From an uncultured virus (IMG/VR IMGVR_UViG_3300044712_001838) (Duplodnaviria; Heunggongvirae; Uroviricota; Caudoviricetes): a stretch of 64,000 bases of DNA. Within the stretch, counting starts at the first letter, position 1, and every line of letters begins with the position of its first letter. The DNA lies in IMG/VR virus record IMGVR_UViG_3300044712_001838. The stretch is one strand, 5' to 3'. Shown here one piece after another: positions 1 through 64,000 of the stretch. The notes under the pieces were generated by a model. The model saw only the letters and a program-made list of their open reading frames with translations, made no database searches and was not told the DNA's origin. The translations under genes were made by a program, and so were the position numbers.

Positions 1-5
1 CGCCA

Positions 6-620
6 ATGCCGATTTGTGCCGAAGCAATCATGAGCTACGGCGGGCGCGTCTACGTCAAGCAAGGCATCAGCTTGAGCGAAGTAGAACTGCTGGAAGCTGG
101 CGGCTCGCAAGTCTTTGCAGGCTCGACGACTGTTTGCCCTGTCTTGCAGCACGCTACACGGCTGTTCGATGGAGTCGTCGTCCAGGACGTTTTTGGCTCG
201 TGTTATGCCAACGTCTTCCCGCAGAGCAAGACATGCCTTCAGTACCACATCAAGGAACTGGACGGTGCAAAAATTATTGACGCCAAGTATGACAATGGCG
301 TTATGATGTTCGTCGCCTTCCAGGGCGGGAAGTACAACAAATACATCGTCCGGACGGCGAGTGATCTTTCTTACGATTTAAGAGTTGAAAAAGACGTCGG
401 ACCTGTTACCTTAAACTTCGTGACGCTGCCGAATGGAGTCTGCGTTCACCTTAACGAGAAGGAAGAGATTGAAATCTTCACCAACAATCTCAAATCTTCT
501 TCCGTGAAGGTCTACGATGACCCCGCGCTCGAAAGCGACATGCGGCTATCTCGGGACGGGACTCAGGTTCTGTTCGCCAAGGGAAACGAGTTGCACAGCA
601 TTGAAGTTAAGCGTCCGTAA
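6..620 (+). CDS. hypothetical protein, probably the C-terminal part of a gene starting before the window
   Basis: Open frame from the window edge, beta-rich, ends TAA just before the PspA RBS. Confidence 0.7.
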   Translation: MPICAEAIMSYGGRVYVKQGISLSEVELLEAGGSQVFAGSTTVCPVLQHATRLFDGVVVQDVFGSCYANVFPQSKTCLQYHIKELDGAKIIDAKYDNGVMMFVAFQGGKYNKYIVRTASDLSYDLRVEKDVGPVTLNFVTLPNGVCVHLNEKEEIEIFTNNLKSSSVKVYDDPALESDMRLSRDGTQVLFAKGNELHSIEVKRP

Positions 621-655
621 CATTGTGTCGTAATCGATTAAGGAGGGAAGTAAAA

Positions 656-1399
656 ATGTGGGCACGTCTTAAACGGATTTTCCGTTCCATCGTTGGCGCA
701 TTCATCACCTTGGGCGAAAACCCCAAGCTGATTCTCGAACAGAACATGCGCGACATGCAGGACAAAGTTCCGGAAATGAACACTGGAATCGCCAAAGCGC
801 GCGGCGGCATCATCCGTTTGGAGAAGGAAATCTCGGATTACAAGTCGGAGATTTCCAGGCTGACGGCGAAGATCAAGGCGTGCTTGCTAAGTCGCGAAGA
901 AGGCATGGCTGCCGACTTCGCCGTCCGGTTGAAGGGCTTGCAAGAGGCGGTTGCCCGCGACGAGGAACAGCTTCACGCCGCTCAGGCTGGCTACGACGCG
1001 CTCCTTAAGTTGAAGGAACGCTACATGCGCGAGATGAAAGCCAAGACTGAAGAGGCTATGCAGGCGATCAAGGACGCCGAGGCTGCGAAATGGAAAAGCG
1101 ACCTTGCGGACGTGTTCCAGAGCTTTGAGGTTGCTGGCGTCGATGCGACCCATAGCGAGATGATCGAGAAGCTGAAGGAAAAGTCGGCGACAGCCGAGGG
1201 CAAGATTGCCGCCGCTGTCGAGAGTATCGACATGAAGGCTATCGAGATGGAAGAGAAGGCGAAGGTCCTTGAAGGGCAGGAACTGCTCAAACAGTTCAAG
1301 CTCGACTTGGGCATGGAAACATCCGCTCCGGCGTCTACCGCACCCTTGGCTGCCGAACCTGCGAAGACAGTCGGGGCGGTAGAAAAGGTCGCCGTCTAA
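656..1399 (+). CDS. pspA: PspA/IM30 family protein
   Basis: Amphipathic N-terminus MWARLKRIFRS, ENPKLILEQNMRDMQ motif, long coiled coil; AGGAGG RBS before ATG 656. Confidence 0.8.
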   Translation: MWARLKRIFRSIVGAFITLGENPKLILEQNMRDMQDKVPEMNTGIAKARGGIIRLEKEISDYKSEISRLTAKIKACLLSREEGMAADFAVRLKGLQEAVARDEEQLHAAQAGYDALLKLKERYMREMKAKTEEAMQAIKDAEAAKWKSDLADVFQSFEVAGVDATHSEMIEKLKEKSATAEGKIAAAVESIDMKAIEMEEKAKVLEGQELLKQFKLDLGMETSAPASTAPLAAEPAKTVGAVEKVAV

Positions 1400-1407
1400 G
1401 GAATACC

Positions 1408-1635
1408 ATGACAGAGCTTGAAGTTTACCACAGCAAGCGTAGTGCAGCGATTTTCTTCGGGGTTCTTGCGGGCATTTCGGCGGTCTTTGCAGCCTTGATG
1501 CCCGCGCCAACCCTGGCGGGAGTAGCTTTTGGAGTTGTACTGTACAATTGGGCGAAGGCAGAACACGCTGAATCGAACATTCGCGCGATTCTGGCAAAAA
1601 CAGGGAGGACCGACGATGGCAAAGCGGCGGACTAA
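1408..1635 (+). CDS. small two-TM membrane protein
   Basis: Two hydrophobic segments; directly follows pspA. Confidence 0.7.
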   Translation: MTELEVYHSKRSAAIFFGVLAGISAVFAALMPAPTLAGVAFGVVLYNWAKAEHAESNIRAILAKTGRTDDGKAAD

Positions 1636-1903
1636 GCGGCTCGAAGAAGACGAGGAACTCGAAGAAGAGAAAGAAGTCGAGCAGGAAGAGGACGCGGAAG
1701 AGGAAGAAGAGGACCTCGACGACGAGGAAGAAGACGAAGACTTCGACGATATCGACGATGACGAAGACTTCCTTGACGACGATGAAGACTTGGACGATGA
1801 CGAAGACCTCGACGAGGACGACGAAGAAGACGAAGACCTCGATGACGACGATGATTTCGTCGAGGACGACGATGACGAGGATGACGACTTCGACGACGAA
1901 TAA
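1616..1903 (+). CDS. extremely acidic protein with basic N-terminus
   Basis: GGGAGG RBS; MAKRRTKRL then mostly D/E with interspersed L/F. Confidence 0.8.
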   Translation: MAKRRTKRLEEDEELEEEKEVEQEEDAEEEEEDLDDEEEDEDFDDIDDDEDFLDDDEDLDDDEDLDEDDEEDEDLDDDDDFVEDDDDEDDDFDDE

Positions 1904-1918
1904 ATTCTAAATTTCCGC

Positions 1919-1946
1919 TTCACTTTCACTCAACATCGAGTATAGT
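1919..1946 (+). promoter_or_regulatory. sigma70-like promoter
   Basis: TTCACT-N16-TATAGT. Confidence 0.5.
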
Positions 1947-1960
1947 TTAAGAGCCGGCAA

Positions 1961-2039
1961 AGCGGTCGCCTGCATAGTAGACAGACGGAGTCCCTGGAAA
2001 CCCCTCCTCCACATCCGTCAATCTAGTGCAGGCGACCGC
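1961..2039 (+). ncRNA. long hairpin (leader or small RNA candidate)
   Basis: Perfect 13-bp arms GCGGTCGCCTGCA/TGCAGGCGACCGC plus inner GACGGA/TCCGTC stem, just after a promoter. Confidence 0.5.
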
Positions 2040-2059
2040 ACATTTTCTTTGGAGTCGCC

Positions 2060-2608
2060 ATGTTGCGTTTCTTCTCGATTATCGTCTTCCTGATCTTCGC
2101 TGGATTCCTTTTTCATTACGAGCCGTCCGTCGCCCATTGGGTCTCGCAGTCGAGCGACAACCTTGGCTTTTTTGCCGTCGCCGTCCTGATCGGAATCGGA
2201 TTGATCGTGAATTCCAGCATGGATGAGCAACGCGTCGTTACGGTTCGCGAAGAACCAAAACCCGAAGAAGAACCCGAAGAAGAAGAAGAAGAAGAAGAGC
2301 AGGAAGAAGAGGAAGAGGAAGAGGAAGAGTGCAGAGAATGCGAGCTTTGCGATGAAGAGCTTCAAAAGTGGGAAACGGGCTGTTTGTGCGCAAAATGCCA
2401 GCAACAGATGGATCATTTTTACCACAGAAGCCACTACCCTCCGGTAGGAACGGTATACGCCAAAGACTGGTGCGAACTTTGTGAAGAAGAATTGCAACAA
2501 TGGGACCATAACGGATTGTGTTCTTCTTGCAAAGCGAAAGTCAGCCATTACCGCACGGAAACAGGTTTGGAAACCGCCCCCAAATGCTTGAGATCGACTA
2601 CAACATGA
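2060..2608 (+). CDS. membrane-anchored protein with acidic linker and duplicated Cys-rich (Zn-binding) repeat
   Basis: Two TM segments, poly-E run, CELCDEELQKW...LCAKC and CELCEEELQQW...LCSSC. Confidence 0.75.
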   Translation: MLRFFSIIVFLIFAGFLFHYEPSVAHWVSQSSDNLGFFAVAVLIGIGLIVNSSMDEQRVVTVREEPKPEEEPEEEEEEEEQEEEEEEEEECRECELCDEELQKWETGCLCAKCQQQMDHFYHRSHYPPVGTVYAKDWCELCEEELQQWDHNGLCSSCKAKVSHYRTETGLETAPKCLRSTTT

Positions 2609-2901
2609 TTACCATCAAATGCTGCGGTTTAAGGCTCGACATCTATCCTTTGGGCGCATTCTTGGGAGCCGTCGCCATCTGCGCCTTGCTTTGTCTTGGA
2701 GCTTGCTCAAACAACTCTTCTGAACCGTACCCAACGGAGTCGGTAGCCGCAGCCAGACGGGAGTTCTTGAAGAGGGTTCCTGTTCAAACCGAAGGCATTA
2801 TCCCGACGCCTCCGGAAGCCCAAGAAGAGCCGGAGGCGATCTCTAGCTCGCTTTGCCCGCACTGCGGGAAGTCTATCGAAATCAGAGTACGAAAGAAATG
2901 A
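2605..2901 (+). CDS. membrane/lipoprotein-like protein with C-terminal CPHC motif
   Basis: Hydrophobic stretch ending LGAC; CPHCGK near C-terminus; overlaps neighbours by ATGA. Confidence 0.65.
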   Translation: MITIKCCGLRLDIYPLGAFLGAVAICALLCLGACSNNSSEPYPTESVAAARREFLKRVPVQTEGIIPTPPEAQEEPEAISSSLCPHCGKSIEIRVRKK

Positions 2902-4484
2902 TCATCATCAATGCCGCAACTCTCCAAAAGTTCAGCCTAAACCCTGAAGAGCAAAAGATTTGTACTACCTTGCTGGCTGCGAACAGCCTTTACGGGTTGA
3001 ACACGACCTTTCGGATTGCCGGAGGGTTCGTGCGCGACAGGCTTTTGGGTATCGAGTCCGACGACCTGGACATCGCTCTGGACAACCTGACTGGTCGTCA
3101 ACTCTACCAGTACCTCGCGCAAATGGGTGAGGCGTACGGCATTGGTAAGAGCTACACTGTCGACGCCAATGTCGAAAAGAGCAAGCATCTTGAGACGGTC
3201 GCCGTCGAGATTTATGGTCGTAAGATCGATTTCGTCAATCTCCGGTCGGAATCGTACGGGGATTCTCGTGTCCCGACCATGGAGATGGGTACTCCGCAAA
3301 TCGACGCAGAAAGACGCGATCTGACGATCAATGCCCTGTTCTTCAACATCAACACGGGTCAGGTCGAGGATTACGTCGGCGGCATGAAAGACCTTCAAGC
3401 GATGGTCCTGCGCACTCCGCTGGACCCGAAGAAGACTTTCATGGACGATCCGTTGCGCATGTTGAGGGTCATTAGGTTCTTCAGCCGTTACCCTGAGGCG
3501 ACTATCGACCCGTCGTTGATTCAGACCATGAGCTTGCCGGAAGTTCAGCAAGCCTACATGAGCAAGGTATCGTCAGAGCGCGCTGGTCCCGAGATCATCA
3601 AGATGCTCTCGGGCGCGAAGCCAGCAGACGCTTTGGAAGTCCTGTTCTCGACGGGGATGGACAAAGCCGCCTTCAATGTGCCGGAAATGCAAGGCATTGA
3701 CTTGCGAATGGACCAACGCAACAAGCATCACAGATACACGTTGCTTGACCATACGTTGCGGGTAGTTCGCAACCTGCATCAGTTGCTGGTCAAGGATAAC
3801 GTCCCCAAGGATTTGCGGGTAAAGATGCTCTTGGCGGCATTGTTCCATGACTATGGCAAGGCGTATCCTGGCGTCGGGCGACCAAAAGCCAAGGACCCGA
3901 CTCAGTATTCGTACATCGGGCACGAAGACAAGTCTGTCGAACTTGCGGAGTCGATCATGAAGTCGATCTCGATTCCTGACAACGACAGGCGTTTCGTTGC
4001 CAAGGTCATTTCGTTGCACATGAAACCGCATCTGTACGATTGGAACCCGAAGCAGATCGGGCGGTTCATGCGAGACTCGCAAATTCCTGGTCAAGACTCA
4101 GATGACGTTTGGCGGTTTGTTATGTTGCACTCAATCGCCGACCAAATGTCGTCCGACGAGACGAATCCAGAGAATGTACGCGGTGTTGAACAGAAATGGC
4201 GCGACATTGAGAAGATCAATTCGTTCAAGGCGCGACCAGGACCGTCGCTCCAGAAGTCGATCCTTGATGGCAACGTCATTAAGAACTTCTTCCCGATGCT
4301 GAAGCAAGAGTCTGGCTTCATTCGCGAGGTCCAGCAGATGCTTCTGGACGCGCAAGCGGAAGGGACGGTTGTAGACGCCCCGAGCGCGATACAGTACGTA
4401 AAGTCAATCGAAAACGCCATTAACCAAAAGTACAGGAACGGTAATCCGGAGTTCAAAAAACCAAATGGAAATGCGCAAGGTTAG
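2898..4484 (+). CDS. cca: CCA-adding tRNA nucleotidyltransferase (class II NTase) with HD domain
   Basis: AGGFVRDRLLG-x-DDLD, RRDLTINALF, DDPLRMLRVIRF, then H...LFHDYGK HD motif. Confidence 0.9.
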   Translation: MIIINAATLQKFSLNPEEQKICTTLLAANSLYGLNTTFRIAGGFVRDRLLGIESDDLDIALDNLTGRQLYQYLAQMGEAYGIGKSYTVDANVEKSKHLETVAVEIYGRKIDFVNLRSESYGDSRVPTMEMGTPQIDAERRDLTINALFFNINTGQVEDYVGGMKDLQAMVLRTPLDPKKTFMDDPLRMLRVIRFFSRYPEATIDPSLIQTMSLPEVQQAYMSKVSSERAGPEIIKMLSGAKPADALEVLFSTGMDKAAFNVPEMQGIDLRMDQRNKHHRYTLLDHTLRVVRNLHQLLVKDNVPKDLRVKMLLAALFHDYGKAYPGVGRPKAKDPTQYSYIGHEDKSVELAESIMKSISIPDNDRRFVAKVISLHMKPHLYDWNPKQIGRFMRDSQIPGQDSDDVWRFVMLHSIADQMSSDETNPENVRGVEQKWRDIEKINSFKARPGPSLQKSILDGNVIKNFFPMLKQESGFIREVQQMLLDAQAEGTVVDAPSAIQYVKSIENAINQKYRNGNPEFKKPNGNAQG

Positions 4485-4659
4485 TGCGAAGTTTGCCGGA
4501 ACGGTTTCGGGTTTCGCAAGTCCAGAGGAGACAGACGAGCAAGCGATTGCTCGTCTTCTTCTGGACGCGGAAATGTCGGTGAATAAAGAACAGCGCGTTC
4601 GGCTACATCTTGAATGCGACGACTTGAAAATGGTCGATATCCCGAAACTGAAACTTTAG
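4465..4659 (+). CDS. hypothetical protein
   Basis: Overlaps end of cca, protein-like composition. Confidence 0.55.
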   Translation: MEMRKVSAKFAGTVSGFASPEETDEQAIARLLLDAEMSVNKEQRVRLHLECDDLKMVDIPKLKL

Positions 4660-5042
4660 TATTCCCAAAGACACGGCTCCGGATCGACCTCTTGCTTCTT
4701 GATAGACTTCGGCTTGATGTCAATAGCAAGACGGACAAACAACCGCGTTGAATCTTTGTGCTTGCACTCGGCAAACTCAAGTTCCATGAGCGATCGCGCG
4801 AAGGATATCTGAATTGGAGACAGGTGAGTTCTTTCGAGGATGCGTGGCAGCGCGAACCATTCTCCTGTCGCCAAGAAGGTCCGCAAGGTCTTGTCGATTT
4901 CGTCAATTTCGGCTATCCTGGCGTCAAGCTTCTGAATCAATGCTTGCCGACGTTGGGCGCGTTGTCCTGTCGCATACGCCAACGAATCTTGCGCGACCTT
5001 GCGCAGAGCAACCAACCGTTCACGCCCACTTTTGTTCGCCAT
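4656..5042 (-). CDS. hypothetical protein
   Basis: GGAGG RBS on minus strand; helical N-terminus. Confidence 0.7.
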   Translation of the reverse strand: MANKSGRERLVALRKVAQDSLAYATGQRAQRRQALIQKLDARIAEIDEIDKTLRTFLATGEWFALPRILERTHLSPIQISFARSLMELEFAECKHKDSTRLFVRLAIDIKPKSIKKQEVDPEPCLWEY

Positions 5043-5154
5043 TCAAAACCTCCTCGTTGCCTGTCAACATCATACAGGGCAGTAGAAAATGTACAGTGGA
5101 TAACCCTAAGCACTTACAACTTTGAAGACGCCGTATAACAAATTCGGAGGATTT

Positions 5155-5301
5155 ATGAAGAAGACAATCTTTTGGGTCGGTGCCGGGGCTGTAATTTTCA
5201 TGCTGGCGTTGGCTCCGTTTCCTTTCAACTTGGTCATTGGCATATCAACATTTTTGGGCGGTTGGTACGGATGGAAGCTTAACGAATGGATGTCAAAATG
5301 A
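5155..5301 (+). CDS. small membrane protein (48 aa, not in ORF track)
   Basis: GGAGG RBS; MKKTIFWVGAGAVIFMLALAPF...; stop overlaps next ATG. Confidence 0.7.
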   Translation: MKKTIFWVGAGAVIFMLALAPFPFNLVIGISTFLGGWYGWKLNEWMSK

Positions 5302-6248
5302 AGAAAGCCAAAAAAGTAAAGACCTACCCTGTCCCAAAGGAAGTCTCCGAGAAGGCGACCGCCCTCGGCGTCGAGATCGAATGGGACCAGTACAACCGCA
5401 ATATCCGCAGAATCAAGCTGAACTTCAAGCCTGAAGTTTGGGCTGATTTGGCAAACGGCGACGGCGAACTTTTGCAACGCTGCTGTTCTACGATTAGTGC
5501 CATCCGCGACGAATTCATCGGTGCGATGAGAGAAGACGGATGGATGGACGCCGACGACATTCTTGCGATTGCCCAATGTAAGTCGCCGTCGCATTCGTTC
5601 CCGCCAGACCATCCCGTCGGGATCGTGAATGCTCTATATGCCGCGTTCGAGAAGCACCTTGGGGTTTTTCGACGGCATTTGCGAACATTCAATCTTGAAG
5701 ATCCAGAAGACATGTGCATGGTCGCCGGCATGAGCAAGGTTGTACATTTTTGCAGCGAACACGCTTTCAATCAGCACGTATCGAATTGGGGAAAAGAAAC
5801 GACCGATTGCGCGCAGCACAACATCGAACTTTTCCATTTGATTCCGGTTGTAAAATGCATTGCCGCCAAGATGCAGTCTTTCGGCTTTCCTCCAGTTGAA
5901 GGATACGCTATCGTCCGCAAAGCCGACAACAACATTTGCGAGCTTCGGCGCGGGCTTGCCGTCTTCCCAACCAAAGAACAGGCGGAGGGAATTATCCAAC
6001 TCTGGCTCAAGAATCCAGAGGTCAAGCCGGACACACTTGAAGTCCGACCAGTCCGGGTATCATGGGAGAAAGGGATCGAGTTCATCGGTCAGGTTGAAGT
6101 CCCATTCAAACCGTTTGTTCCTATTCCGGACGAGGATAAGCACGCAGTTTTTGACGCGCTTGAGGAACTGGAACGGAAAGTCAAGGATGATCGGACCAAA
6201 GTGATCATCGAGAACGCAAGAACACAAATTCTGGATATCTCCGAATGA
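5298..6248 (+). CDS. hypothetical protein
   Basis: Long ORF coupled to neighbours by ATGA overlaps. Confidence 0.8.
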   Translation: MKKAKKVKTYPVPKEVSEKATALGVEIEWDQYNRNIRRIKLNFKPEVWADLANGDGELLQRCCSTISAIRDEFIGAMREDGWMDADDILAIAQCKSPSHSFPPDHPVGIVNALYAAFEKHLGVFRRHLRTFNLEDPEDMCMVAGMSKVVHFCSEHAFNQHVSNWGKETTDCAQHNIELFHLIPVVKCIAAKMQSFGFPPVEGYAIVRKADNNICELRRGLAVFPTKEQAEGIIQLWLKNPEVKPDTLEVRPVRVSWEKGIEFIGQVEVPFKPFVPIPDEDKHAVFDALEELERKVKDDRTKVIIENARTQILDISE

Positions 6249-6601
6249 AACGTGTAGATGCCGCATTGCTCAAAGTTGAAATCGAAAACGGGGAGATTCG
6301 CTTCTCGGCGAAACCGACAATCGAAATGCAGACGTCTTGCATCAGGTATAAACAACTGCGAGCCGCCGATCCTGAATGGATGGATAAAGGCAACATCTTC
6401 GAGGACCCCTACTTCGGCATATTCCGCAAATTCGAGAAGATGCCCAACGGCGAGGAAAAGATCGCCCAAGTCGAACGCGGCGAATACATTCGACTGAGTC
6501 CGTCGCAATGCATGGTTCTGAACGGTCAACTGTTCGTTAGCGAACCCGACGATGTTCCGCCAACTGCACGCAAGATGGCGACCGTCTGGAGCGATGAATG
6601 A
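6245..6601 (+). CDS. hypothetical protein
   Basis: ATGA coupling both sides. Confidence 0.7.
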   Translation: MKRVDAALLKVEIENGEIRFSAKPTIEMQTSCIRYKQLRAADPEWMDKGNIFEDPYFGIFRKFEKMPNGEEKIAQVERGEYIRLSPSQCMVLNGQLFVSEPDDVPPTARKMATVWSDE

Positions 6602-6921
6602 GACGCTATCACGGTCGCCTGAAACGGAACAAGGCGGTCCGACGTTACAATCGCAGGCTCGCCAAAAAAGATACTTCCTGCATTCCGGAAGGCATCTATT
6701 GCTATACGCTCTTGCAAGACCCGCAAATCAAACCAGGATTGATCATGCCGATCAAGCCCTGTCCATACTGGTCGTACAACAAAAAACAACACCCTCAAGA
6801 TTGCGGTTACTGTAAGTATCTTGAAGCAGGTGATTGGTTCCCGAGAGGAAGCGTGCCGGAGGCTACAAGCTTGCTTTGGGATATGTGCAAAGGGTGTTCC
6901 GTTAATTGGGGTCCCGATTGA
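6598..6921 (+). CDS. Cys-rich hypothetical protein
   Basis: IPEGIYCY, CPYW, GYCKYL, WDMCKGC. Confidence 0.7.
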   Translation: MRRYHGRLKRNKAVRRYNRRLAKKDTSCIPEGIYCYTLLQDPQIKPGLIMPIKPCPYWSYNKKQHPQDCGYCKYLEAGDWFPRGSVPEATSLLWDMCKGCSVNWGPD

Positions 6922-6923
6922 GC

Positions 6924-6952
6924 TTGACAACCCTGCCCGCGTGAAGTACATT
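6924..6952 (+). promoter_or_regulatory. sigma70-like promoter
   Basis: TTGACA-N17-TACATT upstream of coaB RBS. Confidence 0.65.
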
Positions 6953-6974
6953 ACAGGTGAAGGAGGGTACATCT

Positions 6975-7772
6975 ATGAAAACCATGAAAAACATCCTCGT
7001 TACAAGTGGAGGAACCAAGGTTCCTGTTGACCGTGTCCGTCATCTCGGCAACATGTCGAACGGCACGTTCGGCGCGAAGATCGCCCGCGCGCTGTTGTAC
7101 GAGTTCGCAGGCGAGCTTGACAACCTGACCTATTTTCATACGAAACGTTCCGAAACCCCATTTGGGATGAAGATCGATTTCGCAGAACCAAATTTCTCAA
7201 TGCAAAAGGCGTTAGCTGAGATGGGGCGCCTGCACGACATGCACGAGCAGTTCCGCGACAGATACTTTCAATCGTCATTCAAAACCTTTGAAGAATACGA
7301 TAAGGGAATGACGCGGATGCTCGAATCATGCAGATGGGACGTAATTTTGCTCGCCTGCGCGGCAAGCGACTACCTCGTCGCCAACTACGTCGACGGCAAG
7401 ATCCGCTCCAAGGACGCTTTGAAGATCGAATTGACCCCTGCGCCCAAGATCATCTCCCGTGTCCGCGCAGCGCAACCGAACGCTGTCATTGTCGGCTTCA
7501 AGCTCTTGGTCGACTCCGAGGACGCCGCCCTCGTCAAAGCCGCTCAAGAAAGCGCGCAGAAGAACGGGTGCGACTTCGTCGTCAGTAACGACCTTCGCGA
7601 CATCGAAGCCGACGAACATCGTCTATTGATCGTCGACAAGGACGGACTGTTCGAGGAATTCAAGACCGATCACGGCAATCCGGAACATTTGGCTCAAATG
7701 GTCGCAGCACTGGCTGGAGTTTGCACCTTGTCGGGAGACAGAAGCCTGCGCGATCCGGAGGACAAAGAATGA
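6975..7772 (+). CDS. coaB: phosphopantothenate--cysteine ligase
   Basis: ILVTSGGT-x-VPVDRVRHLGNMSNGTFG, CAASDY, VGFKLL, VVSNDL. Confidence 0.85.
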   Translation: MKTMKNILVTSGGTKVPVDRVRHLGNMSNGTFGAKIARALLYEFAGELDNLTYFHTKRSETPFGMKIDFAEPNFSMQKALAEMGRLHDMHEQFRDRYFQSSFKTFEEYDKGMTRMLESCRWDVILLACAASDYLVANYVDGKIRSKDALKIELTPAPKIISRVRAAQPNAVIVGFKLLVDSEDAALVKAAQESAQKNGCDFVVSNDLRDIEADEHRLLIVDKDGLFEEFKTDHGNPEHLAQMVAALAGVCTLSGDRSLRDPEDKE

Positions 7773-8932
7773 GAAAGCCGAAAATCCTCCTTGGTTTGAC
7801 GGGGTCCGTCGCAACCGTTCTTGCCCCGAAAATTGTCAAAGCCCTTCAAGAGATTGGCGAGGTCTCTGTCGTTGTCACGGAGAAAGCCGAACACTTTATC
7901 GATGGCGACAGTTGGGCATCTTTGTTTGCCGCGCTGCCGAACTCGCCGGAGCGTTTTCCGCACATTTTTACAGAAGCTAATGAGTGGAATTTCTCGGCTG
8001 TTGGTCGCCAGATATGGGCGAAAAACGATCCCGTCCTGCACATTGACCTTCGGGAATGGGCAGACGTTCTCGTCGTTGCTCCCTTGACCGCAAACACGTT
8101 GGCCAAGTTCGCGAATGGCATTTGCGATACACTCTTGACCAGTACCTTCCGCGCTTGGGACAAGAAGAAGCCAATTGTCCTTGCTCCGGCGATGAATACG
8201 GAGATGTACGTCCATCCGCTTACGATCAAGCATTTGTCGGAAATCCGGAGATGGTATTCTGCTGGCATTTGCGACAACAGCAAAGTAGTCTATCCCGTCT
8301 CTAAGAAACTGGCTTGCGGAACTGAAGGATTAGGAGCCTTAGCCCCGATTGAAGACATCGTAAAGGCGACCAAGGAAGCTTTGAAATGGTCATTCCCCTT
8401 AGGTTTGTGCCCCGGAGTTCCGGTAACGCCTCATCCTGGCGCATTTGGATATCGTCGGCGCAATTCTTTCCATACGGGTGTTGATCTGTATACTCGTCCA
8501 TGGCAAAATGTCTACACTGTCGAACCTGGCATTGTTGTCGGCATCGAACCGTTTACCGGACCTTGGGATAACTCTCCGCATTACAACAATACCTCCTGCG
8601 TTTTGGTCGAGGGGCGAACCGGCGTTGTCTGCTACGGGGAAATCAAACCGGATTCCGATATGGTCGTCGGGAGGAAAGTCGCCAGAGGAGTACTTGTTGG
8701 TAGGGTAGAGCAAGTTTTGCCGGATGGCCGAGAGCGTCCGGACATTCCGGGCCATTCCAAGTCAATGCTTCATTTGGAGTTGTATACGTACGGTCGAACG
8801 AAGGCTTCGACTTCTTGGAAGCATGACGCTCCGCAGCACGACTACTTGTTGGACCCAACACCATTTTTGCTCGATGCGGTCAGTGCTCCGGAGACCCACC
8901 TGACTTGGACGCCAGCCGAGGAGAAACAGTAG
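7769..8932 (+). CDS. coaC: phosphopantothenoylcysteine decarboxylase (HFCD flavoprotein) fused to a C-terminal M23-like peptidase domain
   Basis: ILLGLTGSVA, LHIDLREWADVLVVAPLTANTLAK, PAMNTEM, LACG; C-terminal HTGVDLY ... MLHLELY. Confidence 0.85.
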   Translation: MRKPKILLGLTGSVATVLAPKIVKALQEIGEVSVVVTEKAEHFIDGDSWASLFAALPNSPERFPHIFTEANEWNFSAVGRQIWAKNDPVLHIDLREWADVLVVAPLTANTLAKFANGICDTLLTSTFRAWDKKKPIVLAPAMNTEMYVHPLTIKHLSEIRRWYSAGICDNSKVVYPVSKKLACGTEGLGALAPIEDIVKATKEALKWSFPLGLCPGVPVTPHPGAFGYRRRNSFHTGVDLYTRPWQNVYTVEPGIVVGIEPFTGPWDNSPHYNNTSCVLVEGRTGVVCYGEIKPDSDMVVGRKVARGVLVGRVEQVLPDGRERPDIPGHSKSMLHLELYTYGRTKASTSWKHDAPQHDYLLDPTPFLLDAVSAPETHLTWTPAEEKQ

Positions 8933-8933
8933 C

Positions 8934-9104
8934 ATGGATTCGAAGTTTACCATAATGCCGCGCGGGTACGTCGAGATGATCGTAGCGTACTTCAACGATC
9001 ATCCCGAGCGGAACGAATGCAAAGTCGGCATCAGTGGCGTCCCCTGTTTCGTCGTCAAGCGAGAAGATTTGCCAAAGCTCGTAGAGTCGCTAAAGGAACC
9101 GTAG
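8934..9104 (+). CDS. hypothetical protein (56 aa, not in ORF track)
   Basis: MDSKFTIMPRGYVEMIVAYF...; fills the gap between flanking genes exactly. Confidence 0.6.
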   Translation: MDSKFTIMPRGYVEMIVAYFNDHPERNECKVGISGVPCFVVKREDLPKLVESLKEP

Positions 9105-9105
9105 T

Positions 9106-9462
9106 ATGGAATACGATGACGTTCAAAAAGTCCTTGCTACAATAGACCGCCTGCAAGGAACTTGCTACCTTGAGCTTTGCGCATTGTGCAACATGAAAAT
9201 GGAGCAACTCGTTCCGATCATTGACAAACTGATGAACGACAAACTCGTCAAAGTGATTCCGGAGCCAAACGGCGACATCTCAAGATTCATCGTCGTCCGC
9301 AGGCACAGTCGCGACCTTACACCGATAGACGCCGTATTCTGCGGCGGGTTTCTCGCAATTGTTTTCCTTCTTTTCCTAAACTTCGGAGCCAAGCATGAAT
9401 CTCGAACAAGTCCAACTCCCCAAGGGGCAGAAGCTCAGCCTGCGGAACGACGGCAACCTTGA
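9106..9462 (+). CDS. hypothetical protein with a TM segment
   Basis: RBS AAGGA; hydrophobic GGFLAIVFLLFL. Confidence 0.6.
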   Translation: MEYDDVQKVLATIDRLQGTCYLELCALCNMKMEQLVPIIDKLMNDKLVKVIPEPNGDISRFIVVRRHSRDLTPIDAVFCGGFLAIVFLLFLNFGAKHESRTSPTPQGAEAQPAERRQP

Positions 9463-10255
9463 GCTTTTCTTCATCGGTGTCGGCTCCGCCTTCGCCAAGA
9501 GGAACAGGCAGACCAACTTCCTGATCATCAAAGGCGACGCGCATGTCATGGTCGATTTCGGCATGACTGGACCGACTGCGCTGCACGAAACTGCCGGTCT
9601 CGATGTTACGGACCTCCAGACATTCCTCCCGACTCATTCGCACGCTGATCACGTCGGCGGCTTGGAGGCGGCAGCGTTGATGAACCGCTACGTCGGAATG
9701 AAGTTCATGAAGAAGCCGAAGCTGGAAATGATCATTAACGAGACGTACCAGGAAATCCTATGGGATCGCACGCTTCGCGGCGGCATGGAATGGAACGAGG
9801 AAGAAACGGATACTCACAAGAAGCTGACTTTCTCGGACTTCTTCAATGTTGTCCGTCCGTCATGGGTAACGCGGCAGCCGCGAGAAATATGGCATGTCGA
9901 TTACAAAGGCATTAGCTTGACCATGTTCAGGACAAAGCACATTCCTGACTCGGCACAGGACTGGCAAGCGTCCTTTATCAGCTTCGGGCTGGTGATTGAC
10001 GATCAGGTCTTCGTCTCCTGTGACTCGCGGTTCGATCCCGACCTGTTCGAGATGTTCTCTCACTGTCCGTACGTTTTCCACGACGTTCAATTCTTCCCTG
10101 GTGCCGTCCATGCACCACTGAACGATTTGAGGACAATGACGCATGTCGTTCCGAAAATGCGTCTGATGCATTACGGCGACAATTGGGACCAGCAAGATAT
10201 CTCTGGCTTCGCCGGATGGACGCTGCCTGGTGTTCGATACATTTTCAAAAAGTAG
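9395..10255 (+). CDS. metallo-beta-lactamase fold hydrolase (RNase Z/phosphodiesterase-like)
   Basis: FIGVGSAF, VDFG, THSHADHVGG, FHDVQ, VHA, LMHYGD. Confidence 0.85.
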   Translation: MNLEQVQLPKGQKLSLRNDGNLELFFIGVGSAFAKRNRQTNFLIIKGDAHVMVDFGMTGPTALHETAGLDVTDLQTFLPTHSHADHVGGLEAAALMNRYVGMKFMKKPKLEMIINETYQEILWDRTLRGGMEWNEEETDTHKKLTFSDFFNVVRPSWVTRQPREIWHVDYKGISLTMFRTKHIPDSAQDWQASFISFGLVIDDQVFVSCDSRFDPDLFEMFSHCPYVFHDVQFFPGAVHAPLNDLRTMTHVVPKMRLMHYGDNWDQQDISGFAGWTLPGVRYIFKK

Positions 10256-10263
10256 AGGTAGCC

Positions 10264-10683
10264 ATGAGAGTCGACAACTTCAACGGAAAAACTCCGGCAA
10301 TAACAGGCGAAATTATCGTAAATGGAATGGTCGAAGGTCTCGATTATGAAATTGTCGAGATCAACAACCCCAAATTTCTCGAACCAGTCAGACACTCAGA
10401 ACCGCCCAAAGTAGGGGAAATAATCTCAATAGACCACGACTTCCAGCCGGACGAAAACGGTTACAATGGCTATGAATTTCTATCCTTGATAATCGGAAGA
10501 ACTACTCCAGAAGGCGGCATCCACAACTATGTAAGATACTTCAAAAACCTGGCAGAACTGAAAGAGGTCCTTGACGGCAACAAATTCAAGTTGGACAAAC
10601 GAATCGCGATACAAAGAATAACGGAACTGAAAAGAAAGATAAAAGAAATAAGCGACGCCTACGGAATTGAAAGGGACATATGA
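10264..10683 (+). CDS. hypothetical protein
   Basis: GAGG RBS; visibly more AT-rich than neighbours. Confidence 0.7.
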   Translation: MRVDNFNGKTPAITGEIIVNGMVEGLDYEIVEINNPKFLEPVRHSEPPKVGEIISIDHDFQPDENGYNGYEFLSLIIGRTTPEGGIHNYVRYFKNLAELKEVLDGNKFKLDKRIAIQRITELKRKIKEISDAYGIERDI

Positions 10684-10880
10684 ACCCCGTACTTTACACT
10701 CCGGAAGAAATTCGCAAGCTGGTCTATCTCAATGAGAAACGACGCCAGCAGGCGTCGGACATGTACAAACAACTCATGATGAATTACAAACGCGATTTGG
10801 CTGGCATTCAAAAGGTATGCTTCCACCCTCGAATTGTAGACAAGCATTGTCGTGATTGCGGCAAAAAGGTTGGCAAATGA
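10680..10880 (+). CDS. small protein with C-terminal CxxC
   Basis: ATGA coupling; CFH...CRDCGK. Confidence 0.6.
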   Translation: MNPVLYTPEEIRKLVYLNEKRRQQASDMYKQLMMNYKRDLAGIQKVCFHPRIVDKHCRDCGKKVGK

Positions 10881-11518
10881 AAGACATTAAGTCCCAAACT
10901 GAAGCTTTCGTCCAGCCGTTCTGCAAAGGCGACTTCAGCGGGCATGATTGGTGGCACGTCCATCGCGTCCGAAACTTGGCGTTAAAATTCGCCAAGGAAG
11001 AAGGCGGAGCGGACTTGCAAATTGTTGAGGCAGCAGCTTTGCTCCATGATATCGACGACTGGAAGCTCCGCTCGCCCGGAGATCCATATGTCGAGCCTTT
11101 CCTAAAATCCGTTCTAGGGGATAACGCTCCAGAGATCGAATTGATCTGCGGGATCATCTACGACATTTCGTTCAAGGGCGCGAATGTCCAAACCCCGCAA
11201 AAAACAATCGAGGGCAAGTGCGTCCAAGACGCCGATAGGCTGGACGCTATCGGAGCAATCGGGATAGCCCGCGTCTTTGCCTTCGGCGGTCGCCACAATA
11301 GACCGATTCATGATCCAGAGTACGTCCCGAGCCTGCATACAGACTTTGAATCGTACAAACGGAGCGATTCGACTTCCATTGGACACTTCTACGAGAAGCT
11401 TCTGCACATTCAGGGTAAGATGCAGACCAATGCTGGCCGCCGGATTGCCGAGGAGCGTAGTAAGTACACGAAAGATTTCTTGGCAAGGTTCCTAGACGAG
11501 TGGGCGTCTAAAGCCTGA
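10877..11518 (+). CDS. HD-domain phosphohydrolase (YpgQ/YedJ-like)
   Basis: GHDWWHVHRV, LLHDIDD, VQDADRLDAIGAIGIAR, HFYEKLL. Confidence 0.9.
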   Translation: MKDIKSQTEAFVQPFCKGDFSGHDWWHVHRVRNLALKFAKEEGGADLQIVEAAALLHDIDDWKLRSPGDPYVEPFLKSVLGDNAPEIELICGIIYDISFKGANVQTPQKTIEGKCVQDADRLDAIGAIGIARVFAFGGRHNRPIHDPEYVPSLHTDFESYKRSDSTSIGHFYEKLLHIQGKMQTNAGRRIAEERSKYTKDFLARFLDEWASKA

Positions 11519-11524
11519 TTTTAA

Positions 11525-11552
11525 TTGACATCGCACGCCAACCTGATAAAGT
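11525..11552 (+). promoter_or_regulatory. sigma70-like promoter, likely leaderless transcript
   Basis: TTGACA-N16-TAAAGT, ATG 6 nt downstream, no RBS. Confidence 0.6.
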
Positions 11553-11558
11553 GAAGCC

Positions 11559-12122
11559 ATGAAGATTAAGGACCTGATCCCAATGCAGGACGGTCTTCGG
11601 CTCAATGCCGAAGAGTTGGAACGAATGCATGTATTCGTCCGGAACGGCGGAACGTTTGACAAGGCTTCTCTCCAAACCTATGACAATGCTCGGACCGGGC
11701 TGATCGCTATCTCCAAGGTCCCAAGTGCTGATCCGTCGAACGCGACTAGGGCGAAAGACGGTCATTACTACTTTATCCGCGACGGGTTGCATCGCTGCTG
11801 CGTCATCAGCCTCTCCCGAGACCACCTTCGCGACGGCGAATATGTCATTGAGGATCGGGCTATCGAAGACTTCGCGTTACCGAATTTCGAGTGCGGATGG
11901 GTTACCCCTTTCGACCCCCGTAGACAAGTCAGAAAGAATGACTTCTACGACTACAAGAAACGTGTCTTGTCGATGATCGGCAACAAGAGCGAATCTGAGA
12001 TTTTCGACTACATTTTTAGCCATGTCGCCGACTACTGCACGGAACGGCAATGGTATACTATGGACGTCCGCCAGTTCGTCGTCCAAGTCGAAGCCGCCTT
12101 GAAAAGGAGATCCAACCAATGA
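11559..12122 (+). CDS. ParB/sulfiredoxin-like domain protein
   Basis: KIKDLIPMQ start and YYFIRDGLHR resemble the ParB/Srx DGxHR motif. Confidence 0.5.
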   Translation: MKIKDLIPMQDGLRLNAEELERMHVFVRNGGTFDKASLQTYDNARTGLIAISKVPSADPSNATRAKDGHYYFIRDGLHRCCVISLSRDHLRDGEYVIEDRAIEDFALPNFECGWVTPFDPRRQVRKNDFYDYKKRVLSMIGNKSESEIFDYIFSHVADYCTERQWYTMDVRQFVVQVEAALKRRSNQ

Positions 12123-12355
12123 TGACTTGCGCATGTTGCAAAGGTTCAACAAAAAAGCTTTTTCTTGATTGGGTTCAAATTGAAACGTGTTCGACCGTAA
12201 GTAGGTACATTTGCGCCGTCTGCTACGACACGAAGCATGGCGTCGGCTCCAGTCAGTATGAGCACAACGCCATCACAGTTACAGGCGACGTATTCATTCC
12301 AGGGACTGTCCAACTAACGTCGGAATACTTCGTAGCGGGAACAATAACACTATGA
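12119..12355 (+). CDS. small Zn-finger-like protein
   Basis: CACC ... CAVC; ATGA coupling. Confidence 0.55.
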   Translation: MMTCACCKGSTKKLFLDWVQIETCSTVSRYICAVCYDTKHGVGSSQYEHNAITVTGDVFIPGTVQLTSEYFVAGTITL

Positions 12356-12708
12356 GAGATCGGAACGAAGGACTTGTTGTAGCGGTCGCCTGCTTGGCGT
12401 TGTTCTTCATGTGTGGAGCCGCAATTAAGTTCGTAACCGGATTTTCCGCTGTCAGCGAGCCTGTTGTCGCAACTCCGAAGGACGAGGAAACGTTGGTGAG
12501 GCGCATCGAGAGATTGCGCGGACTTGAGATCAACCAGATTCCGTCCAGTGTCCCGCCTCCAACGGAGGCGACGAAAGACTACAACCCGGCAGAGAAGATG
12601 CCTCAAGATTACTCGGCAAAAGAAGGTAATATCTACTTGGGACAAACCCAATTCAGGATGGATTGTCCGCACTGTAACAAGAAGATCATCGTTCTGTTTA
12701 AGCCCTAG
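12352..12708 (+). CDS. membrane-anchored protein with C-terminal CPHC motif
   Basis: N-terminal TM; CPHCNKKI; same layout as 2605-2901. Confidence 0.7.
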   Translation: MRDRNEGLVVAVACLALFFMCGAAIKFVTGFSAVSEPVVATPKDEETLVRRIERLRGLEINQIPSSVPPPTEATKDYNPAEKMPQDYSAKEGNIYLGQTQFRMDCPHCNKKIIVLFKP

Positions 12709-12716
12709 GAGGCGGC

Positions 12717-13457
12717 ATGAAAAGAACACATTTCGCAACCACAAACAACAACCCCAAGGTGTTGCGAATCCTATGTAATACGGTAGTCCAAGCACACGCT
12801 CCCGTTCAACCCCTCGGGAAGAGCAATGCTGACAAATTGTTCTTTCATATGTGGGTATGGGACTACGAAGCCCGAAAACACAAAATGTTCCTCGTTGGCA
12901 AACAAGGGTTGAACGACTTGGCATTTGCCCTAAATGCCGCAGGTTCTGCCCATCTCGCTTTTTCGGTAAAAAATGAATGGCACGACCGTTTCCCACGAAG
13001 AAAATTCTTCGCTCTCGACAAGTTTATACACGAAGACGACGAAAAGATCGTGCAATGTGCGCTTGAACAGTCGGGACTAACCCTAGTCGAAGCTCTAGCT
13101 AGAAGAGGCTTGCCAGTTTTTACAGCGACACAGGGCTTTACGCCGCCCGCTCCGTTCCAATGGTTGACGAACCATGAGGTTTCGCAACTTCCCGCCGTAC
13201 TTGAAAAAGTCAACAAAGAGAGAGCGGAACAAAACGAAAAGTACCGACCAGGTTTGAAGCCTGGAAATTTGACATTCGTACAACAAATGGGTCGTGGCTT
13301 GAGGACCGAACAGACGTCAACGGATGCCGTCTTGACCGCCCTTTACGACGCCTCGAAGGAACCATCGTCGCCTGAGCGCGCAACGAGAATCGCAAGCCTC
13401 ATGCAGCAATACACGCAGGCGACCGGAAATACACAGTTACCTGGATTCTTGCGGTAG
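12717..13457 (+). CDS. hypothetical protein
   Basis: GGAGG RBS, 246 aa. Confidence 0.75.
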   Translation: MKRTHFATTNNNPKVLRILCNTVVQAHAPVQPLGKSNADKLFFHMWVWDYEARKHKMFLVGKQGLNDLAFALNAAGSAHLAFSVKNEWHDRFPRRKFFALDKFIHEDDEKIVQCALEQSGLTLVEALARRGLPVFTATQGFTPPAPFQWLTNHEVSQLPAVLEKVNKERAEQNEKYRPGLKPGNLTFVQQMGRGLRTEQTSTDAVLTALYDASKEPSSPERATRIASLMQQYTQATGNTQLPGFLR

Positions 13458-13468
13458 AATGGAAAGCC

Positions 13469-13849
13469 ATGGACAGAACGAGCAAACTTAACAAGGTTTG
13501 TAGCTTGATCGCAAGGATTCGCGCCAAGTATCCAAACAGCCATGAAAAAGCATCGAAGATGCTTGACCGACTTTTCCGCTTGAAGGGAATCCTTGAGTCG
13601 CCGGAAGAGGAAGTATTTTTCCTGTTCAAGGATGGGAGCAAAATCGCAAAAGTTGTTTCGGCGGTAATTAAGAAGACCAAAGTAAAGCCGTCAAGAATAA
13701 AAGTACTCCCGCGACTCGGAGTACTGTTCATCAAAGGCTCGTCTGAATTGGTTCAAGAGTTGAGGCAAAACGACGAGATAAAAAGCAGCTTCGACCCTCA
13801 GTTAACGGAACCCGGTATATGGATGTCTCAAGAACGACCGAAGAAATGA
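13469..13849 (+). CDS. basic hypothetical protein
   Basis: Tiles with neighbours. Confidence 0.65.
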   Translation: MDRTSKLNKVCSLIARIRAKYPNSHEKASKMLDRLFRLKGILESPEEEVFFLFKDGSKIAKVVSAVIKKTKVKPSRIKVLPRLGVLFIKGSSELVQELRQNDEIKSSFDPQLTEPGIWMSQERPKK

Positions 13850-14103
13850 TCGCCTTTTACCAAAACCAAGCCGACGAGGCTCGCAGTGCGATCAAGAGTC
13901 AACTTCAACAAATGTCGATCATTACCGCCCGTTGCGCGGAAGCAGCAGCGAACGGACAAGAAGACTTTCTGATGTGGCTTTCAAATGCCAACTTTTTGGA
14001 TAACGCGAATACGGTCGCCTTTTGGGCGATGAAGTACACCGCTGCGATGTCGGCATTGAAGGCGGTCAAGGAAGGTAAAATCTACAAGGTACACAGTCTA
14101 TGA
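13846..14103 (+). CDS. hypothetical protein
   Basis: ATGA coupling. Confidence 0.65.
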   Translation: MIAFYQNQADEARSAIKSQLQQMSIITARCAEAAANGQEDFLMWLSNANFLDNANTVAFWAMKYTAAMSALKAVKEGKIYKVHSL

Positions 14104-14606
14104 AGCTCTACCTTATTACGTTCAGCCATCGAGATCGATTCCCAATCGTCCTAAATGGACCGGACGAGTGTGACTTGGAAGAGCTTCGTCGGCAACACTT
14201 CAGAAGCGGAAGCGAAAAGCTGTTTTGGGAAGCATTGATTGCGTCCGGCGAATTCTCAAAAGCTGAATACCAGGATTTCGACTACGACTATTCGGTTGAG
14301 AAAGAACGTAGAGACGAGCAAGTCAAACATTGCGCTCCTAATTGGGAAGCATTCATCTCCCAATTCAAGAAACTCGCTAAAGGCGTAAAGAGAGAAGACA
14401 TTTATCCCGCAGATGACCCAGGGATTATGGCATTCGGATGGCTCATTACCAAACCGGACGGTTCGGGGCATTGGATCGGAATTCAGATGCCTAAATGCAA
14501 AGACATGCCGGCCGGACTCCGCTCGATAGACCGAAACAAGCTGACAACTGTTCTGCACTCGATGTCACAAGAAGAAGGAGGAGAGGAATCGTGTTTGAAT
14601 TCTTGA
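14100..14606 (+). CDS. hypothetical protein
   Basis: ATGA coupling. Confidence 0.7.
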   Translation: MKLYLITFSHRDRFPIVLNGPDECDLEELRRQHFRSGSEKLFWEALIASGEFSKAEYQDFDYDYSVEKERRDEQVKHCAPNWEAFISQFKKLAKGVKREDIYPADDPGIMAFGWLITKPDGSGHWIGIQMPKCKDMPAGLRSIDRNKLTTVLHSMSQEEGGEESCLNS

Positions 14607-14797
14607 CGAACCTGTTCGCAGCCGACCAACTGGCTCAAAGCGTGTACCCCGTTACGGAGCCGCTCGATCCAGAGTTTGGACTTGGATTCTGGACCAAGCA
14701 TACGCTTTACATCAAGAACAATGCTTGGCAAAACGGCGAGAGCGGCTTCGTTACCTTCGATTGCCCGTGCCCCCGAAGTATCTCGCCCAAAAGTTGA
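14591..14797 (+). CDS. hypothetical protein
   Basis: GAGG RBS, GTG start. Confidence 0.5.
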   Translation: MFEFLTNLFAADQLAQSVYPVTEPLDPEFGLGFWTKHTLYIKNNAWQNGESGFVTFDCPCPRSISPKS

Positions 14798-15079
14798 AGA
14801 CCCTGACTCTCTCCAACGGCAACACGTTGCAGTACTTAGCCGTTACTGACGTTGCTCCGGATACAAGCATCTTCAGCAATTTTGCTGGCTCGAAGTGGAT
14901 CAACGAACAAAGCAATCGAAAGGCTAAAACCGCGCAAGTACGGCGGTCTTCGAGGCGAATGGGCTAAGTAATTTTTCGGATTTTCCTTGCGCGTTAACAA
15001 AGCTGCTGTATTATTTGTCCAACGCCCGAGCAAACGCATCTCTGGAGAGACGGTTTGCTCGGCAGGTTGGAGAACGACC

Positions 15080-15367
15080 ATGGACAAGTGGCAAAAAGAG
15101 ACTGCCGCGCTACAGGCGGCAATCGACAACATTAACAACTGGTCCGGACGCAAAGGCGAAAAACCGTTGCTCGGCATCGCCTGCTGTTCCTACTGCGGGC
15201 AGCCGTTTCCGGCACAGGTCCAAGACCTCGCCCTCGGCGAAAAGCGAGACTACCGATGGCTCTGTTCCGATCCCGCTTGCGAGAAGGCTAAGAAGGACGA
15301 ACGGCGACAGATTGATCGCGAAGTCCGCCGTCGCGTCCGTGCTCGCCTCTCCGCCGCCACCGCCTGA
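15080..15367 (+). CDS. Zn-finger-like hypothetical protein
   Basis: GGAG RBS; CSYC ... CSDPAC. Confidence 0.7.
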   Translation: MDKWQKETAALQAAIDNINNWSGRKGEKPLLGIACCSYCGQPFPAQVQDLALGEKRDYRWLCSDPACEKAKKDERRQIDREVRRRVRARLSAATA

Positions 15368-15375
15368 GCCCATTT

Positions 15376-15410
15376 TCAAGTCGAGACGGATAGCCTCCGT
15401 CTCGACTTGA
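15376..15410. repeat. perfect 15-bp inverted repeat (terminator or operator)
   Basis: TCAAGTCGAGACGGA-TAGCC-TCCGTCTCGACTTGA. Confidence 0.85.
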
Positions 15411-15466
15411 CTAAATCCCGCCCCTTGACTGTTCTGTAAAAACCGTCATTTAGTTAAGTTTTCTTC

Positions 15467-15494
15467 TTGCGCTTCACGCCAATACAGATATATT
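15467..15494 (+). promoter_or_regulatory. sigma70-like promoter, likely leaderless transcript
   Basis: TTGCGC-N16-TATATT, ATG 6 nt downstream. Confidence 0.5.
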
Positions 15495-15500
15495 CACGGC

Positions 15501-15983
15501 ATGAAGACAACGTATGTCAAAACCATCTTAAGCTTCGCCATCGGAATCCTGATATTCCTCGCAGTCGCCTTCCCGAGTGCAAAGTTGCTCAAGACAAACT
15601 CCGAATACATCGAGTACCTACCCTTGCTCATATTCGGATGGTGCGGAGCTTACCTCATATTCCGCGCTTTCCTGATCTTCATCTTTGAGATTTGCGACAG
15701 CGTCGCTGAAGCTGTCAAGGCTCATACGGTCAAAGGTTATTCTTGGAGAGGCTCTGCCGCCTGTTGGACTGGCGAGAAGCGCGGAATGCAGCATTGTTCC
15801 GGATGCCTCGACCTTGAATGCGGCGACAATACCAGCCCGCCGATGAAATGCTTGTGCGATTGCGGGCACGAGCGGGGCATGCATGTGCGCTTCGATGGCG
15901 ACCACCCCTGTCGTTTTTGCGCTTGCGAAGCGTATACCGAGAAGGTCGATCACCCTAACGAAGGAGTTCAGCATGAAGTTTAG
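15501..15983 (+). CDS. two-TM protein with Cys/His-rich C-terminus
   Basis: Two TM segments then CSGC, CLCDCGH...H, CRFCAC. Confidence 0.7.
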   Translation: MKTTYVKTILSFAIGILIFLAVAFPSAKLLKTNSEYIEYLPLLIFGWCGAYLIFRAFLIFIFEICDSVAEAVKAHTVKGYSWRGSAACWTGEKRGMQHCSGCLDLECGDNTSPPMKCLCDCGHERGMHVRFDGDHPCRFCACEAYTEKVDHPNEGVQHEV

Positions 15984-16413
15984 ACTGCTCGCGCCCATCC
16001 TGCTTCTCGCCCTCACCGCCTGCTCCGAGCGGGAACTCTCCGAAAAGGAAATGGCTCATGACGACTTGCGGAACATCATCCGCACGGCTCTTCGCGTCGC
16101 TCCCGTCCCTCAAGACGAAGCAAGCGACGATGCGATCGCGGAGCGGGTCGCCTCCAAAGCAGACGAGTTTTCAGATTTGTGCAAGGCAATGGATGCCGTC
16201 GTAGCCCCGACGAAATCCGGCGCGCTCGAAGGCGACGTCTACCCGTTCCTGAAGATGCAAGACTTCTCGAATCGCAATGGGTTCGGAACCCGCGTTCGCT
16301 TCATCTCGGAAAAAGACTCGCGTAAGCTTTACTCAGTACTGTCAAAGTACGTCATCCGTAAGGAAGACGAAACGAAGGCTCGCGTGTCCCGAGAGATCGC
16401 CAACATCAAATAA
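15973..16413 (+). CDS. putative lipoprotein
   Basis: AAGGAG RBS; MKFRLLAPILLLALTAC lipobox. Confidence 0.75.
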   Translation: MKFRLLAPILLLALTACSERELSEKEMAHDDLRNIIRTALRVAPVPQDEASDDAIAERVASKADEFSDLCKAMDAVVAPTKSGALEGDVYPFLKMQDFSNRNGFGTRVRFISEKDSRKLYSVLSKYVIRKEDETKARVSREIANIK

Positions 16414-16447
16414 AAGTTCGGCAACGACCTTACCCCAAGAGGACAAC

Positions 16448-17530
16448 ATGGAATTCGCGATTCGCGTAACGGATCGGTGTAACCTGAACTGTGAGTACTG
16501 TTACGCCAGGGTAAAAGACCCGAAGGACATGGACACGGAAACCTTGGAGCGTGTCTTGCGGCAAGTCCTCCAACTTTCCAAAGGTCCCGTCGTCATCAGT
16601 TGGACCGGCGGCGAGCCCTTGACAAGAGGACACGGTTTCTTCTCCAAGATCGAGAGCGTTCAACGCGAGTTGGGCGCGGCCAATTTTACGAACATCTTGC
16701 AAAGCAACCTTATCCTGCTTGACGACTGGTTCGTCCAGTTCCTTGCACGTAACAACTTCCAAGTCAGGACGAGCCTCGACCTTCCGCGCGAGTATCACGA
16801 TCAGTTGCGCCGAGAAGGCGACTTCGAACGTTCTGTCAAAAGCGTCGAACTCTTGCGATCCGCTGGCGTTTTCGTAAATGTCAATACTGTCGTCACCGAG
16901 AAGAACATCGGGAGACCCGACGAGATATACGCGAGCTTAAAGCAACTCAAGATCAAGAGTTTTTCGGTATCTCGCCTCGTCCAGCAAGGAAACGCGGTCG
17001 CGCATCCAGAGCTTCACGTCTACGACAACGAAGCCTTCGGCAGGTTCCTCGTGCGACTGTTCGACCTTTGGACATCCGATACCGAGCCTCTCATCGAACG
17101 CATTACGCCTCTTGACAAGCTGTTGCGCGCCTGCCAAACAGGAGGACGCGACGAAAACTCCAAGTGCTTCCATTGTCAAAGCCAAATGTTCGCCATCGGT
17201 CCTACAGGCGACGTCTTCCCGTCGTGTAATAAATTCTTTGCGCTTCCGGATACTTGTCTCGGAAATGTCCATTTCAAGGACCTTCAAGATATTGTCGCCT
17301 CCAACGAGCGCAAGCAGTTCCTCGCTTCAACAGGCGACGTCTCCGGAAGAGTTTGCAGCAAGTGCGAATACGTAGACCTTTGCGAGGGCGGGTGCTATTA
17401 CGTAGCGCATACGGCAAGGATTCGCGGGGAAGACATGCATACTCGCGAGCGGTTCTGCAAAGGGTACTACCTAGTCTTCAAACGGATTCTCGAACATCTT
17501 AACGGAGGCGGAAAATGTCCTGTCAGCTAA
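16448..17530 (+). CDS. radical SAM/SPASM domain protein
   Basis: CNLNCEYC, WTGGEP, C-terminal C...GDVFPSC...CSKCEYVDLCEGGC...C. Confidence 0.92.
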   Translation: MEFAIRVTDRCNLNCEYCYARVKDPKDMDTETLERVLRQVLQLSKGPVVISWTGGEPLTRGHGFFSKIESVQRELGAANFTNILQSNLILLDDWFVQFLARNNFQVRTSLDLPREYHDQLRREGDFERSVKSVELLRSAGVFVNVNTVVTEKNIGRPDEIYASLKQLKIKSFSVSRLVQQGNAVAHPELHVYDNEAFGRFLVRLFDLWTSDTEPLIERITPLDKLLRACQTGGRDENSKCFHCQSQMFAIGPTGDVFPSCNKFFALPDTCLGNVHFKDLQDIVASNERKQFLASTGDVSGRVCSKCEYVDLCEGGCYYVAHTARIRGEDMHTRERFCKGYYLVFKRILEHLNGGGKCPVS

Positions 17531-18552
17531 GGTGCATCAAGTTTCAGGTCGGCTTTGCCTGCAACATGGCTTGCCCCTTTTGCCTTGTCCAAGGTCAAAA
17601 TACGAACTCAGCCCTGAGCGTTCCGACCATCCTGAACGCGTTCGCTGATGAGACATTGCGTAAGAACCTCCAACGCGTCGTCGTCACGGGCGGGGAACCA
17701 ACGTTGCCGCAATACTTGCCGCTGACGTTGAGAATCATCAATCAAGCTGTCCAGTGCGGGGCAAGCTCAACGATCTACTCCAACGGCAAGTTGTTAACAG
17801 ATGATATCCTCCAATCCTTGAAGAAGACAGGCTTGACCGAGATCCGGTTGTCGTTGTATGACCCCATCGACTGGCAGGAATACAAAGAAACCTTGGATCG
17901 CATGGAAGGCAATGGCTTCAAGCGGTTCTTGAAGTTTACCGTTACCCGCGAATCCTTCGCCGGACTCGGTCGCCTGTTGGAAAACCTTGGAACATTGCGC
18001 CCCGACCGTTTCCAAATCAAGCCGTTCAACCAAACTGGCATCCCGTCGGTCGACGAGCGGCACGAAATGCTGCCGGAACAGGTCCTAGAGATGTCCCGCA
18101 TCATGCTCGACTATCGACGGAAGGCGACATTCCAGGTTGATCTCCTGCCGCTCTGCTACGAATTTCTTGTAGAGGATGTTCCGGTAGAGAAAATTGCCAA
18201 ATGCAACTGCGGAAAAGGAAGCGAGGGCTACCTCGTCCTCGATCCAAAAGGCTTCGTCTATCCGTGCGGCGCGTACGCCGAGAATATCGGCAATGTCAAT
18301 ACGCCAGGCACCAGTCTCTCTCAAATCTGGAACGATTCTAAACTACTGAAGCAAATTCGCAACTTGGAATCCTTACCGCCTGATGAATGCCAAGGTTGCA
18401 AACACTTCAACGTTTGCAAGGTCAACGATTGTCATAGTACTACCTTCAACTTCTACCGCAACTTCTTGCGCGGCAACCCGCAATGCCCGATTTTGGCTCG
18501 CAAACGTTTCGCATCGAAAGGAATCTCCGAATTCACCAACAAAAACGCTTGA
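17515..18552 (+). CDS. radical SAM/SPASM domain protein
   Basis: CNMACPFC, VTGGEP, C...GFVYPC...CQGCKHFNVCKVNDC...C. Confidence 0.92.
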   Translation: MSCQLRCIKFQVGFACNMACPFCLVQGQNTNSALSVPTILNAFADETLRKNLQRVVVTGGEPTLPQYLPLTLRIINQAVQCGASSTIYSNGKLLTDDILQSLKKTGLTEIRLSLYDPIDWQEYKETLDRMEGNGFKRFLKFTVTRESFAGLGRLLENLGTLRPDRFQIKPFNQTGIPSVDERHEMLPEQVLEMSRIMLDYRRKATFQVDLLPLCYEFLVEDVPVEKIAKCNCGKGSEGYLVLDPKGFVYPCGAYAENIGNVNTPGTSLSQIWNDSKLLKQIRNLESLPPDECQGCKHFNVCKVNDCHSTTFNFYRNFLRGNPQCPILARKRFASKGISEFTNKNA

Positions 18553-18576
18553 CACAATCTTGCCGCATGGTATGTT
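18549..18576 (+). promoter_or_regulatory. sigma70-like promoter
   Basis: TTGACA-N16-TATGTT with TGn extension; near-duplicate at 23395. Confidence 0.65.
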
Positions 18577-18595
18577 GCCTTGCGAGGTGGAAACC

Positions 18596-18892
18596 ATGTA
18601 CAAAGAAGTTTTGGCAGTCGTAGAAAAAGACATCGAAGAGCATCATACTGGATGCAAGGGATGTGCCCGCTGTAAATTGGCTCAACGCGTACTGTCCAAG
18701 ATCAACGACCGGAATTGGCTCAAGCCCTTGCTTCCGCGCTTCGAACAACTCGGCATTTGCGTCCGGAAAAACAAAGACCGCTCCATTGAGGCAAGCCATC
18801 GCAGTTGGCCGCAGACATTAGTCATCAACACTCCGGAAGAGGCGAACGCCATTCTGACAACGCTTTATTGGGAACGCGGACCGAAAGGCTAA
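18596..18892 (+). CDS. hypothetical protein
   Basis: GAGGTGG RBS; CKGCARC. Confidence 0.7.
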   Translation: MYKEVLAVVEKDIEEHHTGCKGCARCKLAQRVLSKINDRNWLKPLLPRFEQLGICVRKNKDRSIEASHRSWPQTLVINTPEEANAILTTLYWERGPKG

Positions 18893-18896
18893 AACC

Positions 18897-19145
18897 ATGA
18901 CTCCGACAAGCGACGAACTTGACATCGCCGAGGAAACCGTCCTCGCCATCGCGCAGGCTCTGATCCAAAACGCAATGGACCAGGCGAATCTCTCGCCCGC
19001 CCAAGTCGCCGCCATCGCCGGATTCGGACCATCAACAGTCGTCCAACTCAAACGCAACGACAATTTGCGCGTTCGAGACCTTGCGCGCGTCGTCAGCGCA
19101 TGCGGGTTCGAGGTCAAATTGCAAATAGTGGAGAAAAGCAAATGA
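18897..19145 (+). CDS. XRE/Cro-like HTH protein
   Basis: AMDQANLSPAQVAAIAGFGPSTVVQL...NLRVRDLARV...GFEVKL. Confidence 0.75.
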   Translation: MTPTSDELDIAEETVLAIAQALIQNAMDQANLSPAQVAAIAGFGPSTVVQLKRNDNLRVRDLARVVSACGFEVKLQIVEKSK

Positions 19146-19381
19146 CAATCATGATCGCCTGCTGGATCGCCTTCTTTCTCGCGCTGGCAGCAATGCTCTA
19201 CAACTTCTTCGTCATCGCCAAGAAGGCGAAAACCTTCCTGTGCGCGGACATTAGTTCTGAGGTCCAGCCGCCGACACTCATGAAGAACTTCGGAGTCCAT
19301 CTGATCTTCGGATTCCTGACCGCTGCCGCCGGCATCGCTGGCATCGTCTCGACCATCCTGTTCTGCCTGGGCAAAATCTGA
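19142..19381 (+). CDS. small two-TM protein
   Basis: Two hydrophobic segments. Confidence 0.7.
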   Translation: MTIMIACWIAFFLALAAMLYNFFVIAKKAKTFLCADISSEVQPPTLMKNFGVHLIFGFLTAAAGIAGIVSTILFCLGKI

Positions 19382-19965
19382 TGAGCGACGAGAAGAAAGA
19401 CTGCGACCACGAATGGTGGTTCCGGCAAGTAACTCAAAGTGGCAATATCGCACTGAGTCCGCTGGCGACATCGGGTACGGACTACAAAGCTGGCGAATTC
19501 TACACTTGCCAATGCTTCCGTTGTAATGAGCAGGCAAGCCTAGAAGGGTCGAAGCTCGCCGAGATCGTCAAGAAAGAAGACGAGCAGTTGCAAGAGCAAC
19601 GGCGCAAGTTCGTCTTGCCTCCGGTCCCGCTTTGGCGAAAATGGCTGACGACGGCAACGATTGCACTCCCGCTCGTCTGTGGAATCATTCCAGGCTTGCC
19701 AGTCGCTTGGATAACCCCAATAGGCGACGGTACTGGAAACGATCTCGCCCTTGCCGAAGGCGCATTCTTGATCTGGACTTGTGGAGTCCTGAATATCACC
19801 TTCTTTGTTGCAATGGTATGCTTCAATCAGCTTGCTTGGGGCAACGTCGCCTGTTTGCTGCTCGTATCCGGCATGACGGCGAGAATTTGCCTCTTCATCA
19901 GGAACGACTTCGTTTGGAACCATCGAAAAAGGCGAGAAGATGAACGAAAGCGCAAAAAGAATTGA
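19381..19965 (+). CDS. multi-TM protein with N-terminal C/H motif
   Basis: CDHEW...CFRC then three hydrophobic segments. Confidence 0.7.
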   Translation: MSDEKKDCDHEWWFRQVTQSGNIALSPLATSGTDYKAGEFYTCQCFRCNEQASLEGSKLAEIVKKEDEQLQEQRRKFVLPPVPLWRKWLTTATIALPLVCGIIPGLPVAWITPIGDGTGNDLALAEGAFLIWTCGVLNITFFVAMVCFNQLAWGNVACLLLVSGMTARICLFIRNDFVWNHRKRREDERKRKKN

Positions 19966-20158
19966 AAACGCACTCAACGTCCTCGACGGCATTAAAGACT
20001 TGGTCGAAGAGCATCGGAAGATGAAGCAAGTCTTGGAAGACATCTTCATGGGTGGCAACGCCTACGATCCAGATCCCAAACGGGGGATGGAACAACTACA
20101 GAAGAACTGGCTGAAGATTCGGGAGATCCTTTGTCCCGACTTCGACGACAGCGAGTGA
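19940..20158 (+). CDS. hypothetical protein
   Basis: Tiles with neighbours. Confidence 0.6.
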   Translation: MNESAKRIENALNVLDGIKDLVEEHRKMKQVLEDIFMGGNAYDPDPKRGMEQLQKNWLKIREILCPDFDDSE

Positions 20159-20165
20159 GGCTACG

Positions 20166-20489
20166 ATGAGCAAAGTTCCCGCTGAGTGGAGACAAGTCGG
20201 AGACGACGAGTGGAAACTCAAACTTGGAGGTAAGAAAGATGGCAAATCCTTCGAGCCTCTGTATCCGACCCGTTGTCCGGAGTGCGGCAAACATCTGCTC
20301 CTAACGTTTCACGGAGCGATCACGCAAACCTTCGCCTTGACAGCGGACGGGTCGCGGGGTAATCACCTCCGCAACAGAGACGACATCGATATCTATTGGG
20401 AGACATTCTACTTGGAATGTAACTCCGACGAATGCGGGTTTACATTCGGGGCTAACGGCGGCAAAGGTTGGCTAAAGAACAGCGAGTAA
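20166..20489 (+). CDS. Zn-ribbon-like protein
   Basis: CPECG ... CNSDECG. Confidence 0.65.
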   Translation: MSKVPAEWRQVGDDEWKLKLGGKKDGKSFEPLYPTRCPECGKHLLLTFHGAITQTFALTADGSRGNHLRNRDDIDIYWETFYLECNSDECGFTFGANGGKGWLKNSE

Positions 20490-20492
20490 TCC

Positions 20493-20819
20493 ATGATCAA
20501 ATTGCATTCAGTCAACGGACGCCCGATCATCTGGTATTGCGACAACAACCAATGCGGTCGCCACTGGTCCGTCGCCTGCCGACCCGAAGGCGACATCCCC
20601 AAGGTCTGCGAGTGCGAGTCCGGCAAGCTCGAAGACGTTCAGTACCCCTTGGGAACAGACCTTCTGTTCATGGCGCACTATCGCTCCGAGCGCCATACAG
20701 GCGACATGAACGGTGCAGACTCAAAGCTGAGCGGCACCTTCGAGGAGGCGGTTGCGGAAGCCCAAACAATCGCCATCAAGGAAGGTTTCGTTGTCCAATG
20801 CATACGGAGACGGTACTAA
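20493..20819 (+). CDS. Cys-containing hypothetical protein
   Basis: CDNNQCG, CEC; tiles with neighbours. Confidence 0.65.
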   Translation: MIKLHSVNGRPIIWYCDNNQCGRHWSVACRPEGDIPKVCECESGKLEDVQYPLGTDLLFMAHYRSERHTGDMNGADSKLSGTFEEAVAEAQTIAIKEGFVVQCIRRRY

Positions 20820-21070
20820 TGGACAAAATCATCGTTGGGACTAAGGTTGTTCTAAAATCCGACTTCAACGTTGGAATCGGCAGTAACTTTTCTAGTAATT
20901 TGCATTCGCTTGGAGTTAAGGCTGGTACGGTAGGCGTTGTTGCTCGCATCCACGAATGCCGATCAGAGGTCTTTACCAGACCGGATAGGCATTTTGTCAA
21001 CTTCGAGTTGTGCGCCGGTCTGGTTGTAACGCTCGATCTTCTCAGGGATTCGTTCGAGATCGTAAAATGA
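20819..21070 (+). CDS. hypothetical protein
   Basis: TAATG coupling, GGAG RBS. Confidence 0.6.
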   Translation: MDKIIVGTKVVLKSDFNVGIGSNFSSNLHSLGVKAGTVGVVARIHECRSEVFTRPDRHFVNFELCAGLVVTLDLLRDSFEIVK

Positions 21071-21233
21071 GAAAGAAGCATTGGATGTGGTGGTACTACG
21101 CCAAGGTAGAGAACGCAACAGGTATCCATACTGTTTTCTACGCCAATACACGCCCGAAGATTGGAGATTCGTGTCTAGGCATCGCGGAACCAAACAAAGT
21201 AATCGGCTTCGAGCGCAAAAGGGAATACTACTG

Positions 21234-21446
21234 ATGAGCCTGCAAGCGTTCCTTGAAGAAGTCGCCAGCGAGACGTTGGGCGCAATCTTCGACAACGAAC
21301 TGACCGCCCTCGGAGAAAAGCACGGCATCGACGTTGACGCCGACGACGTTATCAAGGCGTTGCTCAACCAGGGCTGGCGACATGTCTCCCCGATTTGCCG
21401 CTACGAACACGAACTCGTCTACGCCGAAGGAGGCATTTACAGATGA
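21234..21446 (+). CDS. hypothetical protein
   Basis: TGATG coupling; MSLQAFLEEVASE. Confidence 0.6.
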   Translation: MSLQAFLEEVASETLGAIFDNELTALGEKHGIDVDADDVIKALLNQGWRHVSPICRYEHELVYAEGGIYR

Positions 21447-21601
21447 AACCGCAGGTCATTTTGGGCATGAGTTTGGGAATTTTCGTCGCGAACTTCGTTT
21501 TCTACGCCCTGGTAGGCGATTGGAAGAAAGGACTGGTTGTCAGTCTCTTAGCCAGCGTTATATTCGGATTTTTGATGGTAATCTTTCGCAGAAACATTTG
21601 A
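21443..21601 (+). CDS. small two-TM protein
   Basis: GGAGG RBS; hydrophobic. Confidence 0.65.
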   Translation: MKPQVILGMSLGIFVANFVFYALVGDWKKGLVVSLLASVIFGFLMVIFRRNI

Positions 21602-21656
21602 CTTTGCAACAATAACGCTTACCCTGCTAGGGTGAAGGTGAATCAGGAGAATCCAA

Positions 21657-22499
21657 ATGTTTGACCGCTTTTCCGACCGTGCCCGCAAGGTCTTGTCGCT
21701 CGCCCGCGAGGAAGCCGCGCGGTTCGGCCAGAACTACATCGGAACAGAACACGTCCTGCTTGGTTTGATCAAAGAAGGCTCGGGTCTCGCGTCTATCGTC
21801 TTCGAGGAGCTTGACATCGATACAAACAAGCTGCGCTCCGATGTCGAAAAGCTACTCGCACCTGAACCAGCAGGAATTGCGTACCGACGCCCTAGCGAAC
21901 TCATCCATCTTGAAGTAACCCCTCGCGCAAAGAAAGTTCTTGACTTTGCCATCGACGAAGCTCGCCAAACAAAGTGCGACTACGTCGGTACTGAGCACAT
22001 CCTTGTCGGTCTGATCCGCGAAGGCGACGGACTCGCCGCGAGTGTTCTCTCGAAAGTCGTTGACCTTGAAAAGGTCCGCGCAGCCATCTCGACAATCGGC
22101 GATGATTTCGCCGTAAAACACCGCAAAGAACAGAAACAGGAACCGAAGCCTGTACAAGGGCTGCTGTCCTGCAAGCTGACGACCAGCCTGTCATGTGAAG
22201 CACAACGTGTTTACGTCACGCTCGAAGCCGACGTGACCTTGCCAGGGCTTCCGCCATTCCGAACCTTGATGTCGACCGACCCCAAAGAAGCCCCTGAGAC
22301 CCGCGTCCGCGTCATCAACAGTCCCGTTTGGAACACTGCGCTCAATACCATCCGAATCCCAACGCGCGCTGAGACCGACAACCTCAAGACCGTCCCTGAA
22401 CTGTTCTCAAGCATCAAATCTTTCGTCGCCTGCGGATGGAAGATCATGAACTACACTTCGGACTTCGGACCCGCACTCAAGGCGGAAGGACTGATTTGA
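21657..22499 (+). CDS. Clp N-terminal (double Clp-N) domain protein without AAA+ modules
   Basis: MFDRFSDRARKVL...YIGTEHVLLGL and TPRAKKVL...YVGTEHILVGL; no Walker motifs. Confidence 0.9.
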   Translation: MFDRFSDRARKVLSLAREEAARFGQNYIGTEHVLLGLIKEGSGLASIVFEELDIDTNKLRSDVEKLLAPEPAGIAYRRPSELIHLEVTPRAKKVLDFAIDEARQTKCDYVGTEHILVGLIREGDGLAASVLSKVVDLEKVRAAISTIGDDFAVKHRKEQKQEPKPVQGLLSCKLTTSLSCEAQRVYVTLEADVTLPGLPPFRTLMSTDPKEAPETRVRVINSPVWNTALNTIRIPTRAETDNLKTVPELFSSIKSFVACGWKIMNYTSDFGPALKAEGLI

Positions 22500-22740
22500 C
22501 AATGGTCATTTTTCGATACCTCTTCATCTTCCTTTGTGACCCAATCCTTTGCGCCATGCTGCTTAACGGCGGCGACGCCGAAAAATTGGGCAATCTACCT
22601 TTACAGTTGCCTCGGGGATATCGCTGTCTTCGCCGTCGGCTGTTACACCGGGCATAACGTCCTAGCTACTCTCTATATCGCCTTCGGATGGGTAAGCAAA
22701 GCGTTGGGTAAAATGCTTGTCGGCAGCAAAGGAGTTTCAA

Positions 22741-23388
22741 ATGATCTTCCTCGGGAAAACTGACCTAATCCACCATCTCTTCCCAACGAGCGTCGGGGCG
22801 TACCCCTCCGATTGGGGAGAGGTCAACCTTGACCAGATCGCAAAGAACTTGGGCTATGTCATGCCCGACATCGAGAAGGCGACCAATCCGTTCCTCGATC
22901 CCGAGACGTGCGGTCGCTGGCTATGGTTCGTCCACAAAGTCATGAATGTCAAGTACTCCTTCGGCGGGTATTTGGAAGACAGAGCGACCCTCTGGCGCGG
23001 ATGCTATATGCAACCAGGGCATACGGTTCATCTTGGCGTTGACTTCAACGTCCCCGAAGGCACTACCGTCCATTTGCCCAATGATGCCGAGTTGGTTTAT
23101 GTCAACCACAGCAACGATCAGAACGGCGGCTGGGGCGGGCAACTGATCTTCAAGTGTCGCTCTGGATATGCCGTCTTCGGACACATGACCAACATCCTTT
23201 CCAACCTCCAAAGGTACGTCGCTGGAACGCAAATCGGAATCGTTGCTGGAACAGACCGCAACGGCGGATGGTACCCGCACCTGCATGTCCAATGCATGCG
23301 TAATTTCAATCCGGACGTTGACGGCTACGATAAGCTCTACGACGGCATCGAGAAAGAATACCAAAGTCCCTTCAGATTTGATTGGTAA
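22741..23388 (+). CDS. M23 family peptidase-like protein
   Basis: GGYLEDR, HLGVDF, FGHM, NGGWYPHLHVQ. Confidence 0.8.
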   Translation: MIFLGKTDLIHHLFPTSVGAYPSDWGEVNLDQIAKNLGYVMPDIEKATNPFLDPETCGRWLWFVHKVMNVKYSFGGYLEDRATLWRGCYMQPGHTVHLGVDFNVPEGTTVHLPNDAELVYVNHSNDQNGGWGGQLIFKCRSGYAVFGHMTNILSNLQRYVAGTQIGIVAGTDRNGGWYPHLHVQCMRNFNPDVDGYDKLYDGIEKEYQSPFRFDW

Positions 23389-23394
23389 AACCGC

Positions 23395-23422
23395 TTGACA
23401 CAAGACGCCCGCATGGTATCTT
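23395..23422 (+). promoter_or_regulatory. sigma70-like promoter
   Basis: TTGACA-N16-TATCTT; shares CGCTTGACACAA...CCGCATGGTATnTTGCCT with 18549. Confidence 0.65.
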
Positions 23423-23443
23423 GCCTTCAAAGGGGTTGAACCG

Positions 23444-23914
23444 ATGACGACTGAAAAGAAAGACAAGCCGTACCGCGAGATTTGCTGGAACGACTTGGAC
23501 AAATGGGAATATCTGCTCGCGCCAAACGTCACCGTCTTGTGGAAAGGCGCGAATAGCGTCATCTACCGAACAACCCTGCTAAGCTACTCCAAAGGCAACG
23601 CCAGGTTGAAGTTCGAGGACGGTAACGAGTCATCCCCCTGCTACATCGAGCAGTTCGTCGGCATCGAAACCGCCGACGAGATCATCGACCTGTTCCGCCA
23701 GCCCATCCACCGAACCAAGCTGCCGACCGAAGTCACGGACGCTGGCTCCGCCCTCTTCCTGATCTGCAAGAAGACCGAGTCCTACGTCCCTTCAGGCGAC
23801 TCGTTGGCTTGCGAACTCTTGCACGAGATCCACGAGCTTGCTTACAAAGGTCTCGAAAAACATAACGCACGCTTGCGGGAAACACTCCGTACGATGCAAC
23901 AACAGAAAGGCTGA
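23444..23914 (+). CDS. hypothetical protein
   Basis: AGGGG RBS behind promoter. Confidence 0.7.
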   Translation: MTTEKKDKPYREICWNDLDKWEYLLAPNVTVLWKGANSVIYRTTLLSYSKGNARLKFEDGNESSPCYIEQFVGIETADEIIDLFRQPIHRTKLPTEVTDAGSALFLICKKTESYVPSGDSLACELLHEIHELAYKGLEKHNARLRETLRTMQQQKG

Positions 23915-23915
23915 A

Positions 23916-24266
23916 ATGGACATCATCTTCCTCGTCATCCTGACTTGGCTCTGCCAACGCATCAAAAACGACAAGGAATGGTGCGGCGCCTTTTGGGCAT
24001 CACTCTTCATCTTCACGTTCTTCAAGGCACTGGTCATCATCCCCATTTGGGGCTTCCATCGCGGTACTGACGGAGATTGGCAAGTCTCAGGCGACCCCAT
24101 GCCTCAACTCATCAGCGGATTCGTCGCCTTCTTGATCGTCGCCTTCCTTTGGAAGTACGCCGCACGCCGACAACGGGACCCGCGCACGCCTCCCCTTCAC
24201 CACCCCATCGCCGCCTGGAAGTATTGGCGCGAACACGCAGGCGACATCGAGGAGCCAACCGAATGA
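23916..24266 (+). CDS. membrane protein
   Basis: Three hydrophobic segments. Confidence 0.65.
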   Translation: MDIIFLVILTWLCQRIKNDKEWCGAFWASLFIFTFFKALVIIPIWGFHRGTDGDWQVSGDPMPQLISGFVAFLIVAFLWKYAARRQRDPRTPPLHHPIAAWKYWREHAGDIEEPTE

Positions 24267-24451
24267 AGGCGACTGTTCATTTCCATAGTATTGACGCGCT
24301 GAAGAACGGCTCGTTCGTGCGGACCAGCAAGCACGGAGTCGCTCAATACATGAATGGGGATTATCTCGGGATGATCGCTAAGGTTCCGGACGGACTTCAG
24401 GTCATGGACGCCAAAGAGGCTAAACAGCACCTTCCGAAGGTCTGCCGCTAG
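24263..24451 (+). CDS. hypothetical protein
   Basis: GGAG RBS, ATGA coupling. Confidence 0.55.
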   Translation: MKATVHFHSIDALKNGSFVRTSKHGVAQYMNGDYLGMIAKVPDGLQVMDAKEAKQHLPKVCR

Positions 24452-25358
24452 GCTCTTTGACATATTCGCGATGCAAGGAACGAGTCAACTTCTCTCCAGC
24501 AGGCGTCATTTGACCAATGCGCTTGATGTTCGGGTTCAATCGCATGAACTCCTTGAGCAGGAGCGTGCCTAAGCCTTGCTTCTGGAACTCGCCGACGACC
24601 CACACTCCAGCCGTCCCAAACTCATTGCTCGCGAAACCAATCGGACGGTCGCCAACAAAGGCAGCCAAGCCGATCTCTTTGGTAGCGCGACCAGCAGCCG
24701 TCGCCTCTTCGTCCGTCATGTAAATCGGGTCGCCTTTTTCATCGCGCACAATGTCTTCCGCGACGTATTCCCCGCGTTTGTCCTTGAATGTCTTCGGTGC
24801 CCATTTGACATACTTCGCAGGAATGGTGAACTGCCTGATCTCGACAGGCTGGTTCTTGAGCATCAATGTCTTCAACAGAATAGGGTAATGGTCTTTTTTG
24901 ACGAAAGAAATGCCTTCGCTCGTGTCGTACCTATCGTACGCGTTCATCGGGATCGTGCCAGTCTTGTGGTAATCTATGAACTCGTCCTCAGTCATCTCTT
25001 GCGGTTGCTTCGTTTTCGGCGGCTCAGGCTTCGTTTCTACGCTTTGGGCGAGCTTGCAGTTCCTCAAAACCCAAGCCTTCTTTACCTCTTCCTTGCCTTC
25101 CTCAATCAGCTTCTTCTCGTCCGGAAGAATCTCTTCAAGAAGCTGTTGAAGCTCCCCAACATGCACGCGTTCCTCGTCGGCAACATTCCGCAAGACCTTG
25201 GACACACGTTCGTTGTTGGTCGCGTCGGCGATCGCCTCGTAAAGATGAATCGCTTCCTCTTCGGCGGCCAATGCCTGCCGCAACGCCCGCGCAAGCTCGG
25301 GCTTCGAGATCCTGCGGTCCGGCGTCATCCCAGGGAAGGGGTCAATGAATTGTGCCAT
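24420..25358 (-). CDS. ferritin-like (rubrerythrin/encapsulated-ferritin type) domain fused to a GNAT-like domain
   Basis: AEEEAIHLYE...VADEERVHVGE di-iron motif; C-terminal VWVVGEFQKQGLGTLLL; CAGGAG RBS before MAQFIDPF. Confidence 0.75.
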   Translation of the reverse strand: MAQFIDPFPGMTPDRRISKPELARALRQALAAEEEAIHLYEAIADATNNERVSKVLRNVADEERVHVGELQQLLEEILPDEKKLIEEGKEEVKKAWVLRNCKLAQSVETKPEPPKTKQPQEMTEDEFIDYHKTGTIPMNAYDRYDTSEGISFVKKDHYPILLKTLMLKNQPVEIRQFTIPAKYVKWAPKTFKDKRGEYVAEDIVRDEKGDPIYMTDEEATAAGRATKEIGLAAFVGDRPIGFASNEFGTAGVWVVGEFQKQGLGTLLLKEFMRLNPNIKRIGQMTPAGEKLTRSLHREYVKEPSGRPSEGAV

Positions 25359-25491
25359 TCGGTGCTCCTGAGGAATCCTGTTACCATTCTTCCGCCCCCA
25401 ACGCGCAATTCCCTTGTATAATGCCATGACCCCGCGTTCGGGCGACCACAACCTTCCTCGGAAGCGCAAACACCAATCAGGAGGTCCAGCC

Positions 25492-25965
25492 ATGGACACT
25501 GTAAAGTTTGTCAACCAGGACGGTAAGGTCTTCTTCGAATGCAGACCCGCCGAAGCCAGAATCGCCGTCCAGACTGTCAAGTCCCTTCGCGAGAACACTG
25601 ACAAGTATTGGGAAGAAGAAGATTCCGTCCAGTCGGACGAAGTCGGCTCCTGGACCCAAACCGTCTTCTTCTGGCCCAAGGACAGACCCATCGAATTCGA
25701 ACGCGTCCGGAAAGACGGAGCAATCGAGAGCGCGCATGTCCCCGTCTTCTTGCACGAAAAACACGGCGGCATCGCCGCTAATATCAAATCTCTAATCGCA
25801 GGAACACGCGCTTCAGGCGACAAGACCTTCCATCTCCACGTCGTCCATGTCAAAGACTACCCCGAAATCATCGGTTTGATGACACATCCTGCCAAGCATA
25901 CCCCAAGGACAGACTTCTTCCGCGACGAAGTTATCCGGCAAGAAAAGAAAGCAAAGAAAGCCTAG
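25492..25965 (+). CDS. hypothetical protein
   Basis: AGGAGG RBS. Confidence 0.75.
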   Translation: MDTVKFVNQDGKVFFECRPAEARIAVQTVKSLRENTDKYWEEEDSVQSDEVGSWTQTVFFWPKDRPIEFERVRKDGAIESAHVPVFLHEKHGGIAANIKSLIAGTRASGDKTFHLHVVHVKDYPEIIGLMTHPAKHTPRTDFFRDEVIRQEKKAKKA

Positions 25966-25971
25966 CTGAAC

Positions 25972-26015
25972 CCAGCAGGCGACTGGCGCGTTTCGTTGCG
26001 CCAGTCGCCTGCTGG
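25972..26015. repeat. perfect 18-bp inverted repeat containing AGCAGGCGAC
   Basis: CCAGCAGGCGACTGGCGC-N8-GCGCCAGTCGCCTGCTGG. Confidence 0.85.
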
Positions 26016-26046
26016 CGCACTTCTCCGACTTCCGGCGCGTTTTTCA

Positions 26047-26074
26047 TTGACTTTCACCGAGACATTGTTACAGT
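26047..26074 (+). promoter_or_regulatory. sigma70-like promoter
   Basis: TTGACT-N16-TACAGT. Confidence 0.55.
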
Positions 26075-26093
26075 GAAGATGAAAGGAACCGCT

Positions 26094-26891
26094 ATGGAAA
26101 CCATTCCGCCCTACTCGTCATACCATTACTTCCGAGATCCGACAGTCCAAAGCTTCTGTCCGCAGACACTCATCGATCTTTCCATCCTCGCCTATGACAA
26201 CGAAGAGAACGCCCGCAAGGTACTGAAGGCTTCGCCCTTCCAGTTTCAGGAGTTCCTTGACTATAAAAGCACCCAAGCACTCATCGTCCGGAACAATGAA
26301 GGCAAGATCGCTGTCGCCTTCAGAGGTACAAGCACATTCAACCTCGCCGATTGGCGAACCGACTTCGAATGCGCGCAGGCAGACTTCAATCCGTTGACGT
26401 TTGAACAGGCGAAGTGCAAGGGTGTCGGAGAGACGCGCATTCATCAAGGCTTTGCCGAAGCCTACATGGTCGCAAGATACCGCATCCTCTCTATCTTCGC
26501 TGCGGCAAAACGCCATCCGTTCATCTTTACCGGACACAGCCTCGGCGGTGCGCTGGCGACCGTCGCCGCCTGGGATTGCGGCAACCATTCCCCCGGCGTC
26601 TCGCTGGTTACCTTCGGAAGCCCTCGCGTCGGTTGCGGGAACTTCGGCAGGGAAATTATGGAACACATCGAAGCTTGTTTCCGCTTCGTTCATGGCGACG
26701 ACCTCGTCCCAACGCTGCCTTTGGAACACATGGGCTACGAACATATCTGCGCACCAAGCCTGCTCTCGCAAATGAAAAGACCTTGGATCAACATCTTCGT
26801 CCCGCGCCAGGTCTTTGACCATGTCCCGACCCTCTACGCCCAACGACTTTGGGAAAACAAGAACAATCCGCTTGACATTCACGCTTCTTGA
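26094..26891 (+). CDS. class 3 lipase (alpha/beta hydrolase)
   Basis: VAFRGT, IHQGF, FTGHSLGGALA, TFGSPRVG, DLVPTLP, terminal DH. Confidence 0.92.
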   Translation: METIPPYSSYHYFRDPTVQSFCPQTLIDLSILAYDNEENARKVLKASPFQFQEFLDYKSTQALIVRNNEGKIAVAFRGTSTFNLADWRTDFECAQADFNPLTFEQAKCKGVGETRIHQGFAEAYMVARYRILSIFAAAKRHPFIFTGHSLGGALATVAAWDCGNHSPGVSLVTFGSPRVGCGNFGREIMEHIEACFRFVHGDDLVPTLPLEHMGYEHICAPSLLSQMKRPWINIFVPRQVFDHVPTLYAQRLWENKNNPLDIHAS

Positions 26892-26899
26892 GGTACGGT
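26872..26899 (+). promoter_or_regulatory. sigma70-like promoter, likely leaderless transcript
   Basis: TTGACA-N16-TACGGT, ATG 6 nt downstream. Confidence 0.55.
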
Positions 26900-26905
26900 G
26901 AACCC

Positions 26906-27145
26906 ATGGCTGAATTGATTTCTCCAACTCTCGCTTATCGGCTGAAGAACAGCCCCAAGGGCAAATGGCATCTCGTAAACCCGAGATCCATCGACCCTAA
27001 CTGCCCCTTGAGTATCTGCAATATCATCCTCTTCCCAAACGGGATTCTCGACAGAGAGAACATTTCCAGCCTGCGTGCCGATTGCATCTGCCAAAAATGC
27101 CTCGGACCGCTCGAAGCGAGAGATAAGGGACAAAGCAATGACTAA
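26906..27145 (+). CDS. small Cys/His protein
   Basis: KWHLV...SIC...CQKC. Confidence 0.6.
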   Translation: MAELISPTLAYRLKNSPKGKWHLVNPRSIDPNCPLSICNIILFPNGILDRENISSLRADCICQKCLGPLEARDKGQSND

Positions 27146-27590
27146 AGTCTTGACGAAACAAGAACTTCAGAACCTCCTCAACGTGAAGACATCGTTGCGG
27201 CAGGCAAAGCTCATCAAGAAGCGAAATGCCGAGCTTCTCGAAGCCTTCGAGCACTTCCGTGAGTCGAAGAGATGTCTGATTTACGAAAACGACTGGCGTA
27301 ACCTTCCCTACGCTTGCCCGCATTGCGATCTTAACATGAGGTGCGATAGCTGTGCTTGGAAAGTCGAACCTTTCCACAAGTATCTCATAACCTTCTGCTT
27401 GCGAGCGACGTTCGGCGGCGTCCGGTACTCGACAGTCGAGAAAGTAATCTCGTACTCGCCAGGTCATTGCTCGGTCAACGCCTACCGCGCAGTCCATTGC
27501 TCAAGTAAAAAGGCGTCGGAAGTCCGCAAGTTCCTGAAGGGTCACATCGAATGGGCGGAAGCGGTTATCCAACACGGAAAGAAGGGATGA
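27138..27590 (+). CDS. Cys-rich hypothetical protein
   Basis: CPHC...CDSC...FC. Confidence 0.7.
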   Translation: MTKVLTKQELQNLLNVKTSLRQAKLIKKRNAELLEAFEHFRESKRCLIYENDWRNLPYACPHCDLNMRCDSCAWKVEPFHKYLITFCLRATFGGVRYSTVEKVISYSPGHCSVNAYRAVHCSSKKASEVRKFLKGHIEWAEAVIQHGKKG

Positions 27591-27753
27591 TGGACCACCG
27601 CCCGCCAATCTTCACTACTCTGGTCTTCTTCAACCTTTGCGTAGCTTGCATCAACGCATGGGGTCATTGCGTTCCCGGCATGGTCGCCTCCTTGCTCGGC
27701 GCCTTTGGCTTCTTGCTCTCATTGTTCGCCCTATCCATCAAAAGGAACGCCCA

Positions 27754-27945
27754 ATGAGCGAGAAGACCGTTAACAAGGTAACCACTACCATCATCGCCGT
27801 GTCCTTGCCGTTCCACGCGTTCGGAACGGCGACGTCGGCTTGGCAGCACAACGCGCTCTTCGCAGGCTTCGGCATCGCCTTGATCGCCGTCCTGTCTGTC
27901 GCCCTCTGGCTCCATGCATTCCCATCGGAGAAGACCAATGGCTGA
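27754..27945 (+). CDS. small membrane protein
   Basis: AAGGA RBS; hydrophobic. Confidence 0.6.
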   Translation: MSEKTVNKVTTTIIAVSLPFHAFGTATSAWQHNALFAGFGIALIAVLSVALWLHAFPSEKTNG

Positions 27946-28354
27946 AAAACTCTACTACAAACTCCTCAGCGTCAAGGGTCAGGCGAAGCTGTCCATCGTC
28001 TCCGAAGCCGCTCCCGCCTTCTGGAAACGGCTCGCACTGAAATACCATCCGGGCAAATGGCGTAAACCTCTGATCCCGAATAGCAAGCTCTACGTCTTCG
28101 AATCCTTAGACGCCGCAAAACGCTTCGCCGAAAGACGGGCTTCCTCAAACCGTTGCCAGATTTGGTCTTGCAAAATCAAGCCTTCAAATGAATGTCCGTC
28201 AAAGGCAGATTGCCCGTTCACCGCCAATGAAATCAAACGGTTTTGGGCGAACCCCAGGACGTCCGCAACGGCAGACATAGCCCCTGCCGGCACCGTCTTC
28301 GCAGACGCCGTCATGATTCTTGAGAAAGTCTACGACTTCAGGACGGAGCAATGA
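27938..28354 (+). CDS. paralog family member 1 (YYKV...NSKLFVF)
   Basis: YYKLL, YHPGKW, PNSKLYVF, IWSCKI, FW, FADAV. Confidence 0.8.
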   Translation: MAEKLYYKLLSVKGQAKLSIVSEAAPAFWKRLALKYHPGKWRKPLIPNSKLYVFESLDAAKRFAERRASSNRCQIWSCKIKPSNECPSKADCPFTANEIKRFWANPRTSATADIAPAGTVFADAVMILEKVYDFRTEQ

Positions 28355-28782
28355 ATCAGACCAAAAACTACTACAAGGTCGTCTGCTCATACCAGGGCAG
28401 GCGACTGTCCTATCTCAAGTCTGCCATCCACAAAGGCGTCTACTTTGACGAGGACCTGATTGTCGAGTACAAGCCTGACGAATGGGCTGTTCCCAAATTC
28501 CCCAACAGCAAGCTCTTCGTCTTCGACAATCGTGCCGCCGCCAACGACTTCGCCTTCGGTCCCAATCCAGAGTATTCCGATCTGGAAATATGGAAATGCG
28601 AAGTCAGGAATCCGGCAAGAATCTATCACCGACTTCTCGTAATGCATCTCTGCAAGCAAATGATCGAAGACTTTTGGAACGACACGCTTCCCAATCTGCC
28701 GACCAGCGCGGTAGCAAAAACAGATTGCGACGCGTACGTCTGCGGCTGCGACGCCCTCAAACTCGTCGAAAGGATTAAGTAA
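28351..28782 (+). CDS. paralog family member 2
   Basis: YYKVV, YKPDEW, PNSKLFVF, IWKCEVRNP, FW, CDAL. Confidence 0.8.
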   Translation: MNQTKNYYKVVCSYQGRRLSYLKSAIHKGVYFDEDLIVEYKPDEWAVPKFPNSKLFVFDNRAAANDFAFGPNPEYSDLEIWKCEVRNPARIYHRLLVMHLCKQMIEDFWNDTLPNLPTSAVAKTDCDAYVCGCDALKLVERIK

Positions 28783-29216
28783 TGACCAAGAAACCCAAAC
28801 GCCCAAAACGTTACTACAAGGTCGTCTTCATCCGCCCAGGCGGCGACTTGCTCTCAACCATCGCCTGCAAGTCCGACCTCGCCAAGAACATCGCCGTCCA
28901 GTACAAGCCGGACGTCTGGACCCGCCCGCTCATCAAGAACAGCAGGCTCTTCGTCTACGCATCCAAGAAGGCAGCAGCCGACTTCACACGAAACCAAGGC
29001 GTAATTGACCATCAACTTTGGGAGTGCGCCGTTCTGAACCCCAAGCCCCTCTACAAGCGGCTGCTGTGTTTCGACAAACGCTACCAACTTACTATGTTCT
29101 GGAAGAAGCCGAAAGAGGCATGCTCGTTCGTCGTCGGCTGCGATCCATTCGTCCATTGCGCGACCGCCGTTAAACTGATTAGGAAAGTGAAAATCTCCCA
29201 ATATGAAGCCAAATGA
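28782..29216 (+). CDS. paralog family member 3
   Basis: YYKVV, YKPDVW, KNSRLFVY, LWECAVLNP, FW, ATAV. Confidence 0.8.
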   Translation: MTKKPKRPKRYYKVVFIRPGGDLLSTIACKSDLAKNIAVQYKPDVWTRPLIKNSRLFVYASKKAAADFTRNQGVIDHQLWECAVLNPKPLYKRLLCFDKRYQLTMFWKKPKEACSFVVGCDPFVHCATAVKLIRKVKISQYEAK

Positions 29217-29445
29217 CCGCATCGTTTGCGTCCGTGCCAAAGACCCTGGAATCCCCATAGTCGAAGGGCATGTCTATACCGTCAAAGAGTTCTGCGTTGC
29301 TCGCAGACACTTCGACGACGTTAAGAATAAAAACACACACGACGGATTGATCGAAGAACTCTTGGACGAAGCCGCCGTCACGCTGGTAGAAGTCAATGGC
29401 GTCTTCTTGGCAAACCGCTTCAAACCTATTGAGATACCACAATGA
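29203..29445 (+). CDS. hypothetical protein
   Basis: Lies between paralogs 3 and 4; DRIVCV...GHVYTV. Confidence 0.65.
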   Translation: MKPNDRIVCVRAKDPGIPIVEGHVYTVKEFCVARRHFDDVKNKNTHDGLIEELLDEAAVTLVEVNGVFLANRFKPIEIPQ

Positions 29446-29861
29446 GCAAACTCCACTACAAAGTCGTCAATGTCGTCGACGGTAAACTGCTGTCATTCGC
29501 CACGCCTGTCCTTAGCTCTGACGTCGCCCAATTCGCCTGCATCGAGTACAAGCCAGACCAATGGACTCGCCCCAAAGTCCCCAACAGTAAGCTCTTCGTC
29601 TTCAGCGACCAAGCAAGCGCCGCCTGTATGTTCGGATTCCATCGAGATATCTACCAGATTTGGAGTTGTAAGGTCAAAAACCCGTCTTTCATTACAGCGC
29701 GCCTGCTCGTAAACCTCATCGGTAACGCAACCGCCCTTAAGGACTTTTGGCTTGGCGAAGGTTTCAAAACTCTTCCCGATCCGACTGACTACTACCATAC
29801 GTATTGCCCGAAGAACACGGTCGTCTGTGACGCCGTCATGCTCCTTGACAGGGTCTACTAA
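29442..29861 (+). CDS. paralog family member 4
   Basis: HYKVV, YKPDQW, PNSKLFVF, IWSCKVKNP, FW, VCDAV. Confidence 0.8.
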   Translation: MSKLHYKVVNVVDGKLLSFATPVLSSDVAQFACIEYKPDQWTRPKVPNSKLFVFSDQASAACMFGFHRDIYQIWSCKVKNPSFITARLLVNLIGNATALKDFWLGEGFKTLPDPTDYYHTYCPKNTVVCDAVMLLDRVY

Positions 29862-29873
29862 GGGACCAAAGCC

Positions 29874-30983
29874 ATGCTGGAAACAACCCAACTCCCCATG
29901 TCTGCCTTCTCGGTCGCTCCCCAAAACGCCCCTTGGGAAGACCCGAGTTTCTTCGAAGCTAACCTCGCAACCGGCAACCAGCGAGACCTTCTGCGTGCCC
30001 TCAAGGACGTCACTTGGTGCTTCCATGGCAACACCAGACTAGACGCCGACGACATGATCGCCATCCTCGTCTCAGCCGCGTCATTCTGCCTCAAAGAACA
30101 AAATCTCGAAATCCTCACCAGACTGACATCCAAGGGTAACAAGGTCTTTCAGAAAAAAGAAACCTCTTTCCTGAAAACTTGCGTCTCCAAGCCCGAAGCA
30201 GCCTTCAACGAGGGCTGCCCGTCATTGCTTCCAGAAGCCGTTAACCAATTGCACGCCCTCGTCGCACATCCGCCCATCCTGCACAAAGGCCTGAAACTCG
30301 CCTTCTCGCTCAATGACGAAGTTTACAAACACAACCTCTACGAACTCGCAGACGACAACCTCGTCCTCGTTGTCGAAGACTACGATCCCAATAAACGCCA
30401 AGCTAAACTCGGCTTCGCTCACGGCGACGAGGCGTACTACAAGGAATATTTCGCCTCCTACCCTTGGATCGACGCCGACACCATCGTCGCCTGCAAACCG
30501 CTCTCTAGAATGTCGAGAGCTAACCTGTACAAAGCCAATGCCACCGGAACCGCCCTCAAAACCGCAATTAGTCGCGGTATGGTGTCTTGCGCCTTGAACG
30601 TCTACATGGACTACGCCTCCAAAGGTCTGAACGGCGAACAAGCCTTCTACAAAACCATGGAACGACTCGGTCTCGGTAGACAACAAGTAAAATCAATTTA
30701 CAAGGACTACGCTGACGACCCTTGGGGAGCTTGGAGCGCAACCATTTGCCTCGCAACCCCGCCAACTTCGTCAAGCTTCGACTTGGCGATCTACGAACGT
30801 GCCGTCATGGAAGCTGCCGACATCGCAACAAAATCCCGTATGTTCGAACAAACCGTTCCGATTTGGAACTATTGGGACTACTCGGTCAATCAAACACAAC
30901 GTTCCGAAAGGATCGTTATTACAAGCCACGCATTGTTTATCCGCCTTCGCGAGCTTGGCTTCAATCCTGACATTGCAAAGTGA
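29874..30983 (+). CDS. hypothetical protein
   Basis: 369-aa ORF with AAGGG RBS. Confidence 0.8.
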   Translation: MLETTQLPMSAFSVAPQNAPWEDPSFFEANLATGNQRDLLRALKDVTWCFHGNTRLDADDMIAILVSAASFCLKEQNLEILTRLTSKGNKVFQKKETSFLKTCVSKPEAAFNEGCPSLLPEAVNQLHALVAHPPILHKGLKLAFSLNDEVYKHNLYELADDNLVLVVEDYDPNKRQAKLGFAHGDEAYYKEYFASYPWIDADTIVACKPLSRMSRANLYKANATGTALKTAISRGMVSCALNVYMDYASKGLNGEQAFYKTMERLGLGRQQVKSIYKDYADDPWGAWSATICLATPPTSSSFDLAIYERAVMEAADIATKSRMFEQTVPIWNYWDYSVNQTQRSERIVITSHALFIRLRELGFNPDIAK

Positions 30984-31000
30984 ACCGACCGTAGTAGAGT
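30973..31000 (+). promoter_or_regulatory. sigma70-like promoter
   Basis: TTGCAA-N16-TAGAGT. Confidence 0.45.
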
Positions 31001-31020
31001 CTAGTAAGAAAGGACAGTAA

Positions 31021-31242
31021 ATGAAGATTTGGATCGTCATCGACGACAACAACCGCTCTGCCCTCGGTAAGCCCTTCTACGAAATGTACCAGGTCTTCCT
31101 CGACCGCAACAACGCCAAGGAACGCGCCGTCAAGCTCGGTATGCCTTCTACCATGAACATCACCAAGGACATCGGCATGGCAACCGCCTTCATGTCAGGC
31201 GACATCGCCGTCAAGGTCCTCTGTACCGAAACGAAAGGATAA
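31021..31242 (+). CDS. hypothetical protein
   Basis: AAGGA RBS. Confidence 0.7.
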   Translation: MKIWIVIDDNNRSALGKPFYEMYQVFLDRNNAKERAVKLGMPSTMNITKDIGMATAFMSGDIAVKVLCTETKG

Positions 31243-31243
31243 C

Positions 31244-31645
31244 ATGCACAAGCTCACCCCCATCTTGCTCGCCCTTCTGCCCCTCATCGCCGCCTCCCAG
31301 GAAGACGACATCGCCGTCTGGCAACAGGTCAAGCCCGACGTCACCAGAGCCGTCTCCGCCTACATCCAGAAAATGAACTGGTCCAAAGATCAGTCCAAAT
31401 GGAACAAGGACCTCTCCGAACGCGCTGACGCCAGCAACCGCTCCATCCAGGACATCGCCCTCGATTGGTTCTTCGATTGCGAAAAAGCCCTCAAGCAGGA
31501 AGACCCAAAAGCACTCAAAACCGCCTGCTTCTTCTTCATGCGCTTCCTCGCAGACGACATCCCGCCCCCGCTCCAAATGCGCGCCCGCATGACCAAACAG
31601 AACTTCGACAAGCTCGTCAAATGGCTCGACGACCACTCCAAGTAG
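31244..31645 (+). CDS. secreted hypothetical protein
   Basis: Signal peptide MHKLTPILLALLPLIAAS. Confidence 0.75.
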   Translation: MHKLTPILLALLPLIAASQEDDIAVWQQVKPDVTRAVSAYIQKMNWSKDQSKWNKDLSERADASNRSIQDIALDWFFDCEKALKQEDPKALKTACFFFMRFLADDIPPPLQMRARMTKQNFDKLVKWLDDHSK

Positions 31646-31985
31646 AAAGGCACCGAATGCTCCCGCCTTTGATCCCCAAAACTCGCGTCGCTGCCAACTG
31701 CCTGGCAGGTTGCTGCCTAATCGTCAGATTCTCTACAACAAATACAACAGACGATCAGTACGTTGTCAGAGCCGTCGCCATCTCCGAATGGCAGGATCGC
31801 GCTGATCGTTGGAAAGCTCTCTCCAAACGATGCAAACACGCCCATCGCAGACGCCGATCTCAAAAGTGCTTCAAAGCCTACAAAAATTGCCTCTCCAATG
31901 CCGCCGCTTGGAAGTCCGTTCGTCTTCCCCAAACAGGCGACTCAAAGTAGAAAGGAACAACATCCCCAACGCCGAACCCTGAACT

Positions 31986-32723
31986 ATGAATACTCTAGAG
32001 CGTTGGGTCCTCCAAAACTGCAAGTTCGCCTCGTCCGATCCGGACGTCTGTCCAGAATGCGGCGAACGTACCGAATCCCGCTGCCGTTGCAAAATAGGCG
32101 ACAGACAATGCGCCAACCGCCACCATTGGGCCGTCTGCAAGATCCATGGCAAGGTCGCCACCTACCAGCCGCCTGATAACTCTCACGCAATCCCCGTCTG
32201 CTCCTGCTACGAACCCATGCGGGAATACACGCGCAAACGCATCGCCCAAGCCGCCGCCCAAACCGCCATCCCGCCGATCCCTTCAGGTATGGTCAGACTG
32301 ACCCACTTTACGTCAGAGAACCAAGCCCGCCAAATTCTTGGCAGCGACTTCGGGATCAGTACTCTTTTGGCTTCAACAACAGACAGCTTCTCCAACCAAA
32401 ACGAGGTCCTTTCCCTCATCCAGTCCGGTAGTTACTCCGCATACGAACGCGGTGGCTTTGGCGACTCCGTCGTACTGCTCGACATGCCTTCCAACTTGCA
32501 CAGGTCCTACAACTACGCCTTCAGGCAAACCGTCCCGAACGCTTTCGTTCTCGGTTACGTCCGCAGATCCGACATGCAGTTCTTCCCAAACCCCAACTAC
32601 AACCCAACAACAGCCAAACTGCCGGAACTGCCCCGCCCCAACACCCCCTTACGACAACCTGCCGCTCCGCAGCCAATTCCGGCTCCGCAACCCGCAGGCG
32701 ACACCAATACCGACATCTGGTAG
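31986..32723 (+). CDS. hypothetical protein with Cys-rich N-domain and LTHFT motif
   Basis: WVLQNCKFA start, CPECG..CRC..C..H..C; VRLTHFT; Pro-rich tail. Confidence 0.75.
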   Translation: MNTLERWVLQNCKFASSDPDVCPECGERTESRCRCKIGDRQCANRHHWAVCKIHGKVATYQPPDNSHAIPVCSCYEPMREYTRKRIAQAAAQTAIPPIPSGMVRLTHFTSENQARQILGSDFGISTLLASTTDSFSNQNEVLSLIQSGSYSAYERGGFGDSVVLLDMPSNLHRSYNYAFRQTVPNAFVLGYVRRSDMQFFPNPNYNPTTAKLPELPRPNTPLRQPAAPQPIPAPQPAGDTNTDIW

Positions 32724-33376
32724 CAACCTTTAGGTTTCCCCTAATAGTCGCCCTCGGGTCCCATTTCGCGCCCAATCGCGTTTTCGACCCCCACCGCCCT
32801 CTCGACCCGCAGGCGGCTTATTTCGCGTCCAGACGCCTTCTAATCGCAATTGCGGGCATACCCCGTAACCCGCCTCGGGTCCCCCTTTTGCCGGATTTCG
32901 ATTTTTCGACCCCACCCCCATCCTTGCGGAGATTAAACCCCCTATTCTCCGCAAATCTTGCGGCAATTTCATCCCCCAGGTAGCCGGACTAGGTACCCTA
33001 TTTTCCGGAATTCGCATTTTCACCCCCACCCCCGTCGCCTTCCAGTCCCGCTCAGTTCTCTCGGTACTCTCTGGTACTCTCTAGAACACTCTGTCGCTCC
33101 CGAACAGGCGACTGCATGCATTAGAAAAAATCTATCCCTGCTGGCGAGGACCGGCCGGCGGTAGAAGGCGACCAGTACCGTTGGGTTCCCTTAACGTCCC
33201 TTTTTTAGGGTACCCATACTCGATGACTCAGACGTACGCCCGTACCGAGCCCCCTACGCCAAACAGCACTTCTCCTTGTGCAATTTGATTGCACTCTCGT
33301 CGCCTTCTGGTTGCACGGTTTTGGCAGGACTGGACGCCGACGTACGGGGCTTACTACGGGTGCTACACTGTGGGGT
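32724..33376. repeat. non-coding region with short direct and inverted repeats
   Basis: TTTTCGACCCCCACC x2 plus a variant, CTCGGGTCCC x2, GGTACTCTCT x2, TTGCGGAGA/TCTCCGCAA and GTGCAAT/ATTGCAC inverted repeats. Confidence 0.65.
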
Positions 33377-33566
33377 CTAGGTTGAGTCAGACATATGTTG
33401 TTCCTCCTCTCTGCTATACTCGACTGCTCCTAACGGAGACCTAACGTACATGGCACTGGCAATAACCGGGCGGCGCGCGGGCGGGATACCTGGTGGCGAC
33501 CTGGCTTCCCCTGGGTGGGACCGTGGGCTATGGGGCATTAGCGAGTGTCATAGGGAGAGGCAGGAG

Positions 33567-33592
33567 ACAAAGAAGGGGCGCAAGTGCGCCCC
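33567..33592 (-). terminator. intrinsic terminator candidate
   Basis: GGGGCGCA/TGCGCCCC hairpin followed by TTCTTTGT on the minus strand. Confidence 0.5.
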
Positions 33593-33619
33593 GAGTGTCA
33601 ACCAGCCCCTCCAAGCTGG

Positions 33620-33868
33620 CTATAGCTTTGTTATCGTTACCTTGTACGTCTCGATGACCGCGCCTTCGTCAAGATACATCTCGTGCGCGCTGGCGGCGTC
33701 GTCGGAATCTTCAAAGTTCTTGGCTTTCAGTACGTCGGGTGTCAGCGTCTCGCTCCGGTAGCCTTGACTGTATTCAAAGTCTTCCAAGAATCCAGCGGGT
33801 TGAGCAGAGCAAGTTCCCGAGTCTTTCGTTCCGTTCGGCAGGCGGATGACTGTTAGGGTTCGTACCAT
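33620..33868 (-). CDS. hypothetical protein (array gene)
   Basis: Motif plus GGGAG RBS upstream. Confidence 0.75.
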   Translation of the reverse strand: MVRTLTVIRLPNGTKDSGTCSAQPAGFLEDFEYSQGYRSETLTPDVLKAKNFEDSDDAASAHEMYLDEGAVIETYKVTITKL

Positions 33869-33902
33869 GATCGTTGTCTCCCTCTGTCTTGCTCGCCTGC
33901 TC

Positions 33903-34079
33903 CTAACGGGAGCCTAACTTCGCCGTAATCAGTTGCCGCATGGTGTTCTTGGTGTCAGAGCGCAGGACGCCTTCGCCGTCGCCTGTTCGGGAGTACCAGC
34001 GGATGCCGGAACTGTTACGGTCAGCGGGGAAGATGTCGAAGCCCTTGTATCGCCATGCTTTAGGTTCTGTCTGGTTCAT
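33903..34079 (-). CDS. hypothetical protein (array gene)
   Basis: Motif plus GGAGG RBS; stop inside next motif. Confidence 0.7.
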   Translation of the reverse strand: MNQTEPKAWRYKGFDIFPADRNSSGIRWYSRTGDGEGVLRSDTKNTMRQLITAKLGSR

Positions 34080-34305
34080 TGTCGCCTCCTGCAAGAGTCG
34101 CCTGCTCCTAATGCTACCCTAAGAGGCTTTGCACTTTAAGCGGAGAATCCATGTCGCCTGCTGAACTTGGGGCGAATCTTGGGCGCGGGCGGTTTGCTGT
34201 AGGTCGCGGGCTGGCGTTCGGGGAGTGTCATGGGGCAGGCGTTGAGTAGCCGCAACATGTCGGGGCGAGCAGGCGACGCGATCAGCATTGCGGCGCGGAT
34301 TGCGG

Positions 34306-34665
34306 TTAGCATGGTGTCAGAACCTCGCTTTCGGTCGGGACCGATTCGCCGATGGGGAAACCATTGCGGGACAGTTTCCAGAACAAACGCTCCGCGCTGC
34401 TGCCTTCAACGGCGTAGTTGAATTCGCCGCGCTGGCAGTCAGTAACGGTAAATCCGAGCATGCGCAAGTTCTGCGCCGTCAGTTCGGGTGCCTTGAAGAA
34501 GATGGCGAACTGAGAGCCGCGCTTGCTGCGTGGGAAAAGGCGCGTCGCCTTCTTGCCCGTTTCTTCGGTGTACTTCTTGCAGAAGGCGGGTTGATCGGCG
34601 GGATGGACATCGACTTGGAGATTGAGATGGGTTGCTTTTTTCATTGCTTCGGCGGAGCTATCCAT
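34306..34665 (-). CDS. hypothetical protein (array gene)
   Basis: Motif plus GAGG RBS. Confidence 0.75.
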   Translation of the reverse strand: MDSSAEAMKKATHLNLQVDVHPADQPAFCKKYTEETGKKATRLFPRSKRGSQFAIFFKAPELTAQNLRMLGFTVTDCQRGEFNYAVEGSSAERLFWKLSRNGFPIGESVPTESEVLTPC

Positions 34666-34711
34666 GATTCAGTCCTCTTTTCTGTTAAGGTAGACTGCTC
34701 CTAATGGGAAC

Positions 34712-35068
34712 CTAAGACGGGAAGCACTGGCTGTTGCCTTCGAGCATGAGCTTGAGGGCGTTCGCGCTGTCCTGCTTGGTCCAGCCGAGTTCCTTCAAAG
34801 CGTCCGCGAGAGCCATTGCTTCGTCGACCAGTTTGAGTGCCTTCTGTTTGTTGGTCCAGTCGGGCGGGAAAGGCGTCATTTCATCGCGCGTCTGGATGTC
34901 GAAGTCTTTGAAGCGGTTGAGCATTGCCGCATAGACTTGGGCAAAGGTTCTCGGGTTCTCCGGCGAGCGAATCGGATCGCTGCCTGTCTTGCCGTCGTCA
35001 GTCCGGAATTCGATACGAGTGTCGTAGAGTGTCAGGAAGACGAACGGGCGTTTAGCGGCTGTTGGCAT
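34712..35068 (-). CDS. hypothetical protein (array gene)
   Basis: Motif plus GAGGAG RBS; stop inside next motif. Confidence 0.75.
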   Translation of the reverse strand: MPTAAKRPFVFLTLYDTRIEFRTDDGKTGSDPIRSPENPRTFAQVYAAMLNRFKDFDIQTRDEMTPFPPDWTNKQKALKLVDEAMALADALKELGWTKQDSANALKLMLEGNSQCFPS

Positions 35069-35119
35069 GATGTTTCTCCTCTGTCTTGCTCGCCTGCTCC
35101 TAATGGGAGCCTAATGGGG

Positions 35120-35350
35120 CTAGAAAGCCCCAAGGAAAGCTCTGATGTCTACGCATTCGGCGGAATCTTGTGGGATGTCATCAGCGAGTGTCTTTATCTC
35201 GCTTTGTTCGGCTGGCGTTAAGTCGGTCTGCTTGTCAACCAACTTGCGCAATGCGCTTTTAAGCGCGGGATTCAAGACTTCTGCTTCGGTAATTTCAAGC
35301 CAATCGGCGGCGAAACGGACTAGAGTGTCTGAAACGATAGGTGTAGGCAT
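35120..35350 (-). CDS. hypothetical protein (array gene)
   Basis: Motif plus GAGGG RBS. Confidence 0.7.
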   Translation of the reverse strand: MPTPIVSDTLVRFAADWLEITEAEVLNPALKSALRKLVDKQTDLTPAEQSEIKTLADDIPQDSAECVDIRAFLGAF

Positions 35351-35411
35351 TTTATCCCTCTCTTTCATAAGGGACGCCTGCTCCTAATGCTGCCCTAATG
35401 GGGCTTGCACT

Positions 35412-35672
35412 TTAATATTCGATTCGGACAGCCTTTACAGGAGAGATTCTCCAGCCTTTGCTACGAAGGCGACGCAATGCGCCTAGCGCGCTCCAAGCAT
35501 TATCATCTTGCGAGCTTACTGCTGCGCGCCAATCTGTCTGAAACCGTTTGCGTTCCGAGTTGTCGTGATTGACTTGGAGTGTCAGAACGCGGACGCTGGC
35601 GAGTTCCGGATTGAATGAGTTTTTGCTGCGCTTGTTGGTGTCGCCTTCGTACAGCAGATTAGCGATAAACAT
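35412..35672 (-). CDS. hypothetical protein (array gene)
   Basis: Motif plus GGAGG RBS. Confidence 0.7.
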   Translation of the reverse strand: MFIANLLYEGDTNKRSKNSFNPELASVRVLTLQVNHDNSERKRFQTDWRAAVSSQDDNAWSALGALRRLRSKGWRISPVKAVRIEY

Positions 35673-35733
35673 TGTAGCCTCCCTTTGTACTATAGGCGAC
35701 TGCTCCTAATGTTACCCTAACCTAGATTGCACT

Positions 35734-36102
35734 TTACTTGCTGGCGACGGGTTCGACCTTGACGCGGATCTCGCCTTTCTTACCCGCGCCGAGAGCTTTG
35801 AAGCCAGCGGGTGTCAAGTCGATGATGACGCCGCGAGCGGTCGGCTTTTTGCCGGGACCGAAGTCGTTGAGGCGGACTTCGATAGTCTTGCCGTTTTCGA
35901 GGTTTGTTACCTTGATCTTTTTGCCCCATTCGCGGGAGCGCATGGCGCAAGTCAAGGCGGACTCGTCAAACTTCTCGCCGTTTGCGGTGAAGACTCCGCT
36001 GGTGCCTTCGCGCTGGCAGGACTTTGTCGTATAGTACGTTGCCAGACCTTCAGCGGCGAAAGCGGGTATGGCGAGGAAAGCGAGCAGGATGATTGTTTTC
36101 AT
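35734..36102 (-). CDS. RlpA-like double-psi beta-barrel (lytic transglycosylase family) secreted protein
   Basis: Signal peptide, GLATYY, TANGEKFD...LTCA, KVTNLENGKTIEVRLNDFGP, IIDLT. Confidence 0.88.
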   Translation of the reverse strand: MKTIILLAFLAIPAFAAEGLATYYTTKSCQREGTSGVFTANGEKFDESALTCAMRSREWGKKIKVTNLENGKTIEVRLNDFGPGKKPTARGVIIDLTPAGFKALGAGKKGEIRVKVEPVASK

Positions 36103-36130
36103 GGTATGGTAGACTGCTCCTAATGGGAAC

Positions 36131-36412
36131 CTAATGCTTTTTGCACTCAGCCCTTCTTGCGCAAATTTCCTTTGCCTTGCTGTACGCCGAGCCGCGCGGG
36201 ACGCCGTCCAGAACTGAGCAGGCGACGTAGAAAGTGCCATCGGTCCAGATGAGGCGTTCCTTCGAGACATGGTCCCAAGTTGGCGATTCCTGTTCATTGG
36301 AGAGGACGCGAACAAGGTTAAACGCCATCTTCATGGCTTGGCGATGGTTACTTACTGGAATGTTGTCGGCGACTTGTCCGTTGATTCGACCGACTTCTAC
36401 GATATGTTTCAT
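36131..36412 (-). CDS. hypothetical protein (array gene)
   Basis: Motif plus GGGAG RBS; stop inside next motif. Confidence 0.75.
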   Translation of the reverse strand: MKHIVEVGRINGQVADNIPVSNHRQAMKMAFNLVRVLSNEQESPTWDHVSKERLIWTDGTFYVACSVLDGVPRGSAYSKAKEICARRAECKKH

Positions 36413-36453
36413 GGTGTTTTCTCCCTGTTAGGTCGCCTGCTCCTAACGGAAGG

Positions 36454-36678
36454 CTAATACGGATTGCACTTGGAGGCGACTCGCGCCCCAAGGACGATGA
36501 TCTCGTATCCGAACCAGTAGCAAATGTCTCCGGCGATGAAAAAGGCTTTGCTGCGGACAGGCTTGTCGATGGTTACGTACTTGTTGAAACAGTAGTTTCC
36601 CGCGAGAATGAGCCGCCTGAACAGTGCAAGAGAGTTGTTAAAGATGAAGTTTGCCAAAAGCTCGCGGATCTTACGCAT
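36454..36678 (-). CDS. hypothetical protein (array gene)
   Basis: AGGAG RBS; stop inside next motif. Confidence 0.65.
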   Translation of the reverse strand: MRKIRELLANFIFNNSLALFRRLILAGNYCFNKYVTIDKPVRSKAFFIAGDICYWFGYEIIVLGARVASKCNPY

Positions 36679-36688
36679 GGCATTGCTC

Positions 36689-36943
36689 CTAGTTAGCGGG
36701 GAAGTCGTAGCGTGCCGGATCGTTGTCGTAGCCTTTGGGGCATATCCGGTAGGTGTCAAAATCGGCGCGCGTTGCGGGGCGCATTTTGCTCTTGTCCATT
36801 GGGACCGGAGCAGAGCCGTCTTTCCAAGTGTAAATAGAGCCGCGAATTACGGAAGTCGCGAGAATCCAAACGTCGTTCGGTAATTGGGGCAGGATGTAGC
36901 CGAAAAGGTTTTCATCGCAAACAACGAATCGGATCTTGTCCAT
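36689..36943 (-). CDS. hypothetical protein (array gene)
   Basis: Motif plus GGGAG RBS. Confidence 0.75.
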   Translation of the reverse strand: MDKIRFVVCDENLFGYILPQLPNDVWILATSVIRGSIYTWKDGSAPVPMDKSKMRPATRADFDTYRICPKGYDNDPARYDFPAN

Positions 36944-36982
36944 GATTGTCTCCCGCTAGAGTCGCCTGCTCCTAATGGCGAC

Positions 36983-37360
36983 CTAACGTATTTGCACTTT
37001 CGGGAGCGGGCTTCCCGTCGCCTGATGATAGACGATTCGCGGGTAGGCTTTGCCGGAGTTGTTGACGGCGCGAGACTGAATCTCAACCCAACCGCGCTCG
37101 ATGCCGCGCTCAACTTCGCTTGCCTCTGCTTTGGTCGCTTCGCGGATTGTCGGGACTGGTCCGGGAAAGGTTCGATGCAGCTTCAGTTCATTGGTGTCTT
37201 TGCGGAACTCGTAGCTGCCGCCGCCTGCGACAAGGACGCCGACAATAGCATGTCCGGGCTGGAATTTGGTCGGATCTTCGCTGAGTGTCATCCAGTTGGC
37301 GATGATTTCGTCGGCTGTTGTCCCAAGGGACGGCGGGACATAGGGTTTCTTTTCCGGCAT
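36983..37360 (-). CDS. hypothetical protein (array gene)
   Basis: Motif plus GGAGGG RBS; stop inside next motif. Confidence 0.75.
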   Translation of the reverse strand: MPEKKPYVPPSLGTTADEIIANWMTLSEDPTKFQPGHAIVGVLVAGGGSYEFRKDTNELKLHRTFPGPVPTIREATKAEASEVERGIERGWVEIQSRAVNNSGKAYPRIVYHQATGSPLPKVQIR

Positions 37361-37416
37361 GATTTGCCCTCCGAATCAGTCGCCTGCTCCTAATGCCGTC
37401 CTAACGGAGTTTGCAC

Positions 37417-37674
37417 TCAGTCGGCGATGAACTTGCGAGGCGCGACCGCCTTGACGGTCTTCTCGGTCTTGTTCGGGTTCTTGAGCATAACGGTCAGGCG
37501 GAACTCGATGCCGTTGCGCGTCTGATGCGCCGAAACGAATGCTCGGGCGCGCATCTTGCCCTGCGTAATGACGCCGTCTTTGCGCTCATGGGCGGGAGAG
37601 ACAACGTCAATGCAGGCGATTTCGTTGGAGCGGGTAGTCAGGACGGATTCGTCGACGACGATCTCTTGTCTCAT
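37417..37674 (-). CDS. hypothetical protein (array gene)
   Basis: GGGAG RBS. Confidence 0.65.
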   Translation of the reverse strand: MRQEIVVDESVLTTRSNEIACIDVVSPAHERKDGVITQGKMRARAFVSAHQTRNGIEFRLTVMLKNPNKTEKTVKAVAPRKFIAD

Positions 37675-37687
37675 GGTGTCAACTCCC

Positions 37688-37930
37688 TTAGCTGATTGCA
37701 TTGCCCGCGATCAAGTAGGCGTCTACAGTCGCCTGTAACGGATGAACGAGTTTAGGCTTGACCAGCGGGAACTGTCTGCTGCGATCTTTTGCATGAAAGT
37801 CGCGAGTGTTAATCGCGGATTCTTTGGACTTTGAAACGAAGACTGTAACCCAAGCCGCTTTGGTGTCAGAAACCTTTTGGTAGAGCTTTACGGCGTAAAG
37901 GTCTTTTCTGCAAACCAATGGATGCGGCAT
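37688..37930 (-). CDS. hypothetical protein (array gene)
   Basis: Motif plus GAGGG RBS. Confidence 0.7.
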   Translation of the reverse strand: MPHPLVCRKDLYAVKLYQKVSDTKAAWVTVFVSKSKESAINTRDFHAKDRSRQFPLVKPKLVHPLQATVDAYLIAGNAIS

Positions 37931-37971
37931 GATGTTTCCCTCTGTCTTGCTCGCCTGCTCCTAATGCCGCC

Positions 37972-38160
37972 CTAACAGGCGGGAACAACCTTTTGGCAGG
38001 CGTCGGGCTTGACGTTGAATTTCCTGCTGCCGTCGAAGACGGTTACGGTCTTATTGGCGTTGAAGTCGCGGACCGTCGCGAGAAACGATAGTCCGGCGAA
38101 AGTCGCCATAACGAGTTGACCGTAGCGGAAGGGCTTTGCTTGCGTTTCGGGCTGATGCAT
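37972..38160 (-). CDS. hypothetical protein (array gene)
   Basis: Motif plus GGAG RBS; stop inside next motif. Confidence 0.7.
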   Translation of the reverse strand: MHQPETQAKPFRYGQLVMATFAGLSFLATVRDFNANKTVTVFDGSRKFNVKPDACQKVVPAC

Positions 38161-38476
38161 GGTAATCTCCGATGGTTGTTCTGATACTTACATAGGCTGC
38201 TCCTAATGGAAACCTAATTTCCATAGGACTGACACCGAAAAATCGGCGTTTTTCGCCCGGCGACCAGGTCACGCCCAGGTCACAGCCAGGTTCGGGGCAT
38301 GGGTTTTACGAGTGCAAGATTGATTTGGGTTTTGTTAGGAGCAGGCGACGGTCGCATGGGAACAACAGCATTCGCCTTTTTACTATTCTCGAATCTGGCT
38401 CTGGTCATTTGGAACAGCCGCGAGACACCATCTTACGGCAGAATCAAAGCGATCAGGCGGTTCAGAAAGGCAAAAC

Positions 38477-38959
38477 ATGCGGTCTAAAATCGCAATCGGC
38501 AAACTGGACGAAGTTACCGAACCGAGGACAGGGAAAAAGACAATCGTTGTCCGTGTTCCCGAAGGCACTCCCGGCAATTGGATCTCGTTTTTCGTCGGCA
38601 ATACCAACATGGTCAGAGACGAGCAGATCCATCCATCGCGGGGCGGCGGGCATGTTACCGATCCGTTCGTCCTGTGTCAGTATGACCCGCAGGATCAGTT
38701 CGCCTACATCGTCCCGCTCCCGAGTGTTTTTGTCGCCAGCGAGTTTCGTTGCACCCGCAACAAGCCGTATGTCGGCAACTGTCCGGGCGCGAAAGACCAT
38801 TCGGCGCGGCAGGGATACTACATCGTCGCCTTCAGCGCAGACGAAGCGATAAAGCAGATGGAAGCGAAGTTCCCCGACGAGCCGGAAGGCTTTACCGCGA
38901 AGTTCTGGAAATACGCGGATCGTCGTCCCGAGACGGTTCGCTACGAGCCTCTGTGCTAG
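38477..38959 (+). CDS. hypothetical protein (array gene)
   Basis: AAGG RBS, 160 aa. Confidence 0.75.
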   Translation: MRSKIAIGKLDEVTEPRTGKKTIVVRVPEGTPGNWISFFVGNTNMVRDEQIHPSRGGGHVTDPFVLCQYDPQDQFAYIVPLPSVFVASEFRCTRNKPYVGNCPGAKDHSARQGYYIVAFSADEAIKQMEAKFPDEPEGFTAKFWKYADRRPETVRYEPLC

Positions 38960-39012
38960 GCGCGTTCGGGTTCCGTTAGGAGCAGGCGACAGCATTGAAG
39001 CGAGGCATAAAC

Positions 39013-39393
39013 ATGCAATACGGATGCTACGCAATCGAAGTAACAGAGAAGGGACCGAGGATTAGCCATTTCGCGGAAAACGCCGATAATGTCGGACAGG
39101 CGTTTCGGAAAGCGGCGGCAGAGCATCCAAATTGCGCGTTGAACATTGGCGATACGGAAATGATAACACTTCCTTGCGCCGTCGCCTTCGCGGTTGAGGG
39201 CAAGCGATACGTCCAGATGTTTAACGCCGACGAGGGAGACGAAGCGGCGCGGGATTATGTCCTTGAGAAAGTCGTCAACTTCTACAACTTGTTGATTGCG
39301 CATTGCGCTGCAAAGCGGGTTGACTGCGTCGCGCTCATAACGAAGGAAGGCGCGAGCTTGAGCATCGAGGGCGGAGCGATGGCGATGTTTTAA
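39013..39393 (+). CDS. hypothetical protein (array gene)
   Basis: Motif plus GAGG RBS. Confidence 0.75.
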   Translation: MQYGCYAIEVTEKGPRISHFAENADNVGQAFRKAAAEHPNCALNIGDTEMITLPCAVAFAVEGKRYVQMFNADEGDEAARDYVLEKVVNFYNLLIAHCAAKRVDCVALITKEGASLSIEGGAMAMF

Positions 39394-39432
39394 CGCCGAC
39401 GCAAAACGCCGACAAGTGCAAGAGAGGGAGCC

Positions 39433-39612
39433 ATGAAAACAGGCGACAAGGTTCTATTTGGCACCGAAAAGGAGGAAGGCGTCGTCGCCATCGAGGGCAC
39501 GGGGGAGAAGCTGAAAGCCAAAGCTGTCTTTCATGGGTTCAACATCATCGTCGAAGGCTACGAGGACGAGGTTCTTGGAGTCCTTGAACAGATTTTCAAA
39601 CCCAAGGCGTAG
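39433..39612 (+). CDS. hypothetical protein (59 aa, not in ORF track)
   Basis: GAGGGAG RBS; MKTGDKVLFGTEKEEG... Confidence 0.7.
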   Translation: MKTGDKVLFGTEKEEGVVAIEGTGEKLKAKAVFHGFNIIVEGYEDEVLGVLEQIFKPKA

Positions 39613-39671
39613 AGTGTCAAGGTTGTTAGGCTTCCATTAGGAGCAGTCGCTCATATTGGAGGGAACAAATC

Positions 39672-40061
39672 ATGCCGCTAACAATCTGCGAGAACCCGAA
39701 TCCGAGCATTGAAGAAGTAGCCGCGACACTGTTAGGCAATATCGGCGCGTACTTGGAAACGAAGGAATACGAATCCGAGCCGCGCAAGATGACGCCTTCA
39801 AGGGCGGCGGCGATTGAACGGACGATTTTCTCCGATCCGCTTGACACCTTCAAGTTCTTTACGGATGCTGAGTCGGTTGTCCGCCAGACGAAGGATCAGA
39901 ACTGGATAATTACGATCAAGACCATGAGCCGCAAGAACATTGACGACAAGAAGTATCAATGGCGTTCGTTGCGGCTGGACCGGATGAAACTTGACACCGT
40001 TTTGGTCAACGCTGGCAGCAAGGGCAAGGTCCGCGTCTTCCCCAACGTCGCGGCAAGCTGA
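39672..40061 (+). CDS. hypothetical protein (array gene)
   Basis: Motif plus GGAGGG RBS. Confidence 0.75.
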   Translation: MPLTICENPNPSIEEVAATLLGNIGAYLETKEYESEPRKMTPSRAAAIERTIFSDPLDTFKFFTDAESVVRQTKDQNWIITIKTMSRKNIDDKKYQWRSLRLDRMKLDTVLVNAGSKGKVRVFPNVAAS

Positions 40062-40274
40062 GGGAAAACCGATGAGCAGTCTGCAAGAGACTTTGAAATC
40101 GGTTCGCCCGAGCAATCGGTGCTTTAGCTGCGGCAAGTTACTAAACCCGAAAAAGAAGTACAGATGGCACTATGCTCCGTCGAAATCGTCTAGGACGGCA
40201 ATCGTATTCGTCGCCTTCTGTTGTCATTAGGCTTCTGTTAGGAGCAGGCGACTGTAGCATGGGAGGATAAACCC

Positions 40275-40475
40275 ATGAGCAAAGCCCTTAAACTTCTTGA
40301 CGGACTTTTGGCTGTTGGACTTGCTTCACCGCATTTTCCGCATAAGATTAGCGATGCAATTAGCATTGTCGAAGATGCTTATGCACGGCATGAATTAACA
40401 CTCCGCCAGACCGTCGCGCTGGATAAGGCGTTGCTGATTTTGGCAAAACGCCGACGAGAGTGTCAACCGTCTTAG
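40275..40475 (+). CDS. hypothetical protein (array gene)
   Basis: Motif plus GGAGG RBS; stop inside next motif. Confidence 0.7.
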   Translation: MSKALKLLDGLLAVGLASPHFPHKISDAISIVEDAYARHELTLRQTVALDKALLILAKRRRECQPS

Positions 40476-40521
40476 GCTCCCGTTAGGAGCAGGCGACTGT
40501 AGCATCTAAGGGAGATTTAAC

Positions 40522-41160
40522 ATGCGCAAAGACTGCATGAAGGGCAAAAAAGGGTTCTTACACTGTTACGCTTCCGGCGATGGTTCGCTGTCCTTCTGCT
40601 GGCAAGACGCTGAAGGCAAAGCCAGCGGCAATACGGTAACACTGGCAGAAGCGCGGCGGTTCCTGAAGCGCAAGAGCGAAAAGCATCTGCTGTACGATCA
40701 TGCGATGGTTCCTTGTAACCTTCATGGTCATGTCATTTTGGCGCATCGGGTTACTCGCCTTGACAAAGACACTCTGCGGATTCATGGCGAGGGCGAATAC
40801 TCGCACGATGGCGATTTCAAGGTCAAGATCGACGAGTCGTTACGGTTCGCCGACGGTTCATTGGGCGACCACGCGATTGCCCTGACCTTCACCTTGCCGA
40901 AATTCCCCGAGCTTGGGGAGCGCATCTGTCAGAACATCAACATCTGCGCGGCGATCCGTTTCTTCCTCAACAACGAGGAGAAGCTGACGAAGGTTTTCGC
41001 TGAGACACCCGAGCCGCCTCCAATGCCCGCCAAGACGCCCAAGCCCGCCCGCATCAAGCAAGAAGCTGCGAGGATCGCGCTAGACGCCTGCAAGCAGTTG
41101 CTCGACGGTCATATCGAAGCTGCCAAACTTTTGGCGCAGACCGCAATCGCTGGTGCTTAG
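40522..41160 (+). CDS. hypothetical protein (array gene)
   Basis: Motif plus GGGAG RBS; stop inside next motif. Confidence 0.8.
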   Translation: MRKDCMKGKKGFLHCYASGDGSLSFCWQDAEGKASGNTVTLAEARRFLKRKSEKHLLYDHAMVPCNLHGHVILAHRVTRLDKDTLRIHGEGEYSHDGDFKVKIDESLRFADGSLGDHAIALTFTLPKFPELGERICQNINICAAIRFFLNNEEKLTKVFAETPEPPPMPAKTPKPARIKQEAARIALDACKQLLDGHIEAAKLLAQTAIAGA

Positions 41161-41204
41161 GCTCCTGTTAGGAGCAGGCGACAGGGAAAAGCGAGGAAAC
41201 ACCG

Positions 41205-41594
41205 ATGAGTGCAGCATCCAGAGCCAGAGAAGCCGCCGCCCGAGAAGCGGCAAAGCGCAAACAGGCGGAACTTGAAGCCGCCGATATGCCGAATCCCGAT
41301 GAGACACCGCCGCCAGGGACTTTCTTCGCTGGCAGAAACGCCGACGGCTCTCCCAAATGGGAAGCAGATCCCGAGTTCTCCGGCTTGCTGGAACGCTATT
41401 TCAAGAACCATGCCGCCATGAAAGACACCTACGGGCTAAAGCGGCTGGCTGTTACCGAGGAAGGCGTCGAAGTTGTCCCCAATGGGCAACGTTACATGAC
41501 CGTCATTGAGGCGCGGGACATTGACCGCGCTGGCGTAATCTACCAGAACTTGCTGAGCGGCATCGCGCGTCCAGCTCCCGCCTTCGGGGGATAG
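41205..41594 (+). CDS. hypothetical protein (array gene)
   Basis: Motif plus GAGG RBS. Confidence 0.75.
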   Translation: MSAASRAREAAAREAAKRKQAELEAADMPNPDETPPPGTFFAGRNADGSPKWEADPEFSGLLERYFKNHAAMKDTYGLKRLAVTEEGVEVVPNGQRYMTVIEARDIDRAGVIYQNLLSGIARPAPAFGG

Positions 41595-41649
41595 TGTCAG
41601 TCGTCTTCGGGTTGCGTTAGGAGCAGGCGACTAGGGCAAAGGGGAAGCC

Positions 41650-41916
41650 ATGACCGTAGCCGTACATCCGCGCATTAAGAATTTTCAGTACCAGATCAGG
41701 GAATTTACCGACTGGATTGCTTGCCGCAACGCAAGCTGCGAAGCGATGGATCAGGGCTTTTTCCGGCAAGGCGTCAAATGCGGTTTCGTAATGATAAACC
41801 GGATCGGCGCGACGCTGTTTTACGTCAAAGGCGTCGCTACCCAAGCCGACTTGGATTTCTGGACCAAAGGGACGCCATACCCGAAAACGCCGACCAACGA
41901 GTGCAAGACTCGTTAG
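41650..41916 (+). CDS. hypothetical protein (array gene)
   Basis: Motif plus AGGGG RBS; stop inside next motif. Confidence 0.75.
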   Translation: MTVAVHPRIKNFQYQIREFTDWIACRNASCEAMDQGFFRQGVKCGFVMINRIGATLFYVKGVATQADLDFWTKGTPYPKTPTNECKTR

Positions 41917-41958
41917 GTTCCCATTAGGAGCAGGCGACTGTAGTACGGAGACAACATC

Positions 41959-42327
41959 ATGCGAACTGCCGAACAACTTGCCGCTGAAGTCAAACGAGAC
42001 TATCCGAATGACACCTATCGTCCGAACGGCATTCTTCGCGTTCGCAGCTATGTTACCTTCTTGAGCTTTGACGAGCTTGGGGCGGCGAAACATGCGGTTT
42101 ATACCAACGCGCTGGCGTTCGCGGAAACGATCAAGGAGGCGGGCTGGCAAGAAGTCGAAGTCCATGCCGCAGAACCCGAGATACTTTACGGCGGCGGTTT
42201 GAAGGTCGAAGCGTTGATTTCCATTCGCGGCAAATTTGACTGGCGGGACAACAGCGACTACGATCCATTCGACAAGAAGGTAATGAAGCCGATCCGCAAG
42301 GCTCAGCGCAAGAAGAAGACACCATGA
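41959..42327 (+). CDS. hypothetical protein (array gene)
   Basis: Motif plus GGAG RBS. Confidence 0.75.
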   Translation: MRTAEQLAAEVKRDYPNDTYRPNGILRVRSYVTFLSFDELGAAKHAVYTNALAFAETIKEAGWQEVEVHAAEPEILYGGGLKVEALISIRGKFDWRDNSDYDPFDKKVMKPIRKAQRKKKTP

Positions 42328-42491
42328 AGTACAAATCGACAAACGGCAACGTCTTGACCATTCGGTTCAAGGGCAACAAGGCGTACATCCGTTACGAGGG
42401 CGCGGCGCGACCAATGATTCGTTCCGCAGCTTATATCCGCTCCCTGATCGGCAAAGGCATTTTTCGCGCCATTAAGTGCAACACTCATTAG
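42324..42491 (+). CDS. small basic protein (55 aa, not in ORF track)
   Basis: ATGA coupling; stop inside next motif. Confidence 0.6.
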   Translation: MKYKSTNGNVLTIRFKGNKAYIRYEGAARPMIRSAAYIRSLIGKGIFRAIKCNTH

Positions 42492-42535
42492 GGTTGCATT
42501 AGGAGCAGTCGCCTGTTGTATAGGAGGTACGAAAG

Positions 42536-43018
42536 ATGCGTCCGACAACGAACGAAGAAATGAAAGCGCGGGAAAAGAAATTCAACGGGCTTCAAATCAA
42601 TCCGTTGCACTTTACGGAAGTCAAGAGCCTGTCCGACTTGTTTGTTTCGATTGTTCCGTACGACGCCAATAGCCCGATGAAGCATACGTACGGGAACGAT
42701 CCGGCGACGGACTTGGATGGGGTTTATTGGTGTCAAGTTACGGATGCGACCAATCGCCGCAAGAATTACTCGCTGCATGTTTGCCCGACTGCGGAGATCC
42801 GCGAGTACATGTCGCGCAACATGCTGTACGGGAACGGCATCTACTTCCAAATCGTCCTGCGCGCTGGCAAGGCGAACGAACCCGAGACGGCTTTGGTAAC
42901 GGCGACCTATGACCAAATCATCGGGAGCCATTGGCTCGCGGAGATGACACGCAACGACATTCCGACCGAGCGCGAGATCCGCATTCGCGACCTTCGCGCC
43001 AAGAAGGCGATCGCTTAG
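42536..43018 (+). CDS. hypothetical protein (array gene)
   Basis: Motif plus AGGAGG RBS; stop inside next motif. Confidence 0.8.
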   Translation: MRPTTNEEMKAREKKFNGLQINPLHFTEVKSLSDLFVSIVPYDANSPMKHTYGNDPATDLDGVYWCQVTDATNRRKNYSLHVCPTAEIREYMSRNMLYGNGIYFQIVLRAGKANEPETALVTATYDQIIGSHWLAEMTRNDIPTEREIRIRDLRAKKAIA

Positions 43019-43046
43019 GCTTCTGTTAGGAGCAAAGGAGCGCAGC

Positions 43047-43302
43047 ACCAATGTTCTAGGACAGCCATCGGCGGCAGCCTCCCTTATGTAGCCGAGGGAC
43101 ATATCGGCTGGAACACAACGCACCCAAGTAGCAGATGAGCGAACGGGGCAAAACCCTCAGATATCCAGACGGAGAAACGAGTATGGACTGGCCGTAGCGT
43201 AGCACCCAAAAACTGCGAGCGACTAGGAACCGACCACAGAGAGACAAACGAAGATGAGAACCCGATAGGGAGCGGCTTGAGAAACCGACTCCCTCTTTTT
43301 TT
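43047..43302 (+). ncRNA. candidate structured ncRNA (~255 nt)
   Basis: Starts at the motif's inferred +1, no RBS-led ORF, internal hairpins, ends in an AGGGAG-CGG/CCG-CTCCCT hairpin plus T7. Confidence 0.6.
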
Positions 43303-43569
43303 GCCTTTCCGCAAATCATGACACCGGAAAAAGTCGACATCCCCGGCATCACCAGGCGATCCAGGGCATCATCGCCCGGTCAGTCGACACGGAAATACGC
43401 CGACCCCAATTATTAAGCCGTTGCCTGCACGGGGTTTGCATAAACGCCGACGACGGGCTGGATGTCATCCAGGATCGCCCAGGAGCATCCAGGACATCAC
43501 CAGGCATCAAAGCGGGCTTTTTCAAGTGCAAGGTTGCTTAGGTTTCCGTTAGGAGCAGTCGCCTGCTAC

Positions 43570-43785
43570 ATGGATGGATCTACAACAAACTTCTCAAGCT
43601 GTATGCAATGCAAGGACGAAGTCAGCGGCAAAACAGGCGACTTCATTCATGCAGGCGATAGAAAGGCTATCAGTCCAGTCTTTGACCATTGGGACGAGCT
43701 TTGCCGCTGGATGAATGCGAACGGCTGGAAATCCGCCGAACACGTTGGCGACAAGTACGTTCCGTTCCGCGTAGTCCGCGCATAA
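43570..43785 (+). CDS. hypothetical protein (leaderless array gene)
   Basis: ATG 21 nt after second TTAGG. Confidence 0.7.
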   Translation: MDGSTTNFSSCMQCKDEVSGKTGDFIHAGDRKAISPVFDHWDELCRWMNANGWKSAEHVGDKYVPFRVVRA

Positions 43786-43798
43786 GGTAAAAACGCCG

Positions 43799-44188
43799 AT
43801 GAAGCCAGTCCGCCGAAAGATTGCAAAATGGGAGCGCGGGCAAGGGAACGCGGGTTACTTTTATGAGTACCGTTACACTCTTGTCTGCGGTCATACTCAA
43901 AGCGAATACTCAAACCGCAATCCCCCGCCAAAGACGACTCAATGTAACGTCTGTACGCATACCGCCAACGGCATTGACGACCTTGCAAACGGAAAGTACG
44001 ATTACATTCCCGTAGCGGAGCGCGTTCCGCTCCATGCGAGCAAGGCGGAGGGATTCCTCCAGATTGGCGACCATTTCAACGCTGCCGCCCATGCGCGCGA
44101 AGTCTTGAAATTGGGCGCAGAAGGCTGGATCGGGACGCCGCCTTACGTCCGGGCGCAAGAAGTGCTCAAAGCATTAGGTATCCAGTAG
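43799..44188 (+). CDS. hypothetical protein with LxCGH...CxxC
   Basis: TLVCGH ... CNVC; stop inside next motif. Confidence 0.7.
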   Translation: MKPVRRKIAKWERGQGNAGYFYEYRYTLVCGHTQSEYSNRNPPPKTTQCNVCTHTANGIDDLANGKYDYIPVAERVPLHASKAEGFLQIGDHFNAAAHAREVLKLGAEGWIGTPPYVRAQEVLKALGIQ

Positions 44189-44218
44189 GAGCAGGCGACG
44201 GTACAAAGGGAGAACCTC

Positions 44219-44458
44219 ATGGACATTAACCAAGACGTTGCGATGCAAGTCTGTACCCAAGCCAACGGCAAAAAGCGCAACCGCGAGTTCCAGGGCAGTT
44301 ACGCCGATTGCCTTGACTTCGCCAAGACACTCGCCGCCAAGTTCGCCCAAGAAGGCTGGATCGTCGAGCACGACGAGACCACTTGCGAATGGTACTTGAG
44401 CAAAGCGGGAGAAACGTCTTTCGAGATCGTCATGGGCGACGACGATACGGGCGAATAA
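44219..44458 (+). CDS. hypothetical protein (array gene)
   Basis: Motif plus GGGAG RBS. Confidence 0.75.
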   Translation: MDINQDVAMQVCTQANGKKRNREFQGSYADCLDFAKTLAAKFAQEGWIVEHDETTCEWYLSKAGETSFEIVMGDDDTGE

Positions 44459-44522
44459 CGCTCGAAGTGTCAGTCGTCTTCGGGTTGCGTTAGGAGCAGG
44501 CGACGGTGTTGGGAGATCCAAG

Positions 44523-44969
44523 ATGCCTACGAAAACCGAAAGACAACTGACCGAAGCCGAATTTTTCAATCTCATCGCGCCCATCGCCATTTACCATCGC
44601 GCGGATCTCATGTTCAAGAAGAAGGCTCAGAAAGCCCTACGAAAAATCCGCCGCGACTTCCCGAGCATTCTGACAGAACACTTGAAGTGCGACGAGACAA
44701 CGCCGCTGGACGAAACGAACAACGAGATTGCCGATGTTTACATTCAGGCTTTCATCAATGTCGTTCTGACCGAACAGCCGGATTGGACGACGTTCTACGA
44801 CCGCTACGGCGCGAAGGGCTTCAAAGACACTTCCGGCAAAGTCGTCTTCACAGGCGATTCTTCTGGCGAGTTCCCTTGGTACGAAACCGCCGAATTGCTC
44901 ATCGACCGGATCGAGCAGCATGTCGCTGACTCTGAGGCGCAAGCCGACTTGGAAGACGACGAGGATTGA
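44523..44969 (+). CDS. hypothetical protein (array gene)
   Basis: Motif plus GGGAG RBS. Confidence 0.75.
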   Translation: MPTKTERQLTEAEFFNLIAPIAIYHRADLMFKKKAQKALRKIRRDFPSILTEHLKCDETTPLDETNNEIADVYIQAFINVVLTEQPDWTTFYDRYGAKGFKDTSGKVVFTGDSSGEFPWYETAELLIDRIEQHVADSEAQADLEDDED

Positions 44970-44987
44970 GTGCAACGGAGAACAGGC

Positions 44988-45446
44988 ATGATTTTCAAAC
45001 CGACAACAAAGCGCAAGCTGTCTCGCGGGCAACGCATGGGACTTGAGGAATTGCGCGGGCAAGAGGTTGTTTTCATTCGCAATCTCGCCAACGGCATGAT
45101 TCGCGTCCGGTTCCCGTCTGACTTCGAGATGGATTGCTACCCCGAGGAACTCGTTGACACTCCCGCGCAGAAGATCGCCCTCATCCCCTTCGACGAGTAT
45201 ACCGAGCGCGCGGGGACGTTGCTGGTTGACGAAGACGGCGGCATGGTCGCATGGTTGACCATCAAGGACAACCTTCGCATCGAAATCAGTTGGCAGAAAG
45301 ACAACTATCCGTCGCTCCGCGTTACGATCATGGAGAAGACAGAAAAGAAGCTCGCTGCCCATATCCGCAAGAACTGCAAAGGCTGGTACGCCAAGAAGCT
45401 CAACGTCGAAGGCGTCAAGCTGAAGCATGACAGCCGCATCGCCTGA
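44988..45446 (+). CDS. hypothetical protein (array gene)
   Basis: GGAG RBS. Confidence 0.75.
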   Translation: MIFKPTTKRKLSRGQRMGLEELRGQEVVFIRNLANGMIRVRFPSDFEMDCYPEELVDTPAQKIALIPFDEYTERAGTLLVDEDGGMVAWLTIKDNLRIEISWQKDNYPSLRVTIMEKTEKKLAAHIRKNCKGWYAKKLNVEGVKLKHDSRIA

Positions 45447-45504
45447 GTGCAACATCGCTTAGGCTTCCGTTAGGAGCAGGCGACTGTAGCAGGAGGAACA
45501 TCAT

Positions 45505-45960
45505 ATGGGTTATTGTTACCAAGGCGGTCTTCTTTGCTGTGACGTTTGCGGGAATACGGGTGGAGTTCGCAAAAAGCGCTGCCCCCACGGCTGGTGTCAA
45601 CCCGTCGCCGTCTGTCCGACGTGCAACCAAAAGCCCGAGTTCAAGGCGAAATGGAAGACGGCGCATGTCGCCTGCAAGACTTCCAGCGAGAAGTATGCCG
45701 CCGAGCAAGCGCGGGAGCAGGAACTTCTGAACCAAGGCAAGGCGGTTCTTTGTTCCGCATTGAGCACCGACGACAATCGCGTTCATGCTCTGTTCCGTTT
45801 CAAGGACGGGACAACCGTTGGGCGGTTCATGTCGCATGAGGCATATGCCGCCATTGACCATAACAACGGTCCCGTTACAATCGAGAGTTACGAGGCATCT
45901 TTCCCGCTCGAAGAGGCTCCGGCAAACTTTCACGGCGCGACGACCAAATGTGTCAACTAA
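45505..45960 (+). CDS. Cys-rich hypothetical protein (array gene)
   Basis: Motif plus AGGAGG RBS; CCDVCG, CPHGWC, CPTC. Confidence 0.8.
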   Translation: MGYCYQGGLLCCDVCGNTGGVRKKRCPHGWCQPVAVCPTCNQKPEFKAKWKTAHVACKTSSEKYAAEQAREQELLNQGKAVLCSALSTDDNRVHALFRFKDGTTVGRFMSHEAYAAIDHNNGPVTIESYEASFPLEEAPANFHGATTKCVN

Positions 45961-46293
45961 CCTTACAAGTCGATCCCCGGGTAGGATTCTCGCCAATGAC
46001 GACATTTCGCAACCCTGAGTACCTTGAAGATCCCAAGCGTTGCAATTTCCAACTTGACACAAGCAAGGCGCGGGTCTACATTCGGCTGGCTGGAACCGTC
46101 AAGATCCACCTCTTCGAGATCGAGGCTCTTGCCCTGAACTTCTACTACGCCTTGTCCCGAGGGACGGCGGCTTGCTTCAGGGGAACAGGCGACGGGCGCC
46201 CCATTCTCCACCAGGACTTTCTTGACATCCCCTGAGTGCAACATCGCTTAGGGCTTTGTAGGAGCAGTCGAAACGTCAAGAGGAGAAACGCCG

Positions 46294-46896
46294 ATGTCAA
46301 TTCCAAAACGAATCCTGCGAATGTCGAATCTCTACTTACGCCGCTACTGGATGGCACTCAACGACGCCCTTGAGCGCGAAGTCGCCACCATTCCGACAAG
46401 CAGCACCGAAATCGCAAAAGACGTTGCGGACCTTGAGGAACGGCTGAAAAACGTTCCCGAAGGCGACAAGTCGTTGAAGCAGGCGCGGGAGACTGCCAAA
46501 TTCCCGAACCCCATCGTCGACAGGGTTGCCGAGTTCCAAGACCGGAAAGAGAACACCTTCCCCATTTCGTTCGAGTTGGTACAGGGCGAGAAGCTCATCA
46601 GCAGGCATTCCGTTCGTAACACTGCCGAGATGACCGAGGTTATCGAAGCCTGCGAGCGCGTTTACGGGGCGGTTGAAGCTCTCTTCCAGTACGAGCCGCT
46701 ATTCGTTGTCGGCAGCGACGGGCGTATTGCGCTGGTCCGCGCCGAGTCGTTCAGACAGGCGGCGGAACGCGGCGCGAAGGCTCTTGGCGTCAAGATGCGG
46801 GAAGATCAAGGTGTCTTCTGGCTTGGCGGCAATCCGCTTTGGTCGCGGGCGACTGTCTTGCCCGCGAACGTTGGCGAGGTCTACCGAGTCAATTAG
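46294..46896 (+). CDS. hypothetical protein (array gene)
   Basis: Motif plus GAGGAG RBS; stop inside next motif. Confidence 0.75.
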   Translation: MSIPKRILRMSNLYLRRYWMALNDALEREVATIPTSSTEIAKDVADLEERLKNVPEGDKSLKQARETAKFPNPIVDRVAEFQDRKENTFPISFELVQGEKLISRHSVRNTAEMTEVIEACERVYGAVEALFQYEPLFVVGSDGRIALVRAESFRQAAERGAKALGVKMREDQGVFWLGGNPLWSRATVLPANVGEVYRVN

Positions 46897-46942
46897 GCTC
46901 CCATTAGGAGCAGTCGAAAAACGCCGAGGGGGAGAAACGCCG

Positions 46943-47365
46943 ATGCCGAACCGAACATGGGGTCAACTCAAAGCCAAGGCTCTCAACGAGGACAAGCGCG
47001 TTCTGATGCTTGCCAAAGATGACACCATTCGGGAAGGCGACTTCCTGAACTGGTGCGACGGTACATTCATCGAAATCGACAAAGGCTCCCCCATGATCGG
47101 CAAGACGGTCAAGGACGAAAGCCCGAAGCATGACATCGCCCGTATCGTCGATCCGCTGAAAGAGCATGACTGCGTCATCACGACGCGGGGCATGATTGCC
47201 GAGGGCAAAGAATACCCCGCTGGCGTCAAATGCGTTGTTGTCCACGTCTATGGGAGCGGTCGGGTTGTTGAGGTTGAAACGACTGGAGAACCCGCTGACG
47301 GCATCCCAATCGGAATCCAAGTCCTGACAGCGCCTACCGAGTTCATAGCTCCCCGCGAGTCTTGA
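46943..47365 (+). CDS. hypothetical protein with DUF4926-like C-terminus
   Basis: LKEHDCVI...PAGVKCVVVHVYGSG..VEVE. Confidence 0.6.
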   Translation: MPNRTWGQLKAKALNEDKRVLMLAKDDTIREGDFLNWCDGTFIEIDKGSPMIGKTVKDESPKHDIARIVDPLKEHDCVITTRGMIAEGKEYPAGVKCVVVHVYGSGRVVEVETTGEPADGIPIGIQVLTAPTEFIAPRES

Positions 47366-47448
47366 GTGCAACATTGATTAGGGCTCTGAACATCGACGAT
47401 TTGGCTTAGGCTTCTATTAGGAGCAGGCGGCAAGGACGGGAGACAAAA

Positions 47449-47712
47449 ATGAACCGTTATGAAGAAATTCAAGCTCTTGCCCGAGCATTCTCTGCCAGAC
47501 TCCGCAAAGAGTTGACACCTGAGCAAATGGATGAGGTTGTCGCCCGCAACGACGCGGAACCAAATCCGAACGTTTGCCACTCCCATGACTTTTGTGACGC
47601 CAACGAGACCATGCGCGAGGCAATGCGCGACGCGAACGTTGATCCGACAGACGACGATCTATGGGACAAGGCTTGGAATGAGGCAAAACTTTACGGGTTC
47701 GACTTCTGTTAG
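47449..47712 (+). CDS. hypothetical protein (array gene)
   Basis: Motif plus GGGAG RBS; CHSHDFCDAN. Confidence 0.75.
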   Translation: MNRYEEIQALARAFSARLRKELTPEQMDEVVARNDAEPNPNVCHSHDFCDANETMREAMRDANVDPTDDDLWDKAWNEAKLYGFDFC

Positions 47713-47719
47713 GAACAAC

Positions 47720-48154
47720 ATGGAAAAGAAAGCCGCTATTGTCTGGTTCAACGAGCATCAACGGCAAGAAGCCGAGAATAAATGGCTCCAAGAACAAAGC
47801 GCAAAACCCGTCTTCCGTAAAGCAGCCGACTACATCGCCGCCTTCTGTCATGGGACTGATCGCCATGGGCAAGATAACGCGCATTGGAGCGCGTCCGTAA
47901 TCAAGGCTGACACCCAACTTGAAGGAACGAATCTGTTTATCCCCGCAGACGGGATTTTTCCGGGCGGATATGTTCACGCCTACCTTCGGATCTGGAAGGG
48001 GAATGTAACGGTTGTTGTCTATGACGGCGACGACTTCTACTATGGGAAGCAAGTTGAGGACGTTGCCGCAGGTATCGCGGAACTCGAAAACTTGGAAAAG
48101 CTGGCTCCGTTTCATCAGTGTCAACTGAAAATGTTCGGATACGGTCCTGATTAG
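47720..48154 (+). CDS. hypothetical protein (array gene)
   Basis: AGGA RBS; stop inside next motif. Confidence 0.75.
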   Translation: MEKKAAIVWFNEHQRQEAENKWLQEQSAKPVFRKAADYIAAFCHGTDRHGQDNAHWSASVIKADTQLEGTNLFIPADGIFPGGYVHAYLRIWKGNVTVVVYDGDDFYYGKQVEDVAAGIAELENLEKLAPFHQCQLKMFGYGPD

Positions 48155-48182
48155 GCTTTCGTTAGGAGCAGGCGAATCAACC

Positions 48183-48380
48183 ATGAGCGACAAAGACAAC
48201 AACACTCATTGCGAATGCTCCGAATGCGGGACGGTTACCAACTGCGTTATCAGCGATCGCGGGCGCCCGCTCTGTTTCGATTGCGGGCATGAAGAAGCAA
48301 CGCGGCAAATGAAAGCGGACGCGCCAGGGGTTTGGCCGGATTGGGCTGACAAGATCAAAGATTACAAACCAACAGTGTAA
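48183..48380 (+). CDS. small Zn-finger-like protein (leaderless array gene)
   Basis: CSECG...LCFDC; ATG at +21. Confidence 0.7.
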   Translation: MSDKDNNTHCECSECGTVTNCVISDRGRPLCFDCGHEEATRQMKADAPGVWPDWADKIKDYKPTV

Positions 48381-48486
48381 AGCAGGCGACTGGTGTAAGG
48401 GTCCAGAGCGACCAGACTTCGAGGAACCTTACCGCAAGGGCAGCGTCAGGGCTGAATCGGTCACCTGCCCAAGATTAGAGGGGAAC

Positions 48487-49083
48487 ATGGCTAAAAAGAA
48501 CAACGAAATCGCCCGCTGGTTCGTCAACGGTCAATTCAACGGCAAGGCGAAAGACACCGACGAAGTCATTGACGAAGCCGGAGAGATCCTTGACGCGCAT
48601 TGCGCGCATGAGATTGCGGGCAATCCCATCTTCATGCTCAAGGACGGCAGGGTATTTACTGCGGAAACGCAGATCATCCTTGTCGAAGCCGATCCCGAGT
48701 TCGTCTTTCAGAACATCGAGCTTCAGGCAGGCGAATGGGAATTCAACGGGGAAGAGGTCCTCGACATCCTCCGCAAGAATGACGAGGGCGCAAACTGTTT
48801 AGAGGACGAGGTTTCCCTGTGCGCCTTCCTCTCTCGCCCTGCGAACGGCAACATCGAAATGACACTCGAAGACGCTGCGACGCTGATGGCTGACCTTCGC
48901 CGCCTGCAACCGCTGTATCAGGCGACCAAGCCCTGTGCGCGCTGCGGCAGCAGCTTGGAGAATGGCAAGTGCCGCGACCAGACTTGCCCCTTCAACGACC
49001 ATGACCAAGACTGTCCGGCAGGCTGGACGGGACATCCCGACCATCCCGGCGACCATGCCTGCAAGTGCAAGAAACGCCGTTAG
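48487..49083 (+). CDS. hypothetical protein with Cys/His-rich C-terminus
   Basis: GAGGGG RBS; CARCG..C..TCPF..H..C; stop inside next motif. Confidence 0.8.
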   Translation: MAKKNNEIARWFVNGQFNGKAKDTDEVIDEAGEILDAHCAHEIAGNPIFMLKDGRVFTAETQIILVEADPEFVFQNIELQAGEWEFNGEEVLDILRKNDEGANCLEDEVSLCAFLSRPANGNIEMTLEDAATLMADLRRLQPLYQATKPCARCGSSLENGKCRDQTCPFNDHDQDCPAGWTGHPDHPGDHACKCKKRR

Positions 49084-49487
49084 GCTTCTGTTAGGAGCAG
49101 GCGGGGATACCATGAGCGCGAGGAAAAGAAGAAACAAAAAATGTCCTCTTTGCGGCAAGGCTGGCGCGAACTGTTTCGTAGCCTTGAACAGCCGCCAAGC
49201 CGCACGATTAAAGCAAAACCATGCAACGATTTGCTTTGATTGCGCTACCCGCTCTGAAAGCCGTTAGGAGGTCCCATGTTGCTAATTGTGAGATTGTTGG
49301 CGAAAGACCCTACGAACGATCCCGAGCAGATCAGTCGCCTGCAACGGGCGGCGGCAGGGGCGCAAGCGTCGGTACAAGCCCTGGATGACACCCTGGCTGC
49401 GGTCAAGGGTATCCTGGGCGATACAAGTCTCTCGCCCGAAGAGAAGATCAAGAAATTAGGCTCCCGTTAGGAGCAGGCGTTCAAGGC

Positions 49488-49745
49488 ATGGATAAGATCA
49501 AACTCGTCGCCTTCTACATTGCGCTGTGCGAGAAGCTGGCGATAGAGTTCGAGGGCAACCCGTTCCGGCATACCGTTCAAGAGTTGCGGAAACTGGTTCG
49601 GGAATTGAGAATGAGGGCTGGCAACGCGGCGGAGATCCGAGAAGCCGCCTTGAGACAGGGAAGCAAGCCCTTGCTGCAAGCCATGCTCTACCTTCCCCCG
49701 CAACAGGGCATTGACCCGTTGCACTTCTTTGGAGCAAACCGATGA
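49488..49745 (+). CDS. hypothetical protein (leaderless array gene)
   Basis: ATG at +21. Confidence 0.7.
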   Translation: MDKIKLVAFYIALCEKLAIEFEGNPFRHTVQELRKLVRELRMRAGNAAEIREAALRQGSKPLLQAMLYLPPQQGIDPLHFFGANR

Positions 49746-50164
49746 AAGCCTGTTACGACCGCGAAGAAACGATCCAATTTGACCCGAAGCCCGTTACGAC
49801 TTACGGCTTCTACGTCATCTTGGGTAACGACAGCTTTACCATCGACGGGTTCAAGACTCGCGAGGCGCGCAAGGGCTACGTTCAGGACATCGCGGAGAAA
49901 CTGAACGAATTGGCACCCAAAGCCGCTGCCAAGCTGGAGAACGCAATCGACATCATCGCCGCCTGCACGTTGCGCGTCGAATCGGGCGAGGACGAGGACG
50001 ATACCGCTTTCGATTGCGCTTGGGACATTCTAAGCGAGGGAGCAGACGAGGAAGGCGATACCATCAACAACGGGCATGACTTCTTCGACCGCGTCTTCCA
50101 GAACGACAACGGCTTGCGCAGCGTCGCCGCCGAAGCTCTTGCAAAGGATTCAAAGGCGGCATAA
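49742..50164 (+). CDS. acidic hypothetical protein
   Basis: GGAG RBS, ATGA coupling. Confidence 0.75.
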   Translation: MKACYDREETIQFDPKPVTTYGFYVILGNDSFTIDGFKTREARKGYVQDIAEKLNELAPKAAAKLENAIDIIAACTLRVESGEDEDDTAFDCAWDILSEGADEEGDTINNGHDFFDRVFQNDNGLRSVAAEALAKDSKAA

Positions 50165-50171
50165 GATCATA

Positions 50172-50273
50172 TGGCGGCAGGACTTGGGGCAAAACGAGTC
50201 CTATCGGGTAAAGGCGAGAATACGGATTTGCCTCCGGTTCGCCTGTGCGTGGGTTCGATTCCCCGCGCCGCCA
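50172..50273 (+). ncRNA. tRNA-like RNA (non-canonical)
   Basis: TGGCGGC/GCCGCCA closing stem, GGGTTCGATTCCC T-arm, AGGACT/AGTCCT and AGGCGA/TCGCCT arms; no standard anticodon arm. Confidence 0.6.
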
Positions 50274-50339
50274 GCCCGATTAGTGTCATTCGTCTTAGGA
50301 CTCCGTTAGGAGCAGGCGACCTAACAGGGAGAAAACACC

Positions 50340-50606
50340 ATGAAGATTTGGATTCGAGTAGGCGACGGTGGGGAATATCAAGATTGCGGCGGTTTGCCGA
50401 TTGACACCGTTTTCATTGCCAAGATTTTGAAAGACGCTGGCGTAAAGGCGTTTACAGCCTGCAAGGGCGGCATCAAGTCCAAAGACTTCAAGGGCAAGAA
50501 CTATATCAGCCTCTATTGGGGCGACATCAAAGCCAACCATTGTTGGGACCTTAAACGCAAGAGCTTGACCGAGATCCGCAAAGTCCTCAAGAGAATGGCA
50601 GATTAG
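50340..50606 (+). CDS. hypothetical protein (array gene)
   Basis: Motif plus GGGAG RBS; stop inside next motif. Confidence 0.75.
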   Translation: MKIWIRVGDGGEYQDCGGLPIDTVFIAKILKDAGVKAFTACKGGIKSKDFKGKNYISLYWGDIKANHCWDLKRKSLTEIRKVLKRMAD

Positions 50607-50634
50607 GACTCCGTTAGGAGCAGTCTACTCTACC

Positions 50635-50925
50635 ATGGAACCGAAACGATACGAGACTTGGACGCTGATCGACTGGGACGGAAATCCGGCATTGAAACTC
50701 CAGTGCTGGCGCAAGTCTTTCCGGCATGGTCATGTTTCCATTGGCGTTGGCAATTGTCACATAATTTGCTATTCCTACGGCGCGAACTCGGACGCATCTC
50801 TTTCTAGCACCCGCGCCCGCTGGCAATACGGACTGGCAGACTTAACAGAACAAGAAGCGATGGACATGGTCGACCGCAACGATGGTCGCCACAATCATCG
50901 CGACATCGTTCGCGGACCAGCTTAG
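50635..50925 (+). CDS. hypothetical protein (leaderless array gene)
   Basis: ATG at +21; stop inside next motif. Confidence 0.75.
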   Translation: MEPKRYETWTLIDWDGNPALKLQCWRKSFRHGHVSIGVGNCHIICYSYGANSDASLSSTRARWQYGLADLTEQEAMDMVDRNDGRHNHRDIVRGPA

Positions 50926-51166
50926 GACTCCGTTAGGAGCAGGCGAGCTTATCATGGAACAGAGCCGCAAACGAATCCCATTCAAGCAACTCCAAGACGG
51001 CAAACGCTTTACGTTCGCCTATTCATATACAGGCGGCAAGAAGCGCGGGCGCGGGTACATGACCAACAACAACCGTTGGGTCGAACAGAAAGACATGAGC
51101 GAACTGGTAGACCCGTTGTAGAGGCAACCATGACACCCCGAACACTCTCGCTACTCAAGGGAGGCA

Positions 51167-51427
51167 ATGATGGAATTTGGGCAGATTTTGGAAGTTGAAG
51201 ACTCGATGAGTGAGGCTAACGTTTTTGTCGGCATATCCGGCGAACGGGCAATGGCTGATGCGTACATGACAACTTGCGAACCAAAGGCGTTGGAAGCCTG
51301 GTTCAAAAGCAACCCCTTCCCTCTCGACATTCTGAAGGGTTGTTGCGAGTATTGGAAAACGAATGTCAACGTTGGACCGCCATTGAAGATTGCGGCGATT
51401 TTGATGGAACGTTGGATGGTAGCCTAG
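51167..51427 (+). CDS. hypothetical protein
   Basis: GGGAGG RBS. Confidence 0.65.
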   Translation: MMEFGQILEVEDSMSEANVFVGISGERAMADAYMTTCEPKALEAWFKSNPFPLDILKGCCEYWKTNVNVGPPLKIAAILMERWMVA

Positions 51428-51472
51428 AGTGTCAACGGGCTTAGGTGTCCGTTAGGAGCAGGCGACTTTACC

Positions 51473-51703
51473 ATGAAAACATTCGAGCTTGACGGTAAGA
51501 AGTATCCGTACGACGATAACACCAAGTTTCGGACGGAAGTTGGGCGCGGCGACGGTCCCTACAACGACATTCGCTATACCTGCCCGACCCCGCAACAGGC
51601 ATGGATGTGGTACAGCGGCGTCAACATCGGGAACGGCTACAAGAAACGCTTCGTAATGATTCGCGGAGCCAAACGGACGATCTTGAACAAGGTAACGTCT
51701 TAG
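51473..51703 (+). CDS. hypothetical protein (leaderless array gene)
   Basis: ATG at +21. Confidence 0.75.
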   Translation: MKTFELDGKKYPYDDNTKFRTEVGRGDGPYNDIRYTCPTPQQAWMWYSGVNIGNGYKKRFVMIRGAKRTILNKVTS

Positions 51704-51714
51704 GAAGACACCAA

Positions 51715-52062
51715 ATGAACGATCCTCTCGCGAAACCGCTGGCAAAGAAGTATGTCGCCATGAACCCTGAAGAGTTCAAAGGTCGCCCGATTGACTGGAC
51801 GGACCTTGAGCGCATCTTTAACAACTGGATCGAACGCCTGCGCAAGAAGCCCGAGAATGCCCTTGCCGTCGGCGCGGGGAACTGGTGCGGCAAAGTAACC
51901 CGCGCCTACTTCGCCATGTTCGGCGCGAAATGCCCCAAGAAGAAGGCAGACATCGTTACAGGGGCAATCGCCCTGATTGACACTCCCCCGCTGCGCGACG
52001 AGCATCCGGACTGCGGACAGGACAACGAAGCCGCCTACCAAGCGGCGATTAACAAAGGTTAG
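51715..52062 (+). CDS. hypothetical protein (array gene)
   Basis: AGGAAG RBS; stop inside next motif. Confidence 0.7.
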   Translation: MNDPLAKPLAKKYVAMNPEEFKGRPIDWTDLERIFNNWIERLRKKPENALAVGAGNWCGKVTRAYFAMFGAKCPKKKADIVTGAIALIDTPPLRDEHPDCGQDNEAAYQAAINKG

Positions 52063-52109
52063 GCTTCTGTTAGGAGCAGTCGCCTCCAACAGGCTAAGGA
52101 GATTCAAGC

Positions 52110-52940
52110 ATGAAGGTTGAGAACATTCTGAGAAATGAAGTCATGTTGGATGTCACCGGAGAGCCGCGCGTCGGACCCCATACCGGACGCGGACTCCTGA
52201 ACATCCTCGACGTTTGCGGCTACGACCCAGCAGGCAACGCTTGGCTCGAAGTCCTGAACGAGAAGCTGGTCCGCCTGTTCTACCGCTTCGACGCAAACTC
52301 GCTGGAGAATGGCGGCGGGTTCTGCGCGGTCCGCATCCAGACCGACTTCATCAAGCCCTACCTCGAAGTACTTGAACACCGGACTGGCTGCAAGGACATT
52401 GAAGTCGCCATCGAGAACGTCGTCGGTGTCTTCCATACCCATATCGCTGAAACCGCCATGCTTCGCAATGGGATACTGGAGGTCGACGGTGTCGCGAATG
52501 TGTACCCGTACAGCGGCGAGAAGCTGACCGCCTCCGAGTTCGAGAAGCGCGCGGCGATGTCGCTTGCCAAGCAGATTGAAGACCGCTTGGGCGAGACACA
52601 GCTTGAACGCGAGTTCATTCCGGCTGGCGACAGCAATCTCTACAAACCGAACCCCAAATACGCAACGGGACAGCACAAAATCGTCCCGCACGCAAAGAAC
52701 GAAGCCGTCTGGCAGGAAATCTTCAAGGCATGGGCGTTCAAGCAGGCGACCGAAGCCCAAATGGACCTCCTGCGCCGCTACGACCGCGTCTACAAGCAGA
52801 AAAGCGATTACCCCTCGCTGCTGGACGGACATGGTTTTCACATCGACGGATACACGAAGTTCGTCAAATGGGAAGACTTCCTTGTCGGCAAAGTCTCTAT
52901 TCCGGAGCAGAAGCCATGCGCGAATGGAGCTACCGCCTGA
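52110..52940 (+). CDS. hypothetical protein (array gene)
   Basis: Motif plus AAGGAG RBS, 276 aa. Confidence 0.8.
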   Translation: MKVENILRNEVMLDVTGEPRVGPHTGRGLLNILDVCGYDPAGNAWLEVLNEKLVRLFYRFDANSLENGGGFCAVRIQTDFIKPYLEVLEHRTGCKDIEVAIENVVGVFHTHIAETAMLRNGILEVDGVANVYPYSGEKLTASEFEKRAAMSLAKQIEDRLGETQLEREFIPAGDSNLYKPNPKYATGQHKIVPHAKNEAVWQEIFKAWAFKQATEAQMDLLRRYDRVYKQKSDYPSLLDGHGFHIDGYTKFVKWEDFLVGKVSIPEQKPCANGATA

Positions 52941-53308
52941 CACCAACAGGCTACATGATCCTTCTCGACGGCAAGAGCGTCGGCGGAGCCTCCAGACCGG
53001 AGACTCCGTCTGTCGTTTTGACCCACCTCGCAAAGAGGATGGTCGAACGCTGCGACGCCCTCGACCAGATCCAGCCGTACCAGGACGCCGACATCTGGCG
53101 ATGGTTCGCCCGAGTGTCAAGTCTCTTAGGCTCCCGTTAGGAGCAGGCGATAGTTACATGGAAACGCCGACGAAGCCGATTATTGTCTATCATGGGGATG
53201 GAGACTGCTTGGAGATTACTCCAGAAGAAGCGTCATTTTTCCATTTGAAACATGAGGACAAAATCTATGACGACGCTTTAGAGGCTCTGCGAAAGAGGAG
53301 AAACGCCG

Positions 53309-53527
53309 ATGGCTAAATTCAAAGTTCCAGTTGAGAAGACGACGCGGGTTAATGGCGTCATTGAAGTCGAAGCCAAGGACGCGCAAGACGCCGTCAAGAA
53401 GGTCCGTGCCGGAATGAACGACGGCAGCATCAAGCCGTCTGATGCCCTTTGGGATGACACTCCGCAGTCGGACGACTGTTTCGACGACGAGAGCTTCAAG
53501 ACCTACGGCGGCGCCGAAGAAGTTTAG
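53309..53527 (+). CDS. DpnD/PcfM-like small protein
   Basis: KFKVPVEKTT...IEVEAKDAQDAVKKV pattern; GAGGAG RBS. Confidence 0.55.
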   Translation: MAKFKVPVEKTTRVNGVIEVEAKDAQDAVKKVRAGMNDGSIKPSDALWDDTPQSDDCFDDESFKTYGGAEEV

Positions 53528-53568
53528 GCTCCCGTTAGGAGCAGGCGACTGTACCAGAGGAGAGCCAA

Positions 53569-53898
53569 ATGATTCTGGACATCGTTCAACCGAAAGTTTC
53601 CAACGAGAGCGCGAATGCCGCCTTCAGGCATGTTATTGCTGGCAGCGTCATTGTCGCCATCCCATGGGATACAACGCATACGGCATACTACTACGAGGGC
53701 GGTATCTACGACCGCCAGCCAAGTACGCCGCCGACGCGACAGCAGCGGGAAGAGTACGCCAAGATTGCAGCGGGGCGCGCAAAGGAACGTTACCCGACCG
53801 TCGCCCGCTTGGTGCTGCCGAATGACAGCATGGACGGAATGGAGGTTGTCGGTTACGTTGACACCGACGCCCGCTATGAAGTCCGGTTCATTGTTTAG
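53569..53898 (+). CDS. hypothetical protein (array gene)
   Basis: Motif plus GAGGAG RBS; stop inside next motif. Confidence 0.75.
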   Translation: MILDIVQPKVSNESANAAFRHVIAGSVIVAIPWDTTHTAYYYEGGIYDRQPSTPPTRQQREEYAKIAAGRAKERYPTVARLVLPNDSMDGMEVVGYVDTDARYEVRFIV

Positions 53899-53926
53899 GC
53901 TCCCATTAGGAGCAGTCGAAAAAGGC

Positions 53927-54376
53927 ATGAATACGAACTCGCTCTACCTCACCCTGATCCAGCGCAAAGGTCCAGTCGAGATTTCCGAAATCGACGCCCT
54001 CTTGACACAAGCTATCCTCAATGGCGTCGAAACCAACGACAAGGAAGAACCCGAGGAACAGCAAGGGGACGCAATCCTTGCCTTGATTGAAGTCTGGACC
54101 GTCTTACACCCGACCTTCAAGACCGTTACCAATTCGCCTGACAAATGGGAAGCCTGCGACAAGCATTTGGCTTTCTACCAGCAGGCGGCAAAAGAGCTTG
54201 ACTTCGACCCCGAGCAGACTTGGGACGCGCCTGAATGGCTGGAGAAGAAGGGCATTCCCTTCCCTGAGCATCTCTTGCAGTTGAGTGCCGCAGCTATGGC
54301 AAAGAAGCAAGCTGACGAAAACCGCCAGTTTGCCCAATACATGCAAGACCACCTCGCAGCCCATCAACCGTCTTAG
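53927..54376 (+). CDS. hypothetical protein (leaderless array gene)
   Basis: ATG at +21; stop inside next motif. Confidence 0.75.
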   Translation: MNTNSLYLTLIQRKGPVEISEIDALLTQAILNGVETNDKEEPEEQQGDAILALIEVWTVLHPTFKTVTNSPDKWEACDKHLAFYQQAAKELDFDPEQTWDAPEWLEKKGIPFPEHLLQLSAAAMAKKQADENRQFAQYMQDHLAAHQPS

Positions 54377-54404
54377 GCTCCCGTTAGGAGCAGTCTACTA
54401 GATC

Positions 54405-54719
54405 ATGAAACACAAAATGGTCAAATTCAAGGTCCGGATTCTGGAACACTGGTCGCCAGTGTACGAAGGCGAAGGCTATGATCGCCATGTACTCGCCTGG
54501 GTAAAGCAAGACCCGCCAAAGGTTACGGAGTTCGAGCACCAATCAGCCTGCATCAACGGACAAGTCCTCTATCGCGGCAACTTCTATACCCCCGTTGAAG
54601 GCGTCGTTACCATCGAGTACAAGGCGATGCCCATCGTCGAGCCGCCTCCCCGCTTCGATAAAAGCATGTTGCCCCTGTTGAGTGTCATGGCTCTGTTCGG
54701 GGCAACTGCCCACCGTTAG
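54405..54719 (+). CDS. hypothetical protein (leaderless array gene)
   Basis: ATG at +21; stop inside next motif. Confidence 0.75.
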   Translation: MKHKMVKFKVRILEHWSPVYEGEGYDRHVLAWVKQDPPKVTEFEHQSACINGQVLYRGNFYTPVEGVVTIEYKAMPIVEPPPRFDKSMLPLLSVMALFGATAHR

Positions 54720-55014
54720 GCTTCTGTTAGGAGCAGCACCCATGAGTAGCTACATCCCTTTTCCGGTCGGGACCGTCCGTGGTCCTTACTTTACATCTCA
54801 TGGCGGTGAAACCCATGTTCAGTTCTTGGTTAATGGCACTGGAGGATGGGTTCCGTTCAGCGGCGATTCCAGACGAGAGCGGGAAATTAGCGAGAGAGCG
54901 CATCGCTACGCAGAGCAGTTCTCCGTCGAGGTTCCGTTAGGGCATTCTTAGGAGCAGGCGACTGCTTCAGGAAACGAATTTCTGACCTTGTTTCTTTGCG
55001 GCGCGGAGTTAAAA

Positions 55015-55275
55015 ATGTCTACAGTCTTTACTCCCGAAGCCGTCGCCCGCATGGTTGCGAAAGGAACGTTCCGCAAAGTCAAGCTGGCAGACCTTGCCAA
55101 GACCGACTGCGACGAGGTTTTCTACTTTAAGTTTCCCTCAGACAGCATGATGAACGAGGTGAACGGAGACGGTGACTGGCTAGAAGTCATGGACTACGCT
55201 AAAAAGCTGGATTGGATTGACACCAACGCAGGCACCATTGAAACGACGCCCGAAACGGAGGTTTACGTAAGATGA
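55015..55275 (+). CDS. hypothetical protein (array gene)
   Basis: Motif plus GGAG RBS. Confidence 0.7.
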   Translation: MSTVFTPEAVARMVAKGTFRKVKLADLAKTDCDEVFYFKFPSDSMMNEVNGDGDWLEVMDYAKKLDWIDTNAGTIETTPETEVYVR

Positions 55276-55709
55276 ACTGGAACGATCGCAGGGTCAAAAA
55301 CTTTGCCCCACCCGAATATGCCGCCCTTTGGGGAAGCAACTCCGAAGACGGGGCACTTTTCTACAACTACGCGGTTGAGAAAAACAACCCCGATTTCTTG
55401 CGGAAGTTCATCCCCGCGATTGAGCGCATGATCGCCAACGTCGTCCAGACACGCGCAACTTCTCCCGAGGTTTTCGGTCGCTACGACGTTGACGATTTGA
55501 AGCTGCTTTTGGAGTACGTCCGGCGCGAAGCCAACATCGTCGTCATCCGGCGCGTTGTTGCCGAGCGGCTGCAAAACGTCTACAACGTCGCCATCGAGCC
55601 GCACGAGAACGATGAACTGTCGCCCAGCGACCAAGCTGAAGTTGACGAGTTCCGGCAGGCTTGGAAGGGCATCGAGCAGAAGCTCTTGGACGAGTGCAAG
55701 ATCGCTTAG
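55272..55709 (+). CDS. hypothetical protein (array gene)
   Basis: GGAGG RBS, ATGA coupling; stop inside next motif. Confidence 0.75.
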   Translation: MNWNDRRVKNFAPPEYAALWGSNSEDGALFYNYAVEKNNPDFLRKFIPAIERMIANVVQTRATSPEVFGRYDVDDLKLLLEYVRREANIVVIRRVVAERLQNVYNVAIEPHENDELSPSDQAEVDEFRQAWKGIEQKLLDECKIA

Positions 55710-55759
55710 GCTTTCATTAGGAGCAGTCGCCTGTAGTAACGAAAGGAGGGCAAACAACC

Positions 55760-56287
55760 ATGCCCCAAACGAAATATACGGTCAAAGTTCTGAAGACCTT
55801 CCGAGGACGGGAGGGCGAGGGATTTAACGCAACGTTGCTCCGCGACGGCGTCCCCGTTGCCGACGTTGACGACGAGGCATCCGGCGGCGGTTTCCATTAC
55901 AATTGGCGCGACTGGAACAAGACCCCGCGAACGTTCGAGCGCGACTTCCGCGCCTTCATCGATGCGCTGCCGCCCGAGAAGATCGGCGCGGATGCGCCGG
56001 AATGGGAGAAATCCCTGTACCCGAACGGCGAGCGCAAGGTCGAAGCTGACTGCTTCATCGATGATTTGGTCAACGAATACCAGATCGCCAAGAGCATCAA
56101 GCGCGCTTGCAGTAAGAAAATCTGCTTCGTTCTCAAGACGCATAAGAAAGGCGAGTACGGTACGTTCAAGGTCGTCTTCTCGCCAGCGGCGAAGGCGCAG
56201 ATCCTCCAGAAGTACCCCGACGCGCAGATCCTCAACGAGCATGCGGACAATCCGGCGAAGCTCATGGAACTGCTGAAGCTCGGATAA
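55760..56287 (+). CDS. hypothetical protein (array gene)
   Basis: Motif plus AAGGAGG RBS. Confidence 0.8.
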   Translation: MPQTKYTVKVLKTFRGREGEGFNATLLRDGVPVADVDDEASGGGFHYNWRDWNKTPRTFERDFRAFIDALPPEKIGADAPEWEKSLYPNGERKVEADCFIDDLVNEYQIAKSIKRACSKKICFVLKTHKKGEYGTFKVVFSPAAKAQILQKYPDAQILNEHADNPAKLMELLKLG

Positions 56288-56303
56288 ATTTCGCAAAATT
56301 CAC

Positions 56304-56332
56304 TTGCTTTTCGGAAACCGCTCCTGTACTAT
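56304..56332 (+). promoter_or_regulatory. sigma70-like promoter
   Basis: TTGCTT-N17-TACTAT in front of a non-coding structured region. Confidence 0.55.
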
Positions 56333-56338
56333 ATGTTC

Positions 56339-56516
56339 TCTTAAGTACGGGAGCCGTTCCCCAAAGTAGAACGGCTGGTCGACAGGGCGTACAAATGGTG
56401 CCGATCCCTACAATGATCGGAGAACATTGGGAGGCGCAAAGTCCGACAACTGCGATTAAATACCGCGCCTTCCATCGAACCGCCCTTAGCTACCCCGCTA
56501 GGGGCGGTTTCGTTTG
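56339..56516 (+). ncRNA. candidate multi-hairpin ncRNA (~175 nt)
   Basis: AGCCGTTC/GAACGGCT, CCGATC/GATCGG, GGAGGCGC/GCGCCTTCC, terminal AACCGCCC/GGGCGGTT plus T-rich tail. Confidence 0.6.
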
Positions 56517-56676
56517 CGTCGCCTGATTGACCAGGCTGCGCCGCCCGGCAGCCGTTCGAGCGAGCAAGTGTCATGAGAGAAATGACACTAACGCCGACCG
56601 GGTTGACTCCGGCGTGGTCCGCCTTGACTCCGCCAAAAACGCCGTTAGGCTTGCGTTAGGAGCAGGCGGATAAAGC

Positions 56677-57024
56677 ATGGATACGAAAAACCACCTTTGG
56701 GAGCAAGAGTTTGGGGCGGAATACGCTATCCCCCAAGAGATCCTTGACCTCCATGCAGCCGACAAACTGTTTGATTACTCTTGGCATAATGACATTCGAC
56801 CTTCGTTCGGTCGCAACAACGAAAAGGGAGAGGTTCGCCTTTGGGTCGATCATCCCGACCCGAAAGAGCGCGAGGTAGGACCAGACGGAAAACGCTTCTC
56901 TGTCGTCTTCTATCCGGATGAGGGCGGCGCGGATACGGCGATTGACACCGACCGAGTCATCGAGGCAATCGAAGTCTTCAGAGTCGAAATCCTGCGCCGA
57001 CTCGGCATCGATTGGAACTCTTAG
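56677..57024 (+). CDS. hypothetical protein (leaderless array gene)
   Basis: ATG at +21; DYSWHND..PSF; stop inside next motif. Confidence 0.75.
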   Translation: MDTKNHLWEQEFGAEYAIPQEILDLHAADKLFDYSWHNDIRPSFGRNNEKGEVRLWVDHPDPKEREVGPDGKRFSVVFYPDEGGADTAIDTDRVIEAIEVFRVEILRRLGIDWNS

Positions 57025-57052
57025 GCTTCTGTTAGGAGCAGGCGACTCTACC

Positions 57053-57271
57053 ATGAGCAAACCAACCGCAAAACCCGACTTTGAAGTTAACGACATGGGG
57101 ACAGTCGTTTCCATCACCCCCATGAACAAGGACGCCCAAAAGCATCTGATGGGCAACGTCAAGACGGAATCATGGCAATGGATGGGACCGTCGCTGTGCG
57201 TCGACCATCGCTATGCCGAACCAATCATCGCCAACGTCCAAGAAGAAGGCTTCACAGTTTCGCAAGGTTAG
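57053..57271 (+). CDS. hypothetical protein (leaderless array gene)
   Basis: ATG at +21. Confidence 0.75.
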   Translation: MSKPTAKPDFEVNDMGTVVSITPMNKDAQKHLMGNVKTESWQWMGPSLCVDHRYAEPIIANVQEEGFTVSQG

Positions 57272-57280
57272 GGGAACAAC

Positions 57281-57514
57281 ATGAAAACCAGACAGATCGA
57301 AATGCTCCGGTGTTGGGGCGACCATACATGGGATACCGACTTTACGGAAATCCCCGCTAACACTCCCGAAGGCGACATCGACCGCGTCGCCATCGACGGG
57401 CATACGTCCGAGATTTTCAAGGCAAACCCCAAACGGGACCTTGTGCAGACAACGGTGTACCATATCCCCGAGATCGAAGAGGAAGAGCCTGTCGGCTTGC
57501 TTGGAGCGAATTAG
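57281..57514 (+). CDS. hypothetical protein
   Basis: AGGGG RBS; stop inside next motif. Confidence 0.7.
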   Translation: MKTRQIEMLRCWGDHTWDTDFTEIPANTPEGDIDRVAIDGHTSEIFKANPKRDLVQTTVYHIPEIEEEEPVGLLGAN

Positions 57515-57555
57515 GCTCCCGTTAGGAGCAGGCGCGTAAAGCAGGAGGAAGAACG

Positions 57556-58281
57556 ATGCGAATTTATGACAAGGGTCGCCCGACTGAGGGCTGGATGTTC
57601 GGGGAACTGGTCTCCAAGCTGGAAGACATGGCTGTCGGGGACATCCTGATCAAAATCTGCCACCAGTTCAAGGCTCAGAATTTAATCAAGATCGTTCCTC
57701 TGCCCAAAGATCATCCCGCGCCGGAAGGCATTCGCTATTGCGTATACGTCAAGCCAGACGGGACGCCGACTGGCGAGCCGGAAATGTGCATTCATGAATG
57801 GGAGCCGCATGACGGCTGCAACCTCGACGGGAAGCACTTTTTCCGGGCTATCCGTATTTCCAAAGCCCGCCAGGCTCGCGAACATCGCCTTCTGCCCAAT
57901 GGCATGACCCCTCGTTGGATGCACATTTACGACAATGGCGGCGAGTCTGCCGACCGCTTCACAGTCGTCTTTACGGGGCGTTACGCGTCGCGCGAGCGGC
58001 AATGCGACTACATCGGCATGGGTGCCGGACCCTTCCACCCTCAAGGTGTCTGCCAGCATGGACAGGCGGACCGTGTCATTGACTACCCGAGTTACGGACA
58101 TCTCGGCAAGAAGATCAGCTTCCATGAACTGAACGAGGACTGCCAAATCGTCGCCCTCCGGGATTACCTGTACCTTTGGGATCTCGTTGACTGCCCCGCT
58201 GGCGATAACAATGTCGCCTACTTTGTCGGGCAAATGAAGATCAAGGCGAAGTTTGCACTTGCGAAGGAGGTTCCGGTCTGA
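57556..58281 (+). CDS. hypothetical two-domain protein (array gene)
   Basis: Motif plus AGGAGG RBS; IYDNGG..ADRFTVV...HLGKKI. Confidence 0.8.
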   Translation: MRIYDKGRPTEGWMFGELVSKLEDMAVGDILIKICHQFKAQNLIKIVPLPKDHPAPEGIRYCVYVKPDGTPTGEPEMCIHEWEPHDGCNLDGKHFFRAIRISKARQAREHRLLPNGMTPRWMHIYDNGGESADRFTVVFTGRYASRERQCDYIGMGAGPFHPQGVCQHGQADRVIDYPSYGHLGKKISFHELNEDCQIVALRDYLYLWDLVDCPAGDNNVAYFVGQMKIKAKFALAKEVPV

Positions 58282-58754
58282 TGGACCTACGGGCGGTTAA
58301 ATCTCTCGCAAGACAGTTAATGAATCTGCATGGCTTACAGGCATGGGAGTTCGCATTCGACCATGCCTTCCGGCGATTCGGATGCTGTCATTACAGGAAG
58401 CAAAAGATAACACTTTCGCGCCGACTCGCCAGCCTGAACAACGAGAACCAGGTCAAAGACACAATTCTCCATGAGATTGCCCACGCAATAACCTTCCTCA
58501 AAGACAACCAACGCGGGCATGGGCGGCATTGGCGGGCGCGATGCAGGGAAGTCGGCTGCAATCCGCAACGCTGCTACAATAGCGACACGGTTGCTGCCCC
58601 AAAGAGCAAATGGTCATTAGTCTGCCCCAAATGCGGTCATACGGTTACCCGACACCGAATCCGCAAGAAACTCGCTTGCTCCCGCTGCTGCAACACCTAC
58701 TCAGGCGGTAAGTGGGATGCCAGGTTCGTTTTCGTGAAAACGCCGAACCGATAA
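58281..58754 (+). CDS. SprT-like zinc metalloprotease domain protein
   Basis: RFGCC...ITLS, DTILHEIAHA, GHGRHW, C-terminal CPKC...CSRC. Confidence 0.88.
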   Translation: MDLRAVKSLARQLMNLHGLQAWEFAFDHAFRRFGCCHYRKQKITLSRRLASLNNENQVKDTILHEIAHAITFLKDNQRGHGRHWRARCREVGCNPQRCYNSDTVAAPKSKWSLVCPKCGHTVTRHRIRKKLACSRCCNTYSGGKWDARFVFVKTPNR

Positions 58755-58832
58755 AACGCCGACCAAGAGTGCAACGCCTATTAGGACTCCGTTAGGAGCA
58801 GGCGACTCTGTTGGGACAAGGAGACATAAGAC

Positions 58833-59312
58833 ATGTGCTGCTGCGGAAAACCGACAATGAATGGCGAACGTGGGTACAAATGGCAACCCGACGATGAGCC
58901 AAGCATCTATCCCATCAACCCGCCGGCGGTTGCGGAAGGCGATGTCGTGCTCTACGACGAGCCCGGACGCTGCGGGGGGCTTGACGCTCATAGCCATCAT
59001 TACCGCGTCGTCAAGCACTACAGTAGCATTTTTCTCTACGTCCAGCATGGCGGGGGGAAGGAAGAGTTCCGCCTCAGTACGACGCCTGCCTTCATGGCAA
59101 TGCTTGCCGCGCTTGACACCAATGCCCGCTACTGGATGCTGAGTCTCATCTATCACGCCCATTCAGACGGCGAGCGCAAGGGAAGCGGCGAAACGCAAGA
59201 TCGCTGGTCGCGGGCGGCTGCTGAAAAGCGAATCAAGACCCGCAAGTACCGCAACAGCAACGATGTCAAAGTCTGGATCGAAGATCCGCCCGTCGCCTGC
59301 AAGGCGGTTTAG
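58833..59312 (+). CDS. hypothetical protein (array gene)
   Basis: Motif plus AAGGAG RBS; stop inside next motif. Confidence 0.75.
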   Translation: MCCCGKPTMNGERGYKWQPDDEPSIYPINPPAVAEGDVVLYDEPGRCGGLDAHSHHYRVVKHYSSIFLYVQHGGGKEEFRLSTTPAFMAMLAALDTNARYWMLSLIYHAHSDGERKGSGETQDRWSRAAAEKRIKTRKYRNSNDVKVWIEDPPVACKAV

Positions 59313-59340
59313 GACTCCGTTAGGAGCAGGCGACAGTAGC

Positions 59341-59567
59341 GAAGGAGGAAACAGCATGCGTTACATGGGTAACGCGCTGTAATGTTTTCCGCCCCGCAAG
59401 GGGTTCTTCTCCAGAAGCCTAGTGCTGAGTCGAGAAGAGTAGGACAGACGGATTACGGGGACGGATCGGAATCTTCCGGCAATCGCAGACCCCCTCTATC
59501 CCCGTCGCCTGCGGACGCATGACGAATTAGCGGCTCTACCCTTGGGGCAAACTCAAGGAGAGCAGAC
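59341..59567 (+). ncRNA. structured 5' leader with 8-codon micro-ORF
   Basis: Starts at inferred +1; GGAGG-led MRYMGNAL* (59356-59382) inside a GCGTTAC/GTAACGC hairpin; further stems TCTTCTC/GAGAAGA, ACGGGGA/TCCCCGT, CCTTG/CAAGG. Confidence 0.5.
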
Positions 59568-60543
59568 ATGAAGCGCAAATGGCAGTTCTTTGTTAACACT
59601 TGGATCGGCGCCAATACGTACGGCATTCGGTTCAATGGTGCCCGCCGCAACGGCAAAGGTCGCTGGCTCACAGGCGACGAATTGCCCGAGAAGGTTCGCA
59701 AGTTCTTCTGCATCGAAAAGCAGACATCGTCTTGGACCATGCCCGACTACAAGACGCTGCAAGAGTTGCGGGAGAAGGCGCATAACTGTACCTTCCAGAA
59801 GCGCAACCCCTGCTACGGATGGTGCGCGATTGACGAACCGAAGTTGACACTCCCTCCCAAGATCGAAGTTGACCTTGCTAAGCTGCGGGAAACCCTTCGC
59901 GAGATGAACGAGGGGCGCAACATGAAACGCTACGGTAAGGAATGGGTGGGCAGATTCTTTTGCGGCGAAAGAGAATTTCTGCTGACGCCCGCGACGAAAA
60001 AATGGGTCAAGACCCATCGTTGCACTTGCGGGAAGCGGCATCGGGTAACGTGGAAAGAAGAAGACCGCTGCTATGGCGGATGCTTCGATATCCTCTCATT
60101 CGGTTGGAAGGACGCAGACCTTGACCCTGAAGGTTGCACCGGAATCGACAAGCTTCTCGATATCCAGGGAAAGCGCGTCGCCTTCCAGGTCAGTGGTCAC
60201 AAAGTCCTCTGCGATCCGACGTACGAGTTCGAGTACCAGTTCTTCGTACTCCGAGGTTGCTCACTCCATCGTCTGCGACTGCGGGTGCGACGGCAGTTGG
60301 GAAGGCGACGACTGGTGTCTATCCTTTACTGAGATCCTGATGGTTCCGGTCGTTCACAAGAACAACGTCGTTGACTACGAGAAGACGGCAAAACGCATCA
60401 TTGCTGCAAGTTGTAAGGCAATCAAGCCTTACGAGCAGATGTGGAGCGACGCTTCGGAGAATATGAACAACCTGTATAAAGAACTTTATGAGAAGTATAA
60501 GAAACTTTCTGACGAAGGCAAGTTGCCCGAGACTGAGGATTAG
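59568..60543 (+). CDS. hypothetical protein apparently split by a +1 frameshift near 60240
   Basis: Frame 59568-60332 turns Arg-rich after EYQF; overlapping frame continues SYSEVAHSIVCDCGC and stops inside the next motif. Confidence 0.6.
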
Positions 60544-60585
60544 GGTTCTATTAGGAGCAGGCGACCATATCGAAAGGGGAACGAC

Positions 60586-60996
60586 ATGAAGACTGCATTG
60601 ATCCTTTTGGTCCTGGTCGCCTGCTTTGACGGATATGCGTACGAGAAGTACGTGACCCCTCCCGAGGAACAGGCGCGGTGGGATAACCAACCGAACCCGC
60701 TCGATACGATCATCGAAGGCAATGACGCCAAGAAGCGGGCAGAAGCCGCCAAGAACGGTCTCTGGCTGCCGACAATGGCACATTGCGCGGTCGGCGGAGC
60801 GACGCTGCTCTACATCGGCATCTTTTGGGGCATCATCCCGCTGTTCTGTATGCTGATGACGCGATGGACGGGGCTGTTCGGACTCGTTTTTCTGGTTTGT
60901 TGGGTCGTCTTCGCAGTCAACCGGATTGACGAGTTCCTATGCCTGTTCGTCGTCCTGCCCTTCATGGGTCTCCGGACAATGTTCGGAAAACGTTAA
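60586..60996 (+). CDS. membrane protein with signal peptide
   Basis: Motif plus AGGGG RBS; N-terminal signal and three TM segments. Confidence 0.75.
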   Translation: MKTALILLVLVACFDGYAYEKYVTPPEEQARWDNQPNPLDTIIEGNDAKKRAEAAKNGLWLPTMAHCAVGGATLLYIGIFWGIIPLFCMLMTRWTGLFGLVFLVCWVVFAVNRIDEFLCLFVVLPFMGLRTMFGKR

Positions 60997-61065
60997 TTTT
61001 CTGAAAAATTCCTCAAGTCGCGAGGCAAGAATGACGATTCTGAGAAGCAAAGGAGGCAACAACTG

Positions 61066-61461
61066 ATGCTTTTCAACGTTATTCTTCGCTTCGATGGCAC
61101 TGCCAACGTCCCATATCCCCCATGGGCGGAACTAGAAGGCGTCGAAGGCGTCGAAGGCATCGCTGAGCCAACCGAGAGAACCTTCTCGGCAATCCTTGAC
61201 AAGACGGAGTTGGCGATGCTGCTCCACCAGTATCGCCTTCTCCGGCTTGAAAAGAAGCTAACCCAATGGTCCATTAAACTCTCTTGCGCCTTTCCCGATC
61301 TCAAAATCGAAGCGTTCGTTACCCCGTTCTTCGCAGACAAGGACGGTCGGCGCTTGACTGACCGGAACTGGCGACGGGTCCGGCGAGCGTTCGAGCGCTT
61401 CGTTACATCGATCGCCGTCGAGTTCATCCAAGAGCAACTCATCTCCAAAGCCCAGGCTTGA
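61066..61461 (+). CDS. hypothetical protein
   Basis: AAGGAGG RBS. Confidence 0.75.
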   Translation: MLFNVILRFDGTANVPYPPWAELEGVEGVEGIAEPTERTFSAILDKTELAMLLHQYRLLRLEKKLTQWSIKLSCAFPDLKIEAFVTPFFADKDGRRLTDRNWRRVRRAFERFVTSIAVEFIQEQLISKAQA

Positions 61462-61486
61462 TCTCATCTTCATAAGTCCAAGTGCG

Positions 61487-61512
61487 AAGCCGCCCTCGAA
61501 GGCGGCTTTTTT
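61487..61512 (+). terminator. intrinsic terminator
   Basis: AAGCCGCC-N6-GGCGGCTT plus T-run. Confidence 0.8.
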
Positions 61513-61749
61513 GTTAAAAAAAGTGGTGAGATGAGTGGTGAGATCCTGGTGACCGGGTGGTGATCTCATCTTCTCCGGTGTCATGTTGATTGTAGCACCG
61601 GAACAACCTGATAGGCTGCCGGGCGGCGCAGTTCTACATAGTCGACCGAGCAGGCGGCGTCCGGCATTAGGCTTTTATTAGGAGCAGGCGACCTTTCCGT
61701 GCGCAATGGAGCGCAAAGAGATTTCAACCCCATACGGAGGAAAGCCAAG

Positions 61750-62073
61750 ATGTCCAGCACGAAGAAGCCCGCCGCAAAGAAGTCCAAGGTCGTCGAGAGT
61801 CTGGAACTCTCTCAGCCCCAGCAGGAGTTGCTCGCCCAGGCTGGCTCGGGCGCCAAGCTCGAAGCTTGGAAGGGCGAGGACAAGAAGTTCATCGTCTTCT
61901 GCGGGGCGCGCAAGTTCGAGCACGGCACGTTCAACCAGATTGCCAAGAAGGGTCTGGTCGAGAAGGCGCAGGTTCGCGCGCCGAAGCGCGGTTGGACCTA
62001 CCGCCTGTCCGCCAAGGGCGCGCAGATCGTCTCCAAGTACATCAACGCGGTTCCGTCGCCTGTAAACGCCTAG
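61750..62073 (+). CDS. basic winged-helix-like protein
   Basis: GGAGG RBS; TFNQIAKKGLVEK...YRLSAKG. Confidence 0.65.
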   Translation: MSSTKKPAAKKSKVVESLELSQPQQELLAQAGSGAKLEAWKGEDKKFIVFCGARKFEHGTFNQIAKKGLVEKAQVRAPKRGWTYRLSAKGAQIVSKYINAVPSPVNA

Positions 62074-62091
62074 CGGCGTCGGGGGCGGTCA

Positions 62092-62131
62092 GAGGGGGCG
62101 GCTCGCGGGAGCCGCTCCCTCATTCTTCTTT
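62092..62131 (+). terminator. intrinsic terminator candidate
   Basis: GAGGGGGCGGCTC/GAGCCGCTCCCTC then ATTCTTCTTT. Confidence 0.55.
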
Positions 62132-62143
62132 GGGAGACAAGCT

Positions 62144-62470
62144 ATGAAATGCCCCAAATGCGGTTGCGAAATTGACACCGAGGACGAGCACAAGTACGAG
62201 CCGTCCAAGGACCAAATTGCGGACTTGCCGCCTTCGATCAAACAGCGATTCCTTCCCTACGACTCATGTACGCCTGCCGGAAAGCCGTACAAGGCTCCGC
62301 CGCGCTTCCTTCAGTACTCAGACGACCATCTCAACGATTGGAACTTTACGCATCCGATCAAAGCCGAAGAGGACGGCTCCGTCTGGATGGTTCGGACATA
62401 CAGCCCTACCTTCAACTCCAAGCGAAACTGCGGCGGCTACGACGTTATCTACTGCCGCAAAACCAAGTAA
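62144..62470 (+). CDS. hypothetical protein
   Basis: GGGAG RBS; MKCPKCG. Confidence 0.7.
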   Translation: MKCPKCGCEIDTEDEHKYEPSKDQIADLPPSIKQRFLPYDSCTPAGKPYKAPPRFLQYSDDHLNDWNFTHPIKAEEDGSVWMVRTYSPTFNSKRNCGGYDVIYCRKTK

Positions 62471-62517
62471 GTGTCAAAAACGCCGTTAGGACTCTGTTAG
62501 GAGCAGGCGAAGAAACC

Positions 62518-62724
62518 ATGAACAGAAACGCGAACCCTCAACTGCTGAATCTCTTGCGCATGGGTTGCAAGGTTGAATTCCCTACCGGAGCATGGCTTCG
62601 GGGAGACAAGGGCTACATCAAAGTCGGCAGCGAGCAACGCGGAGAACTTGGTGCTTGGTCTCTTGACCGCGAGGGGCTTCGCAACGCCATGTCCGACAAG
62701 GACTTGTGGGCAGGTAACGATTGA
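62518..62724 (+). CDS. hypothetical protein (leaderless array gene)
   Basis: ATG at +21. Confidence 0.7.
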   Translation: MNRNANPQLLNLLRMGCKVEFPTGAWLRGDKGYIKVGSEQRGELGAWSLDREGLRNAMSDKDLWAGND

Positions 62725-62731
62725 GGAAGCC

Positions 62732-62932
62732 ATGAAAAACCCGAATTGCGACAACATCCATTGCACCAAAGCCAACGGGGAAGTCCGCTTGCTGCCGACC
62801 GGAGGCGACGGCAATATGATCGTCTGCCGTTCCTGTTACGAGCACGAAATGGCGTTCCGCCGCTCGTTCAGCAAGAGAGGGGTTAAACCCGATCTCCCGA
62901 GTTGGGAGTCGCTCAAAGTCTACGAAGGGTAA
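62732..62932 (+). CDS. small Cys-containing protein
   Basis: GAGG RBS; NPNCD..HC...CRSC. Confidence 0.7.
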   Translation: MKNPNCDNIHCTKANGEVRLLPTGGDGNMIVCRSCYEHEMAFRRSFSKRGVKPDLPSWESLKVYEG

Positions 62933-62978
62933 CAGTGCAACACTTATTAGGCTTCCGTTAGGAGCAGACGAGATAAAC

Positions 62979-63359
62979 ATGATCAAGGTTCAATACTCGC
63001 TGGCAGACCTGTCGTCTGCTGGACCGCAGATTGAGAATGCATGCTTGAAGTCGGGCATGAGTATTGAAGAGGTCCCTGGCGGTTTGATTGCCCTACCAGG
63101 GAAAGGAACGAGTCAGTTTCCGCTGGTGCAAGGGGAGAGATGGGTCAATGTGTCAACTTCCATCGAATCCTACCTCTTCCTTGCCCGCTACTTGGCAATC
63201 ATGTCCGTTCTCGACGTCGCCTGCAAGCTTGGCGTCCTTGAGGACATCCTTGACGAAGGGGGGTTCTGGCGAAAAAGGGATCTGGACGCGCTGGTCGCTT
63301 TCAAAGAGACCTTGCAAAGTGTTCCAGATCCGCGAGAAACACGCCCGTTCATGTCGTAG
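62979..63359 (+). CDS. hypothetical protein (leaderless array gene)
   Basis: ATG at +21. Confidence 0.7.
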   Translation: MIKVQYSLADLSSAGPQIENACLKSGMSIEEVPGGLIALPGKGTSQFPLVQGERWVNVSTSIESYLFLARYLAIMSVLDVACKLGVLEDILDEGGFWRKRDLDALVAFKETLQSVPDPRETRPFMS

Positions 63360-63405
63360 AAGTTGTGCCGGAAAAGAAAATCCACGAAAAAGCACGTTTT
63401 CCGGC

Positions 63406-63434
63406 TTGACATTGTTTGTGTCGTATGGTAATGT
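63406..63434 (+). promoter_or_regulatory. sigma70-like promoter
   Basis: TTGACA-N17-TAATGT with TGn extension, preceded by GCCGGAAAA/TTTTCCGGC inverted repeat. Confidence 0.65.
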
Positions 63435-63507
63435 GCAAGTGTTGCAGTTGGGAAAACAAACGAGCCTTTTGGCTCATAACGCCGCCTAGAGCGGAGGGAG
63501 AAAAGCA

Positions 63508-64000
63508 ATGAACGGAAGCAGCGAACAGAACAACGCGACCGAAGTCGCCAGCAACCCCGCGCCGGAAGCGACCGCCGCGCAGACCGAAACCACTCAGACC
63601 GCGACGACCGCGCCCTCGGGCAAGGTGACGCATAGCCAGATCGCCAGCAAGCTCGGCATCGACCGCTCGATTGTCACCCGCGTCCTGAACGGCAAGAGCA
63701 ACAGCCCCAAGAAAGAACTGATCCTCGCGACCGCCGCCGAAATGGGCTACGTCGCCCCCATCGCCAGCGAGCAGGCGACCGCCAGCCAGCCCGAAGCGGC
63801 TCCCGAAGTCGCCGCGCAGACGGAAAACGCCGTCCCCGAAAACGCCGTCGCGGCTGACACCGCCCCCGAAGCGTCGACCGAAGTCGCCGCCCCGAAGGCG
63901 AAGCCCAAGAGCAAGGGCAAGAAGACCGCCAAGAAGGCGAAAGCCAAGAAGTTCCCGCACGCCGCCCCGCGTATGATGGTCAACGCCGACATTCTGGCGA
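63508..64000 (+). CDS. LacI-type HTH protein with Ala/Thr/Glu-rich and Lys-rich low-complexity regions (runs off window; not in ORF track)
   Basis: GGAGGGAG RBS; KVTHSQIASKLGIDRSIVTRVLNGK...ILATAAEMGY; KAKPKSKGKKTAKKAK. Confidence 0.8.
   Translation, partial: MNGSSEQNNATEVASNPAPEATAAQTETTQTATTAPSGKVTHSQIASKLGIDRSIVTRVLNGKSNSPKKELILATAAEMGYVAPIASEQATASQPEAAPEVAAQTENAVPENAVAADTAPEASTEVAAPKAKPKSKGKKTAKKAKAKKFPHAAPRMMVNADILA

Follow-up and report, generated by a model that had tools for sequence, protein, structure and literature searches.

A repeated, oriented motif before small genes of an uncultured phage as a candidate dedicated promoter class

The motif array

We analysed a window of 64,000 nucleotides from a 98.7-kb contig of an uncultured soil virus (IMG/VR IMGVR_UViG_3300044712_001838; Caudoviricetes). 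Within 33.4-63 kb lies a divergent array of small genes, most of them headed by the motif TTAGG-N6-TTAGGAGCAG-KCGAC. All 54 copies (13 minus, 41 plus) fall in this array (Table 1), in agreement with the original prediction. A pattern scan for TTAGG-N6-TTAGGAGCAGKCGAC with up to 3 mismatches gave 51 matches (13 minus, 33419-38217; 38 plus, 38324-62972) versus none in 100 dinucleotide shuffles. The 10-mer core alone, with up to 1 mismatch, matched 57 times in the window, 54 of these inside the array, which brought in 43026+, 46258+ (box spacing 5, not 6) and 54727+; the core matches outside the array (20304-, 29712- and 60429+) have no upstream TTAGG box. A weight matrix was built from the 54 copies and used to score both strands of the whole window. 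It gave 24.5 to 62 bits for 53 of the 54 copies, which separated cleanly from the next best site at 11.1 bits, indicating that the left 33 kb holds no full or degenerate copy, as had been claimed for full copies. Summed over columns, box 1 through KCGAC carries about 38 bits and -25 to +22 carries 45 bits, with the share of the core inflated because the copies were chosen by it. Such information content is far above that of housekeeping promoters.

The starts of the two TTAGG boxes are separated by 11 bp in 53/54 copies, as noted previously, and every copy has the orientation of the surrounding ORFs. The copies are intergenic in that no ORF reads through any of the 54, but the upstream ORF stops on a TAG within the motif in 23 (19 in box 1, 4 in the core), the motif having stops built in in two frames. 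In 29 copies the upstream ORF ends before the motif, and the remaining 2 lack an upstream ORF on their strand. Motif-internal positions are invariant, in contrast to the freely variable N6 spacer and flanks; the median shared run past the motif is 3 nt, and the 70 array ORFs include no paralogues apart from 1 weak pair at E<=1e-3. This indicates selection on the signal rather than recent duplication. A few promoter-plus-leader modules are nevertheless common to distant sites, even on opposite strands (50306+ and 36446-, 26 nt). The stretch 38001-58000 is also covered, with no difference listed, by Logan contigs of two public rhizosphere DNA runs. An artefact of a single assembly can thus be discounted for the repeats, and on these contigs the array continues beyond the window with one further motif-like stretch at about 65.13-65.17 kb.

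Table 1. Motif copies, arms and iterons in the window. Copy coordinates run from box 1 to the predicted start; ATG +n is counted from the predicted start; leaderless, ATG on the predicted start.
Feature	Position	Strand	Remarks
Leftward arm	33412..38217	-	13 copies, small ORFs
Copy	33412..33444	-	no ORF >=25 aa behind; then structured ORF-less 32730-33412
Three CCAGG iterons, 10-11 nt apart	33489..33514	-	44 nt upstream of box 1 of copy 33412-33444(-)
Copy	33885..33917	-	ATG +17, own GGAG, 82 aa
Copy	34090..34122	-	ATG +11, 58 aa
Copy	34683..34715	-	ATG +18, 119 aa
Copy	35082..35114	-	ATG +14, 118 aa
Copy	35366..35398	-	first in-frame ATG 2 nt before predicted start; second ATG 18 nt later, GGAG-like site
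Copy	35688..35720	-	ATG +16, 86 aa
Copy	36102..36134	-	leaderless, 122 aa, RlpA-like DPBB domain
Copy, box 1 TTAGC	36425..36457	-	ATG +13, 93 aa
Copy	36954..36986	-	ATG +11, 84 aa
Copy	37372..37404	-	ATG +12, 125 aa
Copy	37943..37975	-	ATG +13, 80 aa
First leftward copy, 3 mismatches	38185..38217	-	ATG +25, 62 aa
Divergent region, 106 bp	38218..38323		first leftward to first rightward copy; three CCAGG iterons
Three CCAGG iterons	38264..38290	+	33 nt upstream of box 1 of copy 38324-38356(+)
Rightward arm	38324..62979	+	41 copies, small ORFs
First rightward copy, box 1 TTTGG	38324..38356	+	leaderless, 43 aa
Copy	38965..38997	+	ATG +16, 126 aa
Copy	39626..39658	+	ATG +14, 129 aa
Copy	40227..40259	+	3-codon ATG on predicted start; real ATG +16, 66 aa
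Copy	40472..40504	+	ATG +18, 212 aa
Copy	41157..41189	+	ATG +16, 129 aa
Copy	41606..41638	+	ATG +12, 88 aa
Copy	41913..41945	+	ATG +14, 122 aa
Copy	42488..42520	+	ATG +16, 160 aa
Degenerate copy, 29 bits	43015..43047	+	no ORF; ~250 nt on, hairpin and T-run ~43268-43300
Four CCAGG iterons	43469..43504	+	33 nt upstream of box 1 of copy 43538-43570(+)
Copy	43538..43570	+	leaderless, 71 aa; CCAGG iterons upstream
Copy, core GTAGG...	44174..44206	+	ATG +13, 79 aa
Copy	44479..44511	+	ATG +12, 148 aa
Copy, best score, 62 bits	45459..45491	+	ATG +14, 151 aa
Variant copy, 5-nt box spacing	46247..46279	+	ATG +15, 200 aa
Copy	46893..46925	+	ATG +18, 140 aa
Copy	47406..47438	+	ATG +11, 87 aa
Copy	48151..48183	+	leaderless, 65 aa
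Copy	49080..49112	+	leaderless, 51 aa
Copy	49456..49488	+	leaderless, 85 aa
Copy	50295..50327	+	ATG +13, 88 aa; leader identical to 36425-36457(-)
Copy	50603..50635	+	leaderless, 96 aa
Copy	50922..50954	+	leaderless, 55 aa
Copy	51441..51473	+	leaderless, 76 aa
Copy	52059..52091	+	ATG +19, 276 aa
Copy	53126..53158	+	leaderless, 52 aa
Copy	53524..53556	+	ATG +13, 109 aa
Copy	53895..53927	+	leaderless, 149 aa
Copy	54373..54405	+	leaderless, 104 aa
Weakest copy, 24.5 bits, no KCGAC	54716..54748	+	ATG 6 nt before predicted start
Copy	54937..54969	+	first long ORF ATG +46, 86 aa
Copy	55706..55738	+	ATG +22, 175 aa (phrog_17767)
Copy	56645..56677	+	leaderless, 115 aa
Copy	57021..57053	+	leaderless, 72 aa
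Copy	57511..57543	+	ATG +13, 241 aa, then SprT-like gene 58281-58754
Copy	58781..58813	+	ATG +20, 159 aa
Copy	59309..59341	+	8-codon mini-ORF behind GGAGG, then ATG +41, 46 aa
Copy	60540..60572	+	ATG +14, 136 aa
Copy	61667..61699	+	ATG +7, no ribosome site, 119 aa (start uncertain)
Copy	62486..62518	+	leaderless, 68 aa
Last copy in window	62947..62979	+	leaderless, 126 aa

Predicted start and downstream genes

A pyrimidine stands at core+20 in 49/54 copies and a purine at core+21 in 53/54, a Y-R step 12 nt after ...GCAG. Among the 37 copies without an ATG at core+21, the step was present in 31, compared with a background of 0.236 (binomial p 2e-14), and at most 18/37 had it at neighbouring offsets. 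An ORF of at least 25 aa lies behind 52 of the 54 copies examined. In 16 of the 52, the ATG falls exactly on core+21 without a ribosome site; in 29 it lies 11-20 nt past the predicted start behind a GGAG-type site, and in only 1 (61678+, +7, no ribosome site) does it lie 1-10 nt past. Exceptions include this copy, 54727+, whose ATG is 6 nt upstream of the predicted start, and the two copies without an ORF. Judged from the sequence, this distribution is the pattern expected of one fixed 5' end. The promoter call of the original prediction is well supported by the Y-R step and the 16 start codons at a single offset.

Transcription is predicted to start at the purine 12 nt past ...GCAG and 6 nt past KCGAC, with a weakly conserved T/A at -4/-3. 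Counted from there, KCGAC would occupy -11 to -7, the invariant core -21 to -12, the first TTAGG -32 to -28 and an optional AGTG(T)CAA about -45 to -39, the four elements standing about one helical turn apart. With the ATG on the predicted start purine and no ribosome site, 16 genes would be leaderless. About one-third of the messages would carry AUG at the 5' end, and the rest would have leaders of 11-20 nt holding the ribosome site only. Two features count against a promoter: melting would have to take place in GKCGAC (-12 to -7), whose G+C-richness sets it apart from known -10 boxes, and the motif contains AGGAG, so that it may have a role in RNA.

The genes behind the copies are, by their sequences, unrelated ORFans. 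A regulon of roughly 70 genes had been proposed; a rough call does give 70 array ORFs, but only about 52 have their own copy, the remainder being next in short operons. The several noncoding RNAs proposed with it are at most candidates; two copies (33433- and 43026+) are ORF-less, and neither stretch behind them has an Rfam match. The number of terminator-like sites does not exceed the shuffle mean in 33.4-49 kb and is modestly above it in 49-64 kb, with just 2 strong sites. Read-through between genes is therefore likely.

Recognition of the motif and alternative readings

The motif fits neither the sigma70 nor the sigma54 consensus, as originally stated. The window also holds 7 canonical TTGACA-N16/17-TAnnnT promoters versus 1.0 expected, which stand in its left half. 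At two of these (11525 and 26872), the ATG opening an ORF is 6 nt past the -10 end; at four (6924, 18549, 23395 and 26047), it is 19-22 nt past and has a ribosome site. This shared geometry places KCGAC where the -10 box would be and suggests a multisubunit polymerase of bacterial type as the most likely enzyme. The separate sigma70-type promoters argue for a second, dedicated specificity. The proposal of a dedicated reader gains from this, and its encoding by the phage is something that we infer. A search of the 124 window ORFs (53+71; Pfam and PHROGs, 79 also NCBIfam), which covers 64 kb of the 98.7-kb contig, gave neither a sigma nor an RNA polymerase domain, in line with the original prediction for this window. 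No RNA run holding this DNA, no relative and no matching motif turned up in the collections searched.

The same geometry could reflect a host alternative sigma factor exploited by the phage, with no phage-encoded factor. ECF-type promoters have spacing like TTAGG-N17-CGAC followed by 6 nt to the start, and the finding of no factor gene among the window ORFs scanned agrees with such a reader. However, the strict motif, scanned exactly at about 17.5 specified bases, so that degenerate host versions would escape, gave only 4 single matches, one genome each, across 185,579 species and 7 single matches in JGI metagenome contigs, with a regulon in no genome. The most conserved block would fall in the spacer, and about 38 bits far exceeds host regulon motifs, making a host factor unlikely. 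A signal acting in RNA, where long transcripts running through from a small number of promoters are cleaved, or translation is initiated, at a constant spacing from the motif, is rather less probable still. It would resemble the start-associated sequences (SAS) of Cluster K mycobacteriophages, whose consensus in excerpts of PMC3203893 has TAGGAGC in common with the motif, or nuclease-made leaderless messages; a cut at Y-R could also yield AUG-first messages, and the scarcity of terminators and the AGGAG suit it. Yet AGGAG precedes the nearest class of ATG by 14 nt and the remaining ones, served by sites of their own, by 25-33 nt, compared with only 3-7 bp between SAS and start in those excerpts. 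The elements repeat every 11-13 bp, the period of duplex DNA, and no hairpin is conserved: 5/5 pairs form in only 11/54 copies, the 5' arm varying while the 3' arm is invariant. The first copies moreover stand back to back, and the 106 bp that separate them contain no other promoter.

Operators for a phage repressor or silencer would likewise lie between genes. The stoperators of phage L5 are reportedly asymmetric intergenic sites, present by the dozen and pointing with transcription. The copies share these traits with the L5 stoperators, which PMC3203893 mentions, and tandem TTAGG boxes one turn apart look as if a dimeric or tandem DNA-binding protein could occupy them. A blocking site, however, needs neither a fixed distance to the start codon nor a Y-R step, whereas a single offset holds 16 ATGs and Y-R positions in 49-53/54 copies, and such operators are about half the length of the motif; we consider this reading very unlikely. 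Hardly any probability attaches to a junction mainly for cassette exchange, integron-like or like that of the PeSL (promoter-early stem-loop) cassettes of T4-type phages, with promoter activity secondary. Identical junctions with unrelated ORFans between them, the two-frame stops and the modules common to distant sites would suit exchange, and excerpts of PMC2839356 attribute such shuffling to PeSLs. But the 124 window ORFs yielded neither an integrase nor a recombinase, and attC-type inverted repeats are absent. Promoters could also recombine by homology without any added function, which fits the promoter reading too.

Comparison with known systems and overall reading

Dense small genes of unknown function, each or nearly each with its own strong promoter, also make up the SPO1 host-takeover module and T4 early regions, where the host main sigma factor reads them; the array is similar in layout, but its predicted promoters are not of the main-sigma type. 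T7-like single-subunit RNA polymerase promoters are likewise high-information contiguous blocks directly upstream of the start in many near-identical copies, and the T/A at -4/-3 is a further likeness. They have a conserved initiating G run, whereas the motif has Y-R at -1/+1, conserved boxes out to -32 and -45, and the layout of the phage's own sigma70-type promoters; no T7-like polymerase gene was found in the window. Close parallels in design are the early promoters of the phiKZ-related jumbo phages AR9, phiKZ and phiR1-37, which their virion RNA polymerases read. For AR9/phiKZ-type virion polymerases, the excerpted text of PMC5312081 describes a nearly invariant long element, 6 unspecified bases and a purine start, in tens of copies (about 41 in AR9) before early genes and unlike the host consensus. 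Such an element forms a single AT-rich block, whereas the motif is G+C-rich, has TTAGG twice in direct repeat and, with an optional third element upstream, extends to about -45. Split beta/beta' polymerase genes or other phiKZ-group markers were not seen in the window.

PeSL cassettes of T4-type phages similarly repeat a regulatory module between small nonessential ORFan genes, in a plastic genome region, according to excerpts of PMC2839356 (see also PMC4122927). A PeSL combines a sigma70-like promoter with a terminator stem-loop, unlike the motif, which has no sigma70 consensus and no conserved stem-loop. SAS, in the excerpts of PMC3203893, is an asymmetric repeat in one orientation in the nonstructural genome half, and an upstream stop codon can fall inside it. 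It is 13 bp long, in ribosome-site position, whereas the motif spans 26-48 bp.

What can be read directly from the DNA is the motif with its position and orientation, together with the constant offset at which the start codons and the Y-R step stand. On this basis, we consider it likely that the array carries a second, dedicated promoter class of an uncultured, probably large phage, with a fixed start and a multisubunit polymerase guided by a dedicated factor. Two forms of such a polymerase would fit: the core enzyme of the host, directed by a sigma-like or appropriating factor that the phage encodes, or a multisubunit phage enzyme like the phiKZ/AR9 virion polymerases. Either way, GKCGAC would replace the -10 box and the factor would read the tandem TTAGG boxes as duplex DNA. 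Phage-specific promoters of early genes are a kind already known, and the array would add a dedicated class of this kind.

The repeated motif and its boundaries

Searches for TTAGG-N6-TTAGGAGCAGKCGAC with at most three mismatches returned 51 matches in the window and none in 100 shuffled sequences, and the 10-mer core (which holds the second TTAGG and ends in GCAG) with one mismatch added three further copies that are weaker or carry an indel. The resulting total of 54 copies, 13 on the minus strand at 33.4 to 38.2 kb (the leftward arm) and 41 on the plus strand at 38.3 to 63.0 kb (the rightward arm), equals the count in the original prediction. With a weight matrix built from the 54 copies, 53 of them scored 24.5 to 62 bits, whereas the best other site on either strand of the 64 kb reached 11.1 bits. 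The motif family thus has a clear limit and does not extend into the left 33 kb, where the original prediction had likewise seen no full copy. The only exact core outside the array lies antisense within a small ORF whose match to an Ogr/Delta-like zinc finger is weak (1.4e-4, under the cut-off); this core copy lacks the upstream TTAGG (box 1), and about 0.1 such matches are estimated to occur by chance.

Column analysis of the 54 copies showed the core bases TTAGGAGCAG (n = 10) to be essentially invariant, and the core TTAGGAGCAGGCGAC has 60% G+C. Box 1 is TTAGG in 48 copies, the six bases between the boxes show a pyrimidine bias only, and the five bases 3' of the core are GCGAC in 23 copies and K-C-G-A-C in most of the others. 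The motif is made of direct repeats. An additional element, AGTG(T)CA, was found 13 nt 5' of box 1; 21 of the 54 copies have it exactly there and 25 have it within 3 nt of that position, compared to a frequency of 0.8% in random 21-nt windows. The motif is real and built as first described, except that this element was missing from the description. Its information content is about 38 bits from box 1 to KCGAC (summed columns) and 45 bits for -25 to +22, the share of the core being inflated because the copies were selected by the core.

The predicted start and rival readings of the signal

The base at core+20 is a pyrimidine in 49 of the 54 copies, and that at core+21, the predicted start, is a purine in 53. 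Among the 37 copies without an ATG at core+21, the pyrimidine-purine (Y-R) step was present in 31, compared to a background of 0.236 (p ~2e-14), and at neighboring offsets it occurred in at most 18 of 37. An ORF of at least 25 aa follows 52 of the copies, and the first long ORF begins at one of two preferred distances: in 16 copies the ATG falls exactly on core+21 without a ribosome site, and in 29 it lies 11 to 20 nt past the predicted start with its own GGAG-type site. Only one copy has an ATG 1 to 10 nt past the predicted start (at +7, without a ribosome site), and one has an ATG 2 nt before it; in the latter, a further in-frame ATG with a GGAG-like site follows 18 nt later. Such distances fit a fixed 5' end, which would produce leaderless messages or else leaders just long enough to hold a ribosome site.

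The phage also carries ordinary sigma70-type promoters, with seven TTGACA-N16/17-TAnnnT sites in the window compared to 1.0 expected. At two of these sites the ORF-opening ATG follows the -10 hexamer by 6 nt, which would yield leaderless messages, and at four the ATG lies 19 to 22 nt on and has a ribosome site. Among these sites, two 41-nt stretches, 83% identical, are textbook sigma70-type with an extended -10 (TTGACA-N16-TATGTT and TTGACA-N16-TATCTT). Judged from the ATG spacing at the sigma70-type sites, the 6-nt gap between KCGAC and the predicted start is the same as that of a -10 box. The Y-R step, the ATG spacing and this sigma70-type geometry together point to a single transcript start 12 nt past the GCAG of the core. 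Relative to that start, KCGAC occupies -11 to -7, the invariant block -21 to -12 and box 1 -32 to -28, with AGTG at about -45. The spacing of about one helical turn between these four predicted contacts is what a protein bound to one face of duplex DNA would be expected to show.

A signal acting in RNA, at processing or translation start, is conceivable because the motif holds AGGAG and has TAGGAGC in common with the start-associated sequences (SAS) of Cluster K mycobacteriophages. As described in PMC3203893, the SAS is a 13-bp repeat located 3 to 7 bp 5' of the start codon, at the position of a ribosome site. In the motif, by contrast, AGGAG stands 14 nt ahead of the ATG for 16 genes and 25 to 33 nt ahead of it for the others, which have their own sites; such distances are wrong for a ribosome site and outside the position described for the SAS. 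There is also no conserved hairpin, and the motif elements recur at the period of DNA; both argue against an RNA-level signal. Neither repressor "stoperator" sites nor cassette junctions account for the constant position of the start codons and of the Y-R step. Recombination between copies may occur as a by-product; two distant copies on opposite strands have an identical leader over its whole 26 nt. Integron attC arrays consist of imperfect inverted repeats (R''/L''...L'/R') with cassettes in one orientation and a tyrosine-recombinase integrase nearby. In contrast, the motif consists of direct repeats in a divergent array (13 minus, 41 plus), and none of the 124 window ORFs was identified as an integrase.

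Some observations count against a promoter: the stretch required to melt is G+C rich, the copy at 54727 (+) has an ATG upstream of the predicted start, and two copies have no ORF behind them. The promoter call of the original prediction is nevertheless well supported by evidence internal to the sequence, namely the Y-R step and the start codons at a fixed offset.

Predicted promoter class and candidate enzymes

Sigma70 promoters have TTGACA-like -35 and TATAAT-like -10 hexamers spaced by 16 to 18 bp. The motif has GKCGAC at -12 to -7 and no TTGACA-like box, and a sigma70 consensus scan gave 12 sites at 33.4 to 49 kb (7.2 expected) and 2 at 49 to 64 kb (5.5 expected), none of them on a motif copy. 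Sigma54 promoters have GG-N10-GC at -24/-12 and a start about 12 nt past the GC. In the motif, 12 bases separate the GG of box 1 from the GC of the core, and a single base separates the second GG from that GC. The layouts of both classes were thus tested, and the earlier statement that the motif belongs to neither holds. Because the phage carries ordinary sigma70-type promoters elsewhere, a second specificity is needed, and we infer that a phage-encoded factor reads the motif. The original prediction placed this factor outside the window, in agreement with the finding of no sigma or polymerase gene among the 124 window ORFs. NCBIfam sigma-factor and polymerase models likewise had no match in 79 previously unnamed ORFs from both halves, and an atlas look-up of two unknown proteins behind sigma70-type promoters gave no sigma-like lead.

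A multisubunit, bacterial-type polymerase is favored, on the basis of the Y-R start and a 6-nt gap mirroring that of the sigma70-type sites. This could be the host core polymerase with a phage sigma-like or appropriating factor, or a phage-encoded enzyme of the phiKZ/AR9 virion-polymerase type. According to PMC5312081, early promoters of the phiKZ/AR9 type consist of a long conserved element-(6N)-start and number about 41 copies, and the motif resembles them in that its block ends at core+14, with the Y-R step and 16 ATGs at core+20/+21. Against this option, their elements are AT rich and the motif core is 60% G+C, and the 124 window ORFs yielded no split beta/beta' polymerase subunit genes.

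A single-subunit enzyme like that of T7 is less likely. In promoters of that type, the binding block runs on into a conserved initiating sequence, and a single-subunit polymerase gene serves them; here, positions from +2 onward are unconserved apart from purine richness, -1 is a pyrimidine, and the window holds no such gene. Promoters of the ECF type have two short boxes 16 to 17 bp apart with family-specific -35 and -10 letters. The TTAGG-N17-CGAC spacing and the 6 nt to the start agree with this layout, but the letters differ from those of the type and the invariant block would occupy the spacer, and no ECF sigma gene was found among the window ORFs. An N4-type hairpin promoter was rejected because the 5' arm varies freely. 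PeSL cassettes join a sigma70-like early promoter to a terminator stem-loop. Unlike these, the motif lacks a sigma70 consensus, and no more than 11 of the 54 copies could form a 5-bp stem. Strong hairpins with a T-run occur in the array at only two sites, both in the rightward arm, and elsewhere in that arm transcription appears to pass from one unit into the next.

Genomic setting, relatives and meaning

Clusters of three to four co-oriented CCAGG words, 10 to 11 nt apart, precede three copies (33433-, 38335+ and 43549+, named by core position and strand), each of which follows a noncoding gap. Three clusters were found compared to 0.025 expected, and CCAGG-N6-CCAGG occurred four times compared to 0.09. 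They resemble a layer of operators or enhancers serving some of the promoters, or possibly a set of origin-like iterons. The word AAACGCCG(A/C) is strand specific and strongly enriched. AAACGCCG(A) is restricted to the sense strand of the rightward arm, with 19 to 26 occurrences; AACGCCGAC occurs 11 times, all on the plus strand, compared to 0.86 expected, and AACGCCG 26 times on the plus and twice on the minus strand. The AAACGCCG word falls in all three frames and in leaders, serves four times as the spacer in GGAG-AAACGCCG-ATG, and often adjoins AGTG(T)CAA. The ORF-less stretch past the last leftward copy has a predicted fold whose stability exceeds that of every one of 20 shuffles (z, -3.95) and no Rfam match at an E value of ≤1, and is a candidate structured RNA or DNA element at the border of the genome halves. 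The fold of the ORF-less stretch at 43047 to 43540 was no better than that of shuffles (z, -0.2).

Features in the window
Feature	Position	Strand	Description
CCAGG cluster	33489-33514	-	44 nt 5' of box 1 of 33433-
CCAGG cluster	38264-38290	+	33 nt 5' of box 1 of 38335+
CCAGG cluster	43469-43504	+	33 nt 5' of box 1 of 43549+
AAACGCCG(A/C) word	39078-63990	+	also at 38250 (-)
ORF-less stretch	32730-33412	-	three ~45-nt repeats ~115-120 nt apart
Degenerate copy	43015-43300	+	then ~250 nt without ORF, ending in hairpin and T-run (~43268-43300)
Hairpin and T-run	61486-61509	+
Hairpin and T-run	62092-62121	+
Sigma70-type sites	11525, 26872		ATG 6 nt past -10
Sigma70-type sites	6924, 18549, 23395, 26047		ATG with ribosome site
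Sigma70-type site	63406
41-nt stretch	18541-18581	+	TATGTT
41-nt stretch	23387-23427	+	TATCTT
Zinc-finger-like ORF	20166-20489	+
Exact core	20295-20304	-	antisense within 20166-20489
Acidic coding repeats	1529-1903, 2245-2340		long, D/E rich, low complexity (family D1)
Apyc1-like gene	9395-10255	+	PF23023
Ferritin-like ORF	24420-25853	-	476 aa, strand opposite to neighbors
Tandem paralogues	27914-29861	+	four genes, ~140-146 aa, no family match (family D2)

The window belongs to a JGI contig of 98,710 bp, 34.7 kb of which lie outside it. A sampled 10 kb was complete in two public rhizosphere DNA runs from two studies; these were the only public runs listed as carrying this DNA, with no RNA run among them. 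Logan contigs built independently from both runs cover 38 to 58 kb with no differences listed and extend to the right of the window, where a further motif-like stretch at ~65.13 to 65.17 kb shows that the array is incomplete in the window. Apparent assembly joints were rejected as rearrangements, all sides of 21 to 38 nt being repeat that matches its other copies. In one run (X2), cover was low at 42.0 to 44.7 kb, and this was given no weight; this DNA is probably present and its contig filtered, since a common 39-nt repeat unitig there has about twice the flanking depth. Contig pieces with 8 differences and a depth of 11.7 were rejected as a second related genome; the same phage is indicated because the protein encoded on a 24,076-nt contig and its counterpart in the window are 100% identical.

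The left 33 kb holds larger genes typical of big phages: a CCA-adding enzyme, PspA, CoaB/CoaC-like proteins, an Apyc1-like metallo-beta-lactamase, a Clp_N protein, two radical-SAM/SPASM enzymes, M23 peptidases and a lipase. Pfam matches were obtained for 13 of 53 ORFs there. The metallo-beta-lactamase-fold protein matches the anti-Pycsar Apyc1 family (1.4e-31, above the cut-off) and is likely an anti-defense gene. The ferritin-like ORF has a domain of the EncB family of encapsulin cargo proteins (4e-24 in NCBIfam, under the curated cut-off, and 1e-8 to Pfam Rubrerythrin). Only 2 of 71 array ORFs exceeded Pfam cut-offs (an RlpA-like DPBB domain and SprT-like), and 6 of 71 matched a PHROG. Paralogue expansion was rejected, since the 70 array ORFs are not mutual paralogues. 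No tRNA or Rfam family was found in the window. The genome is probably much larger than the part seen because the window holds no virion, replication or polymerase gene.

Exact motif scans gave only single, chance-level matches in IMG/VR (26 and 33 loci in two scans), JGI metagenome contigs (7 loci) and one genome for each of 185,579 species (4 loci), and five large viral contigs with one match each had no more copies at up to two mismatches. As the strict motif was never multicopy in these collections, a widespread host regulon is disfavored; a degenerate one, beyond the reach of strict-motif scans, is possible. Megablast of 12 kb against GenBank phages gave no match, two window proteins as queries found no related loci in IMG/VR, and a 369-aa window protein had homologues in its own cluster only. 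In tblastn searches of phages, three proteins had only distant matches (30 to 45% identity) in unrelated phages. The 10-mer core appears in the full-text literature in unrelated uses (primers and barcodes) among the matches listed. In build and sequence, the motif matches no characterized class, and the lineage is without relatives in the collections searched. The strategy itself, a dedicated promoter class before a block of small early-type genes, is known.

On a broader reading, which we consider rather doubtful, the motif would define a new type of orthogonal transcription system, complete in itself. The two TTAGG boxes, one helical turn apart, and a G+C-rich "-10" would be recognized by a specificity factor or polymerase encoded by the phage, which would start exactly 6 nt on and drive more than 50 units, one-third of them leaderless. 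The three "master" copies, with phased upstream CCAGG iteron arrays, would add an enhancer or operator layer. The module would double as a portable head for plugging in unrelated genes, since it carries two-frame stops, a start point and often a start codon.

Phage-specific promoters and their factors have supplied much of the knowledge of promoter recognition, and those of T7, SP6, phiKZ/AR9, T4 MotA/AsiA and gp55 have been a source of orthogonal expression tools. The build of this class is unusual, with tandem direct repeats, a G+C-rich opening region and a precise predicted start that would give many leaderless messages, and it coexists with ordinary sigma70-type promoters in one genome. 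If the cognate factor is found in the remaining genome, recognition would be directly testable in vitro. The array marks about 70 ORFan genes as one coregulated, probably early, set. For a soil phage lineage with no relatives found, these ORFans form a shortlist for host-takeover or anti-defense functions.

Follow-up and report, generated by a model that had tools for sequence, protein, structure and literature searches.

In a large uncultured phage from rhizosphere (soil) metagenomes, 54 small-gene groups are each headed by a 45-base element that is probably, at roughly three chances in four on our estimate from sequence features, a phage-specific promoter whose start site is fixed and which yields leaderless or minimal-leader mRNAs. 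This reading is favored because a pyrimidine/purine step marks the proposed start in most copies, Shine-Dalgarno (SD) sequences show a sharp boundary at +1, the copies share no consensus RNA fold, and two of them lie shortly behind strong terminators. Phage gene switches of this type are already known, and the element would be a new example.

Architecture and distribution of the element

The window analyzed is a 64-kb stretch of DNA from a contig of at least 98.7 kb. The module of the phage genome that carries the element, at 33.4-63 kb, is made up of small genes. Numbered from the proposed +1, the element extends from -45 to +1 with the layout [AGTGCAA/AGTGTCA]-N6-TTAGG-N6-TTAGGAGCAGGCGA-N7. 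The AGTGCAA/AGTGTCA box at -45 to -39 is an optional part; the first TTAGG, at -32 to -28, is followed by a pyrimidine-rich 6-mer, the tandem TTAGG repeats are spaced 11 bp apart, and the TTAGGAGCAGGCGA block at -21 to -8 is nearly invariant. Positions -20 to -13 are identical in 54/54 copies, positions -32 to -28, -12, -10 and -9 are conserved at 89-100%, and C(-7), TA(-4/-3) and C(-1) are weakly conserved. The first-pass annotation had placed TTAGG at -32 to -28 and the block at -21 to -8; this arithmetic was right, but the element is longer than it described, taking in the -45 box and the weak positions -7, -4/-3 and -1.

Allowing up to 3 mismatches, TTAGGAGCAGGCGA matches the window 60 times, whereas 5.24 matches are expected and no more than 12 occurred in any of 100 shuffles. 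Of the 60, 53 lie inside 33.4-63 kb; the remaining seven (1947-31775) have no TTAGG upstream of them and match the chance level. The core [TG]TAGGAGCA[GA] gives the 54 copies in the module, 13 on the minus and 41 on the plus strand, after exclusion of a stray match at 20283(-), and every copy is co-directional with its downstream gene (Table 1). Copies 36425(-) and 50327(+) have the same sequence from -24 to +18; judging from this pair, recombination could in part have kept the copies alike. No related genome with the motif was found in the collections searched, which weighs against the promoter reading. The matching sequencing runs comprised two DNA runs, and no RNA run contained this sequence.

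Table 1. Copies of the element and nearby intrinsic terminators. Copies are named in the text by their proposed +1, the first coordinate on the minus strand and the second on the plus strand; start types (leaderless, ATG at +1; SD-led, position of the ATG) are predictions.
Feature	Position	Strand	Remarks
Copy	33412..33457	-	SD and 5-codon mini-ORF, next ~680 nt non-coding; downstream of terminator 33565..33592(-)
Copy	33885..33930	-	SD-led, ATG +18
Copy	34090..34135	-	-45 box; SD-led, ATG +12
Copy	34683..34728	-	SD-led, ATG +19
Copy	35082..35127	-	SD-led, ATG +15
Copy	35366..35411	-	-45 box; SD-led, ATG +17
Copy	35688..35733	-	-45 box; SD-led, ATG +17
Copy	36102..36147	-	-45 box; leaderless (DPBB_1 protein)
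Copy	36425..36470	-	SD-led, ATG +14; duplicate of 50327 cassette
Copy	36954..36999	-	SD-led, ATG +12
Copy	37372..37417	-	-45 box; SD-led, ATG +13
Copy	37943..37988	-	SD-led, ATG +14
Copy, first leftward	38185..38230	-	SD-led, ATG +26
Copy, first rightward	38311..38356	+	-45 box; leaderless (43 aa, weak coding signal)
Copy	38952..38997	+	SD-led, ATG +17
Copy	39613..39658	+	-45 box; SD-led, ATG +15
Copy	40214..40259	+	3-codon ATG at +1; SD-led start +17
Copy	40459..40504	+	-45 box; SD-led, ATG +19
Copy	41144..41189	+	SD-led, ATG +17
Copy, TTCGG variant	41593..41638	+	-45 box; SD-led, ATG +13
Copy	41900..41945	+	-45 box; SD-led, ATG +15
Copy	42475..42520	+	-45 box; SD-led, ATG +17
Degenerate copy	43002..43047	+	AAGGA at -12..-8; no gene start in register; next ~500 nt ORF-free
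Copy	43525..43570	+	-45 box; leaderless
Copy, GTAGG variant	44161..44206	+	SD-led, ATG +14
Copy, TTCGG variant	44466..44511	+	-45..-7 same as 41638; SD-led, ATG +13
Copy	45446..45491	+	-45 box; SD-led, ATG +15
Copy, GTAGG	46234..46279	+	inter-repeat distance 1 base shorter; SD-led, ATG +16
Copy	46880..46925	+	+1 is C, sole non-purine; SD-led, ATG +19
Copy	47393..47438	+	SD-led, ATG +12
Copy	48138..48183	+	leaderless
Copy	49067..49112	+	leaderless (51 aa, weak coding signal)
Copy	49443..49488	+	leaderless
Copy	50282..50327	+	-45 box; SD-led, ATG +14; duplicate of 36425 cassette
Copy	50590..50635	+	leaderless
Copy	50909..50954	+	leaderless
Copy	51428..51473	+	-45 box; leaderless
Copy	52046..52091	+	SD-led, ATG +20
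Copy	53113..53158	+	-45 box; leaderless
Copy	53511..53556	+	SD-led, ATG +14
Copy	53882..53927	+	leaderless
Copy	54360..54405	+	leaderless
Degenerate copy	54703..54748	+	CACC at -11..-8; no clear gene start in register
Copy	54924..54969	+	long leader; SD-led ATG 55015 (+47)
Copy	55693..55738	+	-45 box; SD-led, ATG +23
Copy	56632..56677	+	leaderless
Copy	57008..57053	+	leaderless
Copy	57498..57543	+	SD-led, ATG +14
Copy	58768..58813	+	-45 box; SD-led, ATG +21
Copy	59296..59341	+	SD and 8-codon mini-ORF; TAATG overlap with 46-aa ORF
Copy	60527..60572	+	SD-led, ATG +15
Copy, flanked by two strong terminators	61654..61699	+	GTG at +1; SD and ATG 61750 (51-nt leader)
Copy	62473..62518	+	leaderless
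Copy, last	62934..62979	+	-45 box; leaderless
Intrinsic terminator	61486..61518	+	9-bp stem and T run; 180 nt 5' of copy 61699
Intrinsic terminator	62092..62131	+	13-bp stem; end of 61699 unit
Intrinsic terminator	33565..33592	-	7 G-C pairs; upstream of copy 33412

Gene starts and the proposed transcription start

Gene starts are distributed bimodally, at +1 in 16 copies (offset 0) and at +12 to +26 in 32 (offset 11-25), and none of the 54 copies has one at +2 to +11 (offset 1-10). The first-pass annotation had listed 16 sites with a C before an ATG located 21 nt past the first T of the second TTAGG, all of which were recovered, and had named the peak in ATG offset as a test; aligning the copies placed an ATG at offset 0 in 17/54 (the 16 gene starts and the 3-codon ATG at 40259), where 0.86 is expected per offset (binomial P for at least 16/54 = 2e-16). 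The SD examples it quoted at 45491, 57543 and 59341 match their description. In the 32 SD-led copies the SD begins within 7 nt of +1, and among the 37 non-leaderless copies SD-like words begin at +1 in 13 and at +2 in 18, with 0 beginning at -4 to -1. The base at +1 is a purine in 53/54 copies and that at -1 a pyrimidine in 49/54, giving the step across -1/+1 in 48/54; in the non-leaderless copies alone it occurs in 31/37, against a background of 0.24. Such a step is the usual signature of transcription initiation. Thus the bimodal starts, the SD boundary and the step all agree with the earlier proposal that this base is +1, a position that we infer from translation geometry.

Transcription would accordingly begin at the +1 purine, which in 16 units would be the A of the ATG, giving a leaderless mRNA, while in 32 units an SD starting at +1 to +7, followed by the ATG at +12 to +26, would give a minimal leader. 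For the 61699 unit, the SD with ATG 61750 is the more likely start over the GTG at +1. A codon model, trained on 29 ORFs of the window outside this set, scored 14/16 leaderless ORFs as coding exclusively in frame 0; those at 38356 and 49112 gave no clear coding signal. The protein encoded from 36102(-) has an N-terminus resembling a signal peptide from M1. For 13/16 leaderless ORFs, none of the five alternative starts listed first is an in-frame, SD-led one; such starts are present at codon 42 of 49488, codon 18 of 53158 and codon 36 of 62979.

The motif includes AGGAG, a word that could act on RNA, and this counts against a promoter. The block might instead work in translation, as a standby site or in reinitiation after the TAG, serving an ATG 14 nt on, in the manner of the start-associated sequences (SAS) of Cluster K mycobacteriophages. 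In the accessible part of PMC3203893 the SAS consensus is GGGATAGGAGCCC, which shares TAGGAGC with the block. In the phage, of the 39 junctions that could be scored, 23 have the stop codon of the upstream gene at the TAG of the first TTAGG, 28 nt before +1. We nevertheless regard a translational role as unlikely. The GGAG of the motif lies 14 nt from +1 or the leaderless ATG, whereas that part of PMC3203893 places SAS 3-7 bp from the start codon, and the distance exceeds the SD spacing of the phage itself, which is 5-10 nt in 30/32 SD-led copies by a crude word search (the two outliers, at 12 and 13 nt, have GGGAG closer to the ATG); the possibility raised earlier that the AGGAG serves as ribosome binding site is not favored on the same grounds. 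Moreover, 32 copies have their own SD, with the element in register with the SD boundary and not the ATG, and the stop at -31 is equally frequent in the leaderless set (7/11 scorable junctions, the set still containing the unscorable 61699) and the others (16/28). The element is absent in front of genes inside operons, most of which have ordinary SDs. As a promoter, the element would be packed onto the preceding gene, whose stop is very often that TAG.

Terminators, ordinary promoters and rival readings

Overall, intrinsic terminators show no enrichment (22 against 25.4 expected, and 35 against 26.7), a point against the promoter reading, since read-through of most units would then occur. With few terminators between units, identical 5' ends, some of them leaderless, could arise if a few ordinary promoters produced long transcripts that a sequence-specific endoribonuclease cut 7 nt past ...GCGA, a scheme that predicts the same start-codon geometry and SD boundary. 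We consider RNA processing of this kind improbable: RNAalifold on the 54 copies returned 0 consensus pairs, the 11-bp TTAGG tandem and the -45 box at a fixed distance resemble duplex DNA recognition, and the pyrimidine/purine step at +1 fits initiation. Nor is a precursor promoter detectable where one would be needed, the scan having found no sigma-70-like site in the 80-bp gap separating the divergent first copies 38185(-) and 38356(+), or between copies 61699 and 33412 and the strong intrinsic terminators 140-190 nt upstream of them.

Ordinary promoters are found in the left flanking module, where TTGAC[AT]-N16-18-TAnnnT occurs 7 times on the gene strand and 0 times on the opposite strand (0.49 expected), bearing out the earlier description of the element as unlike host housekeeping promoters. 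Two of the seven have an ATG 6 nt past the -10 hexamer, pointing to a leaderless design with ordinary promoters in the same phage. Sigma-70 scans placed no site on the element copies, which read GGCGAC at -12 to -7. The host housekeeping holoenzyme would be expected not to read the element, and a phage-supplied specificity factor would be required.

The invariant block might also be the site of a phage repressor or regulator over weak promoters whose start is set otherwise. The copies are asymmetric, numerous and in a single orientation relative to transcription, as are Cluster A stoperators in the accessible part of PMC3203893, and their conservation peaks at -21 to -13, a region that sigma factors leave unread. 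A pure operator array is again an unlikely account: such sites would have no need to stand at a set distance from the SD boundary or ATG, but the register is exact in 48/54, and the sites hold no other promoter-like element. It is compatible with a promoter if a regulator binds the block as well.

Candidate readers and likeness to ECF-sigma promoters

The genes behind the element would form one temporal class of the phage, with the element as their promoter. Searches of the 64-kb window with Pfam, PHROGs and NCBIfam detected no gene for a sigma factor, for a polymerase or for a clear activator. The spacing of -35, -10 and +1, which is of ECF type, and the pyrimidine/purine step at -1/+1 make a phage activator or sigma-like factor, acting with the core polymerase of the host or with some other multisubunit enzyme, our first choice of reader; the second would be a phage polymerase recognizing the contiguous -21 to -8 duplex. 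With the translation-derived +1, TTAGG ends 27 nt from +1 and 16 nt from (G/T)CGAC, G-12 is present in 53/54 copies and C-10 in 52/54, and position -11 is T in only 14/54 and G in 36. In the accessible parts of PMC1312014 and PMC7598289, E. coli sigma-E promoters have 26/27 nt from -35 to +1, a 16-nt spacer, a 5/6-nt discriminator and a -10 of G-12 T C-10. The TTAGG and G(G/T)C of the element therefore fall where ECF-sigma -35 and -10 boxes sit, but the element is invariant at -21 to -13, where sigma promoters have a free, non-specific spacer, so that an ECF-like reading would cover only part of its conservation.

Extent and anatomy of the repeated element

With up to three mismatches allowed, the 14-mer TTAGGAGCAGGCGA was found 60 times in the window, compared with 5.24 expected occurrences and a maximum of 12 in 100 shuffles, and 53 of the 60 matches lay within the motif module (33.4-63 kb); the remaining seven have no upstream TTAGG and correspond in number to the chance level. 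The core [TG]TAGGAGCA[GA] is present in 54 copies in the motif module, a count from which a stray copy at 20283(-) was excluded. Every copy has the orientation of the gene behind it, and the minus- and plus-strand sets diverge from an 80-bp gap (38231-38310). This gap contains three tandem 11-bp CCAGGTCAC-like repeats and an inverted repeat (CGAAAAA...TTTTTCG), which may represent a regulator site for both divergent units.

The 54 copies were aligned on the predicted +1, the base 21 nt after the first T of the second TTAGG. Positions -20 to -13 are invariant (54/54), with T-21 (52/54) and, to the right, G-12 (53/54), C-10 (52/54), G-9 (48/54) and A-8 (41/54) strongly conserved, while T-11 is found in just 14/54 copies; the element reads GGCGAC from -12 to -7. 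The first TTAGG (-32 to -28) is conserved at 91-100%, and the two TTAGG words lie 11 bp apart, about one helical turn, separated by a pyrimidine-rich 6-mer (cTtCCg). Weak signals were seen at C-7 (35/54), T-4 (28/54), A-3 (33/54) and C-1 (38/54), position -1 being a pyrimidine in 49/54 copies and +1 a purine in 53/54 (A in 40, G in 13). A third box, AGTGCAA or AGTGTCA, begins exactly at -45 in 21/54 copies. The existence of the element described in the first-pass annotation is therefore borne out; its extent is not, as the 54-copy alignment, the -45 box and the weak signals make it longer than described.

Predicted start-site geometry and the putative leaderless genes

The first-pass annotation had listed 16 copies in which an ATG follows a C exactly at +1, and all 16 sites are correct. 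The distribution of ATG offsets peaks at 0, with 17 copies compared to 0.86 expected per offset (binomial P=2e-16 for at least 16/54), the seventeenth being a 3-codon ATG at 40259, and none of the 54 copies is followed by a gene start at +2 to +11. The pyrimidine-purine step proposed for the same position of the other copies is found in 31 of the 37 non-leaderless copies (background 0.24), and a Shine-Dalgarno (SD) sequence does follow it: no SD-like 4-mer starts at -4 to -1, whereas 13 start at +1, 18 at +2 and just four beyond +9. The seven bases 3' of GCGA are kept SD-free, and the transcribed signals start at one fixed base. In all 16 predicted leaderless genes the start codon is ATG and its distance from the element is identical.

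Alternatively, transcripts could begin upstream of the motif so that its own AGGAG serves as the ribosome-binding site. A GGAG is indeed present in the motif, 14 nt from +1, whereas the SD-to-ATG gap measured 5-10 nt in 30/32 SD-led copies in a crude word search, the two outliers of which (12 and 13 nt) contain a nearer GGGAG; because of this distance, use of the motif GGAG by the leaderless genes is unlikely.

Codon usage, scored with a model built from 29 further ORFs of the window, classified 14/16 leaderless ORFs as coding in frame 0 only, the ORFs at 38356 (43 aa) and 49112 (51 aa) being ambiguous. The product of 36102(-) contains a DPBB_1 domain (E 5e-12), and its N-terminus (MKTIILLAFLAIPAFA) resembles a signal peptide that would begin with the +1 ATG. 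For 13/16 leaderless genes, no in-frame SD-led start is present among the first five alternatives listed, while 49488, 53158 and 62979 have such a start at codons 42, 18 and 36, respectively. The motif-led genes included no paralogues that would align a leaderless gene with an SD-led copy. Leaderless expression of most of the 16 genes is probably real. Eleven of these units are concentrated within 9 kb (48183-57053) in the middle of the rightward module, and only one of the 13 leftward units is leaderless.

An upstream coding frame could be scored at 39/54 junctions, and the stop codon of the preceding gene frequently lies within the element itself, most often as the TAG inside the first TTAGG (see table). 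The stop at -31 is equally frequent in both classes, with 7/11 scorable junctions of the leaderless set, which in this count still included the unscorable 61699, and 16/28 of the others. This pattern points to packing rather than to termination-reinitiation. With the stop codon of an upstream gene provided by the promoter of the next, regulation in this phage appears extremely compact.

Copies 36425(-) and 50327(+) match perfectly between -24 and +18 (through ATGAA) but are flanked by unrelated coding sequence on both sides, and 41638 and 44511 have -45 to -7 in common, including a TTCGG variant. Families of N7 leaders are likewise common to several copies, and 33885, 35082 and 37943 have gcaagac|AGAGG leaders in common. 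At 59341-59522 an SD-led 8-codon mini-ORF (MRYMGNAL) ends in a stop overlapping the ATG (TAATG) of a 46-aa ORF, a leader-peptide-like arrangement. Approximately 500 nt 3' of a degenerate copy (43047-43560) contain no convincing ORF on either strand, and Rfam finds nothing there; this segment may be either a dead promoter with a spacer or a non-coding RNA.

Positions and classes of motif copies, junctions, promoters and neighbouring genes
Feature	Position	Strand	Number	Remark
Motif copies, minus strand	+1 at 33412-38185	-	13	
Motif copies, plus strand	+1 at 38356-62979	+	41	
Leaderless copies	ATG at +1		16	
SD-led copies	ATG at +12 to +26		32	
Copies with long leader	54969; 61699		2	ATG 55015; SD and ATG at 61750
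Copies with SD, then mini-ORF	33412; 59341		2	mini-ORF of 5 or 8 codons
Copies with degenerate -12 to -8 box	43047; 54748		2	no gene start
Preceding stop, TAG inside first TTAGG	-31 to -29		23	
Preceding stop, just before -45 box	-50 to -46		9	
Preceding stop, other positions	-75, -55 or -40 (two)		4	
Preceding stop, TAG of second TTAGG	-20		3	
Terminator-bracketed unit	61699-62073	+		terminators 61486-61509 and 62092-62121
Copy behind terminator	33412	-		downstream of terminator 33575-33592(-)
Duplicated promoter-leader cassette	36414-36475(-) and 50277-50345(+)			
TTGAC[AT]-N16-18-TAnnnT promoters	6924, 11525, 18549, 21598, 23395, 26047, 26872, 63406	+		
CCA-adding enzyme	2853-4484			left module
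PspA	623-1399			left module
Split CoaBC-like genes	6957-8932			left module
Two radical SAM/SPASM genes	16277-18552			left module
Lipase				left module

Probable promoter function and candidate enzymes reading the element

An RNAalifold analysis over the 54 copies returned no consensus pairs and Rfam gave no match in the window; a small CTCC/GGAG hairpin, in which the pyrimidine 6-mer pairs with GGAGC, is possible in some copies only and lies ~1.8 kcal/mol below shuffles. The 11-bp spacing of the TTAGG words and the fixed register of the -45 box form a pattern suited to recognition of duplex DNA. Two copies are located behind strong intrinsic terminators without a sigma-70-like site in between, nothing promoter-like was found upstream of the first copies of both divergent units, and operon-internal genes lack the motif and mostly have ordinary SDs. 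We therefore consider it likely, with a probability of about three in four, that the element is a phage-specific promoter with transcription starting at the C|R step, and the start-site interpretation of the first-pass annotation is supported as far as sequence alone reaches. The monocistronic unit between two strong terminators (61486-62131) encodes a lysine-rich product of 107 aa (61750-62073) without family match, possibly a DNA-binding protein.

The left flanking module (1-33.4 kb) carries promoters of a different kind. On its plus strand, seven TTGAC[AT]-N16-18-TAnnnT matches were found compared to 0.49 expected from mononucleotide shuffles of 1-33.4 kb only, the right half having four matches, and on its minus strand there were none. 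At least five of the seven directly precede start codons. At two of them an ATG (11559, 26906) lies 6 nt past the -10 hexamer, a placement that makes these genes leaderless too by prediction; 6924, 18549 and 23395 have an SD a few bases past the -10 hexamer, and 21598 and 26047 are less clear. A further match at 63406 lies after the last motif copy and before an HTH protein gene. Two of these promoters (18541-18581 and 23387-23427) share 83% identity over 41 nt. Evidently the host enzyme reads the canonical promoters, and the TTAGG element is not among them. The first-pass remark that the element is unlike housekeeping promoters holds, given GGCGAC at -12 to -7 and sigma-70 scans that place no site on the copies.

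With +1 taken from the translation geometry alone, the distance from TTAGG to +1 is 27 nt, the spacer to (G/T)CGAC is 16 nt and the remainder 6 nt. For E. coli sigma-E promoters, the preferred values reported are 26/27, 16 and 5/6 nt (PMC1312014), and the -10 element is described as G-12 T C-10, the flipped base being C-10 (PMC7598289). Such distances, which fall within those of extracytoplasmic function (ECF) promoters (25-28 nt from the -35 box to +1, a 16-nt spacer and a 5/6-nt discriminator), together with the pyrimidine-purine start and the presence of hairpin-plus-T terminators, make a multisubunit enzyme guided by a phage sigma-like factor or activator the favoured reading. Recognition by a plain sigma factor would account for these distances but leaves the best-conserved stretch (-21 to -13) in the spacer, and T-11 occurs in only 14/54 copies. 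A phage polymerase reading the contiguous duplex block in T7-type fashion is our second choice. Against it stand the prevalence of A at +1, the pyrimidine at -1 and the lack of conservation in the initially transcribed region, where +2 to +10 track SD or codons. Within the promoter reading, the multisubunit enzyme with a phage factor is preferred over a phage polymerase by roughly two to one. Searches of the 64-kb window with Pfam (E up to 1), PHROGs and NCBIfam revealed no gene for a sigma factor, polymerase or activator; the window, part of a contig of at least 98.7 kb, has no RNA_pol match, and the largest ORF in it (543 aa) is the CCA-adding enzyme.

Three other readings were rejected. In GTGCAA-N17-TTAGGA, read as a sigma-70 promoter, A2 and T6 of a -10 are missing from the second hexamer, and only 21/54 copies have the -45 box; a sigma-54 reading was rejected because the spacing departs from the sigma-54 consensus; and an archaeal TATA reading is at odds with the bacterial cell-wall enzymes (M23, DPBB) and the class II CCA-adding enzyme encoded here.

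Sigma factors do not read the sequence at -21 to -13. The strongest constraint falls precisely in this region (54/54 copies), which opens with the second TTAGG, one helical turn past the first, and a third fixed box lies at -45. This raises the possibility, unlikely in our estimation, that a not-yet-described recognition system reads the element and that translation of the 16 leaderless genes, 11 of them at 48-57 kb, is controlled separately. In that case a phage factor or polymerase could track one face of 45 bp of duplex DNA and set the start to the base, and the leaderless class might be favoured, for example, when the phage alters host initiation. The reader of the invariant -21 to -13 block is the more novel point.

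Genome context and comparison with known systems

No related genome was found in any of the collections searched. The exact motif had no match in the viral contigs collection and one chance match among metagenome contigs, in eukaryotic-looking sequence; the bare 14-mer, a short pattern, gave only single matches, none multi-copy, in the 80 listed of at least 120 loci in genome contigs, and a looser 15-base pattern gave 33 single matches in viral contigs, none continuing the motif. A blastn search of 8 kb against phage records had no match, a related-loci search with four proteins found no relative, tblastn of four conserved proteins hit scattered, unrelated phages, and a 276-aa protein matched only itself among 5.8 billion proteins. 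A literature search with the motif string returned only primers and barcodes, without relevant context. Two rhizosphere metagenome DNA runs are listed as probable sources of the window DNA, with no RNA run listed.

The window is phage-like. Most of the 68 motif-module proteins scanned have no family, 14/68 having at least one PHROG match (E up to 0.01), in most cases with a family lacking an assigned function; the two significant Pfam matches in the module's neighbourhood are the cell-wall enzymes DPBB and M23. In the left module, a metallo-beta-lactamase-fold protein (9395-10255; Pfam Anti-Pycsar Apyc1, E 1.4e-31) is a candidate counter-defence hydrolase. Four tandem paralogues of ~140 aa (27914-29861; 26-42% identity) have no family match, and long acidic (Glu/Asp) low-complexity coding repeats occur at 1640-1905 and 2245-2340. 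The left (+) module and the leftward motif module converge on ~680 nt of non-coding sequence (32730-33400) with three ~45-nt direct repeats (32756, 32878, 32992), spaced by 122 and 114 nt, as well as short CTCTGGTACTCT-like repeats. Into this region, possibly a replication origin or a non-coding RNA, points the leftmost motif promoter (+1 33412), itself behind a terminator.

Both phage-specific promoters and leaderless phage transcripts are already established (for transcripts, PMC5312081), so that the value of this genome lies in a well-defined example and not in a new principle. If the start site is right, the transcripts of 54 near-identical promoters differ chiefly in whether they lack a leader (16) or carry a minimal one with an SD (32), which offers a built-in comparison of leaderless and SD-led messages in competition during infection. 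The promoter, being long, highly specific and apparently orthogonal to sigma-70, is possibly a useful genetic part once its factor is found.

Among the systems compared, the promoter-early stem-loops (PeSLs) of T4-type phages contain a host sigma-70-type early promoter. They are described as cassettes (PMC4122927; PMC2839356) and as composite terminator/promoter sequences (PMC4122927). PeSL repeats flank unrelated small genes and mark points of exchange. As with PeSLs, a conserved regulatory repeat precedes many small, mostly unknown genes in a variable region, and it may move with its leader, as the single clear duplication (36425 and 50327) hints; unlike them, the element is not sigma-70-like, lacks a stem-loop and overlaps the preceding stop codon. 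T4 middle promoters retain the sigma-70 -10 (TAnnnT), where the element has GGCGAC. Both comprise many promoters of one temporal class with a phage-specific upstream box for the -35, in T4 the MotA box acting with AsiA as described in PMC7403470, a parallel to the multisubunit enzyme with a phage factor favoured here.

High conservation is usual for alternative sigma promoters, and the element is likewise highly conserved. It resembles ECF (group IV) promoters such as those of sigma-E in its 27/16/6-nt distances and, at the -10, in the conserved G-12 and C-10 but not in T-11 (14/54 copies) (PMC1312014; PMC7598289). The boxes differ (TTAGG and GCGAC versus GGAACTT and TCAAA in sigma-E), and in contrast to ECF promoters the 'spacer' is invariant at -21 to -13 and repeats the -35 word 11 bp downstream, with no sigma gene found within the 64-kb window. 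Promoters of T7-family single-subunit polymerases are conserved contiguously through +1 to +6, with G at +1. Like them, the element has a TA step at -4/-3 and, immediately 5' of a start predicted to be fixed, a long conserved stretch of contiguous duplex; it differs in a block lying 4 bp further upstream, in A at +1 and a pyrimidine at -1, and in its 54 copies in 30 kb without such a polymerase gene in the window.

The start-associated sequence (SAS) of Cluster K mycobacteriophages is, according to PMC3203893, a 13-bp repeat in 11-19 copies, 3-7 bp from the start codon in the position of a ribosome-binding site. The SAS is, like the element, asymmetric, contains TAGGAGC, has one orientation tied to gene starts, is confined to the non-structural genome half and sometimes includes the upstream stop codon. 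In the element, however, 7 nt lie between the end of the block and a boundary formed by the ATG itself or by the onset of a separate SD (32 copies), and a SAS-like translational role does not explain why these 32 SD-led copies maintain a fixed register between element and SD boundary.

Finally, in most described leaderless cases the ATG lies 6-7 nt past a host-type -10 hexamer. PMC5312081 says of phage transcripts that they 'are often leaderless', and the genes considered here agree with such mRNAs in placing the ATG at the predicted 5' end (16/16) with no SD. They differ in that they appear to be served by a private promoter, while two left-module promoters follow the usual design.
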